A program made the translations under genes and the position numbers. A stretch of DNA of 64,000 bases, taken from NCBI GenBank assembly GCA_951812745.1, contig OX638327.1:1165914-1229913 (forward strand), in the 5' to 3' direction. Numbering within the stretch: position 1 is the first letter of the stretch; each line of letters starts with the position of its first letter. This document shows, piece after piece, positions 1-64,000 of this stretch. The DNA is from an uncultured Nitrospirales bacterium (GTDB lineage: Bacteria; Nitrospirota; Nitrospiria; Nitrospirales; UBA8639). The notes under the pieces are model-generated. The model searched no databases. It was not told the DNA's origin and saw nothing but the letters and a program-made list of their open reading frames with translations.

Positions 1-1438
1 AGAACCGAGGAAGGAGGTTATCCGCGTTAATCGGATAACCTCCTTCAAGTTTGGTCATATTTTCAATGATGTGGCGCAGTAGTTGATAATATGCCTTTTG
101 TTGGCTCGGGTCCTCGACGTTGTAGACCAGTGGTACTCTAGTGTAGTCGTGAATTTCCTGTAGTTCCTGCCCGGTTGTAGTTCCCGCAACATCCTGGCTG
201 GCCAACTTCTTCGCGATTTTGACCGAGATATTCGGTGGGCCAAGCTTTAGAATGCCATTGACTATCCGTTTCTGGTAGGGGTAAAGATTCTCATATTCGT
301 CAAGTAAAACAACAAACATTGAGTTCTCGAGCGGTAGAGTGTGACTACGCACTAAATCAACGACGCGTCTGAGTTGCTCTATATCGAAGGTCGCTATCGG
401 AACAGAAACATTTTCGCCATAAATGAACCTACGGCGAATGAATTCAGCCAGCTTTTTGTGCATTTGCGAGAGTCTAAATTGTAGTTCATCGAATGAGACC
501 AACTTGCGATCCGTTGAATCGAACAGTAACTCCTCCGCTGCTTCGCAGAGATTGCGTTCCACAAGCCGGACGTGATCGATCAAGTCGTGCTTGACGCAGT
601 ACATCAATTCCGAGAACAAACTCTCCGCTATCTGCAGAAATAATTCTTGTGAGGCAACGTCCATGAGGACAGCGTCAGTTGTTGGATCCAGATGTTCCAC
701 CTCGAAACTGACTCCTGCATTACAGATTGCCCCGCGGGTGAGCTTCAAGTAGAAACCGAAGAGTTGGGGTGCATTTTTTTCGGAGGAGCACCGTAGTAGA
801 AAATTACGAGCTCTTAAAGATAGCAAAAGCATTGACTTACCCGTGCCCCTCGATCCTTCGAGAATGCATGGTTTCATTTCCTCAAGCGCTCCGACCTTGA
901 CGGCATCAGGTAGCGCGAACGTCTTTGCGTGGAGTTCGGGCTGATTCTCGAAGAATTCAGCTCTAAGATGGCGAAATGGATTCTTTGAATTGGGTGTAAA
1001 CGCCTCGGCAACCACAGACGATGTTGTCTGACCGCTGATTATTACACCGCAGATGTCTTCCACTAACTTCCTTAGAGATTCTTGATTTCCTGGCATTAGC
1101 TTTCCATACACTTTAGGCCCAAGTATTGGTGGTAGTTCTGTGTCGTCCAGACAGACGACAATACATTTCCCCCCATCTTGTGCAACTTCGTTCCAAACTG
1201 CGGCATCGATTTCGAGTTTCTGCCACTCCGCGTCAGGAGTGTGCTTGGAGAAGAGAATGATGACTGCAGCAGCATTTGCGATTCCCTTGTTCATGAAGGC
1301 AATGACGTTATCCCCCAAACCAAGGTCCAGGGTATCGACCTTAGTCTCATGGTCAGCATTGCGCAGGTGCCCTGCCAACTCTGTTGCAATTTCCGCATCC
1401 TTGGAGGCATGTGAAATGAAGATGTGCGTGATACCCAT
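1..1438 (-). CDS. TIR domain + P-loop NTPase fusion (STAND-like, defence-type protein); C-terminus lies beyond the window edge
   Basis: Absent from the supplied ORF track because it is open at nt 1. Manual translation from ATG 1438-1436 gives 479 sense codons with no stop. N-term MGITHIFISHASKDAEIATELAGHL...AAVIILFSKHTPDAEWQKLEID is TIR-like. It is followed by Walker A ILEGSRGTGKSMLL and Walker B FVVLLDEYE. Confidence 0.8.
   Translation of the reverse strand, partial: MGITHIFISHASKDAEIATELAGHLRNADHETKVDTLDLGLGDNVIAFMNKGIANAAAVIILFSKHTPDAEWQKLEIDAAVWNEVAQDGGKCIVVCLDDTELPPILGPKVYGKLMPGNQESLRKLVEDICGVIISGQTTSSVVAEAFTPNSKNPFRHLRAEFFENQPELHAKTFALPDAVKVGALEEMKPCILEGSRGTGKSMLLLSLRARNFLLRCSSEKNAPQLFGFYLKLTRGAICNAGVSFEVEHLDPTTDAVLMDVASQELFLQIAESLFSELMYCVKHDLIDHVRLVERNLCEAAEELLFDSTDRKLVSFDELQFRLSQMHKKLAEFIRRRFIYGENVSVPIATFDIEQLRRVVDLVRSHTLPLENSMFVVLLDEYENLYPYQKRIVNGILKLGPPNISVKIAKKLASQDVAGTTTGQELQEIHDYTRVPLVYNVEDPSQQKAYYQLLRHIIENMTKLEGGYPINADNLLPRF
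10..46. repeat. perfect 15-bp inverted repeat with 7-nt loop inside the TIR-NTPase CDS
   Basis: Read directly: gaaggaggttatccg (10-24), loop cgttaat, cggataacctccttc (32-46). Confidence 0.9.
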
Positions 1439-1453
1439 ATTCTGGCAGATTCC

Positions 1454-1677
1454 TTACTTTGTATAGAAAGCTGTTGAAGTAGACCCGTGACTGATCAAGG
1501 ATTGGTAATCATATACCGAGCGAGCGATTAGGTTGGAAATGACCTTCTGCTTCATACCATCACCGCTCCACTCATCAGCCGCGACAATAGCAGGTCGTGG
1601 GCTTGGGATTATTGTCCGTATTCCGATGCGCCGTCACAATAGACCCCAACAAGGATGTTCGCATCAGGCAGGATCAT
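1454..1677 (-). pseudogene. decayed PIN-domain toxin (vapC remnant)
   Basis: ATG at 1677 overlaps the stop of the upstream VapB-like gene. It reads MILPDANILVGVYCDGASEYGQ (PIN-like N-terminus) and then TAA at 1611-1609. The remaining ~150 nt are open only in another frame, and the locus is far too short for a PIN domain. Confidence 0.4.
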
Positions 1678-1912
1678 GTTTTCCTTCGATGAGATCGAGG
1701 AGCGAGGCCGAGTCGCTCAGATCCACACCGGGTCTCACGCCTGTTCCATGGAACAGAGGCAGGTTGATAGCTGATCGCTCCGTTGTGCGACGTCGGGATA
1801 GAGACTCGCGGAGAGCGTCCTGAATGACGGCAGTCAGTGTCTTCCCTGTGTCTACAGCAATCCCCTTTAGCTCGGTGAATAGATGGTCATCAATATGAAT
1901 CGTTGTACGCAT
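1664..1912 (-). CDS. VapB-type antitoxin (MRTTIHIDD family)
   Basis: ORF-track protein trimmed to the internal ATG at 1912. MRTTIHIDDHLFTELKGIAVDTGKTLTAVIQDALRESL is the typical N-terminus of small VapB-type antitoxins. Confidence 0.7.
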   Translation of the reverse strand: MRTTIHIDDHLFTELKGIAVDTGKTLTAVIQDALRESLSRRRTTERSAINLPLFHGTGVRPGVDLSDSASLLDLIEGKHDPA

Positions 1913-2130
1913 GCACAAAAACATGCAGGCTGTACATAGTTATGTCAACAGTGAGGCGGCCGTGATGCTGCTGCCCTGATTGATTGCCCCGTCACTTCCT
2001 GGCCATCGCCATCGCAAACGCTCAAGGTGGGCGATAACAAGATAATAAATAGATGGACCATTGTAACCATGGTCATGACTATAGTACTATAACGGTGGGA
2101 TCAACAACAGAAAGGACAGGGTTTGAGGAG

Positions 2131-2406
2131 ATGAGTAGTCACAAAGTCGCTGGTTCCCGCATGATCAAGGCATCCGAGTTCAAGGCCAAGTGTCTGAAGT
2201 TGATGGACGAGGTGGCAGACAGCGGCGCCGAGATCGTCATTACCAAGAACGGTCACCCGGTGTCCCGGCTCGTGCCGTACCGCGAGAAGCCGAAGAGCTT
2301 GTTTGGCATCGATAAAGGAAGAATCAAGATACTTGGCGACATCATCCAACCGCTGGACGTGGAGTGGGAAGCCAATACCGGTAAGACGTGGGACGGTGAC
2401 CCGTGA
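2131..2406 (+). CDS. Phd/YefM-family antitoxin
   Basis: MIKASEFKAKCLKLMDEVADSGAEIVITKNGHPVSRLVPY matches the Phd/YefM pattern. Its stop overlaps the PIN toxin start. The start is uncertain (2131 or 2161). Confidence 0.7.
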   Translation: MSSHKVAGSRMIKASEFKAKCLKLMDEVADSGAEIVITKNGHPVSRLVPYREKPKSLFGIDKGRIKILGDIIQPLDVEWEANTGKTWDGDP

Positions 2407-2801
2407 TGCTGCTCGATACGCACGTCATGCTGTGGCTGAGAGCGGGTGAGGCGCGATTGGGAACCAGGGCTCGACGCGAGATCGACCGGGCATGGCAGTC
2501 CGGTGAAGTTGGCGTCTCCGCGATCTCGTTCTGGGAAATAGCGATGCTCAAGGACAGGGGACGGATCAGGTTCCCCGAAGACGTCGGCCTATGGCGTCGT
2601 GAGCAATTGGAACAGGGTATGGTCGAAATCGCCGTGGATGGAGCGATCGGAATCCGCGCGATCAGCCTTGCCGATTTCCATGCCGACCCGGCCGACCGTC
2701 TGATCGTCGCGACCGCGTTGGAGGGCCACCGTCTTGTGACCGCTGACGAACGCATTCTCGATTGGGCGGGTAATCTGAGCCGGCTGCGAGCCACGGAATG
2801 A
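2403..2801 (+). CDS. vapC: PIN-domain toxin VapC
   Basis: MLLDTHVMLWL...SAISFWEIAML...DPADRLIVATAL...LVTADERI is a PIN-domain acidic-residue pattern. The start overlaps the antitoxin stop (GTGATG). Confidence 0.8.
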   Translation: MMLLDTHVMLWLRAGEARLGTRARREIDRAWQSGEVGVSAISFWEIAMLKDRGRIRFPEDVGLWRREQLEQGMVEIAVDGAIGIRAISLADFHADPADRLIVATALEGHRLVTADERILDWAGNLSRLRATE

Positions 2802-2820
2802 GGAAAGGTACCAACCGGTA

Positions 2821-2842
2821 GGGAACAACGATCGTTGTTCCC
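2821..2842. repeat. 22-bp perfect palindrome gggaacaacgatcgttgttccc (REP family G)
   Basis: Read directly. A near-identical copy (gtagggaacaacgatcgttgttcgctac) lies at 13353-13380. Confidence 0.9.
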
Positions 2843-2908
2843 GGTCATTTCGGGCTCCGGCTCAATCGTGATTGCCGGGGTTCACGTCAATCGAATGAAC
2901 GCCGGATC

Positions 2909-3235
2909 TCAGTCGGCTTGGGCGGGCCAGAATTTATAGCGGATTTGAGGTAATTGTTTGCCTTCGAAGTTTGGAATGTCGTACAGGCACCGGTCGATGG
3001 TCTCGACCTCTTCCTTCGTAAATTCAAATTCCTTGGACACCTTCCAGAATTTATCAAAGGTGAAATAATCCCCTTTTTCCGGCTTTTCAGCCAGCGCGGC
3101 CTGCATTTGTTTAAAGCCTTCGGTATCCACGTTGGGGATCCGGCCGTTATTTTTGTCCACGCACCATTTCAGGATCTCGGCGACCCCGTACATGGTGAGT
3201 TCGATTTTCACTTTACCCGAATTTGTTTCCGACAT
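2909..3235 (-). CDS. hypothetical small protein
   Basis: ATG at 3235 is preceded by GGAAGGAGGAGG at about 6 nt. The composition looks like a real protein (MSETNSGKVKIELTMYGVAEILKWCVDKNNG...). I recognise no family. Confidence 0.55.
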   Translation of the reverse strand: MSETNSGKVKIELTMYGVAEILKWCVDKNNGRIPNVDTEGFKQMQAALAEKPEKGDYFTFDKFWKVSKEFEFTKEEVETIDRCLYDIPNFEGKQLPQIRYKFWPAQAD

Positions 3236-3352
3236 GAGCAACCTCCTCCTTCCAAAGATAAAATCTATAACACATTTTCCTGAAACTCTTCCAGTCGTTT
3301 CATCGGAAATTATATCTTTAGGTTAACAATGACCGTTTTTCTCAGAAAAACG

Positions 3353-3443
3353 CCTTGATTTGTAGCCGCCACATCTCATGCGGCCAAGAAGACCGGGGTA
3401 TAAGGCATGTCCCGGGCTTTGACCCGGGATGCCGCCGCTACAA
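3353..3443 (-). repeat. ~90-100-nt intergenic element (family F), inverted copy of 63880-63982
   Basis: The reverse complement reads ttgtagcggcggcatcccgggtcaaagcccgggacatgccttatacc...gatgtggcggctacaaatcaagg. The right-edge copy reads ttgtagcagcggcatcccgggtcaagcccgtggacatgccttatgcc...gatggcgcggccacaaatattgg. Confidence 0.75.
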
Positions 3444-3902
3444 TAAGGAAAGGCGTTCAACTATTCTATCTAACCCCTGTTTCATCGGGAAATTGCAGGA
3501 TGCCCCTGAAATCCCGTGAAAATTCCGCGTGCGGGGAGTAGAAATTCCGGAAAAGAACCAGAAGAATCGGCTACCCCGTGAACAACTCGTGTTAGCCCAA
3601 AGCCGTAATGTCCCCTTTGTCCCAAGCTAAAATGTCCTCTTGGCACCAGGCAAGGAGTGGCGAGGACACAGGAGGCGAGCACGATGAGTCGGAAAGAAGG
3701 CCAAGACGCATAAGCAAATTTGCAGCAAAGACGAAGACTGTTTGAGCGGAGCCGGTTCGGCAACCGCCAACCCTGTCCTGAGTTCCATCGAAGGCTTAGA
3801 TTCACGTCGTCGGGAACCCGTAGGCCTTATCGTGTGAAGGGCAGCAGGGAAGAGAGTGGTCACGTGGATCGGTTTTATGGGCTGTAGCCCGGCTTTCTCC
3901 GG

Positions 3903-4925
3903 CTATTGAATCAACATGGCATCGCCGTAGCTGTAGAAGCGGTACCGTGCGGTGATGGCTTCCGAGTAGGCCGACCGCAGTCGGTCGAGGCCGGTGAAGG
4001 CGGAGACGAGCATAAGCAATGTGGTGCGCGGCAGGTGAAAATTGGTCAGCAAGGCATCGACCATCGTGAAGCGGAAGCCGGGCGCGATGAACAGGCGGGT
4101 CTCACCCGAGCCAGCCTGGATTTCTCCGGCTGCGTTGACCGCGGATTCCAGGGTGCGCACCGAGGTGGTGCCAACCGCCACGACTCGCCGGCCTTCAGCC
4201 TTCGCCGCATTGAGGCTCTTCGCCGTTTCCACGGAAATGTGAAACCACTCGGCGGCCATGGAATGGTCTTCGATCTGGTCTACGGTCACGGGGCGAAACG
4301 TCCCGGGCCCGACGTGCAGCGTGACGGTCACGAGTTGAATGCCCTGCTGTTTGAGCGCGACGAGTAATGATTCGGTGAAATGCAATCCCGCAGTCGGGGC
4401 GGCAACGGCCCCTTCCGAGCAGGCGAAGACGGTTTGGTAGGCTTCTTTGTCCCGCTCATCGGCCGGACGTTTGATGTAGGGCGGGAGCGGGACTTCGCCT
4501 ATCCTGTCCAGAAGGTCTTTGATGGACCCTCGGGTGTCGATCCGAAGGACCGTCCGTTCCGGAGTCCGTTCCAGGACCTCCGCGGTGGCCTCGTCCTGAA
4601 AGTGCAGGATCTGCCCGACGGCGACGTGGCCTTTCAACAGGACTTCCCACACCGTTGCCTCCAAAGGCCGGACCAACAACACCTCGACCTTTCCGCCGCT
4701 CGACCGTTTGGTGCCGTGGAGCCTGGCGAGCATCACCTTCGTGTCGTTCAAGACCATCACGTCGCCGGCCTGTAACAGGTTCGGCAGATCTTTCACCCGG
4801 GCATGTTGGCACACGGGTTCTCCCCTGCGCGGCACGACTAACAGTCGAGCGTGATCTCTCGGAGAAACCGGGTGCTCGGCTATCAGCGATTCATCGAACG
4901 GAAAGTTAAACTCGGACAGTCGCAT
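3903..4925 (-). CDS. queA: S-adenosylmethionine:tRNA ribosyltransferase-isomerase
   Basis: MRLSEFNFPFDESLIAEHPVSPRDHARLLVV...VGTTSVRTLES...GDAMLI is QueA over the full length. Trimmed to ATG 4925; the upstream extension is REP-derived. Confidence 0.9.
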   Translation of the reverse strand: MRLSEFNFPFDESLIAEHPVSPRDHARLLVVPRRGEPVCQHARVKDLPNLLQAGDVMVLNDTKVMLARLHGTKRSSGGKVEVLLVRPLEATVWEVLLKGHVAVGQILHFQDEATAEVLERTPERTVLRIDTRGSIKDLLDRIGEVPLPPYIKRPADERDKEAYQTVFACSEGAVAAPTAGLHFTESLLVALKQQGIQLVTVTLHVGPGTFRPVTVDQIEDHSMAAEWFHISVETAKSLNAAKAEGRRVVAVGTTSVRTLESAVNAAGEIQAGSGETRLFIAPGFRFTMVDALLTNFHLPRTTLLMLVSAFTGLDRLRSAYSEAITARYRFYSYGDAMLIQ

Positions 4926-5073
4926 GGCGGAGACCCCCGTCGGCGACACTCTTCTTGAGCGACCGCACAGGAACCGTCTGGATTTCTGCTTTCGCAGAAA
5001 TGACGGAAGAAAGAAGACGCGATAAGGCACGTCCCTGTCATCGAACAAGGATCGCGCGGCTACGAAGACGATT

Positions 5074-5110
5074 CCCCCTCACCCCTACCCTCTCCCGAGG
5101 GGAGAGGGAG
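5074..5110. repeat. REP family B (ccctcaccc..ccctctccc-NNNN-gggagaggg hairpin)
   Basis: ccccctcacccctaccctctcccgaggggagagggag read directly. Confidence 0.85.
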
Positions 5111-5142
5111 AAAAACGGGATACCCGCGTTCTCGGGAACCAG

Positions 5143-6330
5143 CTAGAAAGACGGTAGGCGCATGTCCACCTGATTGCGTGGAAGGATCTCGGTTCCCGGA
5201 TAGTAATAGCGCAGGATGGATTGATAGGGGTACCCCAGTTCGGCCATTTCCTTGGCGCCCCATTGACACAGGCCCACCCCATGCCCCGCCCCTTTTCCCG
5301 CAAACACCACGTGCCTGTCAATCCGTTCGATAGAAAACCGGGTACTGCGAACTTTGGCATACCCAAGGAGCCGTCGAAACTTCTGTCCCGTGATAATAAG
5401 TTCTCCTCGGGAATGCAGGATCCGCACGTCCTTGATCCGGCCGGCAGTGGTCATGCGGTAAGGCGTGAGCGTCGAGAGCCAGCCAATGGGATACCCTTCA
5501 TCCTTGAGCCGGGATTCGATCACATCAAACGGGATAGTCGCTTGCCACTGATACCATGGGGACTCCTGATCGAATGGACAATCCACCCCTTTCAAATAGG
5601 GCAAGTCCTTGGACCATACGTTCATCGCGTCTTCCGTGGGCCCGGCGGTCGTGGATGAATAGGCGGCGAAAATGGGGTGGCCTTCGTAGGTCAGGACTTG
5701 GCCGCGCGTCCGGCGCACGGCATCGAGTACGGCATCATTGACGTTTTGACGGCCCGTATACACCTGATCCTGGACGCTCGCGTAGACGTCAAACGGCAAA
5801 CCTGCATGTTGCAATTTCTTGTGCAACACGTAAGTCCGTGCCGCTACGGCCTGCGTTCGCAAGAGTTCCTCGTGCCACTCGGGGTTGACTTCCGAGCCCA
5901 CGACGCCCGCCACGTAATCTTCAAGATCAACCACGTTCACGACCAGCAGGTGCCCGTTGCTGACCGTGATCTCGAGACCTCCATATACCACCCATTGTTG
6001 ATTCGCCGCGTCAGGAGGCTCTGCTTGAAGCGTGACTTGGAGTCCTTCATGTGTCCCTTGAATCGCAAGGTGGTTGCCCCGGACCAGTTTGTCATCGACT
6101 TGCAACGCATGCCCTTTCAGAATAATGGTCACGCCGGACGCGACTTCCATCTGATCGCCCGAAGGCATTTCGAGACGCAGATCTCTGGCGGAAGCAACCG
6201 TGACGTGGCCGGCCTGTTCGGACAGGGCGACGCGAACGTGATCCGATGCGTGAACCCAAGTCAGAGGACCCAGCCCCACACTCATGATCAGCAGCAGGAT
6301 TCCGACTGCAGCGGAGCTGAATCCAGTCAT
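5143..6330 (-). CDS. SpoIID/LytB-domain protein (secreted)
   Basis: N-terminal signal-like segment, then the SpoIID signature region ...LRTQAVAARTYVLHKK...GHGVGLCQWGA. Confidence 0.8.
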   Translation of the reverse strand: MTGFSSAAVGILLLIMSVGLGPLTWVHASDHVRVALSEQAGHVTVASARDLRLEMPSGDQMEVASGVTIILKGHALQVDDKLVRGNHLAIQGTHEGLQVTLQAEPPDAANQQWVVYGGLEITVSNGHLLVVNVVDLEDYVAGVVGSEVNPEWHEELLRTQAVAARTYVLHKKLQHAGLPFDVYASVQDQVYTGRQNVNDAVLDAVRRTRGQVLTYEGHPIFAAYSSTTAGPTEDAMNVWSKDLPYLKGVDCPFDQESPWYQWQATIPFDVIESRLKDEGYPIGWLSTLTPYRMTTAGRIKDVRILHSRGELIITGQKFRRLLGYAKVRSTRFSIERIDRHVVFAGKGAGHGVGLCQWGAKEMAELGYPYQSILRYYYPGTEILPRNQVDMRLPSF

Positions 6331-6566
6331 CGTTTCAGGAAAAAGTAGAGGAGAAGGCTGCCCACGATGCTGATGATGATACTGGTGCTCAGGGGAAAAT
6401 AAAAGGTGAAATTGTCCCGTTTGATGAAAATATCGCCCGGCAGCTTTCCCAGCCAGCCGAACCCTGTCCCTTCACCAGGCCACTTGCCGAGCAACGAGAC
6501 GATGATGCCGAGGACGACAATCCCCAAGCCCAGCACGATGAGCGTTTTCCCGATGAACTCCGGCAT
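6327..6566 (-). CDS. DUF2905-family small membrane protein
   Basis: GKLPGDIFIKRDNFTFYFPLSTSIIISIVGSLLLY is typical of DUF2905. It overlaps the downstream start by 4 nt. Confidence 0.7.
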   Translation of the reverse strand: MPEFIGKTLIVLGLGIVVLGIIVSLLGKWPGEGTGFGWLGKLPGDIFIKRDNFTFYFPLSTSIIISIVGSLLLYFFLKR

Positions 6567-6569
6567 GGC

Positions 6570-7580
6570 TCACTTCACCAATTCCTCGGCAATTTGAATG
6601 GCGTTGAGCGCGGCTCCCTTGCGCAGATTATCCGCCACCACCCACAAATTGAGGCCCTTGGGAATGGAGTCGTCCTCACGAATGCGTCCGACGAACACCG
6701 CATCCGTCCCAGCGGCGTGGATCTGCAGGGGATACAACTTTCGCGAAGGATCGTCATAGAGTTGCACGCCCGGGGCGGTCGAGAGAATGGCCCGGGTGTC
6801 TTCCACTGACAACTTCTGTTTCGTTTCGACGTTGATGGATTCCGCGTGACCCACGAACACGGGCACGCGCACCGTGGTCGCGGAAATCCCGATCGATCGG
6901 TCACCCAGAATCTTCCGGGTTTCGTTGACCATCTTCATTTCTTCGCCGGTATACCCCGACGACAAAAAGTCGTCGATGTGCGGCAAGCAGTTAAACGCGA
7001 TCTGATGCGGATACACCGTTGGCGTCACGTCACCAAAGCCCAACAACTGACGGCACTGTTCCGCCAATTCATCCATGGCCTCTTTCCCGGTACCGGAAAC
7101 CGATTGATAGGTCGAGACGACGACACGGGTAATCACGGCATGGTCATGTAACGGTTTGAGCACGACCACCATTTGAATGGTTGAGCAATTCGGGTTCGCC
7201 ACGATACCCTGGTGGGTTTCGAGATCGTGGGGGTTCACTTCGGGGACGACCAACGGGACCTGCGGGTCCATGCGCCACGCCGAGCTGTTGTCTATCACCA
7301 CCGCCCCGGCTTCGACGGCAACCGGCGCGTACTCTTGACTCACGGCGGCACCGGCGGAGAACAGCGCGATGTCGATCCCCCGAAACGAGTCCCGGGTGAG
7401 TAATTTCACCTTGACGTCCTCACCTCGAAACGACACGTCTCCACCCGCGGACCTGGACGACGCCAACGGGCGCACCTCTTCTACGGGGAACTTCCGTTCT
7501 TCCAGGACCGAGAGCATTTCCGTGCCCACGGCGCCGGTGGCCCCGACGACGGCAACGGTATAAGCTGATTTCTTCTTCAT
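6570..7580 (-). CDS. asd: aspartate-semialdehyde dehydrogenase
   Basis: VAVVGATGAVGTEM...NPNCSTIQMVV...VRVPVFVGHAESI. Trimmed to MKKKSAYTV at 7580. Confidence 0.9.
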   Translation of the reverse strand: MKKKSAYTVAVVGATGAVGTEMLSVLEERKFPVEEVRPLASSRSAGGDVSFRGEDVKVKLLTRDSFRGIDIALFSAGAAVSQEYAPVAVEAGAVVIDNSSAWRMDPQVPLVVPEVNPHDLETHQGIVANPNCSTIQMVVVLKPLHDHAVITRVVVSTYQSVSGTGKEAMDELAEQCRQLLGFGDVTPTVYPHQIAFNCLPHIDDFLSSGYTGEEMKMVNETRKILGDRSIGISATTVRVPVFVGHAESINVETKQKLSVEDTRAILSTAPGVQLYDDPSRKLYPLQIHAAGTDAVFVGRIREDDSIPKGLNLWVVADNLRKGAALNAIQIAEELVK

Positions 7581-7637
7581 CTCCGTGAGTCCGTTATTTC
7601 CGCGGTTTCCGGCGGGAATCCACGTCTTTTTCTTCCT

Positions 7638-7676
7638 CCCCCTCACCCCAGCCCTCTCCCCTAGAGGCGAGGGTGT
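7638..7676. repeat. REP family B
   Basis: cccctcaccccagccctctcccctagaggcgagggtg read directly. Confidence 0.85.
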
Positions 7677-7679
7677 GGA

Positions 7680-8894
7680 TCACGGGTTTCCATTCACCAC
7701 GACCCGGATACGGTGACTGAAGGTATCCGCGATGTATACGTGCCCCCGGGCGTCGAGGGCCACCCCGAACGGGTAGTTCAAACTGCTGTGCAGGGGATCT
7801 TTCCCGTCGCCGGAAAACGCTGCCTGCCCGTTCCCGGCCAGCAGCGACATTTCCCGCTTCTGGAGGTTCCACACTCGAATCAAGTGGTTATCGCTGTCCG
7901 TAATGAACAGGCGGCCGTCGGGATGCAGGGCAATGGCATACGGTCGGGACAGGTTGGGCGAGGATTCGTTTTCCCCCGGTGTGAATTGAAACGCACCGGT
8001 TCCTCCCGCCACCGTCTCCACCATCCCGGTGTGTCGATCCCACTTCCGAATCCGGCCACTGAACGTATCGGCAATGTAGAGGTTCCCCTCCTGATCCACG
8101 GCGAGACCGCTCGGACCGGCCAACGCGGTTTCAGGGCCCGGCGCCCCGTCGCCGTTATAACCCGACTCGCCGGTTCCGACGACCGTCGTCATCATGCCGG
8201 AGGTCAGATCGAGCTGCCGGACCCGGTTATTGCTTTGATCGGCGATATACAAACGGTCAGGCCCGTCGAGGACCAGGGCCACGGGTTCATTCAAGGCCGC
8301 TTTTACGGCAGGTCCCTGATCGCCGTAAAATTTCGCCTGGCCCGTTCCCGCGATAGTGGAGATGACCCCGGTGCCGGAATCAACCCGGCGAATACGATGG
8401 TTCCAGGTATCGGCAATGTACACGGTCCCATCCTCAGCCACGGCCACGGCCGACGGAAAATTGAGGGCGGCCTCGACCGCCGGGCCGCCGTCCCCTGCAA
8501 ATCGCTGATCCTTGGATGGCATCCCGGTCACATAGCGGACCATTCCGCTCAAGTCGGGTTGTTGCGTGTAGGCGTCACCCGGTTCGCTCACTGGATCCGC
8601 CAACGGATCTTCGTCGTCGTCCGAAGGTCCGAGAACGGGTTCGGCAGGCATCGAAGCCGGAGCCTCACGCACGCCGGTCCCGGCTATCGTCGTCATAATC
8701 CCGGTCCGCGTATCAACCTTGCGCACCAGGTGATTCTCGGAATCGGCGATGTAGAGATTCCCAGCGGCGTCGAGGGCCACCGTTTTCGGTTCGTTCAACA
8801 TGGCCGCGGTGGCCGGACCGGCATCCCCGCCCCAACCGGGCTCGCCGGTCCCGGCAATAGTGCCGATCGCGCCGGCTTGTATAGCTTCCAGCAT
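7680..8894 (-). CDS. NHL-repeat beta-propeller protein
   Basis: Six recurring units of the form ...P.GVA.D..GNLYIAD..NHRIR.V....G...T.AGTG... Confidence 0.75.
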   Translation of the reverse strand: MLEAIQAGAIGTIAGTGEPGWGGDAGPATAAMLNEPKTVALDAAGNLYIADSENHLVRKVDTRTGIMTTIAGTGVREAPASMPAEPVLGPSDDDEDPLADPVSEPGDAYTQQPDLSGMVRYVTGMPSKDQRFAGDGGPAVEAALNFPSAVAVAEDGTVYIADTWNHRIRRVDSGTGVISTIAGTGQAKFYGDQGPAVKAALNEPVALVLDGPDRLYIADQSNNRVRQLDLTSGMMTTVVGTGESGYNGDGAPGPETALAGPSGLAVDQEGNLYIADTFSGRIRKWDRHTGMVETVAGGTGAFQFTPGENESSPNLSRPYAIALHPDGRLFITDSDNHLIRVWNLQKREMSLLAGNGQAAFSGDGKDPLHSSLNYPFGVALDARGHVYIADTFSHRIRVVVNGNP

Positions 8895-8917
8895 CTCTTT
8901 CTTACCCTTTCTTGTTC

Positions 8918-9994
8918 CTAACCCGTACCGATATTCCGAAGAATGCGTTCACCCATCTCTTTGGTGCCGACGAAGGTGGTTCCCGGCGCGGCGATATCTC
9001 CGGTGCGATACCCCTGACCCAGCACGGTCTGAATGGCGTGTTCGATGAGGTCCGCTTCTTCCCCCAAATCGAACGAATACCGCAGCATCATCGCGCCCGA
9101 GGCAATCATGCCGATGGGGTTGGCCGCATCCTTTCCCGCGATATCCGGGGCACTCCCGTGAATGGGTTCATACATGCCGACGGACGCGCCGACGCTGGCC
9201 GACGGCAACATCCCGATCGACCCGGTCAACATAGCGGCTTCGTCACTCAAAATGTCACCGAACAGATTCGTGGTCAAAATCACGTCAAACTGTTTGGGAT
9301 TCCGGATCAACTGCATCGCGCAATTGTCCACGTACATGTGCCGCAGTTCCACGTCCTGATAGTCTTGATGGACCTCAATGACGATCTTCCGCCACAACTC
9401 CGAGGATTCCAGCACATTCGCCTTATCGACGGAGGTGACGAGCCCCCGTCGCTTGCGCGCGACGTCGAAGGCGACCTTGGCAATCCGCGTAATTTCTTCC
9501 GTGGTGTAGACTTCGGTATTGAATCCGCGGTGGCCGCTCGGCGTCGCCTCCACGCCCTTGGGCGTCCCGAAATAGATACCACCCGTCAGCTCACGCACCA
9601 CCAACACGTCGATGCCTTCGATGACCTCGCGTTTGAGGGTCGAGGCATCGGCTAATTCCGAATACAGTTTGGCGGGCCGGAGATTCGCAAACAGCCCGAG
9701 TTGTTCCCGCAGGCCCAGCAACGCCCGCTCCGGTCGACGCTCATAGGCAAGCCCCTCCCATTTGGGCCCGCCCACCGCCCCCAATAGAACCGCGTCACTG
9801 GTTTTGGCCAACTGGAGAGTTTCGTCCGGGAGTGGCCACCCCGTATCATCAATGGCCTTGCCACCGACCACCGCGGGAACAAACTCAAACGTATGGCCAT
9901 CGCGTTTCCCGACCGCCTCCAACACCGCCACGGCCGCCGGGACGATCTCCGGGCCAATGCCGTCACCCGCCAATACTGCAATTTTCTTGTTCAT
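8918..9994 (-). CDS. leuB: 3-isopropylmalate dehydrogenase
   Basis: [18 protein letters not shown]...[25 protein letters not shown] is the full-length LeuB pattern. Confidence 0.95.
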
Positions 9995-10005
9995 ATTCCG
10001 AGCTT

Positions 10006-10054
10006 CACCCTCACCCTATTACCCTCACCCTAACCCTCTCCCATAGGGAGAGGG
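10006..10054. repeat. REP family B
   Basis: caccctcaccctattaccctcaccctaaccctctcccatagggagaggg read directly. Confidence 0.85.
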
Positions 10055-10063
10055 AATGACAGG

Positions 10064-11611
10064 TCAACAGAGCCCGATTTTGTCTCCCAGGTTGGCACGA
10101 CGCTCCAGTTGTGACGCCAGTTTATTCAGGGCATTCAAATAGGCCTGGGCCGAGGCCACGATGATATCGGTATTCGCCCCGTTCCCGGTGACGATTTCGC
10201 CGTCCTGTTCTATTCGCACCGAGACCTCGCCTTGCGCGTCCGTTCCGCCGGTAATGGCCTTGACCACATAGGCCAACAGTTTACTCTTGGTCTGGGTGAT
10301 CCCGGCAATCGTTCGATACACCGCATCGACGGGACCGTCACCGGTCCCCGTCTCTTTCATCACGTGCCCATCCACTTCCAGCTCCACGGTCGCCGTCGGC
10401 ACCTGATTCGTCCCGCTTTGCGTATTCAGGGAGTTTAACGAATACCGTTCGGGCACCTTGGTGACGGCTTCGGAGACAATCGATTCCAGATCTTCCTCGA
10501 ACAATTCCTTTTTCTGGTCTGCGAGCCGTTTGAATCGATCGAACGCCGCATTCACTTCTTCGTCCGTGAGCGTATAGCCCAGCTTCGCCAATTCCGCCCG
10601 AAAGGCGTGGCGGCCGGAGAGTTTCCCCATCACCAGGCGGCTTTGCGTCAACCCGATGGAATCCGGTCGCATGATTTCATACGTGTTCTTATCCTTGAGC
10701 AACCCGTCCTGATGGATCCCGGACGTATGCGCGAACGCATTCGCCCCGACGATGGCCTTGTTGGGTTGGACGACCATGCCCGTGATCTTGCTGACCAACC
10801 GGCTGGTCTTGGAAATTTCTTCCGTGCGAATCTGCGTCCCGGCGTCATAAAAATCCTTTCGGGTCCGCAGCCCCATCACGATTTCTTCCATTGACGCATT
10901 GCCGGCCCGTTCGCCGATGCCGTTGACGGTGCATTCCACTTGCCCTGCCCCCGCGTGGATGGCCGCCATGGAATTGGCGACCGCCAGGCCCAAATCATTG
11001 TGGCAATGCACGGAGATGACCGCACGATCGCAGTCACGCACGCGCGTCCGGAGCGTCCGAATAATTTCTTCAAATTCCTTGGGGGTCGTGTACCCGACCG
11101 TATCGGGAATATTCACCGTACCCGCGCCGGCGTCCACAACCGCTTCCACCACTTCACACAGGTAGGAGACGTCCGACCGCGTCGCGTCCATGGGCGAAAA
11201 CTCGACGTCTTCCACGTAGCTTCGCGCATGTTGGACCATCTCCACCGCACGACGGAGAGCTTGCTCCCTGGTCATGCGGAATTGGTGTTTCAAGTGAATG
11301 TCCGACGTCGACAAAAAGGTGTGAATACGCGGCTTAGGCGTCCCTTTCAACGCTTTCCACGCGGAATCAATGTCCTCGGGCTTGGCTCGGGCCAGGCTGC
11401 AGACCGTCGGGCCTTCCACCTCCTGGCCTATGCGTTGCACTGCTTCGAAGTCGCCGGGGGAACTGAAGGCAAACCCGGCTTCGATAATATCCACGTTCAA
11501 GCGAGCCAGTTGTTTGGCGACCAACACTTTTTCTTCCACGTTCATGCTGGCGCCCGGAGACTGCTCGCCGTCCCGCAGGGTGGTATCAAAAATTCTGATA
11601 TGTCGTCTCAT
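10064..11611 (-). CDS. leuA: 2-isopropylmalate synthase
   Basis: IRIFDTTLRDGEQSPGASM...HCHNDLGLAVANS...TSGIHQDG plus a LeuA dimerisation/regulatory C-terminus. Confidence 0.95.
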   Translation of the reverse strand: MRRHIRIFDTTLRDGEQSPGASMNVEEKVLVAKQLARLNVDIIEAGFAFSSPGDFEAVQRIGQEVEGPTVCSLARAKPEDIDSAWKALKGTPKPRIHTFLSTSDIHLKHQFRMTREQALRRAVEMVQHARSYVEDVEFSPMDATRSDVSYLCEVVEAVVDAGAGTVNIPDTVGYTTPKEFEEIIRTLRTRVRDCDRAVISVHCHNDLGLAVANSMAAIHAGAGQVECTVNGIGERAGNASMEEIVMGLRTRKDFYDAGTQIRTEEISKTSRLVSKITGMVVQPNKAIVGANAFAHTSGIHQDGLLKDKNTYEIMRPDSIGLTQSRLVMGKLSGRHAFRAELAKLGYTLTDEEVNAAFDRFKRLADQKKELFEEDLESIVSEAVTKVPERYSLNSLNTQSGTNQVPTATVELEVDGHVMKETGTGDGPVDAVYRTIAGITQTKSKLLAYVVKAITGGTDAQGEVSVRIEQDGEIVTGNGANTDIIVASAQAYLNALNKLASQLERRANLGDKIGLC

Positions 11612-11740
11612 GGCCCATACTCCTCACAAGGGAATTCACCGCCCTCCGACAAGGCCGCGTCCGGATCGACGCTCTTCACGCCCTGTCACCGGCCTTTCTC
11701 AATCATACCCCAATCATTCACCCAATCCTAACCGGCCCCC

Positions 11741-11779
11741 ATAATAAAAAAGCCTTCACCCCGATGAGGTGAAGGCTTT
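11741..11779 (-). terminator. rho-independent terminator downstream of pssA
   Basis: The minus strand reads aagccttcacc-tcatcgg-ggtgaaggctt followed by ttttttattat. Confidence 0.7.
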
Positions 11780-11897
11780 CGACCTGTTTCGGGGTCATCA
11801 GGGGGTCACTGACGTGGTCAGCAGACCTGCCAGTGTCAGGACGTCGTCACCTAAGAGAAGGGTACCTCTTCCTTGTCCTTGCCATTGATCCATGCGA

Positions 11898-12689
11898 TCA
11901 GTCCTTTGAATCCGGCGACACGGGCACCCGAACCTGCGTTTCCCGCGTCGTTGAGACGGTGACGGCGCTCCAGCCTTTTTCCAATAAACCGGAACTCACG
12001 TATACCAAACAAATCACAAACAACATCAACTGAGGATAGGCCATGACGGACACCAGAATCAAGACGGCCCAGACCAAATGCATAAAATGATTCTGGCCTG
12101 CAAACTTCAACTGCTTCACGCTACGGTACTTCACCGTACTCACCATGAGGAACCCCATCAACAAACTCAGGGCGATCACCACCGAGGGCAGGACGCTTTC
12201 CGGCAGGTGGCCGATGTGCGCGTTGAAAATATAAAACGTCGCGATAAACCCGGCCGCCGCCGGAATGGGCAGCCCCGTAAAAAAACGACTCTCCCCGCTG
12301 CCCGCCATGACGTTAAACCGGGCCAGGCGCAACGCGCCGCAGGCCACGTATGCGAACATGATGGCCGCCCCCAACATTCCCGGGGATTCCAGTACCCACG
12401 CATAAATCAAAAAACCCGGAGCCAGCCCGAACGAAACGAGATCCGACAACGAATCGTATTCCACTCCGAACTCGCTGGTACTGTTGGTCAAGCGAGCGGA
12501 CGTCCCGTCCAGGACGTCGAACACCATTGCAATCAGGATCGCAATCGCCGCTGTTTCCAATCGATCGTGGAACACCAGCACCACCGCGGCCAACCCGCTG
12601 AACAGATTGCCGGTGGTGAGGATATTGGGGATCAGTTGGACGCCCCGGCGGCGGTTTCCTTCCTTGTTTTTAAAGATTCGTCCCTTCAC
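11898..12689 (-). CDS. pssA: CDP-diacylglycerol--serine O-phosphatidyltransferase
   Basis: Perfect CDP-alcohol phosphatidyltransferase motif DGTSARLTNSTSEFGVEYDSLSD (DGx2ARx8Gx3Dx3D). The GTG start at 12689 overlaps the psd stop (GTGA). Confidence 0.85.
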   Translation of the reverse strand: MKGRIFKNKEGNRRRGVQLIPNILTTGNLFSGLAAVVLVFHDRLETAAIAILIAMVFDVLDGTSARLTNSTSEFGVEYDSLSDLVSFGLAPGFLIYAWVLESPGMLGAAIMFAYVACGALRLARFNVMAGSGESRFFTGLPIPAAAGFIATFYIFNAHIGHLPESVLPSVVIALSLLMGFLMVSTVKYRSVKQLKFAGQNHFMHLVWAVLILVSVMAYPQLMLFVICLVYVSSGLLEKGWSAVTVSTTRETQVRVPVSPDSKD

Positions 12690-13336
12690 GTGAACTCCGC
12701 CAGTATCGATTCGCCACCCTTCACCCGGTCTCCAACCTTGACCCGAACCCGGCTCTCGACGTCGAAATACGTATCCATGCGGGATCCGAACCGGATGAGG
12801 CCGAAACGTTCTCCCGGCACCGCGGCATCGCCCGGCTGCACCCAGCACACGATACGGCGGGCAATGAGCCCCGCAACCTGGACGCAGAGCACTTTTTTCT
12901 TCGACGGGGTCTCGATCATCAGCGCATTCTGTTCATTATGCACTGTCGCGTCCTGACCGCCCGCGTCGAGGAACCGGCCCGGCTGATAAGCCAGATCCAC
13001 CACGGTGCCCGCACAGGGCATCCGATTGATGTGCACGTCAAAAATATTGAGAAAGATACTGACCCGGATACTCTGCTCTTTCAAGTATCGCGGCTCAAAT
13101 TCCTTCTGAATCGCGATCACTTCGCCATCGCCCGACGCCAGAATCAGGTCGTCACCCCGCGGGGTCGTTCGAGGAGGGTTTCGAAAAAACCAGCCGGTAA
13201 AACACGCGAGGGCGCCAAAGGCCCTGGCAGTTTTTCGGCACCCCAGCAATCCGGCCAACACAGCCGGCGCCGCCGCTCCCAGGACAAAGGGCAACCCTTC
13301 CGGAGCAATCGGGAAACCTTTCGCACGATCAGCCAT
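12686..13336 (-). CDS. psd: phosphatidylserine decarboxylase proenzyme (short form)
   Basis: PSD-family core with the FGSRMD self-cleavage (G-S) motif. It is translationally coupled to pssA. Trimmed to MADRAKGFPI at 13336. Confidence 0.85.
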   Translation of the reverse strand: MADRAKGFPIAPEGLPFVLGAAAPAVLAGLLGCRKTARAFGALACFTGWFFRNPPRTTPRGDDLILASGDGEVIAIQKEFEPRYLKEQSIRVSIFLNIFDVHINRMPCAGTVVDLAYQPGRFLDAGGQDATVHNEQNALMIETPSKKKVLCVQVAGLIARRIVCWVQPGDAAVPGERFGLIRFGSRMDTYFDVESRVRVKVGDRVKGGESILAEFT

Positions 13337-13352
13337 TCTGACCCGCTTCCCA

Positions 13353-13380
13353 GTAGGGAACAACGATCGTTGTTCGCTAC
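13353..13380. repeat. REP family G palindrome
   Basis: gtagggaacaacgatcgttgttcgctac; 13 of 14 positions are self-complementary. Confidence 0.9.
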
Positions 13381-13381
13381 C

Positions 13382-14467
<1,086 letters not shown>

Positions 14468-14527
14468 TCAGAATGTTGAAACAGTTCCGTCCAGCTTCTC
14501 GCCCCGCCACCTCATTCGGCATTCCGA

Positions 14528-15049
14528 CTAGTTGGCTTTGGCAAGCGGACGTGGCTGATTCGCCACCGCGCGAACGGGTTCCCGTGCAATGGCAATCCGG
14601 CCGGTCCTGACGATTTCCTTGATGCCAAGGGGTTGGAGCAACTGGATAATGGCATGAATCTTCTGCACGTCACCCGTGACTTCGATCGTATATGACGTTG
14701 GGGATGAGTCAATCACGTTCGCTCGAAAAATATCGGCAATCCGCAGAGCTTCGGCCCGATCCTCCGACCGGGCGTGCACCTTAATCAAGGCGCTTTCACG
14801 GCTGACGGCGTCGTTTTCATTGAGGTCAACCACCTTGATGACGTCGATGATTTTGTTCAATTGCTTGAGGATCTGTTCAATGATGCGCTCATCCCCGTTT
14901 GTGACGACGGTCATCATCGACACGGTCGGGTCCAGCGTAGGCGCCACCGACAAACTTTCGATGTTGAACCCCCGACCGCTGAACAAGCCAGCCACCCGTG
15001 ACAAGGCCCCGGATTTATTTTCCAACGTCACTGAAATAATATGTTCCAC
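14528..15049 (-). CDS. ilvN: acetolactate synthase small (regulatory) subunit
   Basis: HIISVTLENKSGALSRVAGLFSGRGFNIESLSV is an ACT-domain N-terminus. GTG start at 15049; the longer ORF-track N-terminus is repeat-derived. Confidence 0.85.
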   Translation of the reverse strand: MEHIISVTLENKSGALSRVAGLFSGRGFNIESLSVAPTLDPTVSMMTVVTNGDERIIEQILKQLNKIIDVIKVVDLNENDAVSRESALIKVHARSEDRAEALRIADIFRANVIDSSPTSYTIEVTGDVQKIHAIIQLLQPLGIKEIVRTGRIAIAREPVRAVANQPRPLAKAN

Positions 15050-15158
15050 GAATGCTCTACCCTTTTCTCTACAACACCCTCTCCCCCATTTGAAATTAGG
15101 CGAAGCCCCCGACATTTTTAATCGGGGGGCTGGGGTGAGGGGGGTTCGTCCTCGTTCG

Positions 15159-16937
15159 CTACGCCGTCAGAATGGTGTCTTTACTCTCCCCTTTGCCCGT
15201 CGTCCCCGTCGTTTGTCGCTTCTGCAACTCCGGAGGATCTTCCAGAATCATTTCATGGTTGCAGCCACCGGCCGGAATCATGGGATAACAATTCTCGAAT
15301 TGGTTCACCGGCACGTCAACGAAGACCGGTTTGTCAATGGCCATCGCCTCTCGAATCCCGTCATCCACTTCACTGACTTTTTGAATGCGCAAGCCGGCCG
15401 CGCCATAGGCTTCCGCGAGTTTCACGAAATCCGGCGATTGATCCAAATAGCTGCACGAATAGCGGCCTTCATAGAACAGGTCCTGCCATTGTCGCACCAT
15501 GCCGTGGAACCGGTTATTGATGATAAACACCTTGACCGGCAGCTTTTCGATCGCGGCCGTCGCCAATTCCTGGCTGTTCATCTGGACGCTCCCGTCACCC
15601 GCAATACACAACACGAGTCGATTCCGAAAAGCCGCCTGGGCTCCCAGGGCCGCGGGAAAGCCGAAGCCCATTGTCCCCAACCCGCCGGACGTGAGCCACG
15701 TATTCGGTTTGGTGAGATGAAAGTACTGCGCCGCCCACATCTGATGCTGTCCCACGTCGGTGGACACGATCGGGTCGCGGTCCTTCGTCAGTTGATAGAC
15801 CCGGTCGATCAGGTACTGCGGCTTGATCAATTGATCGGCCTCCTGCTCGTAGCTCAGGGGGTGAGCGGTCTTCCACTCATTCAATTGATCCCACCACGGC
15901 TTGCGCAATTCTTTCTGGTCGCCGTTCACCGTCGCGCGCAACACGTTGTTCAATTCCTGCAGCACGCATTTGCAATCACCCACGATGGGAACGTCCACGT
16001 GAATGTTCTTGCGAATCGACGTCGGATCAATATCGATATGGATAATCTTGGCACTCGGACAAAATTCGGACACCTTGCCCGTCACGCGATCATCGAACCT
16101 GGCGCCGATGGCTATCACGAGATCGGAATAATGAATGGCCATGTTGGCCACGTACGTGCCGTGCATGCCGAGCATCCCCAGGGACAACGGATGTTGACCG
16201 GGGAAAGCCCCCAGGGCCATCAAGGTCTGGTTCACGGGGATCTGGGTCATCTCGGCCAATTCGCGAACCTCCGCAGAGGCGCCGGACAACTGCACGCCGC
16301 CGCCGATGTAGATGACGGGCCGGCGAGCCTTCATGATGGCATCGGCGGCTTGCTTGATCTTCCACTTGCTGCCCTCATAGGTCGGGTTGTAGCCGCGAAT
16401 CGAGACCGAGTCCGGATACTTGAAATCGGCCTTGTCCATGGAGATATCCTTGGGAATATCCACCAACACGGGACCGGGTCTGCCGGTGGACGCGATGTAG
16501 AACGCTTCCTTGATGGTCTCCGCCAAATCATTCACGTCCTTCACCAGAAAATTATATTTCGTGCAGGGACGGCTGAGCCCGATGTTGTCGGCTTCCTGAA
16601 AAGCATCATTCCCGATGAGCGCCGTGGGGACCTGCCCGGAAAAGCACACCATGGGCACGGAATCCATATAGGCATCGGCCAGGGCGGTGATGACGTTGGT
16701 CATACCGGGACCCGACGTGATCAAGGCCACCCCGGGTTTCCCCGTGGCTTTCGCATAGCCTTCCGCCATGTGGCCGGCCGCTTGTTCATGCCGGGTTAAA
16801 ATGACTTCGATGTCTTTCTGTTGATGCAGGACGTCGAAAATTTTCAGGACCACCCCACCGGGAAGGGCAAAAATCGTTTTTACACCTTCGCGCTTCAAGG
16901 CTTCCACAAAAATTTCGGCTCCTGTAAGCTGTGCCAT
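15159..16937 (-). CDS. ilvB: acetolactate synthase large subunit
   Basis: [19 protein letters not shown]...[16 protein letters not shown]... ThDP-enzyme pattern. Trimmed to ATG 16937. Confidence 0.95.
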
Positions 16938-17072
16938 GATCTCCCTCACCGGTTTGAACCGTCCATGATGAACCATGCATGACCGGTTCAGTTAAAAATA
17001 ATGGCGACACCCCTCGTTTCTTGTCGTCCAAGAAACCCAATGGTTTCGAGGGGTTGTGCCCCTAAACGAATG

Positions 17073-17101
17073 ATGATAAACCGGCATTATCCACAAGTCA
17101 A
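17073..17101 (-). promoter_or_regulatory. candidate sigma-70 promoter for ilvBNC
   Basis: The minus strand reads TTGACT-N17-TATCAT, about 135 nt upstream of the ilvB ATG. Confidence 0.3.
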
Positions 17102-17212
17102 CTCAAACGTTGTCAATCCCCAAGGCCTACGGGCCGTTTCAAAAACTTCACCGGCCGGTAGGCCCATGCTTTTCGACCACAGGAGTCATCTTACTCAACC
17201 GGACGTGGCCTC

Positions 17213-18382
17213 ATGTTACGCGACTTTGAACAAGAGATAAAACATTTAGAAACTCGACACCTGCGCAGGCAACTACGGATCGCAGAGTCGCCGTCGGATA
17301 CGACCATCACCATCGAAAGCCGCCGGTTCATCTCCATGGCCTCGAATAATTACCTCGGGCTGGCCAACCATCCCGCGGTCAAACGGGCGGCCATCGAAGC
17401 GATCGAACAATGGGGCGTGGGAGCCGGCGCCGCGCGTCTCATTACCGGCACCATGACGCCCCACCACCAACTCGAACAAGACCTGGCCCGATTCAAACAA
17501 GTCGAAGCCGCCCTGACCTTCGGCACGGGCTACACCACGAACCTGGGGCTGATCCCGGCGCTCATCGACCGGGACGGCCTCATCCTGGCCGACCGCTACT
17601 GCCACGCCAGCCTGATCGAAGCCTGCCGGTTGGCCAAAGCCAGGCTGCGCGTGTTTCACCACAACGACGTCGAGCACCTGAAAAAACTGCTCAAGAAACG
17701 GGAAAAAGCCCGGCCCACCCTGGTCGTCACTGAAGGCGTCTTCAGCATGGACGGCGATCTTGCGCCACTCCCGGATTTACTGGCGCTCTGCCGGCAACAT
17801 GAGGCCACGCTGGTCATCGATGACGCCCACGGCACGGGTGTCATGGGAACAAACGGTCGAGGAACGGTCGAACACTTCGGCATGAACCCTCAAGACCTGA
17901 TCCAAATGGGAACGCTCAGCAAAGCGATCGGCACCAGCGGCGGCTACGTCGCGGGACCGGCTGCCCTCAAAGACTATCTGATCAATACGTCAAAGGCCTT
18001 CATCTACACGACCGCGCAACCGCCCGCCATCGCCGCCGGCGCATCCGCAGCCATTCAAATCATTCAAGATGAACCCGCTCGCCGGGAACGCCTCCGGACC
18101 AACCGAAACACGCTCCATGCCGCCCTGACAAGCCTGGGCTTTCAACTCGCCGACACGCAGAGCCCGATCCTGCCGATCATCGTGAAATCGCCGGAACGAG
18201 CGTTAGCGATGTCGCAAGCCCTGTACGAAGCCGGCGTGTACGTGCCCGCCATTCGCCCCCCGACCGTACCCAAACACAGCAGCCGGCTACGCCTCACCGT
18301 CAGTTCGGAACATACGGAAGAGCAATTGGAGTACGTGGTGCGGAGCATACAAAAGGCAGGACAGACCTTGCGTGTAATTTAG
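17213..18382 (+). CDS. bioF: 8-amino-7-oxononanoate synthase (or closely related alpha-oxoamine synthase)
   Basis: [11 protein letters not shown]...[10 protein letters not shown]...[14 protein letters not shown] (PLP lysine context). Confidence 0.75.
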
Positions 18383-18396
18383 CGGTCAGTGAGTGA

Positions 18397-18450
18397 GTAG
18401 GTCGGGTTAGCCCTTCGACTACGCTCAGGACAGGCATAGCGTAACCCGAC
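18397..18450. repeat. REP family A with embedded family C
   Basis: gtaggtcgggttagc-ccttcgactacgctcaggacagg-catagcgtaacccgac. Confidence 0.85.
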
Positions 18451-18498
18451 AATCAGGCTGCGTGACCCCAGATACGGTCACACAGCTCAAGTGGTCTT

Positions 18499-18876
18499 TC
18501 AGGTGAAGAAGGTTTTAACGACGAGGCTAACCACGCCGGTCAGGACAATGGTGATCAGGACTTCAAGGCGGATGAGTCGGTTCTCAATGCTCGCTAAATG
18601 GTTCTCGAATGCAGCGATTTCTTCCGCGGCCTCGCCCGCTTTTTCGTCCGACGCGCTAGCCTCTTTGGAAAAACAAATCGGGCATGGCTCGAACTGACAG
18701 TCTTCTGCCTCTTTTACGCTTGTCGTCACCCATTCATATTGAGGAGTTGGTGCTCTCGTTATAGATTTCTTCTTATTGCCGCATTCTCTATCAGGGCAAT
18801 GGTACAGCTTGGCTTGTGGGTTGTCCTTTGAATAGGTCACCTCTTTGGGTGGATGTTCGTGGAAAGGGCACCGCAT
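18499..18876 (-). CDS. hypothetical Cys-rich (zinc-ribbon-like) protein with coiled coil and C-terminal TM helix
   Basis: MRCPFHEHPP...HCPDRECGN...CQFEPCPICF...IENRLIRLEVLITIVLTGVVSLVV. Trimmed to ATG 18876 because the ORF-track N-terminus is REP family B. Confidence 0.5.
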   Translation of the reverse strand: MRCPFHEHPPKEVTYSKDNPQAKLYHCPDRECGNKKKSITRAPTPQYEWVTTSVKEAEDCQFEPCPICFSKEASASDEKAGEAAEEIAAFENHLASIENRLIRLEVLITIVLTGVVSLVVKTFFT

Positions 18877-18897
18877 AAAACGCCTTTTGACCTTTTT

Positions 18898-18974
18898 CCT
18901 CCCTCTCCCAATGGGAGAGGGTTGGGGTGAGGGCAAGCAAAGCCGTCAGGTTACACTTCGCTAACCTGACCTAC
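18898..18974. repeat. REP family B followed by family A variant
   Basis: cctccctctcccaatgggagagggttggggtgaggg ... gtcaggttacacttcgctaacctgacctac. Confidence 0.85.
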
Positions 18975-19003
18975 GAGACTCTATTTCTCTTCGTGAAGTC
19001 TTA

Positions 19004-20089
19004 TCACTGTACGGGTTTCCACTCGCGCGCCAGCCGTTGCGCCTCGGCAATCTGCGCCGGAGTCATTTTCGACGCAACCTTGTCGCGGAATTGCACAGTC
19101 GTGTCTCGCAATTCCCGCTCAGAACTGGAATACCGAGAAGCTGCAAGATTAAACCATTTGTGCGCCTGAACATAGTTCTGCGACACGCCTCTGCCGAGGT
19201 AGTACATGATCCCGAGACTCCCCTGAGCAATGGCGTGACCTTGTTCGGCCGCTTGGCGATACCAGCGCAATGCCTCGGTGTAGTCCTGCGGTACACCATA
19301 TCCATGCTCGTACATGATCCCCAGCCTAGTCTGTCCTTCGACGTTACCTTGCTCCGCCGCCTTACGATACCAGCGCACCGCCTCGGCATAGTCCTGTGGC
19401 ATCCCTCGGCCTTCATAGTACATGAGCCCGAGATTGTACTGGGCACGGGCCTCACCCTGCTCCGCGGCCTGACGAAACCAGCGCACTGCTTCGACCGCAT
19501 CTTGGGGCACGCCCCTACCCTTGTTGTACATGAGTCCGAGATTGTTCTGAGCGCCAGCATGTCCCTGCTCAGCAGCCCGACGATACCAGCGCACCGCCTC
19601 GGTATAGTCCTGTGGCACGCCCTTACCCTGGTGGTACATGGACCCGAGCTTGAATTGAGCCCGGTCATTTCCCCGCTCGGCTACCCAACGAACCCAGCGC
19701 GCTGCCTCAATAGCGTTCTGCGGGATGGCATCCCCCAAGATATACATAAGCCCGAGCAGGCGTTGAGCCAAGTCATGGCCCTGCTCTGCAGCCCGGCGGT
19801 ACCAGCGTACTGCCTCGTCATTGTCCTGTGGCACCCCCTCACCTTGGTGATACATGGACCCGATCAAGACCTGAGCATCGGCATTGCCCTGCTCGGCAAG
19901 GACACGGAACGACTCCAAGGCAACGGCATAATCGCCGCGATTATACGCAGCCTTGGCTTCCTCAAACGTCTGTGCCCACGAGGCCGGTGCGCCGAGCAGC
20001 GCAAGCGCCAGCAGTGTCGAGGCAATCATACCGTGCAACCCAATGTGGCGGATTCTCAACTTTCGTACGCAGGATGAAGACATTCGCAT
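19004..20089 (-). CDS. Sel1-like repeat (SLR/TPR-like) secreted protein
   Basis: About eight tandem units of ~36 aa: A..WYRKAAEQGHA.AQ..LG.MY..G.GVPQDY.EA. The N-terminus is signal-like. Confidence 0.85.
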   Translation of the reverse strand: MRMSSSCVRKLRIRHIGLHGMIASTLLALALLGAPASWAQTFEEAKAAYNRGDYAVALESFRVLAEQGNADAQVLIGSMYHQGEGVPQDNDEAVRWYRRAAEQGHDLAQRLLGLMYILGDAIPQNAIEAARWVRWVAERGNDRAQFKLGSMYHQGKGVPQDYTEAVRWYRRAAEQGHAGAQNNLGLMYNKGRGVPQDAVEAVRWFRQAAEQGEARAQYNLGLMYYEGRGMPQDYAEAVRWYRKAAEQGNVEGQTRLGIMYEHGYGVPQDYTEALRWYRQAAEQGHAIAQGSLGIMYYLGRGVSQNYVQAHKWFNLAASRYSSSERELRDTTVQFRDKVASKMTPAQIAEAQRLAREWKPVQ

Positions 20090-20453
20090 CTACCACTCCA
20101 TGCCGTAAAAAATTTCTTCTTTCGTACCCCTCTCCTTCTCGACGTAATAGAGGCCGACTTGTTCAAGAGACACACGCTGCATTCCTCCTTTACTCAAACA
20201 AGGCCCTAGAGTAGCAGACTTTCAGCGTCGTTGATAATCCCAATGATCCCTGGCAGCGCAGGCGCCAAACAATTGGGAATCAACTCCGTATTCAATGCCA
20301 ATTACGCTCTTGAGTTAATTTACTCAGTAGGCGTTTCATAAGACAAAGTCAGGGCAAAGCAAGTCGATATACAAAGGGATCGAATGTCTTAATGCGCTTG
20401 TTGATGGCTTTTTCCTTTTGGCATGTGTTAAAGCATAGTCCACGGAAGGTGTT

Positions 20454-20690
20454 GTGATCCCTGAACGACACGTCAAGCTATTCAAGAACGGACGGAACCA
20501 GGCTGTGCGGATTCCTCGCGAATTCGAACCTCCCGGTGAGGTTGTCCTCATGCGCAAGGAAGGCGATCGGCTGATCATCGAACCTACCCCGCCAAAGTCC
20601 CTGCTGGCGGTACTGGCACAGCTACAACCACTCGATGAGGAGTTCTCACCGATCTCCGAGTTGCCCGTCGATTCCGTCGCACTTTTGTGA
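20454..20690 (+). CDS. vapB: AbrB/SpoVT-fold VapB antitoxin, orphan (no toxin gene follows)
   Basis: VKLFKNGRNQAVRIPREFEPPGEVVLMRKEGDRLIIEP is the classic VapB/VagC pattern. Its TGA overlaps a GTG (GTGA) where vapC would normally start, but the frame continues into ggt. Confidence 0.7.
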   Translation: MIPERHVKLFKNGRNQAVRIPREFEPPGEVVLMRKEGDRLIIEPTPPKSLLAVLAQLQPLDEEFSPISELPVDSVALL

Positions 20691-20731
20691 TTTCCTCTCC
20701 AATGATCCCCTCTCGGGTTAAAGGCCGGCAC

Positions 20732-22447
20732 ATGATTCCCCTTCTCGCAGCTCTTCTGCTCATGACGCCGGCCTTCGCCCGGACGTGGGCGGAACCAAAG
20801 GACACCACCAATCTCGCCGAAAAGCCGCTTATCACGGCGCGGGAACACATGATCGTCGCTGCCAATCCCTTGGCGGCAAAGGCAGGGGACCGGATCATGG
20901 CCGGCGGCGGATCGGCGGCGGATGCTGTCATTGCCGCGCTCTTGGTCCTCAACGTGGTCGAACCGCAGTCCAGTGGCATCGGCGGCGGTGGCTTTGCGCT
21001 CGTCCATGGCCCGAACGGGCTCACCACGTGGGACGCGCGTGAGACCGCGCCTGCCGGCTCCACATCCGGCATGTTCATGGAGAACGGCGAACCCCTGCCC
21101 TTTCGCGCGGCCGTGGCATCGGGGCGTTCCATCGGTGTGCCGGGGCTTGTGCGCCTGATGGAGGCGCTCCATGCACGCCACGGCAAACTTCCCTGGGCTG
21201 ATCTCTTCCAACCCGCGATCCTTCTGGCGCGCGACGGGTTCGAGGTGAGCCCGCATCTGGCAAACGTGCTGGCCCGATACGCCGCGCGCTTGAACGGAAC
21301 GGACGCCGCGGCAGTCTTCCTGCCCGGTGGCGAGCCGGTAGCGGCGGGAGCGATCCTGAAGCAGCCACGACTCGCCGAGACGTTCGCCAACATTGCCACG
21401 CATGGCGGACACGCCTTCTACACCGGCCCCCTGGCTGAACGGATCGTCGTGGCGACACGCCGCAGCCCGCGCCCGGGCGCGCTCAGCCTGCACGATCTCG
21501 CCGCCTACCGGGTCATCGAACGTCCTGCGGTCTGTCATCGGTACCGGCGCTATCGCGTCTGCGGCATGGGGCCGCCTTCCTCGGGAGCGACCACGACCGG
21601 CCAGATCCTGATGCTCCTCGACCGGTTCAAGCTGGATGACCTCACGCTGGACGGACCGCGGCTCTGGCATCTCTTTGCCAGCGCCTCGCGGCTGGCCTAC
21701 GCTGATCGGGCTCGCTATCTCGCAGACGGCGATTTCGTAACAGTGCCCGTCGAGGGGTTGCTCGATCCCGCCTACATGGACTCCCGCGCGGAGTTGATCA
21801 ATCCGTTCGAAGCCGCCAAGGGCGAAGCCGCCGCCGGTGATCCACCAGGGCGCGCGGGAGATCTTTTCGCACCGGACGTGCGGGAGGATCTGCCGGGCAC
21901 GACCCACCTCTCGGTTATCGACAAGGACGGGCTTGCAATCAGTCTGACCGCATCGATCGAAACCGCCTTCGGATCAGGCCGCATGGCCGGAGGATTCCTG
22001 CTCAACAACCAGTTGACCGATTTCTCATTCCGCCCGACTGACGCCAAGGGCGTGCCCATCGCCAATGCGCCGGCGCCGGGGAAACGCCCACGTTCATCCA
22101 TGGCGCCGACCATCGTCTACCTGGACGGCAAGCCGATCGCATTGACCGGCTCACCGGGCGGCGGGCGCATTCCGGAATATGTCGCGCAGAGTCTCGTCGC
22201 CATGCTGGCCTTTGAGGCCAACCCGGCCACCGCTGCGGCGCTCCCACACGTCTCACAGCGCAATCGCGGAACAGTCGCGCTTGAGCCCGGCATGCCGGTC
22301 TGCATCGTAGAGGGCCTCGAGGCCCTGGGACATAAGATCGAGGAGGCGGAAATGACCTCCGGGCTACACATCATTCGCATCCTGCCGGACGGCACGCTCC
22401 TGGGCGGCGCCGATCCGAGGCGGGAGGGCGTGGCTGTCGGCCGCTGA
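20732..22447 (+). CDS. ggt: gamma-glutamyltransferase
   Basis: Signal peptide MIPLLAALLLMTPAFA. Ntn-hydrolase autoprocessing site ...PGTTHLSVIDKDG, then ...GSPGGGRI. Visibly GC-richer than its neighbours. Confidence 0.9.
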   Translation: MIPLLAALLLMTPAFARTWAEPKDTTNLAEKPLITAREHMIVAANPLAAKAGDRIMAGGGSAADAVIAALLVLNVVEPQSSGIGGGGFALVHGPNGLTTWDARETAPAGSTSGMFMENGEPLPFRAAVASGRSIGVPGLVRLMEALHARHGKLPWADLFQPAILLARDGFEVSPHLANVLARYAARLNGTDAAAVFLPGGEPVAAGAILKQPRLAETFANIATHGGHAFYTGPLAERIVVATRRSPRPGALSLHDLAAYRVIERPAVCHRYRRYRVCGMGPPSSGATTTGQILMLLDRFKLDDLTLDGPRLWHLFASASRLAYADRARYLADGDFVTVPVEGLLDPAYMDSRAELINPFEAAKGEAAAGDPPGRAGDLFAPDVREDLPGTTHLSVIDKDGLAISLTASIETAFGSGRMAGGFLLNNQLTDFSFRPTDAKGVPIANAPAPGKRPRSSMAPTIVYLDGKPIALTGSPGGGRIPEYVAQSLVAMLAFEANPATAAALPHVSQRNRGTVALEPGMPVCIVEGLEALGHKIEEAEMTSGLHIIRILPDGTLLGGADPRREGVAVGR

Positions 22448-22454
22448 GGTCACT

Positions 22455-22484
22455 GTCGGGTTACGCTACGCTAACCCGACCTAC
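22455..22484. repeat. REP family A
   Basis: gtcgggttacgctacgctaacccgacctac read directly. Confidence 0.9.
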
Positions 22485-22485
22485 T

Positions 22486-22575
22486 GTGGCTGAACGGATC
22501 GTCGCGGAGATCGCGGACGGTCTTGCAGGGCCTGAGCGCCCTGACGCGGGCCTTGGTGAGAGTGACCTTGGGCAT
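22486..22575 (-). pseudogene. tyrosine-integrase N-terminal stub (about 30 codons)
   Basis: The minus strand from ATG 22575 reads MPKVTLTKARVRALRPCKTVRDLRDDPFSH. This resembles the arm-binding N-terminus of P4-type integrases. The reading frame runs into the REP element and stops. Confidence 0.4.
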
Positions 22576-22854
22576 GGTTGTTCACCCGATTCGAGGTGCA
22601 GCCTGGTGCAAACCGTTGCGCAAGCTGTCCTCTGAAAAGTAAGGTGCAGAAACAAAAGATCCTCTATCAGTGGTTAAACATCGGAGGTGTGGCGCGGCTC
22701 CGACCTGACGTGTCGACAGACCGCAGGCGACCTCGTCATCCCCGGCGTGTGATGTATGCCCGGACCAGACAAAGCGCGAAAAGAGGGTGAACAGCCCCAT
22801 ACGGCGTTGCGAAGACCGGAACCCACAGCCATAGGGCAACCGGACGAACCGCCG

Positions 22855-23496
22855 ATGGAGGAACCGCTGCCGCAGATCGGAATTCTCTTCGCGAAAAACC
22901 GGGCGTGGGCGAAGCACCTGAAGGAGACCGATCCGGACTACTTTAAGCACCTCGCCAAACAGCAGAAACCGGAGCTCCTCTGGATCGGCTGCGCCGACAG
23001 CCGGGTGCCGGCCAACCAGATCATCGACCTGCCACCCGGCAAAGTGTTCGTGCACCGCAACATCGCCAATGTGGTCGTCCATTCCGATCTGAGCTGCCTC
23101 TCCGTCCTGCAGTATGCGGTGGAGGTGCTGGCGGTTCGGCATATCATCCTCTGCGGCCACTACGGGTGTGGTGGGGTCCGCGAATCCCTGGCCGAACCGG
23201 AGCACGGGCTGATCGACAACTGGCTCAACCACATCCGCAATGTTCAGCGGCTTCACCGTGCCGAGCTCGATGCCTTGGAAGACGAGGCGCGTGAACGACG
23301 ACTGTGCGAACTGAACGTGATCGAGCAGATGTGCAACGTAGCCAACACAACCATAGTGCGCGACGCCTGGGCAGCCGGCACGGGCCCGGACATTCACGGC
23401 TGGGTCTACGACATTGACGACGGACTGCTGCGGACGCTGTGCCTGTGGGTCCGCAACGACGACGCCCCCTTCATCGTGCACAAGGCGGGAGGGTAA
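22855..23496 (+). CDS. can: beta-class carbonic anhydrase
   Basis: LWIGCADSRVPANQI...VHRNIANVV...ILCGHYGCGGV (Cys/His/Cys zinc ligands). Trimmed to MEEPLPQ at 22855. Confidence 0.9.
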   Translation: MEEPLPQIGILFAKNRAWAKHLKETDPDYFKHLAKQQKPELLWIGCADSRVPANQIIDLPPGKVFVHRNIANVVVHSDLSCLSVLQYAVEVLAVRHIILCGHYGCGGVRESLAEPEHGLIDNWLNHIRNVQRLHRAELDALEDEARERRLCELNVIEQMCNVANTTIVRDAWAAGTGPDIHGWVYDIDDGLLRTLCLWVRNDDAPFIVHKAGG

Positions 23497-23514
23497 ACGG
23501 TCACGGGCGCCGCG

Positions 23515-24036
23515 CTACGGCACTTCTTCGATCTTCAGGAGATAGGTGATGATCTTGTCCAGGGCGCCGGCGGTGAGTTTTTGGCCGTACCACCGTGGCA
23601 TGACGTGGTCGGGATACCCCTGGACGATATAGGCGCTCGGATTCAGAATGGATTCCTGCACGTATTCCCAATCGGTGTTGGCCTTCCCGCGATAGTTGGG
23701 ATCGGCCAAGCGCCGGCGGGCGGTCGTGCCCAATTCCAACTTCGGGCCTTCCCGCCCCTTGGCGACGCGAATGCCCGGAATCGTGTGACAGGCCGTACAC
23801 CCGGACTGGACAAAAATTTTGTCGATGGGCTCTTTCCCCGTGGCCAGGGGCACCAGGGCCTTCTCCACCTTCTGCGTGGCCTTGGTCTCAGGTTTTTCAA
23901 TCTTCTCTGTTGTTTCTTCCTGGGGCTTGTTCTCCATCTCGACGCGGTTGAGCGTCCACAGGAACACTAAGCACATGAGCCCGACGATAATGATCGTCTC
24001 TTTATTCCACTGACCCGGTTTCTTATTCGCAGCCAC
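23515..24036 (-). CDS. membrane-anchored mono-haem cytochrome c
   Basis: TM helix TIIIVGLMCLVFLWTL and haem motif GCTACH. The start is uncertain; GTG 24036 follows GAGGGGGAAGG. Confidence 0.7.
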   Translation of the reverse strand: MAANKKPGQWNKETIIIVGLMCLVFLWTLNRVEMENKPQEETTEKIEKPETKATQKVEKALVPLATGKEPIDKIFVQSGCTACHTIPGIRVAKGREGPKLELGTTARRRLADPNYRGKANTDWEYVQESILNPSAYIVQGYPDHVMPRWYGQKLTAGALDKIITYLLKIEEVP

Positions 24037-24165
24037 GCGCCTTCCCCCTCGTCCGTAGTCGAAATGAAGCCCGTGTATTTCTAGCACAAGCAGGCAGTTC
24101 CCACCAACAGAGGGAGAATTGCGAGGCGTGTTTTTGGTAGGCTGACGACCAGGATAGATTTTCCG

Positions 24166-25152
24166 ATGTCACCGACCAACCATCTTTTGCCGTTTACACC
24201 TCATCCCTGGCTGACGAATCCGCATCTTCAAACCCTGGTGGCCAGGTCTCGACGCCGGCCTCATCTCCTTGCCGACGTGCCTGGTGCGGAACGCCTGTTC
24301 CGCGTCGATCCTCAATCGCAGATCAAGGGTGTGTGCAATTGGCAACCGGACCGTCAGGCCCCCGGTCTCGTCCTCGTTCATGGGTTGGAAGGATGCCATG
24401 ACTCGCCCTATATGCGAGGGATCGCCCACAAGGCCTGGCACGCCGGACTGAACGTCATCCGCTTGAATCAGCGAAATTGCGCGGGGACTGAGCACTTGAC
24501 TCCCACGCTGTACAACGCGGGGTTGAGCCGGGACATTCGGGCCGTGATCGACGAACTGGTCAGTCTGGACGGTCTCCAGGCTCTCTGGGTCGCCGGATAT
24601 TCGATGGGTGGGAACCTGGTGTTGAAAATGGCCGGGGAGGCCGGAGAGACCTGCTCCGGTCTGCGGGGCGTAGCGGCCGTCTGTCCAAACGTCCATCCCG
24701 CACCCTGTGTGACGGCTCTAGAACAACGGCAGAACTGGATCTATCATCAATACTTCGTGCGAAAGCTCAAGAGGAGACTCAAACGCAAAGCGAGATGTTT
24801 CCCGGGAAAATGGGACCTGTCCTTTTTGAAAGATGTCCGGACCGTGTCTCAATTCGATGACGCCTACACGGCGCCCGATGGGGGCTACCACAATGCGGCT
24901 GACTATTATGAACGATCGGGAGCCCGGCACGTGCTCGAATCCATTCGCGTCCCCACGTTGCTCATCACTTCCCGGGACGACCCTTTTATTCCTTTTGCCT
25001 CGTTCGACATTCCACGCATCCGTGCCAACCCCTGCATTCAACTCATCGCCACCGCTATGGGCGGGCACTGTGGCTTTCTCCAACGAGCATGGAAGGGTGA
25101 AGATGAACGTTGGGCCGAAAATCGAATCATCGAGTTTATTCAACGGGGGTAA
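24166..25152 (+). CDS. alpha/beta-fold hydrolase (YheT/COG0429-like)
   Basis: LVLVHGLEGCHDSPYM...VAGYSMGGNLVLK nucleophile elbow, ...GGHCGF. Confidence 0.75.
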   Translation: MSPTNHLLPFTPHPWLTNPHLQTLVARSRRRPHLLADVPGAERLFRVDPQSQIKGVCNWQPDRQAPGLVLVHGLEGCHDSPYMRGIAHKAWHAGLNVIRLNQRNCAGTEHLTPTLYNAGLSRDIRAVIDELVSLDGLQALWVAGYSMGGNLVLKMAGEAGETCSGLRGVAAVCPNVHPAPCVTALEQRQNWIYHQYFVRKLKRRLKRKARCFPGKWDLSFLKDVRTVSQFDDAYTAPDGGYHNAADYYERSGARHVLESIRVPTLLITSRDDPFIPFASFDIPRIRANPCIQLIATAMGGHCGFLQRAWKGEDERWAENRIIEFIQRG

Positions 25153-25173
25153 CAAACAAGGCCGCAGGTCGTG

Positions 25174-25252
25174 GTAGGTCGGGTTAGCCTAGCGTAACCC
25201 GACAACGCAACTCCCCCTCACCCCAGCCCTCTCCCGCGAGGGGAGAGGGAGT
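25174..25252. repeat. REP family A + family B
   Basis: gtaggtcgggttagcctagcgtaacccgac ... ccccctcaccccagccctctcccgcgaggggagagggag. Confidence 0.9.
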
Positions 25253-25299
25253 TGGGAGCAGGCGGTTCAGTTAACACGGGGAAGTTCAGCACGACCCCC

Positions 25300-26211
25300 T
25301 CAGGGGTTCAGGAAGCGTTCCAGGGCTTCACGATACTTCGCACTGGTTTGCGCGACGACCTCATCGGGCAAATGTGGTGGAGGCGGGGTGTGATCCCACC
25401 CGACGGAATCCAGATAATCCCGGACGAATTGCTTGTCAAAACTGGGTTGTGATTTTCCGGGCTCATACTGCTGTTTGGGCCAAAACCGTGACGAATCCGG
25501 CGTGAGTAATTCATCGATGACCAAGAGCTGCTTCGTGTCCCGGTTCAGCCCGAATTCAAATTTGGTATCCGCAATGATAAGGTCGCGCTCCTCGGCCAAG
25601 GCCGCCGCGCGCTGGTACAACGTGATGCTCACCGTTTTGACCTGTTCCGCCAACTCCTCGCCGATGAGGTCTTTCATGGTGTCATAAGAAATGTTTTCGT
25701 CGTGCCCTTCGGTCGCTTTTGTCGACGGGGTGAATAACGGCTCGGGAAATTTTTCGGACTCCTGCAATCCCGCGGGAAGCGGTTGCGAGCACACGGTGCC
25801 CTGCTTCCTGTATTCTTTCCATGCCGACCCGGACAGGTAACCGCGCACGATGCATTCCACGGGCAACGGGTCGGCTTTCTCGACGATCATGCTGCGGCCC
25901 GCCAGGAGGTCCACGTGAGGCCGGCACGACTCAGGAAATTCCTCGGGGTTCATGGTGCGCAGGTGATGCGGGACCAAGCCGCCCTCCTGCCACAGGCGAT
26001 CGAACCAGAACTTCGACAGTTGCGTAAGCACGTAGCCTTTGCCGGGGATCCCTTCCGGCAACACCACGTCAAAGGCCGAAATCCGGTCGCTCGCGATCAG
26101 CAGCAAGCTGTCACCGAGGTCGTACATGTCCCGCACCTTGCCCTGGCGTTTCACGCCAAGATCCGCAAAGCTCGTTTCAAACACCGCCGGGGATGTCCAC
26201 ACGTCACTCAT
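25300..26211 (-). CDS. purC: phosphoribosylaminoimidazole-succinocarboxamide synthase
   Basis: GKVRDMYDLGDSLLLIASDRISAFD...LIIADTKFEFG is the long-form SAICAR synthetase pattern. Confidence 0.95.
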   Translation of the reverse strand: MSDVWTSPAVFETSFADLGVKRQGKVRDMYDLGDSLLLIASDRISAFDVVLPEGIPGKGYVLTQLSKFWFDRLWQEGGLVPHHLRTMNPEEFPESCRPHVDLLAGRSMIVEKADPLPVECIVRGYLSGSAWKEYRKQGTVCSQPLPAGLQESEKFPEPLFTPSTKATEGHDENISYDTMKDLIGEELAEQVKTVSITLYQRAAALAEERDLIIADTKFEFGLNRDTKQLLVIDELLTPDSSRFWPKQQYEPGKSQPSFDKQFVRDYLDSVGWDHTPPPPHLPDEVVAQTSAKYREALERFLNP

Positions 26212-26396
26212 GATAGTGTTCTTTCTCTTTAAAGACTGTATGGTAAGGACCGAAACAAAGGTGGCAAATGCCGCACTCTAATCAGACCGATCGCGTGCGT
26301 CAACGTTGTTCTCTCGTCCCTGGCTCCCTGACGCGACAGCGCCGAAAGGGAGTCATGCACGGCTGAGGTGTATTCTACTTGATCCTTTTTCAAGGG

Positions 26397-26416
26397 ATTA
26401 GGTAGAATTAGGTAGA
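26397..26416 (+). repeat. tandem 10-bp direct repeat attaggtaga x2
   Basis: Read directly, 47 nt upstream of the ATG at 26463. Confidence 0.9.
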
Positions 26417-26462
26417 ACATGACAGAAGGCACGAGCGGCAACGGCCACCCTGAGCGAACATC

Positions 26463-27863
26463 ATGAATCAAAACCTTCCGGCTTCCAACCAAGGATTTCT
26501 CCGGCAACTGCATACACCTTCCAAAAAATATCTGGAAGAATGGTTCGACGTGCCGGCGCACATTCACCACGTCGCCCATCACATGGCCAACCCTCCGTTG
26601 AACCGTCCTCAGAGCCGGCAAGAATTTCAACAACTCCTGCAATGCCTGGACGTGCCCGAAGAACAGACCGTCATTCATGAAAAGTTCGGCCATGGCGCCA
26701 AAGTCGCCTCCAACGGGGACCGCTTGCTCGTCACGTGGGAAGCCCACACCGAATACTACAGTTACCAGTTGTGGCACATACCCGACGATAAATTAAAACC
26801 GCTTGAATTCGGGCCGCTTCGGTTTCCCGACTATACCATGCCCTTGTCACCATTGGGCGTTCAGGTCAATGCGTTGGATATCCTGGTGTTGCCGCACACG
26901 ATCCTGGGCATCGAAGAAGTCAAAAACACGATGCCCGGGCCCCAACTCTATGGAAGCCGGATCTTCGGGGAAGACATTTCCGTGATGACCACGTTTACCC
27001 CGGATGAGTATAAACGCGAACGCTACCTGATCCTCTCCCCGTCGCTCGACGTATTGCTCGCGCACGTGGCGCGCACTATCGACACCCTCGTGGCCATCGA
27101 AAACTATACGCACTTGATCCTGTTTCCGTTTCACGCCTTCACGCAAGCCGTGGACGAGGTCCACCAGTATGAACAACGTCATCTGTCTCAACGCGGCGTC
27201 ATTACCAAGGAAATCGAGACCGCCACGCCGCAAAAACTCCAGCACTGGCTCACCGTGATGACGCAGGATTTCATGAACGTGAGTCGTATGGCCGAATCCA
27301 TGCGGTACAAGCTATCCGCCTCCGTGCCGTATGATCGCATCATCCGAGCCAACCTGGCGCTGCTGCACGAACAAACTCTTACAGGCTGCCGGCGAATCTC
27401 CGAATACGTGGACGGGAAAACCATCGGGGTCGCCGCTGGGTACCAGCAGTTCATCAGGCGAATCAATGCACTGGTGAATGATTTTCAAGGCTCCATCGCG
27501 GTGATCCGCACAAAGGTCGAACTCCAACTACAAGACCAGAACCTGGCGCTGGAAAATCAGAACTTGAAACTTCTGCGCAGTATGGATAAGACGACCCGCC
27601 GCCAAGCTATTCTGCAGAATACGGTCGAAGGCCTCTCGGTGATCGTCATTTCGTATTATCTAAGCGGCCTCGGCAGCTACGTGTTCAAGGCCATGAAAAC
27701 ATTGGGCTGGATTGACGACCCCGATCTCCTCTCCGGCCTGTTCGTGCCCGTTTCCCTGGGGATCGCATTCGGTCTCATCCTGATCGGCCGAAGGTTCATC
27801 TACCAACGCCGCTTCGAGGATTCCGTGTCCGACTCGCCACCGTCCGACTCACCCAACCAGTAA
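26463..27863 (+). CDS. DUF3422/COG4949-like membrane-anchored protein
   Basis: WEAHTEYYSYQLWH resembles the (R)WE.HTEF.TY signature. It has a long coiled coil and two C-terminal TM helices. The family assignment is from memory only. Confidence 0.5.
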   Translation: MNQNLPASNQGFLRQLHTPSKKYLEEWFDVPAHIHHVAHHMANPPLNRPQSRQEFQQLLQCLDVPEEQTVIHEKFGHGAKVASNGDRLLVTWEAHTEYYSYQLWHIPDDKLKPLEFGPLRFPDYTMPLSPLGVQVNALDILVLPHTILGIEEVKNTMPGPQLYGSRIFGEDISVMTTFTPDEYKRERYLILSPSLDVLLAHVARTIDTLVAIENYTHLILFPFHAFTQAVDEVHQYEQRHLSQRGVITKEIETATPQKLQHWLTVMTQDFMNVSRMAESMRYKLSASVPYDRIIRANLALLHEQTLTGCRRISEYVDGKTIGVAAGYQQFIRRINALVNDFQGSIAVIRTKVELQLQDQNLALENQNLKLLRSMDKTTRRQAILQNTVEGLSVIVISYYLSGLGSYVFKAMKTLGWIDDPDLLSGLFVPVSLGIAFGLILIGRRFIYQRRFEDSVSDSPPSDSPNQ

Positions 27864-27962
27864 CGAGCAGGCCGTTCAAGAACGACGGCTGAGCGATGCG
27901 TTCCTTTCGCTCAGACTGACAAAGTGGACGCGTTGTGTCTCCTTTCCGGCATTTGGTTAGCT

Positions 27963-27992
27963 ATCGGGTTACGCTACGCTCACCCGACCTAC
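27963..27992. repeat. REP family A
   Basis: atcgggttacgctacgctcacccgacctac. Confidence 0.9.
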
Positions 27993-28070
27993 CATGAACG
28001 AACACGGCACATTGACAAGAAAGTCCGGCTTGCCTATTGTATGTGTAGAAGCTACACATGGAGGTTCCTT

Positions 28071-28283
28071 ATGGCGACCAATTTAGCCATTGATGATCGG
28101 TTGTTACAGAAAGCGGTTCAAGCAGGAAAGCTCCGCACGAAAAAGGAAACCGTGACCAAAGCGTTGGAAGAATTCATCCAACGACGGCAGCAACGCAAAA
28201 TCCTGCGCGTGTGCGGGACGTTTGAATTTCGCGAGGATTGGGATTACAAAGCTGATCGGCACGGCCGTGAATCTCGTCGTTGA
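28071..28283 (+). CDS. vapB: VapB-type antitoxin
   Basis: MATNLAIDDRLLQKAVQAGKLRTKKETVTKALEEFIQRRQQ. GGAGG lies 6 nt upstream of ATG 28071. Confidence 0.75.
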   Translation: MATNLAIDDRLLQKAVQAGKLRTKKETVTKALEEFIQRRQQRKILRVCGTFEFREDWDYKADRHGRESRR

Positions 28284-28689
28284 CACGTCGGTGTGGTCCC
28301 TAATCCTGCGGCGGCCGCAGGTGGAAGTCGACAATCCATTCGTCCAGGCCTTTCGCCGCCACCTGACGGCCGAAGACGGTCTCTTCCTGATCGGCAATAT
28401 TCTCCAAGAACTGCTGGATGGCCTTCGTTCCCGGAGCCAGTTCCAACGCCTCACGCGGAGTCTGGAGCCTTTCCCACTCCTCGTCCCCAACCGTGCGACC
28501 CATATCGAGGCAGCCCGTCTACGAACCGCGTGTCGGGGAAAAGGGGTCCAGGCTGGTCCCGTCGATTGTCTGATTGCCGTAATCTGCATTGAACAGGGCT
28601 TCCCCTTGTTGACTGCCGATCGAGATTTTCTCCGAATTTCACGCGATTCGGAGTTGATGGTATTACCACCCTTGAAAGAAGCCGATTAA
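28267..28689 (+). CDS. vapC: PIN-domain toxin VapC
   Basis: VNLVVDTSVWSLIL...GNILQELL...DCLIAVICIE...LLTADRDF. GTG 28267 overlaps the vapB 3' end. Confidence 0.8.
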   Translation: MNLVVDTSVWSLILRRPQVEVDNPFVQAFRRHLTAEDGLFLIGNILQELLDGLRSRSQFQRLTRSLEPFPLLVPNRATHIEAARLRTACRGKGVQAGPVDCLIAVICIEQGFPLLTADRDFLRISRDSELMVLPPLKEAD

Positions 28690-28806
28690 GGCAAGACCGG
28701 TCTGCGTAACCGGCACGCGCCTGCCCACTCCCTTCGGTGATCCAGTTCCCCTCTTTCCGCCCTATTTTCGTGTGCTTTCTCCGATAACCAACCGTTCATT
28801 CCGACA

Positions 28807-28861
28807 ATTTACGGCTCGTTGACCCCTCTGTAACGCCACCGTAACGAAAAGTTTTTAAACC
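28807..28861 (+). promoter_or_regulatory. Pho-box-like array + -10 (porin promoter)
   Basis: Hexamers ATTTAC/GTTGAC/TGTAAC/CGTAAC at 28807, 28818, 28829 and 28840 (11-bp phase), then 10 nt, then TAAACC. Confidence 0.55.
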
Positions 28862-28939
28862 TGCTCCAGCACAAATTTGCATCAAACGCAAGTCGATATT
28901 TCCATGCCATTGACCATTTACGAGAGGGGAGATTTCTTT

Positions 28940-30406
28940 ATGAGCGTTCAGCGAGGGATCCTTGGAATGATGGTACTGTTTGTCATGATGACCCTCATGC
29001 CGTCGCCGGCAACGGCAATCGAGGGGGACTTACTCCTGGAGATTTTGCTGGAAAAAGGCATCATCACAAAGGATGAGTTGACTCAGATCAAAGCCGAAGA
29101 AAAGAAGCGGGAGGCCGCAAGAGCCGCGACGCACTCCAGGAAGAAAACCCAGATCGAAGCCGGCTACGGACAGGAGACGCCGGCAGTCGCGAAAACGTCG
29201 GAACCATCCAAAAAGAAGGATTCCGGGGTCAAAGTCGGCTTCGGGAAAAAAGGATTTACCCTGGCCACCACGGATGGATTGTTCAAAACCAAAATCCAAT
29301 GGCGGTTTCAAGGCCGGTACACCTTTCCCGAACGGGGAGATCCACGCAATGCAGGCGCGTTCAGTGACAACGAAGAGAGTACGTTCGAGCTTCGGCGGGT
29401 GCGGATGAAAGTCGGAGGGCACGGGTACAAACCCTGGATCAAATATTACTTCGAAGTGGATTGGCAACCCATGCGTACCGATGATCGAGATCAAGCACGT
29501 GCCTCAACCCGTCTGATTGATTGGCGCATCATGCTGGAAAAATACAAGTGGCTCAAATTGCGGATCGGGCAATGGAAAATCAACTACAGCAGAGAGCGGG
29601 TCGACTCCTCCGGGAAACAGACCATGGTGGAACGGTCCATTATGAACCGGGTGTTTACCATCGACCGGCAAATGGGGATGATGTTGTACGGCCGCGTGAA
29701 TCCCGGCACGATCCTTGATGCGAACTATTACCTCGGGGTTTTTTCCGGCGCCGGTCGTGGTGTGAACAACGACGACGACAACATGATGTATATGGGGCGC
29801 ATCCAATGGAACGTCTTCGGCCGTGAACTCAAATGGCGGCAAAGCGACGTCAAGTTCCACAAGAAACCCACGGCCAGTATCTCATACGGCGCATATACGA
29901 ATAAGGGCAAATGTACGCGATGGTCGTCGGGCGGATGCGGAAGCCTCGGCTCTCTCAGCAGGGCCGGTGACAGTTTTTCGACTTCTGTCGCCGATGGCCG
30001 ATACCAGGTCAGCGGGATGCAGGTCGGGTCGGCCTTCAAGTACCGCGGGTTTGCCTGGCAGCATGAAACGCATTGGAAAAAAGTCAAGGATACTGAAGCA
30101 GCGGCTGGGTTGCAAAGAACGAATATGTTCGGGGGCTATTTCATGGCCGGCTATTTCCCGCACTATCTCATTTCGGCCGTTCCCAAGCCATTGGAAATCG
30201 CCTTCCGGTATTCACACGTCGATCCGAACGTGGATGCCGGCGGAGACCTCCGCCAGGAATTTACCACGGGCCTCAATTGGTTCTTTGCCGGGCACCGCAA
30301 CAAGCTGACGCTCGACGCCTCGCACCTGACACTTGAGCAACCAACTCCCAACTTGCCAGCGTGGACGGAACAACGCGTCCGTCTCCAGTGGGACGTGTCC
30401 TTCTGA
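28940..30406 (+). CDS. phosphate-selective porin O/P family outer-membrane protein
   Basis: Signal peptide MSVQRGILGMMVLFVMMTLMPSPATA, a coiled N-terminal segment, then a beta-barrel-like alternating pattern ending ...RVRLQWDVSF. Its context is the Pho regulon. Confidence 0.7.
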   Translation: MSVQRGILGMMVLFVMMTLMPSPATAIEGDLLLEILLEKGIITKDELTQIKAEEKKREAARAATHSRKKTQIEAGYGQETPAVAKTSEPSKKKDSGVKVGFGKKGFTLATTDGLFKTKIQWRFQGRYTFPERGDPRNAGAFSDNEESTFELRRVRMKVGGHGYKPWIKYYFEVDWQPMRTDDRDQARASTRLIDWRIMLEKYKWLKLRIGQWKINYSRERVDSSGKQTMVERSIMNRVFTIDRQMGMMLYGRVNPGTILDANYYLGVFSGAGRGVNNDDDNMMYMGRIQWNVFGRELKWRQSDVKFHKKPTASISYGAYTNKGKCTRWSSGGCGSLGSLSRAGDSFSTSVADGRYQVSGMQVGSAFKYRGFAWQHETHWKKVKDTEAAAGLQRTNMFGGYFMAGYFPHYLISAVPKPLEIAFRYSHVDPNVDAGGDLRQEFTTGLNWFFAGHRNKLTLDASHLTLEQPTPNLPAWTEQRVRLQWDVSF

Positions 30407-30447
30407 TCGACTTCTTATCCTGAGAGGAGCTGTGACTCCTCCTCCCG

Positions 30448-30484
30448 GGAAGCTTCCTGGACCGCGACGGTCCAGGAAGCTTCC
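30448..30484 (+). terminator. 17-bp perfect hairpin downstream of the porin gene (no U-tract)
   Basis: ggaagcttcctggaccg-cga-cggtccaggaagcttcc. Confidence 0.5.
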
Positions 30485-30602
30485 TCCCCTCTACCGTCCC
30501 TCCATCCCATCTTGACAAAGGGACAGCGCCTCTCTCATTTTTTCCAAAAAGGAAACTTTTGGTAATACGCAACAAAGAATACAGCAAAGGAGAGCAATTG
30601 GC

Positions 30603-31040
30603 ATGGGATTTACAGCCATTAAAGAGAAGGCCTCTGCACTCTTCAATGAGGCGTCTTTTATCAGTCAGATCAGGAATAAACGCGACTATGAACGGGCCAT
30701 GGCCCTCATGGATGAATTGATCGAAGATTACGACAACCAAAAAGCATTGATTGACGTGCTTTCCGGTTCAATCGCGCGGTGGGAAAATACGTCTCCTGAA
30801 TTCAGCGCGTTCAATGACCGCATTGAAAAACTCGATAGCGGCATCACGACGCTGAACGTCATCATGGAGCAACATCGCCTAGGGGTTGCCGATCTGCCGG
30901 AGATCGGCAGCAAATCGCTGGTGTCCAGAATATTACGCGGCGATCGCCGACTGACGCGCGATCACATCGAGGCGTTGAGTCAACGATTCGGCATAAGTCC
31001 CGCGTTGTTTTTTCAGGCGAATCGAGGCCGGGACAATTGA
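30603..31040 (+). CDS. HigA/YgjM-type HTH antitoxin-like regulator, orphan
   Basis: ...ARWENTSPEFSAFN...LPEIGSKSLVSRILRGDRRLTRDHIEALSQRFGISPALFF. The C-terminal XRE HTH is as I remember for E. coli-type HigA. There is no room for higB in the 196-nt upstream gap. Confidence 0.7.
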   Translation: MGFTAIKEKASALFNEASFISQIRNKRDYERAMALMDELIEDYDNQKALIDVLSGSIARWENTSPEFSAFNDRIEKLDSGITTLNVIMEQHRLGVADLPEIGSKSLVSRILRGDRRLTRDHIEALSQRFGISPALFFQANRGRDN

Positions 31041-31087
31041 GAAGAGAACTGGTGCAATGAACGAGCGCGCCGGTGTCGTTCCATTTG

Positions 31088-31747
31088 TTACCGCAATTCC
31101 TTGAAGCGTACCCCGACCTGCCACGGCTTTCCCGTTGCGACGGTGCCGAAGGACTCGTTTTGCGGTGTGACCATGAATTGAGGAGGATCAAACACCAGCC
31201 GGCCGGGTTGCGGCTCGAGTTGCTTGAGGGGCTGGAGTCTGACGGGTGAATGGTATTCTTCCACGTCCTGCCAAATTTCGGTCTGGGCCGCATGATTGCT
31301 GAGGATCACGTACAGCACGTCGCCCTGCAGATACAGCCCTCCGGAAGTCCTCACTTCATGCAAGTGGGAAATTTCCCCGCGCTCATAAAAGGTGACGACT
31401 TCGTTCGGCTGCGCCAGGCCGAACCCCTGGGCCAGCAGGGGCGCAAAAAATGCGATTTCGTTTTGATTAAAGACAGGGTAGCGCTCCGATTCGCCCCCAC
31501 CCATCAACGGCAGGGAGATGGAGCTTTGGCGTTCGACGTACAGCCCTTTCAGCACGTTGGCGATGTCGGTGTTCTTGAGAAACGCCGGATGGGAAAACCC
31601 CTCCCCCCGGCTGCTCTCGGAAACCGTTTGCAGTCCGACTTCCCGGTTGGGGTCCGTATAGACTTTCTGGGTCACGACGTGGGAGGTGCCACCGCACGCC
31701 GCGAGCAGCCACACCATGCTCAATCCGAGTCCTGCCAAGACTTTCAT
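31088..31747 (-). CDS. hypothetical lipoprotein
   Basis: MKVLAGLGLSMVWLLAACGG carries a lipobox (LLAAC). Trimmed to ATG 31747 because the upstream extension is REP family B. Confidence 0.55.
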   Translation of the reverse strand: MKVLAGLGLSMVWLLAACGGTSHVVTQKVYTDPNREVGLQTVSESSRGEGFSHPAFLKNTDIANVLKGLYVERQSSISLPLMGGGESERYPVFNQNEIAFFAPLLAQGFGLAQPNEVVTFYERGEISHLHEVRTSGGLYLQGDVLYVILSNHAAQTEIWQDVEEYHSPVRLQPLKQLEPQPGRLVFDPPQFMVTPQNESFGTVATGKPWQVGVRFKELR

Positions 31748-31803
31748 CCTTCTTCTGACTCCTTTCTTGATCAGAGACTTTTTCCGGATCGGAGGAGGCA
31801 TGC

Positions 31804-31841
31804 TCCCCCTCACCCTACCCTCTCCCTCCAGGGGCGAGGGT
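31804..31841. repeat. REP family B
   Basis: ccccctcaccctaccctctccctccaggggcgaggg. Confidence 0.85.
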
Positions 31842-31918
31842 TTACGAAGACCCATCCTAGCATACCGTCAAGACGAAGTTCCCCGTTTGCGCGGGGCATT
31901 CCGGCGATTTCGGCATTT

Positions 31919-31973
31919 ATTTACTTGACCCTAACGTCACGGAAACCTTCTCTTTACATTGCGCGGATACGCT
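31919..31973 (+). promoter_or_regulatory. Pho-box-like array + -10 (CBS-psiE-arsC promoter)
   Basis: ATTTAC/CCTAAC/GGAAAC/CTTTAC at 31919, 31930, 31941 and 31952, then 10 nt, then TACGCT. The ATG is 29 nt downstream. Confidence 0.6.
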
Positions 31974-32001
31974 AGGCCATCCACGGTCAGAAAGGGGGCC
32001 T

Positions 32002-32385
32002 ATGCTTCGTATCGAAAAACTCATGAAACGAGACTTGATTTCAGTCCGGAGCGACGAAACCGCGTTTGGGGCCAGCTTGCTCATGCGCGTCCTGAACGTC
32101 GGCAGCGTGTTCGTGAAAGAGCAGGATACCATCATCGGCATCGTCACCGAATCCGACATCGTCAAGAAGGTGGTGTCGATGAGCCGGATTCCCGAACATA
32201 CACCCGTCACTCAGGTGATGAGCACGCCGGTCATCGGCATCAACCAGGACCGGCCGGTTTTTGAAGCCGCCGACATGATGCAACTACACTGTACGCGCCA
32301 TTTGGCCGTCACGCAGGAAAACGAGATCGTCGGGGTCCTGTCCGTCCGGGACATGCTGCATCCAGTGGCCGTCGATGACCTCTAA
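32002..32385 (+). CDS. CBS-domain pair protein
   Basis: Two CBS units: LMKRDLISVRSDETAF...GIVTESDIVKKV and VMSTPVIGINQDRPVF...VGVLSVRDML. Confidence 0.8.
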   Translation: MLRIEKLMKRDLISVRSDETAFGASLLMRVLNVGSVFVKEQDTIIGIVTESDIVKKVVSMSRIPEHTPVTQVMSTPVIGINQDRPVFEAADMMQLHCTRHLAVTQENEIVGVLSVRDMLHPVAVDDL

Positions 32386-32432
32386 CGGTCAGGCATTCCT
32401 TGTCAACCAATTCCAGCTTAAGGTGTTCTCTT

Positions 32433-32915
32433 ATGTCTTTTCTGACACGCACGTTCTTTTCCGATATGACGACGATCTGGATGCACGGCACGAAAGTCGT
32501 GCTGAGTTTATTGATTCTGACGCTCCTGATGGCGCTGACCGGCGGAGTCGTGAAAACCTTTGCCGACCTGTATCTGCTGTTTTCCCAACCCTTGGAAGTG
32601 GTCTTTAGAACGATCATCGTCAATACCCTCCTGCTCCTTGCAATCGTCGAGGTGCTGAAAACGACCGTCACGTATTTTTCCGAAGGACGAGTGAAAGTGA
32701 CTTTTATCGTCGATACGATTCTGGTGGTCATGTTGACCGAAGTCATTTCACAATGGTTTAGAGACGCTTCGCTCGAACGATGGCTGACCCTTGGAGGCAT
32801 TCTGCTGGCGCTCGCCATTCTCCGGGTCGTCGCGGTCAGGTGGTCGCCGGCGAAATGCGATTCCGCGCCGGAGGGCTTGCCCACTCCGAACTCTCTCTCC
32901 ATATCGGGGACCTGA
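32433..32915 (+). CDS. psiE: phosphate-starvation-inducible protein PsiE family
   Basis: Four-TM protein with the ...LLLLAIVEVLKTTVTYF...TFIVDTILVVMLTEVI pattern of PsiE. ATG 32433 follows AAGGTG. Confidence 0.7.
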   Translation: MSFLTRTFFSDMTTIWMHGTKVVLSLLILTLLMALTGGVVKTFADLYLLFSQPLEVVFRTIIVNTLLLLAIVEVLKTTVTYFSEGRVKVTFIVDTILVVMLTEVISQWFRDASLERWLTLGGILLALAILRVVAVRWSPAKCDSAPEGLPTPNSLSISGT

Positions 32916-32936
32916 CCGGAAGCCGCGATCCAAGTC

Positions 32937-33374
32937 ATGGCCAGAATCCTTTTTCTTTGCACGGGAAATTCCTGCCGCAGCCAAATGGCCGAAGGGTGGC
33001 TTCGGCATCTGGCCGGACCACCCATAGAGTCGTTCAGCGCCGGGACCGATCCGCACACGGTGAACCCCCTGGCCGTGGAATCCATGAAGGAACGCGACAT
33101 CGATATCTCCGGTCATCGCTCCAAATTCATCAGTGAATTTCTCGGGCAACGATTTGATTTCGTCATTACGGTCTGTGACCAGGCCCAGGAACGCTGCCCG
33201 ACCTTTCCGGATTCACCCCGCCTTCTGCATTGGAGCATTCCGGACCCTGCCAAAGCAGAAGGGACGATTGAAGAACGGCGGGCCGTTTTTCGTCTTATCC
33301 GCGATCAGATCCGTGGCCGGGTTGAAGCATTCGTTCGGCAAGAATTGGGGCCGTATTTACGCGACGGGGCATAG
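32937..33374 (+). CDS. arsC: arsenate reductase, LMW-PTP (thioredoxin-coupled) type
   Basis: ILFLCTGNSCRSQMAEG (CX5R P-loop) plus downstream Cys pair VITVCDQAQERCP and DP motif. Confidence 0.85.
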   Translation: MARILFLCTGNSCRSQMAEGWLRHLAGPPIESFSAGTDPHTVNPLAVESMKERDIDISGHRSKFISEFLGQRFDFVITVCDQAQERCPTFPDSPRLLHWSIPDPAKAEGTIEERRAVFRLIRDQIRGRVEAFVRQELGPYLRDGA

Positions 33375-33482
33375 ACCTGACGCGAACGTCGCTCGCCAAA
33401 GGGACCTCCTCGGAATACTCGACGCATTCCACCTTTTTTCCTTCAACCTCCTCTGTTAGAATTCTTTCTCTGGACCCCGACC

Positions 33483-33989
33483 ATGGAGTGTATTTTATTC
33501 CGACACGGCATTGCCGCTGATTGGCGAGACTGGCAACGGGAAGATCGCTCGCGTCCCTTGACCGAGGAAGGGATCGAGAAAACACGAAAAGCCGTGCAAG
33601 GCCTTATCCGGCTGGGCGTCACCCCCACTCACCTTCTCTGCAGCCCCTACCTCCGGACCCGGCAAACCGCGGATATTGCCAAGGAAACGCTGGGATTGAC
33701 CGAGCCCCCTCAACAGTGCGCCGAACTCAGGCCGGACGCATCTCCCGAAGATTTCCTCAACACGCTGGTTTCGTTTTCCGAGGATGACTGCGTGCTCTGC
33801 GTCGGCCATGAACCGCATTTGGGACATACTGCCGGCACGATGCTGTTGGGCCAACCCGTTTCAGGCTTGTCGTTCAAGAAAGCCGGAGCGTGCTGTATCC
33901 GGTTTCACGGTAAGCCCCGAAGCGGAAACGGCGTGTTACAATGGTGGCTGGAACCGGCTCAACTCAGGAAATTGGCCAAGAGTGGGTGA
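33483..33989 (+). CDS. sixA: phosphohistidine phosphatase SixA
   Basis: ILFRHGIA...RPLTEEG...SPYLRTRQTA...VGHEPHLG is a histidine-phosphatase branch-1 pattern. Confidence 0.8.
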   Translation: MECILFRHGIAADWRDWQREDRSRPLTEEGIEKTRKAVQGLIRLGVTPTHLLCSPYLRTRQTADIAKETLGLTEPPQQCAELRPDASPEDFLNTLVSFSEDDCVLCVGHEPHLGHTAGTMLLGQPVSGLSFKKAGACCIRFHGKPRSGNGVLQWWLEPAQLRKLAKSG

Positions 33990-34020
33990 GGGCCGGTAGA
34001 GGAGACAGGGTGACGCGACG

Positions 34021-34083
34021 CCTGTCCTGCCTGTCCTGAGCGTAGTCGAAGGAAGCGTAGTCGAAGGGCCCACCCGACCTACC
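34021..34083. repeat. REP family C (tandem) + family A half-site
   Basis: cctgtcctgcctgtcctgagcgtagtcgaaggaagcgtagtcgaagggcccacccgacctac. Confidence 0.85.
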
Positions 34084-35649
34084 TCATTCCGCCGCGTCTG
34101 TCGAAAACCTCGGGTCCACCTGAACGGTGAAGGTGACCTCTCGCCCGAAGACTTTCCGGAACAGGTCTGCTCGCGATTGCGCGGTCCAGATTTCCAACTC
34201 CGAGTCGGCCAGAGCCTTCAACTCGATGTTCATTATTTTTCCGATGGTGACGTGGACGTCCCGGATGATGGAAAAGTGACTGCGATCCAAGCCATCCGCA
34301 ATGCGTAAAATCGCGCTCAGCGTCTCCAGCACCTTTCGCCTGGCAGGTGAAAGGAGTTTATACGGCAGGTGTTGGGGGCCAGGTAACGAGCGGCGATGAT
34401 AACGGGCCACGTTGGCGATCATCTCGATTTCATCGACCGTAAATCCGGCCAGATCGCTGTTCGTAATCAAATAGTAACTGTGCTTATGGTGTTGGCGTGG
34501 ATTAATGGCGTACCCCACGTCGTGGAGCAATGCGGCATATTCCAGACACTCGCGTTCCTCGTCAGCCATGCCATGCAGGGATTGCAGTTGATCAAACAGC
34601 GACAAGGCCAACGTCGCCACGTGACGGGAATGCGTCTCCGGGTAATGGCAGCGTCTGGCCAAGGCCACGACGTTCCGCAATCGGATATTTGGAATTTCCT
34701 GCTCGATCAGTAAGCCTTCCTGGTTCTTTTGGATGAAATCGTAGACCAACCCTTCACGCATGGCTTTGTCGCTGATCGTAGCTTCCTTATGCCCGATGGC
34801 TTCGAGAGTTTGGCGAATCACCGACGTCGCCGCCAGCAGCGTATCCACCCGTCGCGGGTCCAGACCCGGGATGCCGAGCCGCGTGTCCACGTCGCTCGTC
34901 GCGAGCCGTTGCTCGACGGCGCGAATTTCTTTCAGGGTAATGGTCGAGAGGTTAATCTGGGGGATGGGGGCACCGGTCCGTTCCAGATAAATGATTTCCG
35001 CCAGGTTCGAGGCCATGCCGGAAGAAATCACGACTCGATCAAACTCAGGCTGACGAAATCGCTCCAAGGCGGCTTCCAGTTCTTTGGCGATCATGTCGTG
35101 CATGGCCCGCAGTTTGGCCTTCGGAGGCGGCGCTTTGGTCAAGAACAGATCTTTCAGGCGAATGGCCCCGAGTTTGAGACTCTCGGCGTGTAGCAGACGC
35201 TTTCGATTCCCCGCGATGATTTCGACCGAGCCTCCGCCCACGTCCACCAGCAGAGTCGGTTGGTCCGTCAAATCCATGCTTTGGCGAACACCCAGGTAAA
35301 TGAGGCGGGCTTCTTCCTGACCCGTGATGACCTTGACGCGAACACCCGTGCTCTCGGACACTTCCTCGACAAATTGGCCGCTGTTGCGCGCTTCACGAAC
35401 CGCGCTGGTCGCCGCCATCAGAATGCGATCAAACCCTTTGTTTCGTGCCAGCGTCGTCAGGTTTTTCAGGACTTCAACGCCTCGCGCCCGCGCCTCCGCA
35501 GACAACCGTCGCTGGCGAAACGTCCCGTCACCCAGACGGGTCATGTCCTTGAACCGATCAAGAATCTTATAGGAGCCATCAGGTTCGGCTTCCGCCAACA
35601 CCATGTGAATGGAATTGGTCCCAATGTCTATCACGGCGATCTTCGACAT
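34084..35649 (-). CDS. ppx: exopolyphosphatase / pppGpp phosphohydrolase (Ppx/GppA) with HD domain
   Basis: IAVIDIGTNSIHMVLAE...LLVDVGGGSVEI...LLHDVGYAI. Confidence 0.9.
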   Translation of the reverse strand: MSKIAVIDIGTNSIHMVLAEAEPDGSYKILDRFKDMTRLGDGTFRQRRLSAEARARGVEVLKNLTTLARNKGFDRILMAATSAVREARNSGQFVEEVSESTGVRVKVITGQEEARLIYLGVRQSMDLTDQPTLLVDVGGGSVEIIAGNRKRLLHAESLKLGAIRLKDLFLTKAPPPKAKLRAMHDMIAKELEAALERFRQPEFDRVVISSGMASNLAEIIYLERTGAPIPQINLSTITLKEIRAVEQRLATSDVDTRLGIPGLDPRRVDTLLAATSVIRQTLEAIGHKEATISDKAMREGLVYDFIQKNQEGLLIEQEIPNIRLRNVVALARRCHYPETHSRHVATLALSLFDQLQSLHGMADEERECLEYAALLHDVGYAINPRQHHKHSYYLITNSDLAGFTVDEIEMIANVARYHRRSLPGPQHLPYKLLSPARRKVLETLSAILRIADGLDRSHFSIIRDVHVTIGKIMNIELKALADSELEIWTAQSRADLFRKVFGREVTFTVQVDPRFSTDAAE

Positions 35650-35682
35650 CGCGTCACCTTCCGTTACACTTCATTTCGCTAC

Positions 35683-35737
35683 TTCATATTAACAGGATAG
35701 GTAGGTTCCATAACAACAGCGTGATAAGCATGTTACG
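35683..35737 (-). promoter_or_regulatory. weak Pho-box-like array upstream of ppx
   Basis: The minus strand reads CGTAAC/TATCAC/TGTTAT/CTACCT in 11-bp phase, then 10 nt, then TATGAA. Only the first hexamer is a good match. Confidence 0.25.
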
Positions 35738-35813
35738 ATTGCACGGAAGCCTCAAGGCCACTGACGGGCTGAAGGTTTCATGGCGCTGTCCCGACTTACC
35801 TGACCTGCAAAAG

Positions 35814-36599
35814 CTAAAAATGCAGTAAGGCAACCAATCGTTCGACCAGTTGGGGCGATCCGAACAGGACATCGATTTTGTGCTCCACCCGAGACGGACG
35901 GGTGACGAAGGTCCCGCCGGCCTCTTCAACCAGGACTTGGGTGGCAACGGCGTCCCAGGGATTGAGTGCCGGATCGAGCATGGCGCCGACTGATCCTTTG
36001 ATGACCAGCGTATGACCGAAACAATCGGTATAGCCTCGAAGATACGGACACGCGTTGGCCAGTTGCCGGAACATTTCTTCGCAGCCCGCACTCGTGAATT
36101 GGGCGATATCTCCCGTGGCAATGATGCTGGTCTCCAGCTCCGCTTCCCGGGAAACCGACACGGCCGTCCCGTTACAGGCACACCCCATGCCTCGAGCCGC
36201 ACTATACGTCATGTTCAGCATGGGCAAATGGATCACCCCGATGAGCGCCTTGCCGGCTTCCCTGTCCTCCAACGCCACGATCGTCCCAAACAAGGAGATC
36301 CGGTTCACGAAGGAGCGCGTGCCGTCGATGGGATCGATCAACCAGCGATAGCGCGTCTTGCTTCCTTGCCCTCCAAACTCTTCTCCCAACACGTCAAAGC
36401 CCACGGCGACCGGATCGCCCTGCAACACATTCCGAATCGCGGTTTCCGCCTCGCGGTCCGCAATGCTCACCGGAGAGCCGTCGTCTTTTCGTTCGACGTG
36501 AAGGGTGCGATCCGTAAAATAGTCGAGCAGCAGCCCGGCCGGCGTTTGCGCCGCGCGAATTGAAAGGGCCAGCAGGCGTTCTAGTTCCTCGGCATCCAT
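35814..36599 (-). CDS. inositol monophosphatase-family phosphatase
   Basis: ...VLGEEFGG...WLIDPIDGTRSFV...WDAVA. Start is either ATG 36599 or GTG 36629. Confidence 0.8.
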   Translation of the reverse strand: MDAEELERLLALSIRAAQTPAGLLLDYFTDRTLHVERKDDGSPVSIADREAETAIRNVLQGDPVAVGFDVLGEEFGGQGSKTRYRWLIDPIDGTRSFVNRISLFGTIVALEDREAGKALIGVIHLPMLNMTYSAARGMGCACNGTAVSVSREAELETSIIATGDIAQFTSAGCEEMFRQLANACPYLRGYTDCFGHTLVIKGSVGAMLDPALNPWDAVATQVLVEEAGGTFVTRPSRVEHKIDVLFGSPQLVERLVALLHF

Positions 36600-36662
36600 C
36601 AACTGTTCATGTTCCCCATTGGTTTGCACAATCGGTTTTCAGAAAACCCTGACACGTGACAA

Positions 36663-36729
36663 TTTAACACCGGGGCTGCGGCAATGTAACCCTCAGATAA
36701 CAAATCGCCCCGGGAAATCGCGTAAAAAT
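36663..36729 (+). promoter_or_regulatory. Pho-box-like array + -10 (promoter of the 814-aa/PSD/Lgt/TPR operon)
   Basis: In-phase hexamers TTTAAC (36663), ggctgc, TGTAAC (36685), GATAAC (36696), gccccg, then 10 nt, then TAAAAAT at 36723. Confidence 0.55.
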
Positions 36730-36792
36730 ACGTCCCAAAGAAGCACGCGCCCGTCCTGCCGAACAGGCTAAACGGGCGACGAAGAGGCAACG

Positions 36793-39237
36793 ATGCTGAT
36801 AAAAACCGAATCGCCATCCTCAACCGTTCAAACGTTTTCTTCTGATCACCAACAAAGGGTCGAACGTCTGGCCGACGTACTCGGTGCCGGCGGGCGCTCA
36901 TCAAATTTGAACCTCTGCAGTCTCCCCTTCGCACCGGACGACGTGACAGCGGGCTCGGAAAACGAATACCAAACCGCGGTATTGGGCACGACGAAACACG
37001 TCGACCTACCCATTACCCTGCAAACGTCCAATTTTTACAAAAACCTGGTCAAACAAACCTGGCGCAAAGGGGCTCCCTTCGCGAAAGCGGGGGGCCATTC
37101 CAAACGCAGCAAATCCGAACTCGAGGCTTATTTGGCTCACGAATCCAACGACGTCTGGGAAAACAGTTGGGTCCGGTTTCCGAGGCGGACGCTCGGTCCG
37201 TTTGCCAGACAGGTGCTTCAACATGATCTCCTGGCCGACAAAAAAGACCTTGCCGGCCCGCCGAGACGAGACATCAGGAAGGTGGTGTTTTATCAGGATG
37301 GGGAAGAGTGGGTCCGCGTTCCAATCAGTTACCTCTCGCGCCTCGCATTGGCCGACGTCATAAGCGGCAAGGCCCCTTCCGCCATTCGTCGCATCGGCGA
37401 ACGCCTCATGGATCACTTTCTGAATGACAACACGTCTCCGGAAACGTGCAGCTTCTATATCATGAACCTGCATCAGGATACCAAGATGGGACGTACAGTC
37501 GGGAAGGAAGCGAGCAAACGGTTCTTTCTCAGTCATTTACTGACCACGTACGCCAACCGGAAGTTCGCGTTGCTCGAAACGGGCCAACGGGCCCTGATGT
37601 ATTTTGCGCCGCATCCGCCAATCCGTCAAAAACGTCTCAACGGTCTCATTTCCGACAACTTTTATCGGGAACTCTTCATGAACCCCTGTTTGTCGGGATG
37701 GGACAACGGGCCAGACAAGCACGAGTATATGCGACTCTGCCATGAGGTGCTGTCACGAAGTCACCAGCACGTGATTGGAAAGCTCAAGAATGCCGGAATC
37801 ATTACACGCAATCTGGTCGTCCCGACCAGCCCCTCCAACATCAGCCTGGCAAATAACGGCACCCACGTCAGCTTGGGAAGCCGAAAATTGACACAGCTTT
37901 CCCGAACCATGCCCGACGAATTTACACCCCGCGATGAAAAATATTTCGGGGATCTCGTGACGAAAGTCGCCGAGCATTTCCTTCCGTTATTCGTCGGAAC
38001 CTACAGCGCCGCTCCGTATCGTTTGGACTTCTGGGACTTTCATCCGGAAAACGTGCTGGGCTTTCTCCCCCATGAATTAGATCACCAATTTCTGCGTTTA
38101 CTCTGGCAGCGGTGGAAACGAAAGGCCGGCTTGCGGTTCTTCGGGAAACCCGTCACGCCCCTGGGACCGGTGTGGTTGGACAAGGCGTTGAGCTACGGGT
38201 TTGGGATGCGAGGGGATTATATCCCCGATTTCCGGCTCATCGATTATCTGGTCGTCCTGCCGAGCACGGAAGAATGTCCTGCCCTCGACGGCACGCTTGG
38301 GAACGACCTTCGGCTCAAACGAGACCTGGCCGAACAGGGCATCTATGACGAACGAATGTCCTTTTATCAGCTTTATAAACTCCGAACGTTTTCCACAATG
38401 GGATTTTCCGGATTCGAGGGCCGGTACTATAGTTTGTTTGAAAGCCTCCTCGACGACATGGGAGAAGCCGCCAGTCTTCAGGCTTTGGTCACCGCGTTGG
38501 CGTTCAAATATATCTTCCAATTTGATGTGCAGCCTTCCGACATTTCCGACGACCCCGCCACGGAAAGTGAACGGCGACAGATCTTTTTCGGGGCGGCCGT
38601 CAATCTCCCCACCTTCTACGTCCGTGCCGACACGTCGAACTGGTTTCTGAAACGCATCCTGGCCCGAACGCCGAAAGTGCGGCTGAGTCGACGATTTTCC
38701 TCATATTATCGGGTCCATTATCGGGAATATGGCCGAACCCTCTTGACGATTCTCCGGGAGGACGGCCCGGACCTCATTGAAGCCTTTCAACTGCACGACG
38801 TCATGGACAAACTCAAAGACCGGCTCGAAAACCCTGATGATTGCTCGACGTTCGGGAAGCTGACGAAAGGCATACTGCAGGAAAGTGGGGCAACCTCCCC
38901 CTTCAGTCTTTCAGGAGAGGAGTACAACACAGCCGCTGAAACCTACTATCGTCACACGCTTCGACAACGACACCTCAGCGAAGCGATTCAGGAATTGGAA
39001 GTTGATTGCGCCGCCCTGGATGACTGTACGGGCTCAACCCTTCACACGAGCAAAGCCCTCATGCAAACCATCCTGGGGCCTTCCACGTCCGCGGGATCCT
39101 TTCTGGAACGCACAAAGCCCGTACTGATCGACGAAACGATCTCCCTCCCTCAACTCACGAAATTGATTTATCTGGTGTTGATCACCTTACTGGTCGATGA
39201 GCAACGTGCCGGCGATCATGAATCCGAAATTGATTAG
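36793..39237 (+). CDS. large conserved-looking protein of unknown function (814 aa)
   Basis: GAAGAGG lies 6 nt before the ATG. The ORF is uninterrupted with normal composition. I see no P-loop, TM helix or signal peptide. Possible metal/ligand-type motif SLANNGTHVSLGS. I recognise no family. Confidence 0.7.
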   Translation: MLIKTESPSSTVQTFSSDHQQRVERLADVLGAGGRSSNLNLCSLPFAPDDVTAGSENEYQTAVLGTTKHVDLPITLQTSNFYKNLVKQTWRKGAPFAKAGGHSKRSKSELEAYLAHESNDVWENSWVRFPRRTLGPFARQVLQHDLLADKKDLAGPPRRDIRKVVFYQDGEEWVRVPISYLSRLALADVISGKAPSAIRRIGERLMDHFLNDNTSPETCSFYIMNLHQDTKMGRTVGKEASKRFFLSHLLTTYANRKFALLETGQRALMYFAPHPPIRQKRLNGLISDNFYRELFMNPCLSGWDNGPDKHEYMRLCHEVLSRSHQHVIGKLKNAGIITRNLVVPTSPSNISLANNGTHVSLGSRKLTQLSRTMPDEFTPRDEKYFGDLVTKVAEHFLPLFVGTYSAAPYRLDFWDFHPENVLGFLPHELDHQFLRLLWQRWKRKAGLRFFGKPVTPLGPVWLDKALSYGFGMRGDYIPDFRLIDYLVVLPSTEECPALDGTLGNDLRLKRDLAEQGIYDERMSFYQLYKLRTFSTMGFSGFEGRYYSLFESLLDDMGEAASLQALVTALAFKYIFQFDVQPSDISDDPATESERRQIFFGAAVNLPTFYVRADTSNWFLKRILARTPKVRLSRRFSSYYRVHYREYGRTLLTILREDGPDLIEAFQLHDVMDKLKDRLENPDDCSTFGKLTKGILQESGATSPFSLSGEEYNTAAETYYRHTLRQRHLSEAIQELEVDCAALDDCTGSTLHTSKALMQTILGPSTSAGSFLERTKPVLIDETISLPQLTKLIYLVLITLLVDEQRAGDHESEID

Positions 39238-40273
39238 TTCAGGCCTGCATCAATATATCGATCGCGAAACCGCCAGTGTGCAAAGCGAGCAACTGTACGG
39301 GGACCGGGTCGTCAACTATCTCTACTCGGCCGTCAGGGAAAAGGCTCCGACCCTGTTTAAGGCGCTTACCTCATCGTCAATCTCTTATCTGGTCGGCCTT
39401 TGGAATTATGACGTCACCTTCGGCCCTGCGTCATCAGGGGTCTCGTCGTTCTGTCGAAAGTTGGGCATCAATCTCTCGGAATGCGTGGACAGTCCTGCGA
39501 CGTTCGATTCTCCACGTAAAGTGTTTGAACGCAAGATCCGATATTGGGAACGTCGCCCCATGGACTCCGCGGCTTCCATTCTCGTTTCGCCTGCGGATTC
39601 GAAGGTGCTTCTCGGGTCCTTGCAGACCAGTTCTCAACTGTTCTTGAAGGGGAAATTTTTCGACGTGTATGAATTGTTGGGTCAAGAAAAGGCGTTGTGG
39701 CATCGGACGTTTCAAGACGGAGATTTTGCCATCTTTCGTCTGACACCCGACGAATATCATTACAACCACTCACCGGTTTCCGGTGTGGTCGTGGATTATT
39801 ATGAAGTGGACGGCACCTATCATAGCTGCAACCCGGGTCCGATTATTTCGGTGGTCACACCTTATTCGAAAAATAAGCGGGTGGTCACCGTGATCGATAC
39901 GGACGTTCCGGGCGGGACACGTGCCGGGCTCGTCGCCATGATTGAAATCGTAGCCCTGATGATCGGCGCGATCGATCAATGCTACAGCGAACACTTTTAC
40001 GAGAACCCGCAGAAAATGGAAAAAGGTCTTTTCGTCAAAAAAGGGCAGCCGAAAAGCCTGTATCGGCCCGGGAGTTCAACCGACGTGCTTCTGTTGCAAC
40101 GCGGACGGGTCGACTTTTCTCAGGACTTGCGCCTGAACCAGCGACGGCGAGACGCCATCAGTCGATATTCATTGGGTTTTGGACGTCCGGCCGTCGAGAC
40201 GGCGGTCAAAGTTCGCTCGACCATCGGACAAGCCCTGCCCTCCATGCGCGATATGGAGACTCATGTGTCATGA
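39197..40273 (+). CDS. phosphatidylserine decarboxylase-family (pyruvoyl) enzyme, long divergent form
   Basis: FRLTPDEYHYNHSPVSG (PSD core) and YRPGSSTDVLL (G-S self-cleavage site). Overlaps the upstream ORF end. The start is uncertain (39197 or 39218). Confidence 0.7.
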   Translation: MSNVPAIMNPKLISSGLHQYIDRETASVQSEQLYGDRVVNYLYSAVREKAPTLFKALTSSSISYLVGLWNYDVTFGPASSGVSSFCRKLGINLSECVDSPATFDSPRKVFERKIRYWERRPMDSAASILVSPADSKVLLGSLQTSSQLFLKGKFFDVYELLGQEKALWHRTFQDGDFAIFRLTPDEYHYNHSPVSGVVVDYYEVDGTYHSCNPGPIISVVTPYSKNKRVVTVIDTDVPGGTRAGLVAMIEIVALMIGAIDQCYSEHFYENPQKMEKGLFVKKGQPKSLYRPGSSTDVLLLQRGRVDFSQDLRLNQRRRDAISRYSLGFGRPAVETAVKVRSTIGQALPSMRDMETHVS

Positions 40274-41361
40274 GCATTTCTGATTTGCCGCACGTCTCAA
40301 TAGACAGTCCCGGGGGATTATCTTTCCTGTTCTTGGGCATCGTCAGCCTTGCCGTGTTTTTTCTTTTTCGATGGGCCTTTGCCATCCTCCCCAGGGAACA
40401 GTGGCAAATCATGGCGGTGCTCCCGCGACACCGGGCCGACTCGAACCGATGGCACGGGCTGAACCTGACCTACTATGGATTCATCACGGCCAGTGCCGTC
40501 ACGCTGGCCGTCGGCAATGCGTTGTTTCTCCTGGGAACGATTCAGATCCCGCTTGGGGTCTCCCTGCTGTTCGTCCTCTCTCTCATGAGCCTGGCGGTTC
40601 CTGCTTCCAAAATCATCGCCAAAGTCGTCGAAAAAAAAGCGTTTACCTTCACGATCGGGGGAGCGTCCTTCACGGGCCTCGTCATGGCGCCCGTGATGGC
40701 TGTCGCGATCAATGGGATGCATCACCAGCCTGACGTGCTGCCGGTTCTTCCGGCACTCTCCGCACTGATGATCTCCTTCGCCCTTGGCGAAGGCATCGGA
40801 AGACTGGCCTGCATCAGCTATGGCTGCTGTTACGGGAAGCCGCTTTCCGCCTGTTCGCCGATCATGCAAGCGTTGTTCAAGACCCTGCACTTTCGCTTTA
40901 CAGGCGCCATCAAGAAAATTGCGTATGCCGGCAACCTCGAATCCGTTCCAGTGGTTCCCATTCAGGCCATCACGGCCATCGTCTCCACGGCGGGCTACAT
41001 CATCGGTATGGGATTGTTCCTGACGGGACGCTTTGCAGCAAGTCTTTTGGTCTCCTTGATGATCACGCAAGCCTGGCGTGCCGTCTCGGAAACCTGGCGG
41101 GCGGATTACCGGGGGACAGGATCGATTTCCATGTACCAGGTGATGTCCGTCGTCGGAATAGGTTACATGATCGCCGTCATGATGGTTGTGCCCTCTTTCC
41201 CGCTTGCTTTTCCAAACCTTCTCGTGGGGCTTCACTCTCTGTGGAACCCGACGGTGCTGCTCTTTCTTCAAAGCGCCTGGATCGGCATCTTCCTTTTTAT
41301 GGGAAGAAGCCGCATGACGGGCTCCGTGCTGTCCTTCTTTGTTCACAAAGAACATCTGTGA
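40270..41361 (+). CDS. Lgt-family (prolipoprotein diacylglyceryl transferase-like) polytopic membrane protein
   Basis: GRLACISYGCCYGKP and VPVVPIQAITAI resemble the Lgt GR.GN/C...G and P.Q..E motifs. It has about 8 TM segments. The ATG overlaps the upstream TGA (ATGA). Confidence 0.6.
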   Translation: MSISDLPHVSIDSPGGLSFLFLGIVSLAVFFLFRWAFAILPREQWQIMAVLPRHRADSNRWHGLNLTYYGFITASAVTLAVGNALFLLGTIQIPLGVSLLFVLSLMSLAVPASKIIAKVVEKKAFTFTIGGASFTGLVMAPVMAVAINGMHHQPDVLPVLPALSALMISFALGEGIGRLACISYGCCYGKPLSACSPIMQALFKTLHFRFTGAIKKIAYAGNLESVPVVPIQAITAIVSTAGYIIGMGLFLTGRFAASLLVSLMITQAWRAVSETWRADYRGTGSISMYQVMSVVGIGYMIAVMMVVPSFPLAFPNLLVGLHSLWNPTVLLFLQSAWIGIFLFMGRSRMTGSVLSFFVHKEHL

Positions 41362-42089
41362 GACACCCCGCGTTTCCGGGCACCTGTCTTCTCTGTCTCC
41401 TGCTCATCTTTTCGTGTCATCTCCCGTCGTGGAGTCAAAAGTTTTCCATTCCGGAAGGGTATCCCGAGTCCCTTCGCCAGCAACGAGACGACTTCACCGC
41501 AGCCTTGATCGAGGATCTCAAGAATCCTCAACTCTGGAAGCTGTTGTCGCACGCGTACCTGAACATGGCAGATGATCTGTTCACCGACACATCAGAAAAA
41601 ATTGAAGCGTATGACAAAGGACTGAAAGCCGCCACCCAAGCCATGACGCTTCACCCGGATGATGCCGAAACGCATTTCCTCTACGCCGCGAACCTGGGGA
41701 GCGCCACGCAATTGCGAGGCATCACGTCCGGGGCCGTCAATCTCTCGGACATCATAAAACACGTAGACCGTGCCATTGAACTCGACCCGCACCATGCCCC
41801 GTCGTTACAGATGAAGGGAGGCTTAATGGCCGAATTGCCCTGGTATCTCGGCGGCAACGCGAAACTGGCCAAAGACTATCTTCGTCGGGCCATCGAGGCG
41901 GACGGCAAGTTTACCAACGCTCGGATCATCCTGGCCAAGTTGCTCATCAAAGAAGGAGAGCTTGAGGAGGCCAAATCTCAACTCCTCGCCGTGATTCAGG
42001 CCCGAAACCCGCATTACCCCTATACATGGGAAAAACGATTTCGGCCCGAAGCGCAACGGCTCCTGGATGAGCTTCAAAATCGCCAGTAA
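41358..42089 (+). CDS. TPR-like lipoprotein
   Basis: The GTG overlaps the upstream stop (GTGA). VRHPAFPGTCLLCLLLIFSC is lipobox-like, followed by helical TPR-like repeats. Confidence 0.6.
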   Translation: MRHPAFPGTCLLCLLLIFSCHLPSWSQKFSIPEGYPESLRQQRDDFTAALIEDLKNPQLWKLLSHAYLNMADDLFTDTSEKIEAYDKGLKAATQAMTLHPDDAETHFLYAANLGSATQLRGITSGAVNLSDIIKHVDRAIELDPHHAPSLQMKGGLMAELPWYLGGNAKLAKDYLRRAIEADGKFTNARIILAKLLIKEGELEEAKSQLLAVIQARNPHYPYTWEKRFRPEAQRLLDELQNRQ

Positions 42090-42172
42090 ATACTTGCGCG
42101 CAATTTCCCTTTGTCTTCTCCAGACCGTCGTGCTAATCTTTTAGTTTCAACCCTCGCTAAATATTCCAAGGT

Positions 42173-43621
42173 ATGAACTGCGTTGTACGGCAAACGCTGG
42201 AGCGGGAAGTCAAGCTCAAGACGGGGCACACGTTTCGCCTGCCCCATTTTCCGGGTGAGCCGCTTCCTCCTCGGCTGTTGACCTCCACCTACTTCGATAC
42301 CGTTGATTTCAGGCTGGCCCGGCTTGGGGTCACACTCAGTCGCAGGACCGAACAGAAACACGTCTTATGGCAACTGAAACTTCCGAGACCGCCAGCCCGG
42401 TTGGACGTGGAGATGGCTTCCGGTTGCTCGACCCCGCCGGCAGCGCTGGAGGAACTCCTGTTCGGCCTGTTACGACGTGAACCATTGACGGCCATTGCGA
42501 AACTCCAGATACGTCGTGCCGGCATCAGGATTCAACCTCTTGACAGACCCATCGCCGACGTGGTCATCGACCGCGTCAGGATTTTCAGCGCCCGTCGAGT
42601 GGTGGGTCATCTGAGCGAGATTGAAGTAGCACTCCGCTCAGGCAAGGAAAAAGAACTCGCTGCAATCGTGACCGCCCTTCGTGAAGCCGGCGCATCCGAC
42701 GGAGATTCCCGCCCGAAAGTGTTTCAAGCCTTAAACCTGAATTTTTCGCATCCCTGTCTTCCCGAATCGGCGCCCTTCCCGGAACGCCTCAAATCCATCC
42801 TGCAAAAACAACTCCGGGACATCCTGCTGCACGACCCCGGAACGCGGTTCGGCCAAGACCCGGAAGAACTCCACCAGATGCGCGTCGGGATCAGAAGGTT
42901 TCGAGCACTCCTGCGGGCGTCGAGAGTCTTACTGGAGCCGGAATGGTATGCGTCCCTGCAAGAGGAACTCCGGTGGCTGGGCGCGATGCTGGGAACCGTT
43001 CGGGACCAGGACGTCCTGCTCGAGCAACTGTATATGGAAGCCCGCGTCCTTCCCCCAGCCGAACGAAAAATGTTCGAACGATTGTTGGCCACGTTTGAAA
43101 CCCATCGTTCCCAAGCCCGCCTGCAACTACTCGACGCCCTTCGCAGCGATCGCTATCTGGATCTCTTGGGCCGCCTCGAACGAGCCGCCCAAACCCCGGC
43201 CTTGCGTGACGCGCCCGAGAGTTCTCTGATGCACCTGGCTGCTCAAGAATTCAAAGATCTGGTCAAAGCCGGCAAGCGTGGGACCGCCGACCCCTCGGAT
43301 CACGAATTGCATCAACTGAGAATTCGCACCAAACGCACGCGATATGCCGCCGAACTCGCCCTCGAAACCATGGGAAAATCCGCCATACGGTTCGTCCGCC
43401 AAACCAAACGAAACCAGGATATCCTGGGTGACCACCAGAACGCCGTCGTCACGGAGGAACGACTCCGGCAATTGCTCCTGACGACCCGAGGCGTGAAGAC
43501 CGCGTTTGCCATCGGACAGATCGTCGAGCGACTGCGGGCTCGCCGGCGCCGGACGAAAGTGATTTTTCCCCGAGAATGGGCGAAACTCAAAAAGCGAGGC
43601 CGCGAGGTCTTTGCCCTATGA
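42173..43621 (+). CDS. CYTH (triphosphate tunnel) + CHAD domain protein
   Basis: N-terminal EREVKL...YFDT (CYTH); C-terminal HQMRVGIRRFRALLR...HELHQLRIRTKRTRYAAE (CHAD histidine/arginine helices). Confidence 0.85.
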   Translation: MNCVVRQTLEREVKLKTGHTFRLPHFPGEPLPPRLLTSTYFDTVDFRLARLGVTLSRRTEQKHVLWQLKLPRPPARLDVEMASGCSTPPAALEELLFGLLRREPLTAIAKLQIRRAGIRIQPLDRPIADVVIDRVRIFSARRVVGHLSEIEVALRSGKEKELAAIVTALREAGASDGDSRPKVFQALNLNFSHPCLPESAPFPERLKSILQKQLRDILLHDPGTRFGQDPEELHQMRVGIRRFRALLRASRVLLEPEWYASLQEELRWLGAMLGTVRDQDVLLEQLYMEARVLPPAERKMFERLLATFETHRSQARLQLLDALRSDRYLDLLGRLERAAQTPALRDAPESSLMHLAAQEFKDLVKAGKRGTADPSDHELHQLRIRTKRTRYAAELALETMGKSAIRFVRQTKRNQDILGDHQNAVVTEERLRQLLLTTRGVKTAFAIGQIVERLRARRRRTKVIFPREWAKLKKRGREVFAL

Positions 43622-43637
43622 GGTGTCTGAGTCTACT

Positions 43638-43709
43638 GTCGGGTTATGCTACGCTAACCCGACCTACCCGACACCCTCTCCCCCTGGGAGAGGGTTGGGG
43701 TGAGGGAGG
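43638..43709. repeat. REP family A + family B
   Basis: gtcgggttatgctacgctaacccgacctac...caccctctccccctgggagagggttggggtgagggagg. Confidence 0.9.
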
Positions 43710-43721
43710 AATGGTCTACAC

Positions 43722-45929
43722 ATGAGTGAACACGGACACGTCAGGCGTGCATGGCGCAATGAAGCCGAGGGCACAACCATGGCTATCGGTTCCGCTGAGA
43801 CCAACGCCCCGGCCGATTCTTTGACGTCCGACCTTGACGATCCCAAGCTGTATTTGAATCGTGAGCTCAGTTGGCTCCAATTCAACGCCCGAGTCCTCGA
43901 GGAAGCAGAAGATCACGGCAACCCGCTGTTGGAACGGGTGAAGTTTCTGTCGATCTTTTCGAGCAACCTGGATGAGTTTTTCATGATTCGGATATCGGGA
44001 TTGAGAGAACAATTGTCCGGTGGAGTGCGAGAGGGCCCGCCGGACGGCATGACCACCTCGGAACAGTTAGCGGCCGTTCGGCAGGAAGTCCTGTGTCAAC
44101 TGGCCCGTTTTTCGGACTGCTGGCGGAACGATATCCTGCCAAAGCTCAACGCCCAGGACGTGTACGTGCTTCGCTACCATCAACTGCAACCGAAACAACA
44201 ACACTTACTCCGCGGGTATTTTTCCAAAGAAATCTTTCCGGCGCTCACTCCCTTGGCCTTCGATCCGTCCCATCCCTTCCCTCATATTTCCAACTTGAGT
44301 TTGAATCTGGCCGTCGTGGGGCAGGATCCCGAGCGAGGCGAATGTTTCGCCCGCGTGAAAATTCCCAATATTTTTCCGCGTCTCGTCCGCATCCCCAACG
44401 AAGACATGGTCAACGAGGCGGACCAATTCGGCTTGCCCGACTCGGGAGCCGACAACTTCGTCTGGATCGAAGACGTGGTCGCCGCCAATCTCGACCTCCT
44501 GTTTCCGGGGATCACCATTCTCGCCGCCTACCTCTTTCGGGTGACGCGCGACGCCGATTTCGAAATCGAGGAAGACGAGGCAGCCGACCTGTTGGCTTCG
44601 ATTGAAGAACAGGTGGACAACCGTCACTTCGGCTCGGTGATCCGGCTGGAAATCGACCAGGCGACGCCGGATCACATCCGGGACATTCTGATCAGGAATC
44701 TCTCGTTGGCTCCGTACCAGGTCTATACGCAGGATCTTCCGCTCGGTCTGTCCAGCCTTATGGAGTTGACGCGCATCGATCTTTCGGAGTTGAAATATCC
44801 GCCGTTCGTTCCGGAGATCCCGGATTCCCTCAACAAGAAGGAAAGCCTGTTCTCGGTCATCCGGCGTGGCGACGTCGTGCTGTACCATCCCTACGACAGT
44901 TTCACTCCGGTCGTCGATTTCGTGCGCGAGGCGGCAAGCGATCCCCACGTGCTGGCCATCAAACAGACCCTCTATCGAGTGGGAGCCAATTCCCCGATCG
45001 TGGAGGCGTTAATGGAAGCGAGAGTGAACGGGAAACAGGTCGCGGTCCTGCTGGAGCTGAAGGCGCGCTTCGATGAAGAAAACAACATCGAATGGGCCCG
45101 GAAACTGGAGGATGAAGGCATCCACGTGGTCTATGGGGTCTTTGGGCTGAAAACCCACGCCAAGATGTGCCTGGTCATCCGGCGCGACGAGGACAGCATC
45201 CGGCGGTACGTCCACCTGGGCACGGGTAATTACAATCCGGTGACAAGCCGGATGTATACCGACCTGAGTTTCTTGACCTGCGACCCGGCCACGGGCGCGG
45301 ACGTGGCCGATCTCTTCAACTCGTTAACCGGCTACTCCCGGAAGAATTTCTATGCCAAACTGCTCGTGGCGCCCCAATTGATGCGGGAACAAATTCTGGA
45401 GCGAATCGAGCGGGAGATTCAGCGGCACAAGGAAAAGGGAGACGGATACCTGGCGTTCAAGATGAACGCCCTCGTGGACACACAATGCATTCAAGCGCTC
45501 TATCGGGCATCCCAAGCCGGCGTCAAAATCGACCTCCAGATTCGAGGGGTCTGCGGGCTTCGTCCGGGAATTCCCGGAATCAGTGAAACCATCGCCGTGA
45601 CCTCGGTCGTCGGACGATTCCTGGAACACGCACGGCTCTATTATTTCCGCAATGGCGGGCAGGAAGAACTGTTTCTCGGCAGCGCCGACCTCATGCCCCG
45701 CAACCTGGATCGGCGCGTGGAACTCCTGTTCCCGATCGAGTCCCCGCACCTTCGCAAAATCCTTGTCGACGATCTCCTGCAAGTGGCGCTTCACGACAAC
45801 GTCAAGACCCGCCAATTGCTGTCGAACGGGCAATATACCCGTCTCCAGCTCGTACCCGAGCATGCCCCCCTCAGCTCTCAAGAATGGTTTCTGGAAAATT
45901 GGAAAGGCCGCGGCGCGGGCGCCTTGTAG
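43722..45929 (+). CDS. ppk: polyphosphate kinase 1
   Basis: YLNRELSWLQFNARVLEEA...FMIRISGL...two PLD-like HKD regions (GLKTHAKMCLV; RFLEHARLYYF). Start is 43722 or 43779. Confidence 0.95.
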   Translation: MSEHGHVRRAWRNEAEGTTMAIGSAETNAPADSLTSDLDDPKLYLNRELSWLQFNARVLEEAEDHGNPLLERVKFLSIFSSNLDEFFMIRISGLREQLSGGVREGPPDGMTTSEQLAAVRQEVLCQLARFSDCWRNDILPKLNAQDVYVLRYHQLQPKQQHLLRGYFSKEIFPALTPLAFDPSHPFPHISNLSLNLAVVGQDPERGECFARVKIPNIFPRLVRIPNEDMVNEADQFGLPDSGADNFVWIEDVVAANLDLLFPGITILAAYLFRVTRDADFEIEEDEAADLLASIEEQVDNRHFGSVIRLEIDQATPDHIRDILIRNLSLAPYQVYTQDLPLGLSSLMELTRIDLSELKYPPFVPEIPDSLNKKESLFSVIRRGDVVLYHPYDSFTPVVDFVREAASDPHVLAIKQTLYRVGANSPIVEALMEARVNGKQVAVLLELKARFDEENNIEWARKLEDEGIHVVYGVFGLKTHAKMCLVIRRDEDSIRRYVHLGTGNYNPVTSRMYTDLSFLTCDPATGADVADLFNSLTGYSRKNFYAKLLVAPQLMREQILERIEREIQRHKEKGDGYLAFKMNALVDTQCIQALYRASQAGVKIDLQIRGVCGLRPGIPGISETIAVTSVVGRFLEHARLYYFRNGGQEELFLGSADLMPRNLDRRVELLFPIESPHLRKILVDDLLQVALHDNVKTRQLLSNGQYTRLQLVPEHAPLSSQEWFLENWKGRGAGAL

Positions 45930-46027
45930 CCGGCTTAGGGTCCATTTTGGATCATTTTATGTCCATGAAGCATCCATTAATGCTCTTTATGTCATCATCA
46001 TGGCATTTTCTGTCGCTCTGAGACCCC

Positions 46028-46170
46028 GTAGGTCGGATGAGCGGAGCGCAATCCGACACTCCCGCCTTTCTTCTGTCATCCCCGACCCCGATCGGGGATG
46101 ACAGGAAGGAAAGAGGCTGGACTTTGTGGGATGATGCTGTGCCTGTCCTGAGCGTAGTCGAAGGGCTCAT
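46028..46170. repeat. cluster of REP elements (family A variant, gatgacagg hairpin, family C)
   Basis: gtaggtcggatgagcggagcgcaatccgac; tgtcatccccgaccccgatcggggatgaca; cctgtcctgagcgtagtcgaaggg. Confidence 0.85.
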
Positions 46171-46201
46171 CCGACCGACTCCGACTTCTTCGGGGAGTCA
46201 T

Positions 46202-46462
46202 TTATGCAGCTTCCTTGCGGGCCATATAGAGTTCCCATTTCGCTTGCATTGTAACCCAGAATTCGGCACTGATACCGAAGACTTCTTCAAGCTGAAGGGC
46301 AAAATCCGCAGAAATTCCTCTCCTGTTATTACAAATTTCAGAGATCTTTCTTTCTGCACAGCCAATTTTTTTAGCTAACCATTTTTGGGTCAACCCTCTT
46401 TCTTCCAGCACCATTGTTTTTAAAAAATCGCCTGGCGAATATCTGATTTTCAGTTCAACCAT
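46202..46462 (-). CDS. higA: HigA-family HTH antitoxin
   Basis: SPGDFLKTMVLEERGLTQKWLAKKIGCAERKISEICNNRRGISADFALQLEEVFGISAEFW. Confidence 0.85.
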   Translation of the reverse strand: MVELKIRYSPGDFLKTMVLEERGLTQKWLAKKIGCAERKISEICNNRRGISADFALQLEEVFGISAEFWVTMQAKWELYMARKEAA

Positions 46463-46496
46463 AAGCCGGTCCCTTTTTTGTTTATTTCATTGAAAG

Positions 46497-46799
46497 TTAA
46501 TCATGGTAATCTTTAATCTCAACGTTGACAAACTCACCTTGCTGATACTTAAAAATAATACACCAAGGCTTTTCTATCGTGATTGACCAAAAATCTTTCA
46601 TGTTCCCCTTTAGCTTGTGTAATTTTAAAGTGGGGGGTTCGCAAATTCTTCTTAAATCATCAAAATTCGATACATCACTCAACGCTTGCAGAAGCAAAAC
46701 GGCTCTCTTGTTGATTCGGTCGTGAAACTTCCTATAAGCACCTTTGTTAACAATATCTTTGACAATTTTACCTTTAACCGAGTTTATCATTGTTTCCAT
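46497..46799 (-). CDS. higB: HigB-family (RelE/ParE-fold) toxin
   Basis: ...LHKLKGNMKDFWSITIEKPWCIIFKYQQGEFVNVEIKDYH. Markedly AT-rich. Confidence 0.85.
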   Translation of the reverse strand: METMINSVKGKIVKDIVNKGAYRKFHDRINKRAVLLLQALSDVSNFDDLRRICEPPTLKLHKLKGNMKDFWSITIEKPWCIIFKYQQGEFVNVEIKDYHD

Positions 46800-46865
46800 A
46801 TTGCCACATTCTGTAAATATGTCAAGATGAATGTCTCAGACGGAGGCGATTTTGACGACAGGACT

Positions 46866-47095
46866 CCGGATTCCCGCTAAGATCCCCGATTAAGAACGTC
46901 GGGGACAAGCGTCGAGGATGACAGGAGGGGAGGATCAGGGATGACAGGAAGGAAAAGCAGCTCCGTAGGTCAGGTTAGCTGAGGTTGTCGGATTACGCTG
47001 CGCTAATCCGACCTACGCGGACTACATGACTCTCTCCCCGGGTGGGAGAGCCTGTCCTGAGCTTGTCGAAGGGGGTAGGGTGAGGGGGAAGGACG
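46866..47095. repeat. cluster of REP elements (families A, B, C and gatgacagg type)
   Basis: gtaggtcaggttagc...gtcggattacgctgcgctaatccgacctac...ctccccgggtgggagagcctgtcctgagcttgtcgaagggggtagggtgaggggg. Confidence 0.85.
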
Positions 47096-47096
47096 T

Positions 47097-47765
47097 TTAG
47101 CCTTCTTGCGGGGGGATGGTATGGCGGATGATTTTTCCTTCGACCAGGTACACCACCAGTTCCGCGACGTTCGTCGCGTGGTCGGCAAGCCGTTCAATGT
47201 ACTTGGCGATAAAGGAGAGCCGGATGGCCCGGCTGATCGTCTTGGGATTTTCCATCATGAAAGACAAGAGTTCCCGGAACAACTGTTCCGTCAGATTATC
47301 GACGAAATCATCATCCTGAATGACTTTCCGGGCCAATGCCGAATCCATTTTGACAAAGGCGTCCAACGATTCTTTGACCATGATGCGGGCGCGCTCGGCC
47401 ATGTGAGGAATGTCGATATAGGGCTTCAACTGGGGCTCTTCGTTGAGTTCGATCGCCCGCTCGCAGATATTTTCCGCCAAGTCGCTCATCCGCTCCAATT
47501 CAGTGGAAATTTTCATGGCGGTGGTCACAAAGCGTAGATCCCTGGCAACGGGCTGATACCGGACCAACGCGTCGAGCGCCATCTCGTCGATTTCCACGTC
47601 GAACGTATTCACCTTGTGATCGTTCTCGATGACCCGCTGCGCCAGGGCTTCGTCACGTTCAACCAACGCAGTCAGGGCGTTCCTGATCTGCTCCTCGACC
47701 AGGGAGCCCATCATGAGAATTTTGCTTTTGATCCTGTCGAATTCTTCTTCGAAGTGACGTTCCAT
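47097..47765 (-). CDS. phoU: phosphate signalling complex protein PhoU
   Basis: Two PhoU repeats: ...D..VD....E..CL..LA...P.A.DLR pattern, e.g. VARDLRFVTTAMKISTELERMSD. Confidence 0.95.
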   Translation of the reverse strand: MERHFEEEFDRIKSKILMMGSLVEEQIRNALTALVERDEALAQRVIENDHKVNTFDVEIDEMALDALVRYQPVARDLRFVTTAMKISTELERMSDLAENICERAIELNEEPQLKPYIDIPHMAERARIMVKESLDAFVKMDSALARKVIQDDDFVDNLTEQLFRELLSFMMENPKTISRAIRLSFIAKYIERLADHATNVAELVVYLVEGKIIRHTIPPQEG

Positions 47766-47797
47766 TTCTTCTCATTTCCCCTTAAAAACGAGTCATA

Positions 47798-48655
47798 TCA
47801 ACCAAACCTTCCGGTGACGTAATCTTCGGTCCGGCTGTCCGATGGATTGGTAAAGATGGTTTTGGTCTCGGCGTATTCGATCAATTCCCCCATGAGAAAA
47901 AAGCCGGTCAGGTCGGAGATGCGCGCGGCCTGTTGCATGTTATGCGTGACAATCACCACGGTGAGTTGCTCTTTCAGGGAATGCAACAACTCTTCGATCT
48001 TCGCGGTCGAGATGGGATCAAGCGCGGAACAGGGTTCATCCATCAGCAAGACTTCGGGGTTGACGGCCAACGCACGCGCAATACACAAACGTTGTTGCTG
48101 CCCACCGGACAGGCCGAGCGCGCTGTGATGCAAGCGATCCTTGACTTCCTCCCAGAGGCCCGCGCCCTGCAGACTCTTTTCGACAATGCCGTCGAGCACG
48201 GAACGACGCCGCACGCCCTGAAGCTGCGGCCCATAGACCACGTTTTGGTATATCGACTTGGGAAACGGGTTCACTTTCTGGAAGACCATGCCGACCCTGG
48301 TCCGCAGGTCGGTCACGTCCACTGAGGGATCGTAGATGTCCTTCCCGTCAAGACAAATCCTGCCGATGACCCGAGCTCCCTCAACCAGATCGTTCAACCG
48401 GTTGAAGCAACGCAACAACGTCGATTTCCCACAACCGGACGGGCCGATAAAGGCCGTGACGTGATGCGTCGGGACGGTCAGGGCGACTTTGAACAGCGCC
48501 TGTTTCTCGCCGTAAAAGAAGTCGGTATCCTCGACCGTGAGCTTGTGTTCGTTGTCTTGAGAACGTTCAGAAGAAGCCATGGTTGTTTCCGCCGCCTGCA
48601 TGTGTCGAACAGCAGTTTGATGGGGTTGTGATAACGTGTCAATACGTGAACTCAT
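47798..48655 (-). CDS. pstB: phosphate ABC transporter ATP-binding protein
   Basis: [20 protein letters not shown]...[15 protein letters not shown]...[12 protein letters not shown]. The N-terminal start is uncertain. Confidence 0.95.
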
Positions 48656-48676
48656 GAGACCGAAACCTGTTGAACC

Positions 48677-50311
48677 TTACACCGCCGACGCCTTGAATTT
48701 TTTCTGCATGTAATTGCGAAGGGCCACGGCGCTGAGATTCAGAACAATGACCACCATCACCAGGATCAGGGTGGTGACGTACACCATCGGCTTCGCCGCT
48801 TCAACGTTCGGGGACTGAAAGCCCACGTCGAAAATATGGAAGCCCAAGTGCATGAATTTGCGTTCAAAGTGCAGAAAGGGGAAATGGTGGTCCAAGGGAA
48901 GCGCCGGCGCCAATTTGACGACCCCGGTTAACATCAGGGGGGCCACTTCACCCGTTGCGCGCGCCACCGCCAGGATCAGCCCCGTCAAAATGCCCGGCAG
49001 GGCGCAGGGCAGGATCACGCGCAGCATGCTTTCAAACTTGGTGGCGCCCAACGCCAGGGAGCCTTCACGGTATTCCCGGGGGACGGCTGAAAGCCCTTCT
49101 TCCGTGGACACGATCACCACCGGAACCGTCAACAGGGCCAAGGTGAACGACGCCCACAGAATGCCACCCGTACCGAACGTCGGAGTCGGCAGGGCTTCGG
49201 GGTAGAACAGGGTATCAAGGGTCCCGCCGACCGCGTACACGAAGAACCCCAATCCGAACACGCCGAACACGATCGACGGCACGCCGGCCAGGTTATTGAC
49301 GGCGATGCGAATCACCCGAACGATCAATCCCTGTCGCGCGTACTCCCGCAGGTAGAATGCGGCCAGGACGCCGAACGGCACCACGGCCACGCTCATGATC
49401 AAGACCATCATGACGGTACCGAAGATCGCCGGGAAAATGCCCCCCTCGGTATTGGCTTCCCGCGGTTCTTCGCTCAGCACGGACCAAAAATTCATGAAGT
49501 ATCGGAGAATCTTTTCGACGAAGCCCATGTCGTTGGGACGCAGGGCTTTCACGATTTGGCCGACCGCGAGTTGTTTCTCGCGGCCATTCGTTTCGACGAG
49601 GATCACGGCATATTCGTCGAGTTGACGACTCAATTTCCGAAGGGTAGCCACGTGCTTCTCGTACTGGGTTTCCAACTGTTTGGTGGCGGTTTGAAGCTCG
49701 GCCACCTCCTGGGGCTCATGTTGACCGCTTAATTCCAACTCCCGGATTTTTAAACGGGTTTCTTCGATGTCATAATTGATGTCGCCGATAACGTCTCGTT
49801 GCAGGTGTTCAATCTCCTCATGCAGGTCATTGGCCTGCTCGATGAGTGGCTGTAACGCCTTCCATCCTTCCTGATTGCCCGAAGCGACGACGTCGCCGCC
49901 GCGCGAGACCTCCCGAATCCGGCCATAAAAGTTCCCCCATTCTCTCCGTTCGAACGCCGCCACGTCTTTCGGAGATTCCGCCGAGACGATTTGATCGGTA
50001 TCCACCCACCGGAAGTCCAGGCCATAGAGGTCACGATTCCCGACTTTCAGCCTCACCCGCGTTTTCCCTTCGGGAAATGCCGGCGTCTCCGAATAGGGAA
50101 TGACTTCCTCCCCTTTCAGTTCTCCCAGGACGTGCGTGCCGTCTGTGAGCGTCAGATCCACCAGGGCGTGGGGCCAGAAAAACCCGAGGCCGTTGACCAT
50201 GATCAGGAGCAGGACACCGCCAACGAGGAGCAGCGAGGCAGCCACCGCCGTGCCGCAAAACCACACGAACAGCGTCCCCGAGTCGAGAAATTTTTTGATC
50301 CTGGCACGCAT
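48677..50311 (-). CDS. pstA: phosphate ABC transporter permease PstA, long form
   Basis: The C-terminal half is a PstA-type permease core (...EGSLALGATKFESMLRVILP...). A ~230-aa extracytoplasmic/coiled-coil insert follows TM1. Confidence 0.85.
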   Translation of the reverse strand: MRARIKKFLDSGTLFVWFCGTAVAASLLLVGGVLLLIMVNGLGFFWPHALVDLTLTDGTHVLGELKGEEVIPYSETPAFPEGKTRVRLKVGNRDLYGLDFRWVDTDQIVSAESPKDVAAFERREWGNFYGRIREVSRGGDVVASGNQEGWKALQPLIEQANDLHEEIEHLQRDVIGDINYDIEETRLKIRELELSGQHEPQEVAELQTATKQLETQYEKHVATLRKLSRQLDEYAVILVETNGREKQLAVGQIVKALRPNDMGFVEKILRYFMNFWSVLSEEPREANTEGGIFPAIFGTVMMVLIMSVAVVPFGVLAAFYLREYARQGLIVRVIRIAVNNLAGVPSIVFGVFGLGFFVYAVGGTLDTLFYPEALPTPTFGTGGILWASFTLALLTVPVVIVSTEEGLSAVPREYREGSLALGATKFESMLRVILPCALPGILTGLILAVARATGEVAPLMLTGVVKLAPALPLDHHFPFLHFERKFMHLGFHIFDVGFQSPNVEAAKPMVYVTTLILVMVVIVLNLSAVALRNYMQKKFKASAV

Positions 50312-50320
50312 GGAATCCCT

Positions 50321-52615
50321 TTAAAATTGGCTGTATCGCGCCCGAAGCCGCTGCCGGACGATTTCCGCAAGGGTGTTGACGATGGACGTAAACACGAACA
50401 GGAGGAGGCCGGCCAGGAACAGTAACCGATACAGCGTGCCTCCATGCGGGGCCTCGGGCATTTCCACGGCAATGTTCGCCGATAAGGTTCGGAATCCGTT
50501 GAAGAGATTCATGTCCATCACCGGGGTGTTGCCCGTGGCCATCAGCACGATCATGGTTTCTCCCACGACCCGGCCCAACCCGATCATGAGAGCGGAGAAC
50601 ACGCCGGGACTCGCCGAGATGATGACCAACTTCGTCAGGGTCTGCCACGGGGTGGCCCCGAGGGCCAATGATCCGGCGATCAGGTGGGGCGGCACGTTGC
50701 TCAGCGAATCCTCGCTGATGCTGAAAATCGTGGGAATCACGGCCATGCCCATGGCAAAGGCAATGACCAACGCGTTTCGCTGGTCGTACGCCAACCCGAA
50801 CGTCGACTGCAACCATTGCTTATAGTCCGAATCGAAGAGCCAGAATTCGACCTGGTGATTCAACTGGAGACAGACCCACACCGTTCCGATGAGGAGCACC
50901 ACGAACGCCGCCAATTCCGTCACGTTCCCCGAGTGGCCCTTGAGGCGTGAAGGCAGGAATTGCCAACCGACGCAGACCAACACCACGGCCAGCGGGATCA
51001 GGAGAAACATGGCCACCAGGGCGGGAAAGATCTTTTCCAACAGCGGCGCGAACCACAATCCGGCCAGGAATCCCAGGACGACCGTCGGGAAGGCCGCCAT
51101 GATCTCCACGACCGGTTTGACCACGGCGCGAATATTCGGACGCATGAACATCGCGGTATAGATCGCGCCCAGCACGGCGAGCGGCGTGGCCAGCAACATC
51201 GCGTAGATCGTCCCTTTCAGCGTGCCGAACATGATCGGCCATAAGCCGAATTTCGGCTCGAACGCATCCGAGCCCCCGGTTGATTGCCAAATATGGAGAG
51301 GCTCTTCGTACCCTTCATAGAGCACGGGGAAGAACAAGGACGAGAACGTGGATTCGGGATGCTCATTCTCAAAATGATAGGTGATCAGTCGTCCCGAATC
51401 ATCGAGCACCAAGGCGCCGTCTGTCTTCGGTGCGAACATCGCAGCGACAATGGCGGAACCGTTCCCGGGGATTTGGATGAGCGTCTGATCGGAAGTCGAA
51501 TGGTGCAGGGCTACGCCGCCGGAGACGTCCGCCGTGAGAAATCCTTTATCCCGAAGCGAAGGGGAAACGGCGCTCACGGCCCCGTTATGCGAAGCCAGGT
51601 CCCGAATCTTTTCAAGACGCGGATCACCTCCCACGTCAGGATCGATCACGGACATCCAGACGGAGACCGTCCCTTTTTCCGTACCGACCACGATGGACCG
51701 GTCGCCGATGAGATAGGAAAGGGCGGTGATGGACGTGCCGGCGGAATACATCCCCATCAGCCTCGGGCTTTGGATGTCTTGAATGTCCCAATACAGCAAC
51801 CTGCCGTCCTTCGTACCGCCCAACAGGGTTTCCCCCAAGTCGTCCAGGAGCAGCACGGACAGCGCCTCCACGCCCTCATCAATGATCTCGGCCTGAAGGA
51901 GTTCCGATTCCGTTTCCAGCGCAAACAGCCCCTCCGCCTCCGATTCCTGCATCTTGGTAAGGAACAAGCGGCCCGACCCGGTCAAGACGGCGGCGATGGG
52001 TCCACTGTCCGTCTCCCGGTAGGCAAGTCGCGCAACGGGCTCACCCGTCGGGGCGGCCTCAAACGGCTCACCCGAAGTCACCACCGGTTCGGTTTTTCGT
52101 ACGTCGTCTTCGAACGTGACTCGAAACGTGACGTACAAGGGCATGACTCGACCGATTCTCGTCCCGAGTCCATAGACGTGGTCTTTCCCCGGAGAGCGGG
52201 CCAGCGCGGTAATTTCCCCGGTCTCGAAGTCCGGCACGGACTTGAGCGGTATCGGCGTGCCGGAGGGAAACCTATAGAACGAAATGTCGCCGTTTCGAAG
52301 TACGTATCCCACTTCCCTGTATTCATTGATCCCCACACTGACGTTTTCCAGAGGAGCTTCCCCGCTTGTGTCGATGTGCACGGAAGTCCCTTGGCTCCAG
52401 GAAGCGGCGTAAAACAACGGAGCCACTTCGATAAACAGGTAGGCAAAAATACCGAAGATGCTAAAAATGGTCGCCCATCCGCCAAGGGTAATCACCCCTC
52501 TTGCTCCATGGTCGGCCCAACGCCGCAACGTCCGGGAGGTTATCTTCGAAGGGAACGACGGCGCAGGGGGCGATGCCGTCTCGACCTGATTTGCTGTGGG
52601 ATCAGCCTGGTTCAT
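50321..52615 (-). CDS. pstC: phosphate ABC transporter permease PstC, long form with ~430-aa N-terminal repeat domain
   Basis: C-terminal ~300 aa are a PstC core (...AGSLALGATPWQTLTKLV...). The N-terminal domain after TM1 shows WD40/beta-propeller-like units (GTKDGRLLYWDI; GTEKGTVSVWMS; HNGAVSAVSPS). Confidence 0.85.
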   Translation of the reverse strand: MNQADPTANQVETASPPAPSFPSKITSRTLRRWADHGARGVITLGGWATIFSIFGIFAYLFIEVAPLFYAASWSQGTSVHIDTSGEAPLENVSVGINEYREVGYVLRNGDISFYRFPSGTPIPLKSVPDFETGEITALARSPGKDHVYGLGTRIGRVMPLYVTFRVTFEDDVRKTEPVVTSGEPFEAAPTGEPVARLAYRETDSGPIAAVLTGSGRLFLTKMQESEAEGLFALETESELLQAEIIDEGVEALSVLLLDDLGETLLGGTKDGRLLYWDIQDIQSPRLMGMYSAGTSITALSYLIGDRSIVVGTEKGTVSVWMSVIDPDVGGDPRLEKIRDLASHNGAVSAVSPSLRDKGFLTADVSGGVALHHSTSDQTLIQIPGNGSAIVAAMFAPKTDGALVLDDSGRLITYHFENEHPESTFSSLFFPVLYEGYEEPLHIWQSTGGSDAFEPKFGLWPIMFGTLKGTIYAMLLATPLAVLGAIYTAMFMRPNIRAVVKPVVEIMAAFPTVVLGFLAGLWFAPLLEKIFPALVAMFLLIPLAVVLVCVGWQFLPSRLKGHSGNVTELAAFVVLLIGTVWVCLQLNHQVEFWLFDSDYKQWLQSTFGLAYDQRNALVIAFAMGMAVIPTIFSISEDSLSNVPPHLIAGSLALGATPWQTLTKLVIISASPGVFSALMIGLGRVVGETMIVLMATGNTPVMDMNLFNGFRTLSANIAVEMPEAPHGGTLYRLLFLAGLLLFVFTSIVNTLAEIVRQRLRARYSQF

Positions 52616-52637
52616 GAGGAAGTCGTTGACGCGTAAA

Positions 52638-52687
52638 TAACAAAGCCATGTCCGAAAACCGAGGCTTTGCAGGACATGGCTTTGTTA
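52638..52687 (-). terminator. intercistronic 16-bp stem-loop between pstS and pstC
   Basis: taacaaagccatgtcc-(18 nt)-ggacatggctttgtta. The minus strand continues with tttacg; there is no long U-run. Confidence 0.6.
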
Positions 52688-52745
52688 CTATTGTTGCTCA
52701 ATGGTCGTACACTTTGGCTTTCAGTTCAAGCGAGACGACTGAAGC

Positions 52746-53768
52746 TTACATTTCACCCAACTTCTTGGTGATGAGGGTTTGCGGCAAAGGGAAATAGCCA
52801 TCCTTGATGACGATGTTCTGTCCCGCTGTGCTATACACGTATTTCAGGAATTCCGAGACCAACGGCGGCAGCGGTTTCCCCGGAGCTTTATTCACGTACA
52901 AGTAGAGGAACCGCGCCAACGGATACTTGCCGACGGAGGCGTTGGCAAACGTCGGGTCATAGCACCCGGCGCCGCTCTTGGCCGACAACGGAATCGCCCG
53001 GACGCCCGAGGTCCGATACCCGATGCCGCTGTATCCTAGCCCACCACGATCCTCCGTCACGCCCTGCACTACGGAAGCCGAGCCGGGTTGCTCCTTGACC
53101 TCATCCTTATAATCGCCTTTCTTCAACACCTTCTTCTTGAAAAACCCGTAGGTCCCCGAGGCTGAATTTCGACCGTACAGGCTCACCCTCGTGCTTTTCC
53201 AGTTCCCATCAAGACCCGCTTTCCCCCACGTATCGATATTCACGGAATGCCCGCGCCTCCGGGTTTTTGAAAACGCGGCATCCACCTCTTCCATACTGAG
53301 ACATTTCACGGGATTGTCCTTGTTGACGTACACGGCCAGCGCATCGACGGCCACGGGGAAACTGGTGGGTTTATAGCCGAATTTCGCTTCGAACTTGTCC
53401 ATCTCTTTCGCTTTCATTTGCCTGGACATCGGCCCCACCTGAGCCGTCCCTTCAATGAGGGCCGGGGGCGCCGTGCTGGAGCCTTTCCCTTCGATTTGAA
53501 TCTTCACGTTGGGATATTCTTTTCTGAACCCTTCGGCCCACAGGGTCATGAGATTGTTGAGAGTGTCGGACCCAATGCTGTTCAGGTTCCCGGACACCCC
53601 GCTCACCTGACTATAGCTTTTCCAGGCCGGGTCCACCATCGAGTCGGAAGCCGCCCCACTCTGGATTGCACTGCCAATACCGATTGCCAGGAAAAGGAAA
53701 CTCACGGATACAATCCTCTTACTGAAAAAACGACTTGTGTCGTGTGCCAAGACGAAACGTCTCATCAT
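52746..53768 (-). CDS. pstS: phosphate ABC transporter substrate-binding protein
   Basis: Signal peptide, then ...GSDTLNNLMTLWAEGF...IEGKGSSTAPPALIEG...ASGTYGFF. Confidence 0.95.
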   Translation of the reverse strand: MMRRFVLAHDTSRFFSKRIVSVSFLFLAIGIGSAIQSGAASDSMVDPAWKSYSQVSGVSGNLNSIGSDTLNNLMTLWAEGFRKEYPNVKIQIEGKGSSTAPPALIEGTAQVGPMSRQMKAKEMDKFEAKFGYKPTSFPVAVDALAVYVNKDNPVKCLSMEEVDAAFSKTRRRGHSVNIDTWGKAGLDGNWKSTRVSLYGRNSASGTYGFFKKKVLKKGDYKDEVKEQPGSASVVQGVTEDRGGLGYSGIGYRTSGVRAIPLSAKSGAGCYDPTFANASVGKYPLARFLYLYVNKAPGKPLPPLVSEFLKYVYSTAGQNIVIKDGYFPLPQTLITKKLGEM

Positions 53769-53824
53769 GCTGCAACCCTCCTTCTGAAGAATGTATTTGC
53801 GGTACCGTTCCCTGGCAGTTGCCT

Positions 53825-53879
53825 ACTCTAACGGTTGAATGTTTCCCGGACGTAAAAAGTAGGTTACGAAATTGTTAAG
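53825..53879 (-). promoter_or_regulatory. Pho-box-like array + -10 (pstS promoter)
   Basis: The minus strand reads CTTAAC/CGTAAC/TTTTAC/GGAAAC (plus-strand starts 53874, 53863, 53852, 53841; 11-bp phase), then 10 nt, then TAGAGT. Confidence 0.65.
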
Positions 53880-54073
53880 CGAAAGGGGCTACCCGGAGGC
53901 CCTCATGCTTCGGCCCTGCCGGTCTGCCAAACGAAACGGCCGTGTTCACACGGAATGGACGTCTGCACTATACGGGGAGCGTATTGCAGTCACATATGAG
54001 AAGGGTTACACCTCGGTAAATTTTCTGCGCCCTCTTACATGGAAGAGGCTGTTGTGTAGGGCGTCCCTGCCGA

Positions 54074-54270
54074 ACCCCCCTGGCCCCCCTTATCAGGGGG
54101 GAAAAGACTTGCTGCTGTCCCCTGCTCAGGGGGAGAGAGGAGTTCTGCTGTCCCCCTGACAAGGGGGATTGAGGGGGTTGTCTTCCAAAGGCGGGGCAGG
54201 CACGGGGGCCGTCCCCTACAACGACCATGATGGAGGGACAGGGTTAGCGTGGCGTAGCGTAACCCGACCA
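54074..54270. repeat. cluster of REP elements (families E, D, A)
   Basis: cccccttatcagggggg...cccctgctcaggggg...ccccctgacaaggggg; ggcacgggggccgtcccctacaac; gggttagcgtggcgtagcgtaacccgac. Confidence 0.85.
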
Positions 54271-54271
54271 G

Positions 54272-55657
54272 CTAGCAGGCGGGTTGGAGTTGCCCGGCCG
54301 GAAGCAGAACTTCGATCGTCGTGCCCTTGCCGTATTCACTCTCGATGTGAAGCGTGCCGCCGTGCAATTGCACCAAATGTTTCACGATGGCGAGACCGAG
54401 GCCGGTGCCGCCTTCCACGCGGGCACGCGCCTTGTCGACCCGGTAAAACCGTTCCGTAATGCGAGACAGATCGTTTGGCGGAATACCCTGCCCCGTATCC
54501 CGGACCGTGATACGAATTTGACGGATGTCCATTTTCGCCGCGAGAAAACTGACCGTTCCCCCTGCCGGCGTATACTTCACGGCATTGTCGACCAAATTCA
54601 CCAGAATCTGGGAAAGCCGGTCCCGGTCGGCCTGCACCCATAAACCGGGAGGGACCTGGTTGACGAGCCTCACGTCTTTTTTCCCGGCATCCTTCTCAAA
54701 CATCGCCGAGACGTCCTGCACGAAGTCCCCGAGACTGATGGGAATGGGATCCAGGACCACTTTTCCCGTCTCGATGTCGGAAAGGTTCAGCAGGTCATTA
54801 ATCAAGCGCCCCATCCGTTCCGCGTGGCTGTTCGCGATCTCCAGAAATCGCCGGTGCGTGGCCGATTCCAGCCTGGTTTCATCGAGTACGGTCTCCAGGT
54901 ACCCCTTAATGGCCGTCAACGGCGTGCGTAACTCATGGGACACGTTCGCCACGAATTCCGCGCGGACCTTTTCCAGCCGCCGCAATTCGGTGATGTCGTG
55001 CAGGACGAGCAAAAAGCCGCGGCGCCGGGAGGTAAAAGGCATGGGCATCGCATTCACCTCGATGTTTCGCAAGGCCGGCATATAGCACTCGATTTCCCGC
55101 TTGCACGGCTCCGCGGTGTCGAGGGCCTGACACATCTCCACCCAATCGGCCAATCCCTTGTCCCTGACGACCTCCAATAAGGTGCGCCCTTCTCCCTGGT
55201 CCTGAGCAACGTCGAGAATCCTTCGCGCCGCGGGATTCATCAGAATCACGTACCCTTGCCCATCCAAGGCGATCACACCCTCAGTCATATTATCGAGGAT
55301 GGCGGTGCCTTTCGCTCGTTCAGACTCCAAGACGTCAACCCGTGTCCGGGGGTACGCCCTGATGTAATCCAACGCCTTTCTCAAGCCGTTCCATTCATCG
55401 TCCTCGAGTGTCTGCTCCCGTTCGCTCCACCCCTCCAGCAGACGCTCAGCCCGGGTGTCCATCTCATGGAGCGGCCTCAACAGCCTTCGGCCCAACCACA
55501 TGCCAAAAGGAAACCCCAACGCGGCAACCACCAAGGACCCAACCCAGAGCGTCCCGCCGGTCGCCCCGGAAGAGGCCAACAGCCCCATGGCCCCCATGCC
55601 GGCCAACGTCATGCCACTGAGCAACAAACCCAGACGTGTCAGTAACCGGCTCTTCAA
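54272..55657 (-). CDS. phoR: phosphate regulon sensor histidine kinase
   Basis: Two N-terminal TM helices, a PAS domain, the H-box FVANVSHELRTPLTAI and an ATPase domain (...RDTGQGIP...GGTGLGLAIVK). Confidence 0.9.
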   Translation of the reverse strand: MKSRLLTRLGLLLSGMTLAGMGAMGLLASSGATGGTLWVGSLVVAALGFPFGMWLGRRLLRPLHEMDTRAERLLEGWSEREQTLEDDEWNGLRKALDYIRAYPRTRVDVLESERAKGTAILDNMTEGVIALDGQGYVILMNPAARRILDVAQDQGEGRTLLEVVRDKGLADWVEMCQALDTAEPCKREIECYMPALRNIEVNAMPMPFTSRRRGFLLVLHDITELRRLEKVRAEFVANVSHELRTPLTAIKGYLETVLDETRLESATHRRFLEIANSHAERMGRLINDLLNLSDIETGKVVLDPIPISLGDFVQDVSAMFEKDAGKKDVRLVNQVPPGLWVQADRDRLSQILVNLVDNAVKYTPAGGTVSFLAAKMDIRQIRITVRDTGQGIPPNDLSRITERFYRVDKARARVEGGTGLGLAIVKHLVQLHGGTLHIESEYGKGTTIEVLLPAGQLQPAC

Positions 55658-55674
55658 AACCGGGGGCTCCTCAT

Positions 55675-56370
55675 TCAGCCTTCCTCCTCGAAGCGGTATC
55701 CCACACCCTTGACCGTCACGATCCGGTGACTTTCATCTTTGAGTTTTTCTCGAAGGCGCCTGATGTGGACGTCCACCGTCCGCGATTCGATCTCCACGGC
55801 ATTGGCGTATCCCCAGACCATTTCCAGAATCTGCTCCCGGTTCAACACCCGGCCGTTGGCCTGGACGAGCGCACGGAGCAGATCGAACTCCTTCACCGTC
55901 AGGTCGATGAGACCGGCTGCAACCCGAACCTGATGTTTCGCTTCGTCGATTTCAAGCGTCCCGATTCGCCTGATGCCGCCCGTTTGCGCATCACGCCCCC
56001 GCCGCAATACCGCCTTGATCCGAGCCACCAATTCCCTGGGGGAAAACGGTTTGACCAGGTAATCGTCCGCCCCCATCTCCAGGCCCACCACCCGATCGAC
56101 TTCTTCGGCTTTGGCCGTCAGCATGATGATCGCCACGTTGGCCAAGGTCCGATCCCGGCGAAGCAACCGGCAAATTTCCAACCCGTCGATACCGGGCAAC
56201 ATGAGATCCAGCACAATCAGATCCGGGCGTTCGGTCCGGGCGAGTTGCAGCGCCGTTTCGCCTTCAAACGCCTCGATACAGGACAGGCCTTCTTTCTCCA
56301 AATGGTGGCGAACGAGGTTCACGATCGCCTGTTCATCATCCACGATTAAGGCTTTCAGCGCCATGGGCAC
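55675..56370 (-). CDS. phoB: phosphate regulon response regulator (OmpR/PhoB family)
   Basis: ALIVDDEQAI...DLIVLDLMLPGIDG...LTAKAEE...winged-helix LTVKEFDLLRAL...RTVDVHIRRLREKL. Confidence 0.9.
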   Translation of the reverse strand: MPMALKALIVDDEQAIVNLVRHHLEKEGLSCIEAFEGETALQLARTERPDLIVLDLMLPGIDGLEICRLLRRDRTLANVAIIMLTAKAEEVDRVVGLEMGADDYLVKPFSPRELVARIKAVLRRGRDAQTGGIRRIGTLEIDEAKHQVRVAAGLIDLTVKEFDLLRALVQANGRVLNREQILEMVWGYANAVEIESRTVDVHIRRLREKLKDESHRIVTVKGVGYRFEEEG

Positions 56371-56462
56371 CTGTTTTGGTGTGAATCCCTCATTCGAAAA
56401 GCAGAGCGTGTCTCTCCTTCAAAACATGGCTGTACCGCAAACGTGGCACAACAATCATTCCA

Positions 56463-56506
56463 AGTTTATTGGCTTGATGTTTCCTCTGGGTTTCATTTGT
56501 GTTAAG
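56463..56506 (-). promoter_or_regulatory. Pho-box-like array + -10 (phoBR promoter)
   Basis: The minus strand reads CTTAAC/TGAAAC/GGAAAC (plus-strand starts 56501, 56490, 56479), then 10 nt, then TAAACT. Confidence 0.55.
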
Positions 56507-56747
56507 GCTTCTCCCCCGTTCGTGAAATTTTCGTATTTAATGTAGCACAAAAGGTACTCGTTTGGCTTGACCCCACCCCCGCTGCCGTGTAAGCAGGCTC
56601 CGATTTCTCCTTACACCTGTCTCCGACGTCCGTCCTCGACCCGACCGGGGATCCGGGAAAGGGAAAGACTGGCAGGCCCTCGCGCAAGGGACGGGCACGG
56701 TGTGGTTCGGACGTGGTCAAGGCACGCGTGCAGTCGTCGACCAGAAT

Positions 56748-57683
56748 CTAGGCCATCCCGGGACGTGAACGGGGCGTCAAGGCCTTCACGCATTGAACGT
56801 CGGCCATATACCGAATCCCCTTGCGTGCAAGCCGGTCCTGATAGCAGGCGGCGCCGCCTCCCCCCATGACCACCGTCGTCAGTGGCAGCACGTGCCGGAC
56901 GATATCATCAATCAGGTCTTTCATGTCATCCAACGCGAGTTCAACGACACAGGAGAAGAGCACGAGTGTGGCCTGGCGGCGTTGGCAAGCCAATCGCACG
57001 ATGTCGACGTTCACGTCGGGGCCGAGATAGGTAACGTGCCATCCGCCGTGGCGAAGAAACCGGACCGCGGACATGGCGCCGATTTCATGGAAGTCATGGG
57101 GCACGCAGGCGACCAAGGCTTGCGGGCAGTCGGTCTCCGAAGCCCGGGGTACGCTTTGAAGTTGCCGGGAGAGTAACCGCTGGATTGTTTGCGAGATCAG
57201 GTGTTCGCCGACGACGCTGATCCGGCCTTGGTGCCAGAGTTCGCCGATAGTCTGGAGCACCGGGAAAAAGACGCCGGTCAAGGCTTGATCGAACCCCCAT
57301 TGCTGAATGAGCAGAGTGATGATCCGATCCACGGTCGTCCGGTCGTTCATGCGTGCCGCCTGGATCAATGCACGGGCCTGGGGTCGGGCCTCCGGATGGG
57401 TATGATGGACGTCGACGGGGCCGGCGTTCATCGCGCGGATCAATGCCTCACGGCCTTGAAGGGCAAGCTGACCGATTGCCGCGCCGGTGTTCAATTGGTG
57501 TTTGAGAAAGAACAGCAATTGCAACTCTGCCGGAGCATACACGCGATACCCGTTTGTTGCGCGTTGGGGGGACAGAAGGTTGTACCGTTGTTCCCACTTT
57601 CGAAGGACGTGACGACTCAGTCCCGTCATCTCCGACAGGTGTTTGATGCCGAATCCTGCTCCGGGAGTCCGAACGCTAGACAT
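56748..57683 (-). CDS. MerR-family regulator with C-terminal cobalamin-binding domain (CarH/LitR-like)
   Basis: N-terminal MerR HTH IKHLSEMTGLSRHVLRKWEQRY. C-terminal B12 motif VPHDFHEIG (DxHxxG) ...VLFSC...MGGGGA. Confidence 0.8.
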   Translation of the reverse strand: MSSVRTPGAGFGIKHLSEMTGLSRHVLRKWEQRYNLLSPQRATNGYRVYAPAELQLLFFLKHQLNTGAAIGQLALQGREALIRAMNAGPVDVHHTHPEARPQARALIQAARMNDRTTVDRIITLLIQQWGFDQALTGVFFPVLQTIGELWHQGRISVVGEHLISQTIQRLLSRQLQSVPRASETDCPQALVACVPHDFHEIGAMSAVRFLRHGGWHVTYLGPDVNVDIVRLACQRRQATLVLFSCVVELALDDMKDLIDDIVRHVLPLTTVVMGGGGAACYQDRLARKGIRYMADVQCVKALTPRSRPGMA

Positions 57684-58677
57684 AGTTGCGCAACATGAGT
57701 TCCTTGGGATGAGGCGCAAGATACACCTGGTCCCTCAGGTACGGAACGTCCAAGACCCGGACGTAGTGTCCGATCAAGGTGACGGGGACGGTCAGCGGCA
57801 CGAACCCCTTCTGATAATCGCCGATCACCGCGTGCAGTTCTCTCCGCGCCGCCGAGCCGAGGGTGTCCTTGAAATGACCGGCCAGATGTTGGAGCACGTT
57901 GACGTGTTTACGAATGGTCGTCTTAACGGCCAGGGCTTCCATAAACCGTTGCCCGTAGGTCCGGGCCAGTTCTCGGGCGGAGTACTGTTTGACATCGGCG
58001 ACCAATCGACCAAGCTCCCGGTAATGGCGCCGGCTGTGGGCTAACAGGAGATATTTGTGGGCCGTATGAAACGCCACCAGCCGTCCGCGGGTGAGGCGTG
58101 CGGCAACCCCTTGCCACCGGTGATAGCCGAACACGCGTTCGATGAAATTTTCCCGAAGCCCCTGGTCCCGGAGTCGTCCTTCTTCCTCGACGGGCATCAG
58201 GGGAAACGCGCGTTGGAACGCATCGGCAAACAATCCCTTCCCCGTCCCCAGCAGATTGCCGTCGCGGGCATACACGCGAACGCGCCGGGTCCCGCAACTG
58301 GGGGAATCTTTTTTGAACACGTAGCCGGACAGGTTCAGCGATTGTAAGTCGCGCAGGCGTTGTTTGGCGTAACGGCGCATCCGGTCGGTGTGGTCGTGGC
58401 GGGAACGAACCGTGATCAAGCGCGGTTCAGCCACGTCATCGACCAGACGCATGGATTCTCTCGGCGTGCCGAATCCGGCTTCCACCTCGGGACACACCGG
58501 CACCCACTCCACGTGTTGCCCGAGCACGTCCACCAGAAACTGATCCCGCTTATGGCCGCCGTCGTACCGGACGGGTTCACCCAACAGACAGCGGCTGATC
58601 CCCAACCGCATGGGAAGATCCGACGCGATGGGCGGCTCCGCCGGGAGCGGGTGCTCGGGCCTGAAGCGGGATAGCAT
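57676..58677 (-). CDS. DUF523 + DUF1722 fusion (YbgA-like)
   Basis: ISRCLLGEPVRYDGGHK...VCPEVEAGFGTPRE (DUF523) and FHTAHKYLLLAHS...LAGHFK (DUF1722). Confidence 0.8.
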   Translation of the reverse strand: MLSRFRPEHPLPAEPPIASDLPMRLGISRCLLGEPVRYDGGHKRDQFLVDVLGQHVEWVPVCPEVEAGFGTPRESMRLVDDVAEPRLITVRSRHDHTDRMRRYAKQRLRDLQSLNLSGYVFKKDSPSCGTRRVRVYARDGNLLGTGKGLFADAFQRAFPLMPVEEEGRLRDQGLRENFIERVFGYHRWQGVAARLTRGRLVAFHTAHKYLLLAHSRRHYRELGRLVADVKQYSARELARTYGQRFMEALAVKTTIRKHVNVLQHLAGHFKDTLGSAARRELHAVIGDYQKGFVPLTVPVTLIGHYVRVLDVPYLRDQVYLAPHPKELMLRNYV

Positions 58678-58687
58678 GAGCGGTTCC

Positions 58688-59167
58688 TCAGATCCGTTGT
58701 TCTTCTTCGGTCAACTGCGCCTCGCTGGCGCGAATGATCGTCACTTCCTTCACGTCGAAAAAGGTTTTGACGAGGAGCGTGACGGACGCCCCGACCTCGC
58801 CCCGTATCATGGACACGACCTCCCGGTACGTCATGCCTTTGACGGACCGGCCGTCCACGGACAGAATTTCCTGCCCGTGCGTCAGCCCCGCTCTGACCGC
58901 CGGTCCCAGGGGATGCGTGGCCCGGATAAACAGGCCCGCAGGATCGCCGATGCGTTCGGCGGTAAGATGCAGCGCCACGCCGATGATGCCCGGTGGGGGC
59001 AACATGGGGTCCGACAGATCACCGTGAGGATTGCCTTGTGGGGGAAGCCCTTGCTGCGCATGACTTTGGATCGGGATCATCAACAAGAGGGCAAGCAAGG
59101 CGGCAAGAAGAAAGCCACCCTGAATGGTTTCTTGAAGCGAGAACGTCGTTGCTGATGGATGCATCAC
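58688..59167 (-). CDS. secreted PDZ-domain protein
   Basis: Signal/TM segment, then GLFIRATHPLGPAVRAGLTHGQEILSVDGRSVKGMTYREVVSMIRG. Confidence 0.7.
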   Translation of the reverse strand: MMHPSATTFSLQETIQGGFLLAALLALLLMIPIQSHAQQGLPPQGNPHGDLSDPMLPPPGIIGVALHLTAERIGDPAGLFIRATHPLGPAVRAGLTHGQEILSVDGRSVKGMTYREVVSMIRGEVGASVTLLVKTFFDVKEVTIIRASEAQLTEEEQRI

Positions 59168-59177
59168 TCTTCTCCTT

Positions 59178-59648
59178 TCAAATCAATCCGACCAAACACA
59201 ATCCCAGAACGAGCACGACGCCGTTAAGCTGAACCGAGCGGCGATGAAGGGTGTCCCGATCCTTGCGAACCGAGACGATGTCCACGCCACGTTGCGTGGC
59301 GTCCTTGAGCCGGTCGCTCAAGGCATTGATACGTGGGGTCAATGGTGAGCGACAGTAATTCTCGATGGCCAGGATGCCGAGCCACAGCGTGGCAGCCAGC
59401 AGATCCGGCGGGCCGAACCCGTTAAGCAGGCCGAGACTCGTGATGCTCGCCCACCCGACAATGGCCGCCAGCATGCCCAGTGCGTAATAGCGCGGAAAGA
59501 GCATGCGTACCACGCGCGCAAAGGCGTCGGGGTCCAGGGCTCGGGCCAGGACCGGTGCGGTGACGAACGACAGGAAGACGACTTTTCCGACCAACACGGC
59601 GATCGCCAGCAAGTGGAGATAAGCGAGAATTTCGACCATCATAATCAT
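59178..59648 (-). CDS. DUF4149-family membrane protein
   Basis: Four TM helices, with LSFVTAPVLARAL...MLFPRYYALG. Trimmed to an internal Met because the upstream extension is REP family D. Confidence 0.65.
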   Translation of the reverse strand: MIMMVEILAYLHLLAIAVLVGKVVFLSFVTAPVLARALDPDAFARVVRMLFPRYYALGMLAAIVGWASITSLGLLNGFGPPDLLAATLWLGILAIENYCRSPLTPRINALSDRLKDATQRGVDIVSVRKDRDTLHRRSVQLNGVVLVLGLCLVGLI

Positions 59649-59653
59649 ATCTT

Positions 59654-59733
59654 GTAGGGGACGGCCCCTGTGCCGTCCCGAATGAATTATACGCCCTCCC
59701 CGACGGACAACCACAGGGGGTTGTCCCTACAAC
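59654..59733. repeat. REP family D
   Basis: gtaggggacggcccctgtgccgtccc...gacaaccacagggggttgtccctacaac. Confidence 0.85.
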
Positions 59734-59742
59734 GGATGAACA

Positions 59743-60666
59743 TCACCCGCCCTTCCCCAGGATCGCGGACAAGGCCGATTCCAGGTCCGAATATTTGAAG
59801 GTAAATCCCAGTTGTTGCGCCACGAGGGGATGCACCGATTGCCCATGAGTCATGAGCGTCGACAATTCACCTAATCCGAGTCGCAGGGCCCAGGCCGGAA
59901 CGGGAAGCCGGCACGGTCTGCCCAGGACCCGGCCCAGTTGCAGGCACAATTCCTTCATCGTAACCGGACGAGGGGAAGCCGCATTGAGAGAGCCTTTGTA
60001 CGAAGGCTGCTCAAGAACGGCCAAGACGAGCCGTCCCAGGTCCTCGACGTGGATCCAGCTTACGGGTTGGGTGCCCTTGCCGATAATACCACCAAGAAAG
60101 AGTTTGAAAGGGAGCAGCATCTTTTGCAGGGCGCCGCCGTCTTTCCCCAACACCATACTGATTCTCAGGCACGTGGTCCGAATGCCGTAGTCCGTCGCCC
60201 GGAAGGCTTCACGTTCCCATTCCACGCACAAGTCGGCCAAGAATCCGGTTCCCGGCCCTTGCGTTTCATCGACGCCGGCGGCGGTCTCGAGTCCGTAGAA
60301 TCCGATCCCGGACGAACTGATGAAGATGGCGGGTCGAACCGGCGCGGAGAGACCGGACAACGCCGTTACGATCGTCCGCGTGGTTTCGATCCGGCTGGCA
60401 CGAAGCACGTGCTTGCGCGACGGCGTCCACCGGCGGTCGGCGACAGGGGCGCCCGCAAGGTTGATCACCGCGTCCTGCCCCTGAAAGGTTTGTGCCAGGC
60501 TCTGCCAATCAGACGGATCCCATTCTCGAACCCGAACGTCGCCTCCGACCACGGGAGCCGTGCGTCGGGTGCGGGTCAGAATGGTCACCGCGTGTCCGCC
60601 GCCGGTCAGGATCGGAGCCATGTGCCTGCCGATAAAACCGGTTCCGCCCACGATGATCACGTTCAT
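59743..60666 (-). CDS. TIGR01777/YfcH-like NAD-dependent epimerase family protein (DUF1731 C-terminus)
   Basis: MNVIIVGGTGFIGRH...C-terminal ...GQSVHPLVAQQLGFTFKYSDLESAL. Confidence 0.8.
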   Translation of the reverse strand: MNVIIVGGTGFIGRHMAPILTGGGHAVTILTRTRRTAPVVGGDVRVREWDPSDWQSLAQTFQGQDAVINLAGAPVADRRWTPSRKHVLRASRIETTRTIVTALSGLSAPVRPAIFISSSGIGFYGLETAAGVDETQGPGTGFLADLCVEWEREAFRATDYGIRTTCLRISMVLGKDGGALQKMLLPFKLFLGGIIGKGTQPVSWIHVEDLGRLVLAVLEQPSYKGSLNAASPRPVTMKELCLQLGRVLGRPCRLPVPAWALRLGLGELSTLMTHGQSVHPLVAQQLGFTFKYSDLESALSAILGKGG

Positions 60667-61487
60667 CGTTCGCCTCCCGCGACCGGTCCGGGTGCGGCGG
60701 ACACGTCCCTCGCACAACGGAAGCCGGTCCCATGGGTTTTCAGGGCGAACCCTCCTTTGCCCCGGGCTGCCGCGCGAATGTCGGGTTCGAAACTGTGCCA
60801 GGAGCCCCCCCGGATGACTTTGAGCAGTCCGGTTTCAGGGCCCTGGGGGTTTCGATCCGGCGCGATCCGGTAGTAATCTTTCGCGTACCAGTCCTGAACC
60901 CATTCCCGTGCGTTGCCGGACATGTCATGGACGCCGTAGGGAGAGACTCCATCCGGGAGCGACCCGACCGGCAACAGCGTTTCCGTGGCCACCCAATCAC
61001 GATTGAAATTGACGCGACGGGCTGAGGGGGCCTTGTTTCCCCACGGATAGGCTCTCCCGTCGGTACCCCGTGCGGCTTTTTCCCATTCGGCTTCAGTCGG
61101 CAACCGTTTGCCGACCCACTGGCAATAATCTTCGGCATCATGCCACGTGACCTGCACCACGGGTAAGTTCTCGATACCCTTCACCTCGAATAAGGAGCCC
61201 GTGCCGTACACGTTGAACGGTTCCTTGTGCCCCGTAGCCGCGATGAACTTGAGGTACTGGGCATTGGTGACTTCATATGTATCGATCATAAAGGCGTTGA
61301 GATAGATCGTGCGACGAGGCCGTTCGTCGGTCCGCCGGGTTTCCGCGCCGCTTCCTCGAATAAACCCGCCTTCTGCAATGGCGACCATGGCAGTGGGATC
61401 CCGTTCTCTTACGGGATGGTCTGCGAAAGCCGTGCCGTGCCCCAACAGCATGCACAGGGTGAGTGACGTGATCAATGGCGTGTTCAT
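60663..61487 (-). CDS. formylglycine-generating enzyme (SUMF1/FGE-sulfatase) domain protein, secreted
   Basis: ...FMIDTYEVTNAQY...VTWHDAEDYCQWVGKRLPTEAEWEKAARG...RGGSWHS...GFRCA. Confidence 0.8.
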   Translation of the reverse strand: MNTPLITSLTLCMLLGHGTAFADHPVRERDPTAMVAIAEGGFIRGSGAETRRTDERPRRTIYLNAFMIDTYEVTNAQYLKFIAATGHKEPFNVYGTGSLFEVKGIENLPVVQVTWHDAEDYCQWVGKRLPTEAEWEKAARGTDGRAYPWGNKAPSARRVNFNRDWVATETLLPVGSLPDGVSPYGVHDMSGNAREWVQDWYAKDYYRIAPDRNPQGPETGLLKVIRGGSWHSFEPDIRAAARGKGGFALKTHGTGFRCARDVSAAPGPVAGGER

Positions 61488-61855
61488 GGTTTTCGCCTTC
61501 GACTCTTTTCTTTGATGTGTATTGCAATCTCCTCAATCCGTGCCGTGAGTGCAGAGACGGCGCGGGTGTCATTGCCTCGGGCCGCCTGTCGAGCATCGAC
61601 CAACAGGAGCCGGGATTCATGCAAATCCCGTTCGATCTGCGTCTGGATGGCCGGAGAAGCCAGGGTGCCACTCAACGCGGCCTGGTGGAAGACCTCCCAC
61701 GCCTCATCCACGTTCTTATCGGCCCGGTAGAGCGATTCCTGTATGGGGCTCCGCGGATGAAAATGGGGCCCTGCATGACCGGCCCAACCCGGCTCCGTTC
61801 CCCAGGCGATCGTCCACGCCATGCAACTCAGGGTTAAATAATAAAGGATTTTCAT
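61484..61855 (-). CDS. hypothetical small secreted protein
   Basis: MKILYYLTLSCMAWTIAWG is signal-like, followed by a helical region. Its stop overlaps the downstream FGE start (ATGA). The longer ORF-track version is an artefact. Confidence 0.5.
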   Translation of the reverse strand: MKILYYLTLSCMAWTIAWGTEPGWAGHAGPHFHPRSPIQESLYRADKNVDEAWEVFHQAALSGTLASPAIQTQIERDLHESRLLLVDARQAARGNDTRAVSALTARIEEIAIHIKEKSRRRKP

Positions 61856-61923
61856 GATCCACCTTTCTTGGCTTTTCCGGTGTCTTGCAGGGAAAGTGCG
61901 CGTGAGAGCACTGCCCGTTTGAA

Positions 61924-62148
61924 TTATTCTGAGGCCGTTTTCGCACATCGAAAACCCAGGCCCACGCCGTAGCTGTTGTTCATAGGATGATTCCAGAACC
62001 GATGGGTGGCGGTCACGGTCTGCTCCGCCGCGATCCACGATCCACCCCGGATCACCTTTTTGGCACCGACCGTGAGGCGGTCCACGTAGGTTCCGGTTCC
62101 ACCGAGCCATACGGGCGCCGAGGGACCTGAGGGATTTGCGGCCCCACG
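61924..62148 (-). pseudogene. 3' fragment of an FGE-domain gene (no start codon)
   Basis: Open in frame directly after the TAA of the upstream FGE gene. It reads ...NPSGPSAPVW...KKVIRGGSWIAAEQTVTATHRFWNHPMNNSYGVGLGFRCAKTASE*, close to the C-terminus of the 62149-63096 protein (HRFWNQPENNSYGVGLGFRCA). Confidence 0.55.
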
Positions 62149-63096
62149 TTACATGTTCATTTGCTTTAAGATAAGCGATCGCGTTTGCCGATACTCCACG
62201 TTTGCGGGATCACGTTTGATCGCCCGGTCGATGGATTTCAACGCATCGTTCCATTGCTCCTTGCCCATGCTGATGAGGGCATGCATGAAATCATATCTCA
62301 CCACGTCACGGCCTGTGCCGTCCGCCGACAGGGCGCATCGGAATCCGAGCCCCACCCCGTAGGAGTTGTTCTCCGGCTGATTCCAGAACCGGTGGCTCGT
62401 GTGCAGGGACGTCTGGGGAGCCAGCCAGGACCCGCCTTTCAGGACTTTGACCGGCCCTTGGTTGGCAAAGTTGTAGCCATCGGAAGGCCCTTGGGGATTG
62501 AAGGCCGGGCTGACCCGGAAATAATTCGGGTCATACCAATCGCCGACCCATTCAAAGACGTTGCCGGCCATGTTATACACTCCAAAATGACTCACGCCCT
62601 CGGGGTAGGAGTTCACGGGCATGGTTTTTCCCACGTGTTGACCATAGTTGGCCTTGGTGGGATCGACGCCGTGTCCCCATGGGAAATGGCTCCCGTCAGG
62701 CCCGGTGGCCGCGTGTTCCCATTCGGCTTCCGTGGGCAGCCGTTTACCCGTCCATTCACAGTAGGCGTTGGCATCGTACCAGTTGACCCCGACCACGGGT
62801 TGGTCGGGCTTGTTCAGGCGTGGGTCGTCCCAGTAGGCCGGAGCCGGATGGTCGGTGGCCTGCATGAAGTCCCGATACTTGGCGTTCGACACCTCATAGA
62901 TGTCGATGTAATACCCATCCAGTACGACTTGATGGGGCAGTTCATCGCTATGGTCCTTGCTGCCCATGGTAAATTCACCCTTGGGGATCAGGACCATGTC
63001 CGTGGTGTCTCCGGCCAGCGCCGCAGCCCAGGGGCTGCCAAGCAAGGCCCAGGTCATGAGAACAACCGTGGTTGGCGTAAGGATACGTGTGTTCAT
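62149..63096 (-). CDS. FGE/SUMF1-domain protein with C-terminal TPR-like tail, secreted
   Basis: Signal MNTRILTPTTVVLMTWALLGSPWAAALA; ...YYIDIYEVSNAKY...VNWYDANAYCEWTGKRLPTEAEWEHAA...KGGSW. Confidence 0.8.
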   Translation of the reverse strand: MNTRILTPTTVVLMTWALLGSPWAAALAGDTTDMVLIPKGEFTMGSKDHSDELPHQVVLDGYYIDIYEVSNAKYRDFMQATDHPAPAYWDDPRLNKPDQPVVGVNWYDANAYCEWTGKRLPTEAEWEHAATGPDGSHFPWGHGVDPTKANYGQHVGKTMPVNSYPEGVSHFGVYNMAGNVFEWVGDWYDPNYFRVSPAFNPQGPSDGYNFANQGPVKVLKGGSWLAPQTSLHTSHRFWNQPENNSYGVGLGFRCALSADGTGRDVVRYDFMHALISMGKEQWNDALKSIDRAIKRDPANVEYRQTRSLILKQMNM

Positions 63097-63166
63097 ACTG
63101 TCTCTCCTTTGTGCAGGGACAGGCCTGCGGGCCTGTCCGGGTGAAGGTAGAAGGTTTCTCGTTTTG

Positions 63167-63466
63167 TCAACATCGACGATCACAGGGCGCGGGGTTTCTG
63201 CTCAACGCCTCCACCCCGTTCCAACGTCTGCGACGCACCGCCTTGAGCGCCGAAAGATCCACACAGGTCCGGTGTCTGAGAATGAGCGAATCCACGATAT
63301 CTCCGCACTGCACGCACCGCCACGCCCATCGGCGCATATGCCCCGTGTCGTCGAACAGATCGAACAGCCCTTCCCTGATCAACAGTCCGCCGCACCGAGT
63401 GCAGGCTTTCACGTGCTGAACCACGCCCAGCCCCGAGCCCGAGTCGATGTCGTTTGAGGTAGCCAT
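63167..63466 (-). CDS. hypothetical zinc-ribbon protein
   Basis: Two CxxC pairs: CTRCGG...CVQCGD. Confidence 0.5.
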   Translation of the reverse strand: MATSNDIDSGSGLGVVQHVKACTRCGGLLIREGLFDLFDDTGHMRRWAWRCVQCGDIVDSLILRHRTCVDLSALKAVRRRRWNGVEALSRNPAPCDRRC

Positions 63467-63528
63467 ATCTGCGCCCCTTGGTTAAACGGTAAACGTTCCG
63501 GCAGTTGTGTGCTCCATCTCAATGTCTA

Positions 63529-63543
63529 TCAAATTGCGTGCCA
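63529..63543 (-). promoter_or_regulatory. sigma-54-like -24/-12 element
   Basis: The minus strand reads TTGGCACGCAATTTGAT versus consensus YTGGCACGrNNNTTGCW (the -12 GC is GA). It lies about 65 nt upstream of ATG 63466. Confidence 0.35.
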
Positions 63544-63625
63544 AATTTTTCAGTGAGAATTTTCACTTGCATTTCAGAAGGTTAGACAACTCTTCGACAA
63601 AGGCAGCGGAAAGCTGGTTTTTTTG

Positions 63626-63665
63626 ATGAGACAGTAAATTGTCTCATGATTGACACGTGAGACAT
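63626..63665. promoter_or_regulatory. palindrome ATGAGACA-N6-TGTCTCAT plus a third half-site (candidate enhancer/operator)
   Basis: atgagacagtaaattgtctcat (63626-63647) and gtgagacat (63657-63665), about 85-120 nt upstream of the sigma-54-like element. Confidence 0.4.
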
Positions 63666-63683
63666 GCCGACAAGGATGTAAGG

Positions 63684-63756
63684 ACACCCCCCGTGGTTGT
63701 CCGTCGGGGATGGGATGTGGGGCATACGGGACGGCACGCAGGCCGTCCCCGACAAC
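63684..63756. repeat. REP family D
   Basis: ggttgtccgtcgggg...gggacggcacgcaggccgtccccgacaac. Confidence 0.85.
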
Positions 63757-63879
63757 GACAAGAACGTAATCGGGGTCGCCAGGCGTCAAGCCCAGCTACC
63801 TCCTTGGGGGATTGTCTGTGTTCAGTCATTCACTGACGGTTTTCGACTTTGCGTTCTGTGCCCTAGCGGCTTCTCGCCG

Positions 63880-63982
63880 TTGTAGCAGCGGCATCCCGGG
63901 TCAAGCCCGTGGACATGCCTTATGCCGCCTCGAGAAGCCACTGGGAAGTCGCGCCATAAGATGGCGCGGCCACAAATATTGG
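63880..63982 (+). repeat. ~100-nt intergenic element (family F), inverted copy of 3353-3443
   Basis: ttgtagcagcggcatcccgggtcaagcccgtggacatgccttatgcc...gatggcgcggccacaaatattgg. Confidence 0.75.
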
Positions 63983-64000
63983 GGGGGCTCCCCCACCCGC

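Follow-up and report, generated by a model that had tools for sequence, protein, structure and literature searches.

Several described systems resemble, in part, the locus analysed here. BREX combines an ORC/Cdc6-type AAA+ ATPase (BrxC) with a DNA methyltransferase (PglX) and has no classical restriction nuclease (PMC12839542). In Cat1 (CARF-TIR), TIR-SAVED and TIR-STING a Rossmann-type nucleotide sensor and a TIR NADase that fires on oligomerisation are joined in one polypeptide, which is switched on by cOA that type III CRISPR or CBASS supplies. Thoeris places a bacterial TIR protein, ThsB, in a multi-gene defence locus with ThsA (SIR2/Macro-SLOG). Finally, fusions of Orc/Cdc6 ATPases to TIR domains have already been noted computationally in mobile neighbourhoods (PMC10853773), where a second, Walker-B-defective Orc/Cdc6 protein and a KAP NTPase are found as well.

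The window (a stretch of 64,000 nt from an uncultured Nitrospirales bacterium) opens with a gene, here called A, that heads a conserved operon of three genes, the other two encoding a CARF-like protein (B) and a DNA methyltransferase (C). This membership alters the likely mechanism of gene A. Like BREX, the cassette pairs an ATPase labelled ORC/Cdc6 with a methyltransferase and carries no nuclease; however, its three conserved genes include no PglZ, BrxA, BrxB, BrxL or other known methylation reader, it matches no BREX model, the gene A product is 758 aa long compared with 1200–1300 aa for BrxC, and TIR and CARF domains are not BREX components. Sensor and effector are both present, as in Cat1 and its analogues, and the Cat1 TIR matched the gene A family in the PDB sequence search (E=3.6e-4) and in Foldseek; here, though, CARF and TIR are divided between two proteins, and the cassette additionally encodes an AAA+ ATPase and a methyltransferase but no cyclase. 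The Orc/Cdc6-TIR fusion is shared with the neighbourhoods of PMC10853773, but its partners in our locus are a CARF6 protein and a methyltransferase, with neither a second Orc/Cdc6 nor a KAP NTPase. The likeness to Thoeris extends to the bacterial TIR in a multi-gene locus and to weak local matches to ThsB models, whereas ThsA is missing and the TIR is fused to an ATPase. A faint similarity of the ATPase to mad8 of MADS (E=0.013; relatives down to 1.5e-7) and of methyltransferases from related cassettes to mad2 indicates at most a distant shared ATPase ancestry, as the scores fall well short of family level and the cassette has no other mad genes. If the cassette is immune in function, it would be a compact three-gene architecture joining TIR NAD+ cleavage, CARF nucleotide sensing and self-marking by methylation, themes so far studied apart.

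Gene A (1..1438, minus strand) is read from an ATG at 1438 and stays open to base 2, giving 479 codons without a stop; these are codons 1–479 of 758, and the last 279 lie to the left of the window. By homology the frame is a real gene and not a chance opening, since its product matched 327 database proteins, one of which (P0001, 758 aa, the full-length gene A protein) is 100% identical over all 479 window residues. An exact 40-mer from the window start had no match in JGI metagenomes. The earlier note had read this frame as a gene whose product starts with a TIR-like domain followed by Walker A and Walker B motifs, and each of these elements was recovered: Pfam TIR_2 and PF24389 bear out a fusion of TIR and P-loop NTPase, and the motifs it quoted are invariant in 55 homologues. 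Upstream of the ATG, a conserved noncoding leader (1439..1551, minus strand; 75–94% identical to related loci L078, L013, L001 and L079) contains a -10-like box, TATATGAT, and an AAGGA ribosome-binding site about 11 nt before the start codon. From this conservation we infer only a putative promoter region for gene A.

Profile and structure searches agree on the TIR fold of residues 6–125 (1064..1423, minus strand). Pfam TIR_2 (PF13676) matched with E=6.4e-19 and 69.1 bits (cut-off 28) over model positions 1–121 of 122; the PDB sequence matches were BtTir, PdTIR, BtpA/TcpB and AbTir; and Foldseek with an AF2 model returned PdTIR, BtpA, AbTir, BtTir, MyD88 and MAL (probability 1.0, target-normalised TM 0.6–0.77). 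Glu76 (codon 1211..1213, minus strand), in the motif W72-x3-E76, sits where NAD+-cleaving TIRs have their catalytic glutamate, and it aligns with the W..E glutamate of both BtTir and PdTIR. Both E76 and W72 are invariant in the 55 homologues, and E76 is retained in an archaeal clade that is 29% identical. The domain thus belongs by family to the NAD+-cleaving type, and this activity is predicted for it. AbTir, BtTir and BtpA also form cyclic ADPR isomers. Three homologues (P0509, P0528 and P0547) have a C-terminal 340-aa extension that looks TIR-like by eye and had no PDB sequence match.

The rest of the protein is accounted for by a single family. PF24389 (ORC-CDC6-like) matched residues 153–466 of the window part (E=9.5e-29, 101 bits, cut-off 27) and residues 153–707 of full-length P0001 (model 1–566 of 571, E=1.7e-48, 166 bits, cut-off 27), and it is present in all 120 homologues among the matches listed. 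The window contains the N-terminal 327 residues of this AAA+ module (153–479; 1..982, minus strand). They include an invariant Walker A motif or P-loop, G195-S-R-G-T-G-K201-S202 (833..856, minus strand), and a Walker B motif, V376-V-L-L-D380-E381 (296..313, minus strand), whose D380 and E381 are invariant and follow a predicted strand at 374–380. Arg434 (137..139, minus strand), likewise invariant in the 55 homologues and located just before the fifth core strand, is a candidate arginine finger; its position was deduced by combining the AF2 model with what PMC12839542 describes for ORC/Cdc6 ATPases. In that model long helices (252–366) separate strands 226–232 and 374–380, further helices (444–530) follow the core, and helix and beta-hairpin elements occur at 638–712 near the C-terminus, with pLDDT below 50 at 159–203 and 411–437. 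Support for the 'ORC/Cdc6' label comes from the name of the Pfam family and from these model features; a C-terminal winged helix, and with it DNA binding, is putative: no Cdc6_C or HTH Pfam match was found in the full-length product at E<=1, a profile of the family run against the PDB at E<=10 found TIR chains only, with no solved ATPase and no Orc1/Cdc6, and Foldseek with the full model, a search dominated by the TIR domain, returned TIR matches and no ORC/Cdc6 structure. Among the PADLOC v2 and NCBIfam defence-system models none matched the ATPase, the best being DS41_1 (E=0.002) and mad8.

These results bear on the family assignment. The earlier note had held that the family could not be fixed as long as a C-terminal sensor lay outside the window, and had pointed to a single-protein receptor of the TIR-STAND/Avs kind or to a Thoeris ThsB-type protein. 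The fusion of a TIR to a P-loop NTPase and the defence-island context are in keeping with that proposal, and Aravind's classification groups STAND NTPases with the ORC/Cdc6 family (PMC10853773). However, the 279 residues beyond the window proved to be the remainder of PF24389, which covers the protein up to residue 707 of 758 and leaves no separate sensor; at E<=1 the full-length protein has no C-terminal repeat or sensor domain (TPR, WD40, LRR or other), and the gene A product has no NB-ARC or NACHT match in Pfam, PADLOC or NCBIfam. The ThsB_TIR model scored 19.9 bits on the window protein, below its cut-off of 21.2, no ThsA-like partner was found in about 40 loci, and B and C are obligate throughout those loci. 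We consider a STAND/Avs-like receptor or a Thoeris component very unlikely.

Order A-B-C is kept in about 40 loci from at least eight bacterial phyla and from archaea, and across these loci B and C are obligate partners of A. The hosts belong to Latescibacterota, Acidobacteriota, Verrucomicrobiota, Planctomycetota, Spirochaetia, Binatia, Betaproteobacteria, Hydrogenedentota and methanogenic archaea; that is, to poorly studied soil, sediment and sponge-associated phyla besides the methanogens. Most gene junctions are 4-bp overlaps (ATGA or GTGA), and the contig of the window, 2,346,994 bp long, has both B (P0258) and C (P0338) on record. A fourth conserved gene, including a ThsA-like gene or an upstream gene in the TIR-type loci, was found in none of the roughly 40 loci. 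The cassette is widely transferred horizontally, with 70–94% identity across phyla. Nothing pointed to a phage or plasmid origin: no phage match was seen, plasmid matches concerned the TIR domain only, and there was one match in IMG/VR, 26% identical. Insertions, frameshifts or deletions interrupt about 10 of 41 copies, which fits a gene that is costly to carry. No defence-system model covers the trio, and no paper describing it was found in a search that lay outside the CARF census and the PRTase-CE study; Payne et al. 2024 (embedded systems) make no mention of it, and the literature searched held no experiments on any cassette member.

More distant relatives of the ATPase and of B occur as pairs without a TIR. 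These are flanked by a separate PRTase-CE gene (PF24390) and a PF02384 methyltransferase (loci L043–L057, L060 and L071). The 'conflict effector' names reportedly come from Nicastro, Burroughs, Iyer and Aravind (NAR 2023). In such sister cassettes a homologous ATPase (hmmsearch 1e-9 to 1e-30) and a homologous CARF6-like protein keep the gene order and orientation seen here, and the last gene is again a DNA methyltransferase, of the N6 type. They differ in that the effector is a separate upstream PRTase-CE gene instead of an N-terminal TIR fusion, and in that the methyltransferase belongs to PF02384 and not, as here, to PF01555. No experimental characterisation of them was found in the literature searched. 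Since the TIR-less relatives carry a separate PRTase-CE and a different methyltransferase, the TIR looks like a swapped-in effector. The exchange of TIR for PRTase-CE is a natural experiment on what the shared core of ATPase, CARF6 protein and methyltransferase senses.

Gene B encodes a tandem CARF-like protein of 316 aa (consensus). PADLOC CARF6 models matched it at 1e-26 to 1e-36 and the B proteins of the sister cassettes at 1e-102. An AF2 model (pLDDT 85, pTM 0.88) shows two Rossmann-like domains, for which Foldseek found the CARF domains of Cam1, Csm6, Cad1, VC1899, Can2 and Card1 (probability ~1.0). Strand 1 ends at Ser20 and Ser21, and D107-I-S109-V-F-T-K113 follows strand 4 and conforms to the CARF signature [DN]x[ST]xxx[RK] (PMC4012209). 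By sequence and model, B is a member of the CARF superfamily with a ligand-pocket signature, and nucleotide binding is predicted for it; no effector domain was found in it. In the window genome the B protein on record has 257 aa and starts at Met60 of the 316-aa consensus. CARF strand 1 may therefore be missing and this copy defective; alternatively, its start may simply have been mis-called.

A CARF protein next to a TIR raises the question of a signalling role, following the logic of Thoeris: the TIR would make an NAD-derived messenger (a cADPR isomer or similar) without depleting NAD+, and B would bind it and control the ATPase or the methyltransferase. CARF domains sense cyclic nucleotides and B keeps the pocket signature; the closest solved TIRs (AbTir, BtTir and BtpA) are of the bacterial NAD+-cleaving group; and a TIR producer with a Rossmann-type sensor is the basis of Thoeris (PMC9704534). 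However, B has no effector domain and there is no fourth conserved gene to act downstream. Moreover, the sister cassettes replace the TIR with PRTase-CE, predicted to be a nucleotide-degrading effector and not a signal synthase, and as B is also present in these TIR-less cassettes, a TIR product is excluded as its general ligand. We therefore regard such signalling as unlikely.

The product of gene C, with matches to N6_N4_Mtase (PF01555) and MTase_II and with the motifs FCGSG and SPPY, is by family and motif an N6/N4-type DNA methyltransferase; weak matches to tRNA m2G methyltransferases mean that another substrate could in principle be used. In one alternative, methylation would be the source of the trigger and not a protection of self: a phage degrading the C-marked chromosome would release methylated mononucleotides, these would bind B, and the ATPase would assemble and fire the TIR. 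A precedent exists in PUA-Cal-HAD, which is triggered by m6-dAMP from Dam-methylated DNA (PMC12871103), and in our cassette the methyltransferase is always co-encoded with a protein resembling a nucleotide sensor, with no recognisable DNA-methylation reader. Yet the argument is purely one of analogy, and the ORC/Cdc6-type ATPases that are paired with methyltransferases in BREX act on DNA (PMC12839542), making an alarm of this kind quite improbable. A new immune pathway, in which tandem-CARF B, outside CRISPR, would read either a TIR-made nucleotide or one freed from C-methylated DNA and so gate the ATPase and through it the TIR NADase, appears to us somewhat less doubtful, though still a tentative idea; if true, a single three-gene unit shared by bacteria and archaea would tie DNA methylation to nucleotide second-messenger sensing and to NAD+ depletion.

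The reading we prefer, and hold with moderate confidence, is that A-B-C is a mobile anti-phage or anti-plasmid conflict cassette with gene A as its effector-bearing subunit, in which methylation is linked to ATPase assembly and this in turn to NAD+ cleavage by the TIR. C would methylate the host's own DNA, a role suggested by its family and by the recruitment of a different methyltransferase family to the same operon position in the sister cassettes. The ATPase module and B would monitor a DNA or nucleotide cue, and a non-self input would lead to an ATP-dependent oligomer; the invariant Walker A and B motifs, the candidate arginine finger and the analogy to BrxC-PglX in BREX point to such an assembly. 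Assembly would gather the TIR domains, which would cleave NAD+ and stop the growth of the infected cell. This step is suggested by the invariant catalytic Glu, by the nearest relatives of known structure, which are bacterial TIRs that cleave NAD+, and by the stand-alone, nucleotide-targeting PRTase-CE effector that takes the place of the TIR in the sister cassettes. With its CARF pocket signature and no effector domain, B would be a nucleotide-binding regulatory subunit of the ATPase. This is supported by the PADLOC model 'CARF6--CARF_STK_AAA', a CARF6-kinase-AAA fusion whose AAA part matches relatives of gene A. The role given to B is the weakest step of the mechanism; the domains of gene A, the conserved operon, the effector swap, the horizontal spread and the presence/absence polymorphism described below have direct support.

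Gene A lies in an islet whose G+C content is 45–49% over 1–1500, compared with 56–64% further right, as the earlier note had seen when it called the region AT-richer; for gene A itself the contrast is 45–49% with about 58–60% in the window around it. The islet is horizontally acquired. Directly upstream of the leader lies a relic of a type I hsdS gene, namely its 3' end (1552..1608, minus strand; …SQAHDLLLSRLMSGAVMV and the stop codon), cut off by an in-frame stop and matching the HsdS C-terminus of L078, a locus in which an intact HsdS gene lies directly upstream of A. It shows that the cassette derives from a copy that lay within a type I R-M locus. In L078, L082 and L007 the cassette lies between hsdS and hsdR, and in L080 it is part of an island with AbiE, RloB/AAA_21 and UvrD.

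Two further pieces of islet cargo relate to the toxin-antitoxin neighbours that the earlier note had reported. A Phd/YefM antitoxin (2053–2406) and a PIN-domain VapC toxin (2403–2801) form a genuine pair by Pfam (2053..2801, plus strand), divergent from gene A, and the same pair, likewise divergent, is found upstream of A in L079. The second is a VapB-like ribbon-helix-helix antitoxin ORF (1664..1924, minus strand) that has no toxin partner and falls just under the Pfam cut-off (PF09957, 22.5 bits against 23.4); such an ORF is also present at the same hotspot in L089. This company, together with transfer across phyla at 70–94% identity and the frequent decay of copies, would suit a selfish addiction module, with the TIR-ATPase acting as poison and C as antidote; such a module persists, like many R-M systems, by killing cells that lose it. 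But addiction is compatible with defence, as classical R-M systems do both, and embedding in type I R-M loci along with a hotspot that alternates with R-M is the usual pattern of defence cargo. As a full explanation we find addiction improbable, about as much as the methylated-mononucleotide alarm.

The right-hand border of the islet maps to 2860..2903 by blastn, where homology ends at 2881 for empty-site strains and at 2903 for strains with R-M cargo. From 6000 down to 2881 the window is 99.3% identical to L087, L088 and L090 and then diverges. In conspecific strains with 100% identical LeuA and a 99.3% identical flank the site is either empty or filled by a BsuBI/PstI-type (type II) R-M system. 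In this Nitrospira-like genome the site is a defence hotspot that varies between strains, with a presence/absence polymorphism, and the defence-island context that the earlier note had assumed is strong, as relatives of the cassette lie inside type I R-M loci and defence islands. The polymorphism contradicts a housekeeping ATPase, replication-initiator-like or regulatory, with an incidental TIR-like fold: the Pfam name 'ORC-CDC6-like' is the one point in its favour, whereas the gene is absent from conspecific strains with identical flanks, has an atypical G+C content, is patchily distributed across phyla and archaea, is frequently pseudogenised and always occurs with a methyltransferase and a CARF-like gene. 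We judge this explanation extremely improbable.

No tRNA gene or Rfam family marking an integration site was found in the window, and no direct repeats at the islet junction. The ORF at 2909–3241, which is AT-rich and shared with L079, was considered as islet cargo and rejected, since every strain has it, even where the site is empty. The empty, R-M-filled and cassette-filled alleles of the hotspot among near-identical strains provide a population-level system for following how an uncultured nitrifier lineage gains and loses its defence genes.

The gene that runs off the left edge of the window (gene A; 1-1438, minus strand) is stop-free for 479 sense codons from an ATG at 1438, and an AAGGA stands upstream at the right spacing for a start, which bears out the frame proposed in the earlier note. 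The AT-richer setting described there is likewise real, with 45-49% G+C across A vs 56-64% rightwards. Pfam searches assigned residues 6-125 to TIR_2 (E=6.4e-19) and, in the part inside the window, residues 153-466 to PF24389 'ORC-CDC6-like' (E=9.5e-29), both far over the curated cut-offs and in agreement with the TIR-like domain and P-loop NTPase first read from the sequence. The motifs quoted for that reading, Walker A (G195…K201-S202), Walker B (D380-E381) and W72-x3-E76 of the TIR domain, are invariant across 55 full-length homologues. A protein database search yielded P0001 (758 aa), 100% identical to A over all 479 window residues, and on this full-length protein the match to PF24389 runs from residue 153 to residue 707 and takes in model positions 1-566 of 571 (E=1.7e-48). 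The portion of A beyond the window is therefore the remainder of the ATPase and no unknown sensor, so the family, which had been thought impossible to fix behind a hidden C-terminal sensor, can be named. The protein had also been likened to STAND/Avs- or Thoeris-type systems; since NB-ARC/NACHT, repeat, HTH and Cdc6_C domains are absent from full-length P0001 even at E<=1 (Pfam), and ThsB is matched only weakly, we consider that assignment very unlikely. A housekeeping role for A is hardly conceivable.

PADLOC and NCBIfam recognise A by its TIR domain only (PDC-S66, bSEFIR and retron RT-TIR, with ThsB weakly); the ATPase gives faint matches (mad8, 0.013; Sll1717-family ATPase, 5e-4; DS41_1, 0.002). 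By sequence and fold, the nearest solved relatives of the TIR domain are the bacterial TIRs BtTir, PdTIR, BtpA/TcpB and AbTir, the last of which is deposited in the PDB as 'NAD(+) hydrolase AbTIR'. The AF2 model of A (pLDDT 72) confirms the suspected TIR fold, with Foldseek matches to bacterial TIR structures at probability 1.0 and target TM 0.6-0.77; these fill the list for the full model, which is thus silent on the ATPase part. A PF24389-type family profile found no solved ATPase among PDB sequences, and the 'ORC/Cdc6' label rests on the Pfam name and on features of the model. The latter include a helical lid, helix/hairpin elements at the C-terminus and a long helical insert that separates strand 2 from the Walker B strand. 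R434, invariant in the 55 homologues, lies directly ahead of strand 5, where the arginine finger of ORC/Cdc6 ATPases sits (PMC12839542), and by this position in the model is a candidate arginine finger.

A scan of one genome per species gave 77 loci. ORF clustering, and then HMMs built from our own alignments, show A to be the first gene of a conserved operon of three: in about 40 loci B (~315 aa) and C (~400 aa) come after it in the same orientation, the A/B and B/C junctions being mostly 4-bp overlaps (ATGA/GTGA); ~30 copies of this A-B-C cassette are intact. The A family is modest in size (94 clusters at 50% identity, E<=1e-30). Among the bacteria that carry it are Latescibacterota, Vicinamibacterales, Bryobacterales, Holophagales, Verrucomicrobiota, Planctomycetota, Spirochaetia, Binatia, a betaproteobacterium, Hydrogenedentota and Brocadiia, and it reaches Methanoregula and other archaea at 28-30% identity. 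Cross-phylum identities of 70-78% point to horizontal transfer. Insertions, frameshifts or deletions interrupt about 10 of the 41 copies of the cassette. These broken loci (L001, L005, L017, L018, L020, L023, L025, L029, L033 and L040) show insertions of transposase size, placed inside A or separating it from B, as well as frameshifts and one A-C deletion fusion.

C matches PF01555 and PADLOC MTase_II (up to 1e-49), carries FCGSG near its N-terminus and SPPY ~190 residues further on, and one member is annotated N4-cytosine-specific by one source; these features make C a DNA methyltransferase. For B, neither Pfam nor NCBIfam gives a family, and an effector domain is lacking. B matches PADLOC 'CARF6' models at 1e-26 to 1e-36, and its AF2 model (pLDDT 85, pTM 0.88) forms two Rossmann-like domains with consistent Foldseek matches to the CARF domains of Cam1, Csm6, Cad1, Sis0455, VC1899, Can2 and Card1. 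In domain 1, Ser20/Ser21 end strand 1 and D107-I-S109-V-F-T-K113 follows strand 4, residues that fit the CARF signature (PMC4012209). B is thus CARF-like, and ligand binding is predicted.

Distant homologues of the ATPase (600-680 aa) occur without a TIR domain and are followed by a CARF6 protein (PDLC01913, up to 1e-102). At these loci the product of a ~300-aa gene upstream belongs to PF24390 'PRTase-CE' (E between about 1e-40 and 1e-51; 'CE' for 'conflict effector', PMC12871103) and is akin to the PRTase effectors that type III-A retrons carry, and a ~355-aa gene downstream encodes a PF02384-type N6 DNA methyltransferase. Such four-gene cassettes (L043-L057, L060 and L071) are found in Bacteroidota, Lachnospiraceae, Actinomycetota, Planctomycetota, Caldisericota and archaea; PADLOC v2 and NCBIfam hold no system-level model for them. 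Comparison of TIR-type with TIR-less loci leaves a conserved core of ATPase, CARF6 and a methyltransferase of either family, and shows an exchangeable effector, with PRTase-CE as a gene of its own or TIR as a fused domain. The PADLOC model 'CARF6--CARF_STK_AAA' matches relatives of A through its AAA part, an indication that some proteins fuse CARF6 to an A-type ATPase and that the two probably act together. Other homologues bear unrelated ~200-aa N-terminal domains (L039, L041, L042, P0497, P0503 and others) or a C-terminal TIR-like stretch (P0507). P0509, P0528 and P0547 have no N-terminal TIR and share a conserved ~340-aa C-terminal extension of two similar halves (with motifs such as NVMFELGMA) that has no match in PDB sequences.

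We consider it very probable that A is a component of a conflict or defence cassette with TIR as its effector, and rather improbable that the cassette is mainly a selfish addiction module. The data show the domain make-up, the catalytic residues, how the operon is built, the swapping of effectors, its mobility and the polymorphism of the hotspot; the mechanism that follows is inferred. C would methylate host DNA as a self mark; that two unrelated methyltransferase families occupy the same slot argues that the activity itself is under selection. The AAA+ module and B, as a nucleotide-binding regulatory subunit, would assemble ATP-dependently on a non-self cue. Assembly would switch on the TIR NADase, by analogy with TIR-SAVED, TIR-STING, Cat1 and SPARTA, where oligomerisation activates it (PMC9704534, PMC12871103), and loss of NAD+ would abort the infection. 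The chances that this whole chain holds, from self-marking by C through sensing by AAA+ and B to TIR firing and abortive infection, seem to us evenly balanced. A Thoeris-like signalling loop with B as the reader of a TIR product is unlikely, since cassettes without TIR also have B and there is no effector downstream. B might also read a methylome-derived nucleotide alarm, for which PUA-Cal-HAD is a precedent, a reading we regard as quite doubtful.

TIR effectors and CARF sensors are known kinds, as is the pairing of an ORC/Cdc6-type ATPase with a methyltransferase (BREX). Orc/Cdc6-TIR fusions were already known (PMC10853773). No system model of PADLOC v2 or NCBIfam 20 corresponds to the trio. 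Nicastro et al. 2023 is reportedly the paper that named PRTase-CE, and Makarova et al. 2020 is said to be a CARF census; the literature searched, these two excluded, held no description or test of the trio. An earlier computational description of the cassette is likely. From sequence comparison, A-B-C would be a TIR-for-PRTase-CE swap on the ATPase-CARF6-methyltransferase core, which has probably been noticed computationally, without experimental characterisation, and is probably familiar to specialists. The merit of the cassette lies in its unusual module mix and clean population-level polymorphism; its defence-type nature is well supported and its mechanism inferred.

The toxin-antitoxin neighbours claimed for A are present: Pfam identifies Phd/YefM (2053-2406) and PIN/VapC (2403-2801), and a VapB-like ribbon-helix-helix antitoxin ORF (1664-1924, minus strand), with no toxin gene adjoining, falls just below threshold. 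Directly upstream of A (1552-1608, minus strand) survives a relic of a type I R-M specificity gene, hsdS: its final 18 codons, preceded by an in-frame stop. Elsewhere the cassette sits between intact hsdS and hsdR (L078, L082, L007 and L013) or among AbiE, RloB/AAA_21, a UvrD helicase and a large methyltransferase (L080). Contigs whose LeuA shows 100% identity to that of the window match window 6000-2881 at 99.3% identity and diverge beyond it. The cluster of this LeuA includes proteins named from Nitrospira sp. MAGs (SB0677_bin_15, SB0667_bin_9), which points to a Nitrospira-like host. The site is empty in L087 (a 2.38-Mb contig), L088, L090 and L091, where a 108-aa ORF and ~100 nt lead to a spermine-synthase-like gene, TerB and MurJ; it is filled by an Eco57I-type methyltransferase and a BsuBI/PstI-type endonuclease in L086, L094 and L089; and in the related genome of L079 it holds VapC-Phd and A-B-C (5.7 kb) before spermine synthase, TerB and MurJ. 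The site thus has three alleles among strains and is a strain-variable defence hotspot, and their comparison places the start of the window's islet near 2880, from where it extends left past the window edge. The alleles are connected by fragments: L089 shares the VapB-like gene and a stretch up to 1568 with the window, beside different cargo, and L086 retains 84 nt of the Phd gene. Direct repeats are absent at the islet junction (~2881). The 108/110-aa ORF at 2909-3241 (minus strand, 46% G+C, no Pfam family) was ruled out as islet cargo; every strain retains it, those with the empty site too, as does L079, and it belongs to the backbone.

The window ends inside A, and B and C lie beyond its left edge. 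P0258 (B) and P0338 (C, 397 aa, 92% identical to C of L078) are on record from a contig of exactly the length of P0001's, 2,346,994 bp, on which the window's SpoIID also lies. In the record P0258 has 257 aa and begins at Met60 of the 316-aa B consensus, which reflects either a mis-called start or a true 5' defect removing CARF strand 1 and the Ser-Ser-His-Glu motif. In the closest relatives with DNA, L078 and L079, A-B-C is intact and A is 93% (94% at the DNA level) and 82% identical, respectively.

The whole 64-kb window holds no tRNA or tmRNA genes and no Rfam families at gathering score. Between queA and the 110-aa ORF, a perfect palindromic hairpin with an 8-bp stem (CGTTTTTCTCAGAAAAACG, 3334-3352) is terminator-like on both strands. 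A 40-50-nt element with ~86% identity recurs at multiple intergenic sites of the lineage (window 5062-5118; L079 6758-6801; L087 2667-2709, 6445-6493 and 16498-16539) and may be either a REP-like repeat or a terminator that these sites share.

Follow-up and report, generated by a model that had tools for sequence, protein, structure and literature searches.

The window, i.e. the whole stretch of 64 kb of DNA that was analysed, is a Nitrospirota phosphate island, belonging to a Nitrospira-like bacterium, with genes for a porin O/P, CBS-psiE-arsC, ppx, ppk, pstSCAB-phoU and phoBR. Gene labels were checked against Pfam and NCBIfam; the porin falls in the Pfam family Porin_O_P, and the CBS, PsiE and ArsC/LMWPc domains were confirmed. 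A further operon has the gene order 814-aa protein, PS-decarboxylase-like, Lgt-like and TPR protein, with no relative of the 814-aa protein retrieved from Pfam, NCBIfam or PDB.

Reading five promoters directly, all hexamers, 11-bp steps and 10-nt gaps listed in the original prediction were found at their coordinates (Table 1). As had been proposed, these are 11-bp direct repeats which end 10 nt 5' of a -10-like element, in place of a -35, and they lie in front of pstS and phoB and also of the porin, CBS-psiE-arsC and the 814-aa operon. Besides P1, pstS is preceded by another complete box (P2), absent from the earlier list.

Table 1. Promoter arrays and regulator genes in the window (positions are those of the window; U, unit).
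Feature	Position	Strand	Elements or domains
Porin O/P promoter	28807..28861	+	ATTTAC 28807 / GTTGAC 28818 / TGTAAC 28829 / CGTAAC 28840, N10, TAAACC 28856-28861; ATG 28940
CBS-psiE-arsC promoter	31919..31973	+	ATTTAC 31919 / CCTAAC 31930 / GGAAAC 31941 / CTTTAC 31952, N10, TACGCT 31968-31973; CBS ATG 32002
ppx-upstream candidate copy, not supported as Pho box	35694..35737	-	CGTAAC, TATCAC, TGTTAT, N10, TATCCT
814-aa operon promoter	36663..36728	+	U1 TTTAAC 36663 / U2 weak GGCTGC / U3 TGTAAC 36685 / U4 GATAAC 36696 / U5 GCCCCG (nnnCCG), N10, TAAAAA 36723-36728; ATG 36793
pstS promoter P1	53825..53879	-	CTTAAC 53879 / CGTAAC 53868 / TTTTAC 53857 / GGAAAC 53846, N10, TAGAGT 53830-53825; pstS ATG 53768
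pstS promoter P2	53967..54022	-	A-ATTTAC 54021 / TGTAAC 54010 / TCATAT 53999 / TGCAAT 53988, N10, TATAGT 53972-53967
PhoR-type histidine kinase, co-transcribed with phoB	54272..55657	-	Pfam PAS/HisKA/HATPase_c
PhoB, OmpR-family response regulator	55675..56364	-	Pfam Response_reg + Trans_reg_C
phoBR promoter	56463..56506	-	CTTAAC 56506 / TGAAAC 56495 / GGAAAC 56484, N10, TAAACT 56468-56463; phoB ATG 56364

Phasing and conservation of the arrays

In 1.17 Mb of DNA, consisting of the window and Nitrospirota loci, 84 strong hexamer pairs were counted against 15.9 ± 3.8 in local shuffles, a 5-fold excess, and pairs with TAnnnT at +32 numbered 42 against 0.20. The in-phase pairs are far commoner than in shuffled DNA. 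For 64 non-redundant pairs, picked without regard to the downstream sequence, TAnnnT starts at an offset of 10 in five cases, of 21 in six and of 32 in 31, with 0-3 cases at each other offset. The four-unit layout prevails, with 31 of the 64 pairs forming units 1-2 of a four-unit array. When 31 sites are aligned, columns outside the site selection are conserved as well, namely the A before U1 (24/31), A at U3.5 (28/31), G at U4.2 (29/31) and A at U4.5 (30/31). The consensus unit is (G/T)T(A/T)AC(A), the A following the hexamer in 22/31 U1 units, and the promoter-proximal unit has a separate consensus, tGaAA(C/T). No canonical -35/-10 promoter pairs were found at the array sites. Because exactly 10 nt separate the last unit from the putative -10, the array appears to take the place of the missing -35.

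Within Nitrospirota, the arrays keep their position and phase, whereas the DNA around them is not conserved. In both strands of the window (128 kb), the rule of two hexamers (sum of at least 10 bits), N10 and TAnnn[T/A] matches CBS, phoB and pstS only. One might attribute the arrays to chance, to compositional bias or to a by-product of a dispersed REP-like repeat, as the hexamer is short and degenerate (around 2.4 sets of three in-phase [A/T]AC words are expected per 128 kb, estimated from base composition) and the REP-like element holds CGTAAC/CTAAC words, being the top noise match of the hexamer matrix. However, the copies of this repeat map to other positions and have no N10-TAnnnT arrangement, and for pstS, phoB, the porin, CBS and the 814-aa operon chance is ruled out by the shuffle tests, the sharp -10 offset peaks and the conservation in relatives with non-aligning flanks. 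Overall, this explanation is hardly credible.

Another possibility might be that the phased AAC/TAC words act through intrinsic DNA shape (curvature or UP-element-like) in strong promoters, without a dedicated regulator, since bent DNA typically shows A-rich cores and a phasing close to the helical repeat. Yet positions other than A/T are conserved too (C at hexamer position 6, G at U4.2), the arrays are confined to Pho genes with none at other promoters in the 64 kb, and they agree with the experimentally defined PhoP and SphR sites, which makes a pure shape effect very unlikely.

Individual promoters

An external model of 61 columns was built from other genomes and its scores were compared with shuffle maxima. 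Its highest match is pstS P1 with 36.3 bits, and P2 scores 32.9 bits, the largest shuffle maximum being 21.0. Upstream boxes equivalent to P2 are present in two relatives (L085, 12175; L087, 12340). In each of the relatives' 20-kb loci with pstS, the best-scoring array immediately precedes this gene. Arrays of at least 14 bits occur upstream of 16/30 pstS-like genes, 7/13 CBS orthologues and 2/3 porin genes in relatives, and upstream of none of the HisPhos (0/48) or pstA/B/C/phoU (0/99) genes there. The phoB promoter pattern CTTAAC-acaNa-YGAAAC-N10-TAnnnT is kept in three other lineages (L081/82, L083/84 and L085/86), relative to which the promoter in the window has one additional in-phase unit.

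With a hexamer matrix trained on the pstS and phoB sites alone, a scan of both strands of the window (128 kb) returned the porin (21.9 bits) and CBS (20.2 bits) promoters as the best other four-unit arrays. A maximum as high as these was reached in 0.7% of 300 dinucleotide shuffles, giving a family-wise p of approximately 0.007 for each. In the external model, the porin promoter reaches 18.6 bits, above the 99th percentile of shuffle maxima, and the CBS promoter 15.6 bits. The porin genes of two relatives (L168 and L171) have the same array layout upstream. The -10-like element of the porin, TAAACC, ends in C and not in T.

Judged by window statistics alone, the 814-aa site is not significant (four units, p 0.07; three units, p 0.66). 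Two of its units are non-matching, its strong units end 21 nt and not 10 nt from the -10, and its -10-like element TAAAAA ends in A, not T. The array predicted here is borne out by comparative footprinting instead. In four relatives (L168-L171; 82-59% protein identity) the five-unit frame is retained, and the invariant columns in an unguided MAFFT alignment of these promoters are exactly U1 TT.ACA, U3 AAC, U4 TAACA and U5 CCG.

A weaker sixth copy had been suggested upstream of ppx. This copy scores 8.9 bits, a level reached in every shuffle, and is not supported as a Pho box; in the external model its 7.9 bits equal the mean shuffle maximum. Among 79 ppx orthologues, a single one is preceded within 400 nt by an array of 14 bits or more. 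Chance is the best reading for the ppx copy.

PhoB and the proposed mechanism

The best NCBIfam model for the response regulator is TIGR02154 PhoB, with 253 bits against a cut-off of 296 bits, and for the kinase the PnpS/PhoR models, with 389 against 400 and 315 against 334. Because these scores are just under the equivalog cut-offs, the PhoB/PhoR orthology is based on the best hit together with the pstSCAB-phoU synteny, and on these sequence grounds it is likely. The phoB-phoR-pstSCAB-phoU synteny is kept in all relatives. No PhoB paralogue was found in the window by tblastn, PhoB being the only OmpR-family gene within it. PhoB is 44% identical to E. coli PhoB, with the same recognition helix (RTVDVHIRRLR); the wing arginine, R219 in the E. 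coli protein, is a lysine here.

The reading as a Pho-box-type activator site is supported by the 11-bp phase, the N10-TAnnnT, the placement at Pho genes and the conservation in Nitrospirota. The arrays are very probably Pho boxes, that is, tandem head-to-tail sites for the phosphorylated PhoB encoded at 55675-56364. As 11-bp-phased direct repeats are recognised by all OmpR-family regulators and this PhoB stays under the equivalog cut-off, the boxes could also be bound, instead or in addition, by another OmpR-family protein encoded elsewhere. A candidate would be a homologue of the stand-alone Trans_reg_C proteins found upstream of ppx in relatives; in L170 and L171, such Trans_reg_C-only proteins (125-132 aa) have perfect four-unit boxes before their genes. 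Against such a binder, the boxes follow pstS, phoB, the phosphate porin and psiE through many genomes, PhoB is the sole family member in the window and syntenic with pstSCAB-phoU in all relatives, and its recognition helix equals that of E. coli PhoB, with a half-site one base off TGTCAC. A different OmpR-family binder is therefore improbable.

With PhoB as the binder, each 11-bp unit, composed of the hexamer n(T/G)T(A/T)AC, in many cases with a following A, would hold one PhoB DNA-binding domain, with all domains on the same face of the helix. The final unit would stop exactly 10 nt upstream of a sigma-70-type -10 (TAnnnT), and PhoB would recruit RNA polymerase via sigma region 4, as in E. 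coli. Upon phosphate limitation, pstSCAB-phoU would be switched on via two tandem boxes, phoBR by autoregulation, and likewise the phosphate porin, CBS-psiE-arsC and the 814-aa/PSD-like/Lgt-like/TPR operon. PhoB binding, the transcription starts and the phosphate-starvation induction are thus predictions from the promoter layout.

Comparison with known Pho boxes

Pho boxes consist of 11-nt direct repeat units (PMC4415409). The E. coli box, as summarised in the cited sources, is CTGTCAT-N4-CTGTCAT (Makino 1988, Blanco 2002; PMC4415409, PMC1906773) and lies 10 bp upstream of a TAN3T/A -10 (PMC1906773); psiE, pstS and phoB are among its targets (PMC4415409, PMC1906773). The arrays share the 11-bp direct units, which end 10 nt upstream of TAnnnT/A and replace the -35. 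The half-site, however, is TGTAAC/CTTAAC instead of TGTCA(T/C), and four units are usual instead of two. The repeat sequence indeed differs from that of E. coli, as was noted in the original prediction: none of the listed units is CTGTCAT, and the closest, TGTAAC, is one base from TGTCAC.

According to Eder et al. (1999), as cited in PMC11870197, the core binding region of B. subtilis PhoP has four TT(A/T/C)ACA-like hexamers with 11-bp periodicity. Four such direct hexamers at this period are found here as well, with an essentially identical core, (T/G)T(A/T)AC. In contrast to B. subtilis, the host is a Gram-negative-type member of the Nitrospirota with a PhoB/PhoR/PhoU/PstSCAB set, hexamer position 2 is often occupied by G (GTAAC) and the proximal unit is tGaAA(C/T). 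The cyanobacterial SphR box is made up of 8-bp CTTAACCT repeats that follow each other in tandem, three or more of them, with 3 bp as linker (Suzuki et al. 2004, Su et al. 2007; PMC1906773). It has in common with the arrays the 11-bp unit, the at least three tandem units, the core (C/G/T)TTAAC and the position upstream of pstS and phoA-type genes, but its CT at positions 7-8 is not conserved in the arrays, where position 7 is mostly A. An array also precedes phoB here, whereas in cyanobacteria the regulator gene is not generally autoregulated (PMC1906773). The PHO boxes of Streptomyces PhoP are built from 11-nt direct repeat units as well (PMC2275107, PMC4415409), variable in number and with strong and weak units making up simple or complex operators, but they have a GTTCACC core in a high-GC actinomycete promoter context.

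The four-unit TTAAC/GTAAC array with N10 and TAnnnT is also the top match beside phoB homologues of Chloroflexota, Bacillota, Omnitrophota, Halanaerobium, Binatia, Syntrophobacterales, Lentisphaerae and Methylomirabilota. In six of the ten cases checked, a recognisable pstS, pstB, porin or phoB gene is found downstream of it, and Bacillota metagenome genomes have the same layout beside phoB/pst genes. Since the layout occurs in other phyla and matches the published B. subtilis box and, in its core and 11-bp unit, the cyanobacterial one, the suggestion of a lineage-specific box is not supported. The repeated layout is an ordinary Pho box of the TTAAC type, as described before for Bacillus and cyanobacteria and common to many phyla. 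No description of a Nitrospira Pho box was found in the literature searched.

Implications

The main nitrite oxidisers in wastewater plants and in soils belong to the Nitrospirota. Our understanding of how Pho boxes work is unchanged by these sites. They provide a cross-validated PhoB site model for this phylum (four 11-bp units, N10, TAnnnT), with which genome-wide predictions of the Pho regulon become possible for isolates and metagenome bins. The model also flags a conserved operon of unknown function, that of the 814-aa protein, as putatively phosphate-regulated. This operon occurs in Nitrospirota, Desulfobacterota, Nitrospinae and others, and sits in phosphate islands with PhoX, GDPD, porin O/P and ppk. 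Tentatively, the Pho box would mark it as a phosphate-starvation operon, which might provide a new pathway for membrane-lipid remodelling or for sparing phosphorus.

Phosphate island and its genes

Pfam and NCBIfam searches identified 26-58 kb of the window as a phosphate island. Within the window, its phoB is the sole member of the OmpR family. The nearest source-named homologues of the encoded PhoB come from Nitrospira and Candidatus Nitronereus, which places the organism in the Nitrospirota. Typical PstC and PstA proteins are about 300 aa long. Both permeases are far longer here, with 764 aa for PstC (50321-52615), which has a long N-terminal extension with weak beta-propeller/WD40-like Pfam matches, and 544 aa for PstA (48677-50311). 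The extension is kept in two related PhoB-encoding contigs (L085 and L087).

Features of the phosphate island and its surroundings (window coordinates)
Feature	Position	Strand	Remark
DUF3422 + VapBC	first in island order		Pfam/NCBIfam
Porin_O_P gene	28940-30406	+	Pfam/NCBIfam
CBS	32002		Pfam/NCBIfam
PsiE	32400		Pfam/NCBIfam
ArsC-type LMWPc	32937		Pfam/NCBIfam
His_Phos_1 gene	after ArsC-type LMWPc		Pfam/NCBIfam
ppx	34084-35649	-	Pfam/NCBIfam
Inositol monophosphatase-family gene	beside ppx	-	Pfam/NCBIfam
814-aa operon	36793-42089	+	
814-aa protein	36793-39237	+	without family
PS-decarboxylase-like, Lgt-like, TPR genes	3' of 814-aa gene		Pfam/NCBIfam
CYTH-CHAD, ppk1, HigB	between TPR gene and phoU-pst genes		Pfam/NCBIfam
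phoU-pstB-pstA-pstC-pstS	47097-53768	-	Pfam/NCBIfam
pstS P2	54022-53967	-	A-ATTTAC-cgagg-TGTAAC-ccttc-TCATAT-gtgac-TGCAAT-N10-TATAGT
phoR	54272-55657	-	Pfam/NCBIfam
phoB	55675-56364	-	Pfam/NCBIfam
REP-like hairpin tgtcGGGTTACGCTACGCTAACCCGACCTAC	18434, 22458, 25187, 27966, 34008, 43641, 46990, 54252		dispersed in window

Promoter arrays in the window

The original prediction had described hexamers in 11-bp steps, followed by a 10-nt gap to a -10-like hexamer, at the porin, CBS-psiE-arsC, 814-aa operon, pstS and phoB promoters. Direct reading of each promoter confirmed every hexamer, step and gap as written, including the two units of the 814-aa promoter that had been marked as lacking a hexamer match. 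A canonical -35/-10 pair is found in none of these five regions. Next, a 6-column matrix, trained only on the seven hexamers of pstS and phoB, was used to score three- and four-unit arrays with 11-bp steps throughout the window, on either strand. Outside the training set, the highest-scoring arrays are those of the porin (21.9 bits), CBS (20.2) and 814-aa (16.3) promoters, with the matches ranked below at about 11.5-12.3 bits. When the window was shuffled 300 times with dinucleotides preserved, the best array scored as high as the porin or CBS four-unit array in 0.7% of shuffles. The score of the 814-aa site was matched in 7% of shuffles with four units and in 66% with three, and that of a proposed sixth copy before ppx in 100%. 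Taken individually, the porin and CBS arrays are therefore significant; the 814-aa array falls short of that, and the ppx copy amounts to noise.

Phase with the -10 and site consensus

Pairs of good hexamers 11 bp apart, selected without any further requirement, were collected over 1.17 Mb, comprising the window plus the Nitrospirota loci. There are 84 such pairs vs 15.9 +/- 3.8 in local-composition shuffles, and 42 pairs with TAnnnT at +32 vs 0.20. After removal of near-duplicates, 64 pairs remained, in which TAnnnT starts 5 times at offset 10 after the second hexamer, 6 times at 21 and 31 times at 32, with 0-3 occurrences at each remaining offset within 0-37. The distance to the -10 is thus 10 + 11n nt, most commonly in the form of four units and then N10. 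In 31 aligned four-unit sites, conservation was read in columns that had not been used for selection. Unit 1 is preceded by A in 24 and followed by A in 22 sites, position 5 of unit 3 is A in 28, and unit 4 has G at position 2 (29/31), A at positions 4 (26/31) and 5 (30/31) and C or T at position 6. The resulting consensus is a-(G/T/A)TTAAC-a, (C/T)(G/T)TAAC, nnTnAn, tGaAA(C/T), N10, TAnnnT.

Gene specificity in relatives

Three sets of related loci were compared: PhoB-encoding contigs (L081-L087, PhoB identity 73-92%), 80 ppx-anchored metagenome loci (L088-L167, 58-97% identity) and four contigs with homologues of the 814-aa protein (L168-L171, 59-82% identity). Every 20-kb locus with pstS has its one top-scoring array, both strands considered, immediately in front of that gene. 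The 400 nt preceding genes assigned by BLAST to window proteins were also scored, and arrays reaching 14 bits were counted; they precede 16/30 pstS-like, 7/13 CBS and 2/3 porin genes, 1/79 ppx genes, none of 48 His_Phos_1 genes and none of 99 pstA, pstB, pstC or phoU genes.

The phoB box recurs in three further lineages as CTTAAC-acaNa-(T/C)GAAAC-N10-TAnnnT, the last hexamer being TAGAAT, TATGCT or TATTAT. The window box adds GGAAAC as a third unit in phase and retains N10 to TAAACT; the gain is exactly one 11-bp step, as a phase constraint predicts. In Candidatus Nitronereus thalassa (L085), a phoB-type box CTTAAC-acgga-TGAAAC-N10-TATTAT is located at 9321-9353, about 690 nt upstream of phoB and within a called RNase_H_2-like gene, pointing to an internal promoter or an over-called ORF.

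For ppx, the score within shuffle noise and the count in relatives do not bear out the sixth copy as a Pho box. In several relatives, good four-unit boxes do occur at a greater distance, in front of a small Trans_reg_C-only gene or another gene that lies upstream of ppx, so ppx may join the regulon there by a different route. Directly upstream of ppx, two of the contigs with 814-aa homologues (L170 3713-4222 and L171 9043-9687) encode a 125-132-aa protein that consists of Trans_reg_C alone, i.e. an OmpR-type DNA-binding domain without receiver, each with a perfect four-unit Pho box, N10 and TACCCT/TAGCAT in front of its gene. Such a protein could act at Pho boxes as a modulator or competitor.

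Regulator, probable mechanism and distribution

The window PhoB is 44% identical to the E. coli PhoB sequence used for comparison, and both have the recognition helix RTVDVHIRRLR. The E. coli half-site TGTCAC is one base apart, in register, from TGTAAC here, and in both cases the box ends 10 nt from the -10. In E. coli, 10 bp separate the Pho box from a downstream TAN3T/A -10 (PMC1906773), the repeat units measure 11 nt (PMC4415409) and the spacing between Pho box and core promoter is strict (PMC10294691). Given the lack of a canonical -35/-10 pair in the five regions, the likeness of the regulator and this E. coli-like geometry, class-II-type activation is most likely, in which tandem PhoB-P dimers on the array would replace the -35; binding and induction are inferred.

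These data support the Pho-box assignment of the original prediction; its qualifier 'lineage-specific' did not hold, given published boxes and the same layout in other phyla. The B. subtilis PhoP site has four hexamers resembling TT(A/T/C)ACA, repeated every 11 bp (PMC11870197), and in the cyanobacterial SphR box three or more CTTAACCT repeats are separated by 3-bp linkers (PMC1906773). A PhoB scan of genome contigs was dominated by generic response-regulator peptides, giving one Nitrospirales locus, one 'Nitrospiraceae' locus (48% identity) and many from other phyla; unfit for close footprinting, it provided the phoB-anchored loci of other phyla over which the four-unit model was run. The top matches with the same layout come from Anaerolineaceae (28.4 bits), a Bacillota genome (25.9), Omnitrophota (24.7), Halanaerobium (23.4) and Binatia (20.0), the layout also being top in Syntrophobacterales, Lentisphaerae and Methylomirabilota. 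A recognisable pstS, pstB, porin or phoB lies downstream of 6 of the 10 top matches checked. The putative PhoB site belongs to the TTAAC type of box, a widespread one that this analysis documents for Nitrospirota; the literature searched contained no paper describing it in this phylum.

A putative second pstS promoter

A 61-column matrix derived exclusively from other genomes' sites was applied to the window and scored 36.3 bits at the pstS box already described (P1), 32.9 at a further pstS box (P2), 18.6 at the porin and 15.6 at the CBS promoter; shuffle maxima have a 95th percentile of 13.9, a 99th percentile of 17.9 and a largest value of 21.0 bits. P2, an addition to the original prediction, precedes P1 by about 140 nt; equivalent boxes occur upstream in L085 and L087. 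Folding gave no signal of a small RNA or attenuator between P2 and P1 (z = 0.47), and no Rfam family was found in the whole window. Since the interval lacks both, we read P2 and P1 as a putative tandem promoter. A terminator-like hairpin (CCGTGTGAACACGG then CCGTTTCGTT, 53940-53953, minus strand) lies between P2 and P1, about 15 nt past the P2 -10, in a region that as a whole folds no better than shuffles. Between the phoR end and the pstS promoters, 54086-54174 holds three tandem 33-34-bp units, each with the G/C hairpin CCCCTnnnCAGGGGG, which might act as terminators or insulators.

The 814-aa operon

The most interesting by-product is the predicted phosphate regulation of a conserved operon, led by the 814-aa protein. 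All four related contigs keep the five-unit frame, with strong units 1, 3 and 4, a weak unit 2, nnnCCG in unit 5 and N10-11 to a TA-rich hexamer. When MAFFT aligned the five upstream regions without guidance (54% mean identity), the invariant columns were TT.ACA of unit 1, AAC of unit 3, TAACA of unit 4, CCG of unit 5 and one A of the -10. As these columns fall on the units, the statistically weakest of the five predicted sites is rescued. Sharing of these boxes by the divergent inositol monophosphatase gene on the opposite strand was rejected, the reverse complements misfitting the hexamer (6.7 bits).

The PS-decarboxylase-like and Lgt-like genes follow in 4/4 relatives, and the TPR gene in the 3/4 with a long enough contig. 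Homologues of the 814-aa protein occur in Nitrospirota, Desulfobacterota, Nitrospinae and others. Its gene sits in phosphate islands that also encode PhoX, GDPD and porin O/P. The protein has no Pfam or NCBIfam match and, with a 25-sequence profile, no PDB sequence match. Its AlphaFold model (pLDDT 78, pTM 0.85) retrieved nothing from the PDB with an E below 0.16 in Foldseek, the sole faint resemblance being to gamma-glutamylcysteine synthetase (TM 0.43, normalised to target).

A dispersed repeat

The window also contains eight copies of a REP-like hairpin vs 0.26 expected, a number reached by no shuffle. By ORF coordinates, the copies seem to lie mostly between genes or just past gene ends. 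With its CGTAAC/CTAAC-like words, this hairpin is the top false match of the hexamer matrix.

Follow-up and report, generated by a model that had tools for sequence, protein, structure and literature searches.

Several described systems replace membrane phospholipids with phosphorus-free lipids under Pho control, namely PlcP/Agt for glycolipids, BtaAB for a betaine lipid, and OlsBA/OlsF for an ornithine lipid. A sulfur-containing lipid was discovered in 2024. Under phosphate limitation, and only then, the desulfobacterotal species D. alkenivorans produces BACys ("N-butyramide cysteine glycerol") lipids, which together with glucuronosyl lipids almost wholly replace PE, PG, and CL (Ding et al. 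2024, PMC11181052). The BACys structure is tentative and comes from mass spectrometry only, with a headgroup ion at m/z 205.064 (C7H13O3N2S+) (PMC11181052). No genes assigned to BACys were found in a search of the literature. A second point of reference is Lgt (PF01790), in which the thiol of a lipobox protein attacks the diacylglyceryl C3 of phosphatidylglycerol (PG) and glycerol phosphate is released. The active site of Lgt faces the periplasm, and in the E. coli enzyme, for which a structure is available, the PG-activating catalytic pair R143/R239 and E243 are mutation-intolerant and, like the signature residue G154, described as essential; H103, the histidine of the HGGL motif, is likewise essential and has been proposed as a peptide-binding site (PMC4728403).

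The window analyzed here, a 64,000-nucleotide stretch of DNA from a Nitrospirales bacterium, contains four translationally coupled plus-strand genes (36793–42089) that lie within a phosphate gene island and downstream of a phased-hexamer Pho-box-like site. ORF1 (814 aa, 36793–39237) ends with a TAG stop at 39235–39237 that is overlapped by ORF2 (358 aa, 39197–40273), which starts with the ATG at 39197 or an alternative ATG at 39218. ORF2 and ORF3 (363 aa, 40270–41361) share an overlapping start and stop, ATGA at 40270–40273, as do ORF3 and ORF4 (243 aa, 41358–42089), with GTGA at 41358–41361. Pfam assigns the genes on both sides. Divergent from the operon on the minus strand are an IMPase-family gene (35814–36629) and ppx (34084–35649), and downstream of ORF4 on the plus strand are CYTH-CHAD (42173–43621) and ppk1 (43722–45929). 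A terminator scan found no intrinsic terminator in the interval between ORF4 and CHAD. A first-pass annotation of the window had described four tightly coupled same-strand genes between ppx/IMPase and CYTH-CHAD/ppk1, and the coordinates, strand, junctions, and flanking genes were all verified.

The Pho-box-like array (36664–36702, plus strand) consists of the hexamers TTAACA (36664), GTAACC (36686), and ATAACA (36697), set in an 11-nt register in which the slot at 36675 is mismatched. The phased hexamers that precede pstS and phoB in this window served to train a weight matrix. Apart from the training sites, no other site on either strand of the window reaches the score of the ORF1 site (21.9, best three of four), nor does any of 20 shuffled sequences. 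The next two best sites precede genes for a phosphate-selective porin O/P and a PsiE-family protein, which independently validates the matrix. The array is followed by a -10-like element, GTAAAAAT (36722–36729, plus strand), and the hexamers as well as the -10 are kept in four orthologous Nitrospirales loci, in which the -10 reads GTA(A/G/C)AAAT. In a sigma-70 scan, no full -35/-10 promoter was found directly upstream of ORF1; a -10 without a -35 consensus is expected of an activator-dependent promoter. One sigma-70 consensus match, at 36493–36520, falls within the IMPase gene. Phased Pho-box-like repeats take the place of the -35 element and resemble the repeats found at pstS and phoB of this genome. 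The architecture that had been noted at first reading is borne out by matrix score, shuffling, and orthologue conservation. Beyond the Nitrospirales, a distant lineage of Desulfobacterota has one phased hexamer type upstream of both ORF1 and pstS, and in 14 of 45 loci ORF1 is preceded by phased arrays, as compared to 0.9% of background windows. From these patterns we infer that the operon is under PhoB-type control and is expressed in response to phosphate starvation.

Homologs of the operon were compared across 53 loci from Nitrospirota, Desulfobacterota, Acidobacteriota, and SAR324. ORF1, the PSD-family gene (ORF2), and the Lgt-family gene (ORF3) occur in identical order in 44 of these, which are all the loci with sufficient contig reach except for one decayed copy (L040). 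Counted separately, same-strand and same-order partners of ORF1 are PSD in 48 of 53 loci and LGT in 45. Desulfobacterota are the main home of the triad, and many of its carriers are anaerobes. The identical arrangement is found in two isolates, Desulfococcus multivorans and Geobacter pickeringii, and ORF1 homologs occur in Desulfonema ishimotonii, Desulfococcus, Desulfosarcina ovata, and Desulfobacterium sp. N47. The unit that is conserved comprises three genes, ORF1-PSD-LGT. The operon had been proposed as a four-gene system whose members should co-occur in a fixed order; this holds across phyla for three of them, and the fourth, ORF4, is confined to Nitrospirota. Apparent ORF1-PSD fusions in two loci (L028 and L041) were rejected as Rosetta-stone evidence when BLAST identified their N-terminal parts as long alternative-frame ORFs in high-GC DNA. 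An apparent LGT-PhoH fusion in a third locus (L017) had no match in the same BLAST and was set aside by inference on the same grounds. A literature search found no description of this gene set.

Genes for phosphate uptake and storage are recurrent neighbors of the triad. In about 13 of 20 lineages it lies within 8 kb of pstSCAB, phoU, phoBR, phoH, ppx, ppk, or CHAD genes, and its neighbors include PhoB/PhoR-like regulators and PbfA. In Desulforhabdus sp. TSK the gene order is pstS-pstC-pstA-ORF1-PSD-LGT. The association with pst, pho, and polyphosphate genes seen in the window is thus recurrent, but flanking polyphosphate genes are not universal: they occur in close Nitrospirales, where the ppx/IMPase flank recurs, in Geobacter pickeringii, where ppx and CHAD adjoin the triad, and in one Desulfosarcinaceae locus. 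Lipid-related genes also recur, including Aas-like and PlsC-like acyltransferases and, in 10 loci and G. pickeringii, a GT4 glycosyltransferase fusion, a candidate enzyme for the co-induced glycolipid and possibly a counterpart of the Agt type. Other recurrent neighbors (BrkB-like, DUF2062, thioesterase, DksA-like, and SprT-like/DUF2786) gave no link to cysteine or glutamate metabolism.

ORF2 and ORF3 matched the two Pfam families that had been expected of them, each well below the level of the named enzyme. ORF2 matches PF02666 with an E value of 8.6e-35 (120.6 bits, cut-off 22), and its best score against the NCBIfam PSD equivalogs is 138 bits, as compared to a cut-off of 371. Alignment of 41 family members to E. 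coli Psd revealed that equivalents of D90, H144/H147, and the G253-S254 cleavage site are kept, as are the motifs PAD, YHYNHxP, and RPGSS. Two motifs reported earlier for this protein, FRLTPDEYHYNHSP and PGSS, were found and are conserved across the family, which also has a conserved N-terminal extension of ~100 aa. Like Psd, ORF2 retains the D-H-S residues for autoprocessing, and its sequence identifies it as a probable self-processing pyruvoyl proenzyme of the PSD family and not a phosphatidylserine decarboxylase proper. A canonical pssA and psd pair is present elsewhere in the window (11898–13363), and ORF2 is therefore considered a PSD paralogue, distinct from the housekeeping enzyme of PE formation, as was first suggested.

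ORF3 is a polytopic membrane protein with multiple hydrophobic segments and extra C-terminal transmembrane segments. It matches PF01790 with an E value of 3.4e-10 (40.1 bits, cut-off 24.9) over profile positions 9–239 of 240, and scores 24 bits against NCBIfam Lgt equivalogs with a cut-off of 334. The motifs GRLACISYGCCYGKP and PIQA, both reported earlier, are conserved across the family. As in Lgt, the G-R-x-x-x-x-x-x-x-x-x-x-G signature is present, and all 35 members aligned to E. coli Lgt retain the equivalents of its residues R143, R239, E243, G154, and G104. In the same 35 members N146 and E151 are both replaced by Cys (motif GRLACiSfGCCYG). The histidine of HGGL (H103) is V, T, I, or A in this family, Y26 is W, and Y235 is also replaced. 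Replacement of H103, N146, and Y26, together with a score below equivalog level, is the reason that ORF3 is not classified as Lgt proper, and the loss of these residues, one of them essential, means that a different chemistry is possible. We propose that ORF3 is a diradylglyceryl transferase that acts on a non-protein thiol. The chemistry would be that of Lgt, with thiol attack on PG and release of glycerol phosphate, and the acceptor would be a small molecule or lipid headgroup, unlike the lipobox protein used by Lgt.

ORF1 is always the first gene of the cassette and is the largest and most conserved of the triad. The 814-aa protein was originally called an orphan, which did not hold: about 3000 homologs with 50–60% identity occur in multiple phyla. 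No Pfam or NCBIfam match was found for ORF1, nor for 30 members of its ~810-aa family even at E = 10, and the glutamate-cysteine ligase (GCL) families PF04262, PF04107, and PF03074 gave no profile match in the same 30 members. A PDB profile search was empty, and when the family profile was compared with E. coli GshA by hhalign nothing was found (probability of about 0.06%). An exhaustive profile search of 1.84 billion representatives recovered 889 clusters, comprising only the family and its fragments with no remote relatives; the best 150 were all ORF1 family.

Predicted structures were compared as the first-pass annotation had suggested. Two independent AlphaFold models of the family (pLDDT of 79 and 89) were searched with Foldseek, and across the two models the only matches with a probability above 0.4 were GshF (0.98), GshA, yeast GCL, PafA, YbdK, and Dop. 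For the better model, 10 of the top 15 PDB matches belong to the GCL superfamily, with probabilities of 0.44–0.98, TM-scores of 0.25–0.45, and a best E value of 0.025; E values for both models are all above 0.01. The invariant motifs G-x-E56-x-E58, G-T-H358, and E542-x-R544, candidate metal ligands, fall on predicted strands in the order of E27/E29, H150, and E328/R330 in E. coli GshA, a correspondence matched by motif and order alone. The candidate resemblance to the superfamily (GshA, the N-domain of GshF, eukaryotic GCL, YbdK/GCS2, and PafA/Dop) consists of a first strand that carries G-x-E-x-E, a central one with G-x-H, and a later one with E-x-R. ORF1 differs in matching no Pfam or PDB profile at the sequence level, in exceeding these proteins in length by ~300 aa, in a large insertion that separates the first strand from the His strand, and in a C-terminal helical domain that ends in a single hydrophobic helix. 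The description of ORF1 as a large soluble protein of unknown type gives way to a weakly assigned GCL/YbdK/PafA-like (carboxylate-amine ligase) fold, and ORF1 is the founding member of a highly conserved new family. On the basis of the models, we propose that it is an ATP-dependent ligase that forms a gamma-glutamyl-type amide.

ORF4 is an exported TPR protein and probably a lipoprotein (LLIFSC), with a signal peptide and Cys conserved in most orthologues. It matches TPR Pfam families; matches to TAtT (23.3 bits, cut-off 26.5) and BstC are sub-threshold. It was found in ten loci, all Nitrospirota, and for this reason is placed outside the core system. ORF4 is an accessory specific to this phylum, and it may partner the triad by handling the new lipid in the periplasm.

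The chemistries proposed for the three core proteins can be combined into one pathway. ORF3 would move a diradylglyceryl group from PG to the thiol of cysteine or of a cysteine-containing dipeptide, forming a thioether and freeing glycerol phosphate from which phosphate could be salvaged. ORF1 would use ATP to join glutamate to the cysteine-derived amine through a gamma-glutamyl-type amide. ORF2 would act, as Psd does, on a lipid-tethered alpha-amino-acid moiety, here a gamma-glutamyl or cysteinyl headgroup and not phosphatidylserine, and its pyruvoyl group would strip the alpha-carboxyl adjoining the free amine. Whatever the order, these three steps would yield a C7H13N2O3S headgroup S-linked to glycerol, either 4-aminobutanoyl-cysteine or its isomer gamma-glutamyl-cysteamine. 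The Lgt active site is periplasmic and an ATP-dependent ligase is necessarily cytoplasmic, which counts against the scheme as regards the order and topology of its steps.

The predicted headgroup has the composition reported for BACys. The calculated mass of C7H13N2O3S+ is 205.0641, as compared to the reported 205.064, and corresponds to Glu + Cys - H2O - CO2 - H (gamma-Glu-Cys minus CO2 and the thiol H). The two systems are complementary, in that BACys is a lipid without known genes and the triad a set of genes without a known lipid. Desulfatibacillum alkenivorans was not among the best 120 matches of each of three homolog searches (Nitrospira, Desulfococcaceae-like, and Desulfosarcinaceae seeds) from a family of about 3000. 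The best explanation, which we consider to have an even chance of being correct, is that the Pho-controlled triad builds a phosphorus-free glycerolipid containing sulfur and nitrogen from PG via Lgt-like transfer, gamma-glutamyl-type ligation, and pyruvoyl decarboxylation. The proposed route shares the logic of PlcP/Agt, BtaAB, and OlsBA/OlsF, none of which use these three enzyme families, and would differ from them in swapping the PG headgroup directly, with no free diacylglycerol intermediate, and in its thioether-linked headgroup. Synteny, Pho neighbors, and Pho-box-like arrays are in agreement with the earlier general reading of the operon as a distinct route of headgroup remodeling with phosphate salvage during phosphate starvation; its gene number and product required revision. 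A diacylglyceryl-amine or a modified lipoprotein had been suggested as the product, and the GCL-like fold of ORF1 shifts the likely product to a thioether-linked aminolipid derived from cysteine and glutamate, which fits better.

Other readings of the triad are less probable. If the Lgt-like protein moved diacylglyceryl from a phospholipid to serine or another acceptor with a hydroxyl or amino group and the PSD-like enzyme then decarboxylated it, a phosphorus-free diacylglyceryl-ethanolamine-type lipid would result and ORF1 would be an accessory with a non-catalytic or regulatory role. A serine headgroup is the usual substrate of the PSD family, ORF2 retains its catalytic residues and ORF3 its PG-activating arginines, and the Pho context speaks for this route just as it does for a cysteine lipid. 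We nevertheless regard this route as unlikely, given that it leaves unexplained the largest and most conserved protein, which is always encoded first and combines invariant, putative ligase-type metal motifs with a GCL-like predicted fold. Every Lgt reaction known so far depends on a thiol as nucleophile, and no such O-linked lipid was found in the literature for the carrier taxa. It is more doubtful still that ORF3 is a second Lgt, one that lipidates prolipoproteins during phosphate starvation from a non-standard donor made or recycled by ORF1 and ORF2. Membership of the Lgt family at Pfam level is consistent with this, and in Nitrospirota a candidate substrate is at hand in the probable lipoprotein ORF4, whose gene overlaps the ORF3 stop codon. 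The triad persists in every locus outside Nitrospirota without ORF4, however, and the proposed peptide-site histidine, N146, and Y26 are lost in all 35 ORF3 members; a GCL-fold ligase would also be left without a role.

ORF1 and ORF2 might instead make a soluble compound of the decarboxylated gamma-glutamyl-cysteine type for redox or metal handling during starvation, with the Lgt-like protein as an exporter or unrelated partner, or ORF1 might work as an amidase of the Dop type, freeing an amino acid instead of ligating one. Soluble GCLs and the deamidase Dop belong to the fold superfamily, and PSD-family enzymes that act on free amino acids exist (PsiD). We give this only a slim chance in view of the strict three-gene synteny with a membrane enzyme that keeps its PG-activating residues, the recurrent lipid-related or Pho neighbors (GT4 fusion and acyltransferases), and the hydrophobic helix at the C terminus of ORF1. 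A thioether lipid remains the preferred product, and the triad most likely swaps the phosphate headgroup of membrane lipids for a cysteine-based phosphorus-free one.

The triad may be the missing gene set for the sulfur-containing lipid described in 2024. In the fullest form of this proposal, to which we assign slightly less than an even chance, an Lgt-family enzyme was recruited from protein lipidation to headgroup exchange, converting PG directly to a thioether cysteine lipid that is tailored by a GCL-fold ligase of a hitherto unrecognized family and a PSD paralogue. This would be the BACys pathway, and as a Pho-controlled means of sparing phosphorus it would be widespread, occurring in sulfate reducers, syntrophs, Geobacter, anammox bacteria, SAR324, Nitrospina, and Nitrospira. 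The hypothesis is directly testable by expression of three genes in E. coli. If correct, it would supply the genes for a recently discovered class of phosphorus-free membrane lipids, which now has none, give the Lgt family its first non-protein substrate, and establish as a new family some 3000 proteins that have no Pfam model. It would also constitute a fourth enzymatic route of lipid remodeling under phosphate starvation, in which phosphorus is traded for sulfur and nitrogen. Organisms that carry the triad have central roles in nitrification and in anoxic sediments, groundwater, and oxygen-minimum zones, and the triad genes could therefore be used as markers of phosphorus stress and, if the proposal holds, could provide a source assignment for sulfur-containing aminolipids in environmental lipidomes.

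The operon comprises four genes on the forward strand: ORF1 (36793–39237; 814 aa), ORF2 (39197–40273; 358 aa; PF02666, E 8.6e-35), ORF3 (40270–41361; 363 aa; PF01790, 40.1 bits against a cut-off of 24.9), and ORF4 (41358–42089; 243 aa), which matches TPR families in Pfam. PF02666 and PF01790 are the families that the first-pass annotation had expected for a PSD-like decarboxylase and an Lgt-like membrane protein, and the couplings it described are exact in the sequence: the ORF2 start (ATG at 39197, or 39218) lies ahead of the ORF1 stop (TAG, 39235–39237), followed by ATGA at 40270–40273 and GTGA at 41358–41361. Pfam searches agree with its naming of the flanking genes (ppx, an IMPase-family gene, CYTH-CHAD, and ppk1), and the canonical pssA-psd pair it placed elsewhere in the window is present (11898–13363). 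The Nitrospira sp. bin75 contig MPMZ01000035.1 matches the window, with ORF1 100% identical and the other genes 87–97% identical.

A single phosphate island extends from ~28.8 kb to ~56.4 kb and contains a porin, PsiE, LMW-PTP, a SixA-like gene, ppx, the IMPase-family gene, the operon, CHAD, ppk1, phoU-pstBACS, and phoRB. Between ppk1 and phoU is an inserted toxin-antitoxin pair (46202–46799, reverse strand), made up of a HigB-like toxin and an HTH antitoxin. The two Pst permeases (genes at 48677–52615, reverse strand) are of unusual length, 544 and 764 aa, with large N-terminal extensions and the BPD_transp_1 domain confined to the C-terminal part of both proteins. The phoR-pstS intergenic region (54085–54167) holds two copies and a degenerate third of a G/C-rich palindrome, CCCCCTGAYAAGGGGG, for which 0.13 copies are expected by chance. 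A similar palindrome occurs upstream of the ORF1 promoter in a related locus (L002, about 7750–7810); the element is probably REP-like or a terminator.

Relatives of ORF1 are encoded at 53 genomic loci, identified by scanning a genome collection with 8-mer patterns derived from the Nitrospira sequence of ORF1. Using tblastn over these loci, a PSD-like gene was found after ORF1 in 48 and an Lgt-like gene in 45; wherever present, they share the strand of ORF1 and keep this order. Loci lacking either gene are on contigs that end too early, with the sole exception of L040, and small insertions within the cassette occur at L045 and L046. The loci belong to Nitrospirota, many orders of Desulfobacterota, Syntrophorhabdia, Acidobacteriota, and SAR324, and the arrangement was confirmed by gene calls in two isolates. 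Named ORF1 homologs among the matches listed include those of Geobacter pickeringii, Desulfococcus, Desulfonema ishimotonii, Desulfosarcina ovata, a Nitrospinae MAG, and the anammox bacterium "Ca. Wunengus". The four-gene system originally proposed is therefore reduced to a triad: the co-occurrence and order of ORF1, PSD, and LGT held at every locus on a long enough contig apart from L040, and ORF4 is limited to loci of Nitrospirota. At L040 (Nitrospirales OZ244060.1, about 8000–10500) the cassette has decayed naturally, with ORF1 cut to 480 aa, the PSD gene missing, a 44-aa Lgt-like remnant, and a split TPR gene; the flanking ppx, IMPase, CHAD, ppk1, phoU, and pstB have stayed intact, and the locus retains a conserved Pho-box-like promoter.

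The 814-aa ORF1 product had been called an orphan, a description that its many homologs contradict. The family is very conserved and has ~3000 clusters at 90% identity (889 at 50%, many of them fragments), and no sequence match to ORF1 was found in Pfam, NCBIfam, or the PDB. ORF1 defines an undescribed protein family. AlphaFold models of the window protein (pLDDT 79, pTM 0.86) and a Desulfococcus homolog (pLDDT 89, pTM 0.92) gave the same picture in Foldseek. The only matches with meaningful probability were GshF, GshA (E. coli and Francisella), yeast GCL, PafA, Dop, and YbdK, a set that makes up 10 of the 15 top matches of the better model; the gamma-GCL domain of GshF (3ln7) had a probability of 0.98 and an E value of 0.025. 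Invariant G-S-E56-N-E58, G-T-H358, and E542-G-R544 fall on predicted strands, and their order matches that of G-L-E27-R-E29, G-V-H150, and E328-V-R330 in E. coli GshA. An hhalign comparison of ORF1 with E. coli GshA gave no match. Because of this empty alignment and the weak Foldseek E values, the GCL-like fold suggested by the models is graded as likely, not proven.

All 41 of 41 members of the ORF2 family keep the Asp and both His residues of E. coli Psd as well as its Gly-Ser site of self-cleavage, and ORF2 scores far under the PSD equivalog cut-offs. We read it as a putative active pyruvoyl decarboxylase whose substrate would differ from that of PSD. In the ORF3 family, R143, R239, E243, and G154 of E. 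coli Lgt are kept in 35 of 35 members; the first three, which do not tolerate mutation, serve to activate the phosphatidylglycerol C3-O bond (PMC4728403). The family lacks N146, Y26, and H103 of the HGGL motif, the proposed peptide-binding site of Lgt (PMC4728403), a pattern indicating that the donor-side machinery is retained and the acceptor side remodelled. There is also an invariant C-x4-CC (GRLACiSfGCCYG, residues about 185–200), and both N146 and E151 of Lgt are replaced by Cys in all 35 members. These cysteines suggest that the family has a feature lacking in canonical Lgt, be it a metal site, a disulfide bond, or a relay of thiols. ORF4 has a signal peptide and, in most orthologs, a lipobox-like Cys; its similarity to TatT and BstC, two TPR proteins that handle lipids, is sub-threshold.

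A weight matrix was built from the hexamers, spaced by 11 nt, upstream of pstS (TTAACA/GTAACC/TTTACG/GAAACA) and phoB (TTAACA/GAAACC/GAAACA) in the window, with scores taken from the best three of four slots. The site before ORF1 (TTAACA 36664, GTAACC 36686, ATAACA 36697; slot 36675 mismatched) scores 21.9, a value matched by no other non-training site on either strand of the window and in 0 of 20 shuffles, which bears out the hexamer architecture of pstS/phoB type claimed for this operon. Of the two next-best sites, both on the forward strand, one precedes a phosphate-selective porin O/P gene (array 28808–28846; gene 28877–30406) and the other lies ~440 nt upstream of a PsiE-family gene (array 31920–31958; gene 32400–32915), independent evidence that the matrix picks out promoters of Pho type. 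Four orthologous Nitrospirales loci keep all three hexamers together with the -10-like GTAAAAAT. A scan found no -35/-10 sigma-70 promoter directly upstream of ORF1, as fits an activator-dependent promoter; the single consensus match nearby (36493–36520) falls within the IMPase gene.

Flanking ORFs of the loci were clustered and scanned against Pfam and NCBIfam. Among the recurrent neighbors of the triad, PstS and PhoU score above the NCBIfam cut-off; the others are PstC/A, PstB, PIN-PhoH, PbfA (a phosphonate enzyme), HAD phosphatases, ppx, and ppk1, together with a response regulator and a kinase that match PhoB and PnpS/PhoR best and are directly upstream of or divergent from ORF1 at L024, L036, L038, and L046. 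Genes in Desulforhabdus sp. TSK are ordered pstS-pstC-pstA-ORF1-PSD-LGT on one strand. The G. pickeringii triad has a PstS-like gene on one side and ppx-CHAD with a SixA-like phosphatase on the other, the same company as in the window though in another phylum. The proposed proximity to pst/pho genes holds in about 13 of 20 ORF1 lineages, where a pst/pho/polyphosphate-type gene lies within 8 kb of the triad. One groundwater Desulfobacterota lineage has CTAACC-N5-TTAGCA-N5-CTAATA-N5-CTAACA before ORF1 and the same hexamer type before pstS. By a strict regular expression, 14 of 45 loci have phased arrays upstream of ORF1, versus 35 of 3992 background windows. From the Pho-gene neighbors and the recurrent arrays we infer, with good support, that PhoB regulates the triad.

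Other genes also adjoin the triad. Lipid-acylation genes, not pho genes, flank it in Desulfococcus multivorans (CP019913.2, locus L057); those at 14700–17591 and 4262–5230 encode an Aas-like protein (963 aa; PP-binding, AMP-binding, and acyltransferase) and a PlsC-type acyltransferase. A SprT-like/DUF2786/DUF7168 gene is divergent from ORF1 at L057, L010, L018, L021, and L041.

In phosphate-limited Desulfatibacillum alkenivorans, PE, PG, and cardiolipin give way almost completely to glucuronosyl glycerolipids and a new class of sulfur-containing aminolipids, the N-butyramide cysteine glycerol lipids or BACys (Ding et al. 2024, PMC11181052). BACys, whose structure is tentative, yield a headgroup ion of m/z 205.064 (C7H13O3N2S+) and do not occur under phosphate-sufficient conditions (PMC11181052). 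Neither that paper nor the other literature searched proposes genes for BACys. The triad could provide thiol S-diradylglyceryl transfer, gamma-glutamyl-type amide ligation, and alpha-decarboxylation next to a free amine, which on cysteine and glutamate would give Glu + Cys - H2O - CO2, S-linked to glycerol. The predicted headgroup cation, C7H13N2O3S, has a calculated mass of 205.0641. Decarboxylation of the gamma-glutamyl alpha-carboxyl would produce 4-aminobutanoyl-cysteine, which fits the authors' "butyramide + cysteine" reading; action on S-diacylglyceryl-cysteine, a close analog of phosphatidylserine, would produce the isomer gamma-glutamyl-cysteamine. Headgroup exchange would free glycerol phosphate for salvage. 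Topology is a weak point of this scheme: an ATP-dependent ligase is cytoplasmic, while the Lgt active site is periplasmic (PMC4728403). Either soluble precursors would be made inside and then exported, or a lipid intermediate would flip, or the Lgt-like protein would be differently oriented. D. alkenivorans was not among the best 120 matches of any of three homolog searches.

An 800–900 aa protein with a C-terminal GT4 glycosyltransferase adjoins the triad in 10 loci (L011, L014, L015, L021, L029, L031, L036, L051, L052, and L028) and in G. pickeringii (L059:727-3138). Its N-terminal region has only sub-threshold PHP and PHP_C matches, and its frequent neighbors are DUF2062 and a ~430-aa radical SAM protein. 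As a candidate phosphoesterase-glycosyltransferase, it may make the glycolipid co-induced with BACys.

The O/N-linked diacylglyceryl-amine route suggested in the first-pass annotation gives ORF1, the most conserved gene, no role. Were ORF3 a starvation-specific lipoprotein Lgt, its family would hardly have lost the HGGL histidine, and the absence of ORF4 outside Nitrospirota conflicts with the same reading. Neither a soluble thiol-metabolite pathway nor a Dop-like amidase role for ORF1 accounts for the strictly syntenic membrane enzyme and its retained PG-activating residues. We consider it highly probable that the triad is a Pho-linked membrane-lipid remodelling cassette; whether its product is specifically a thioether aminolipid derived from Cys and Glu is an even call.

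Pho-controlled phospholipid replacement is already known from PlcP/Agt, BtaAB, and OlsBA/OlsF, a logic that the triad would share. To our knowledge, none of these employs an Lgt-, PSD-, or GCL-type enzyme, and we know of no Lgt-family member with a non-protein acceptor. What would be new is the enzymology of the triad for phospholipid replacement, the biological logic being established. If the BACys link is true, the significance of the triad would be high.
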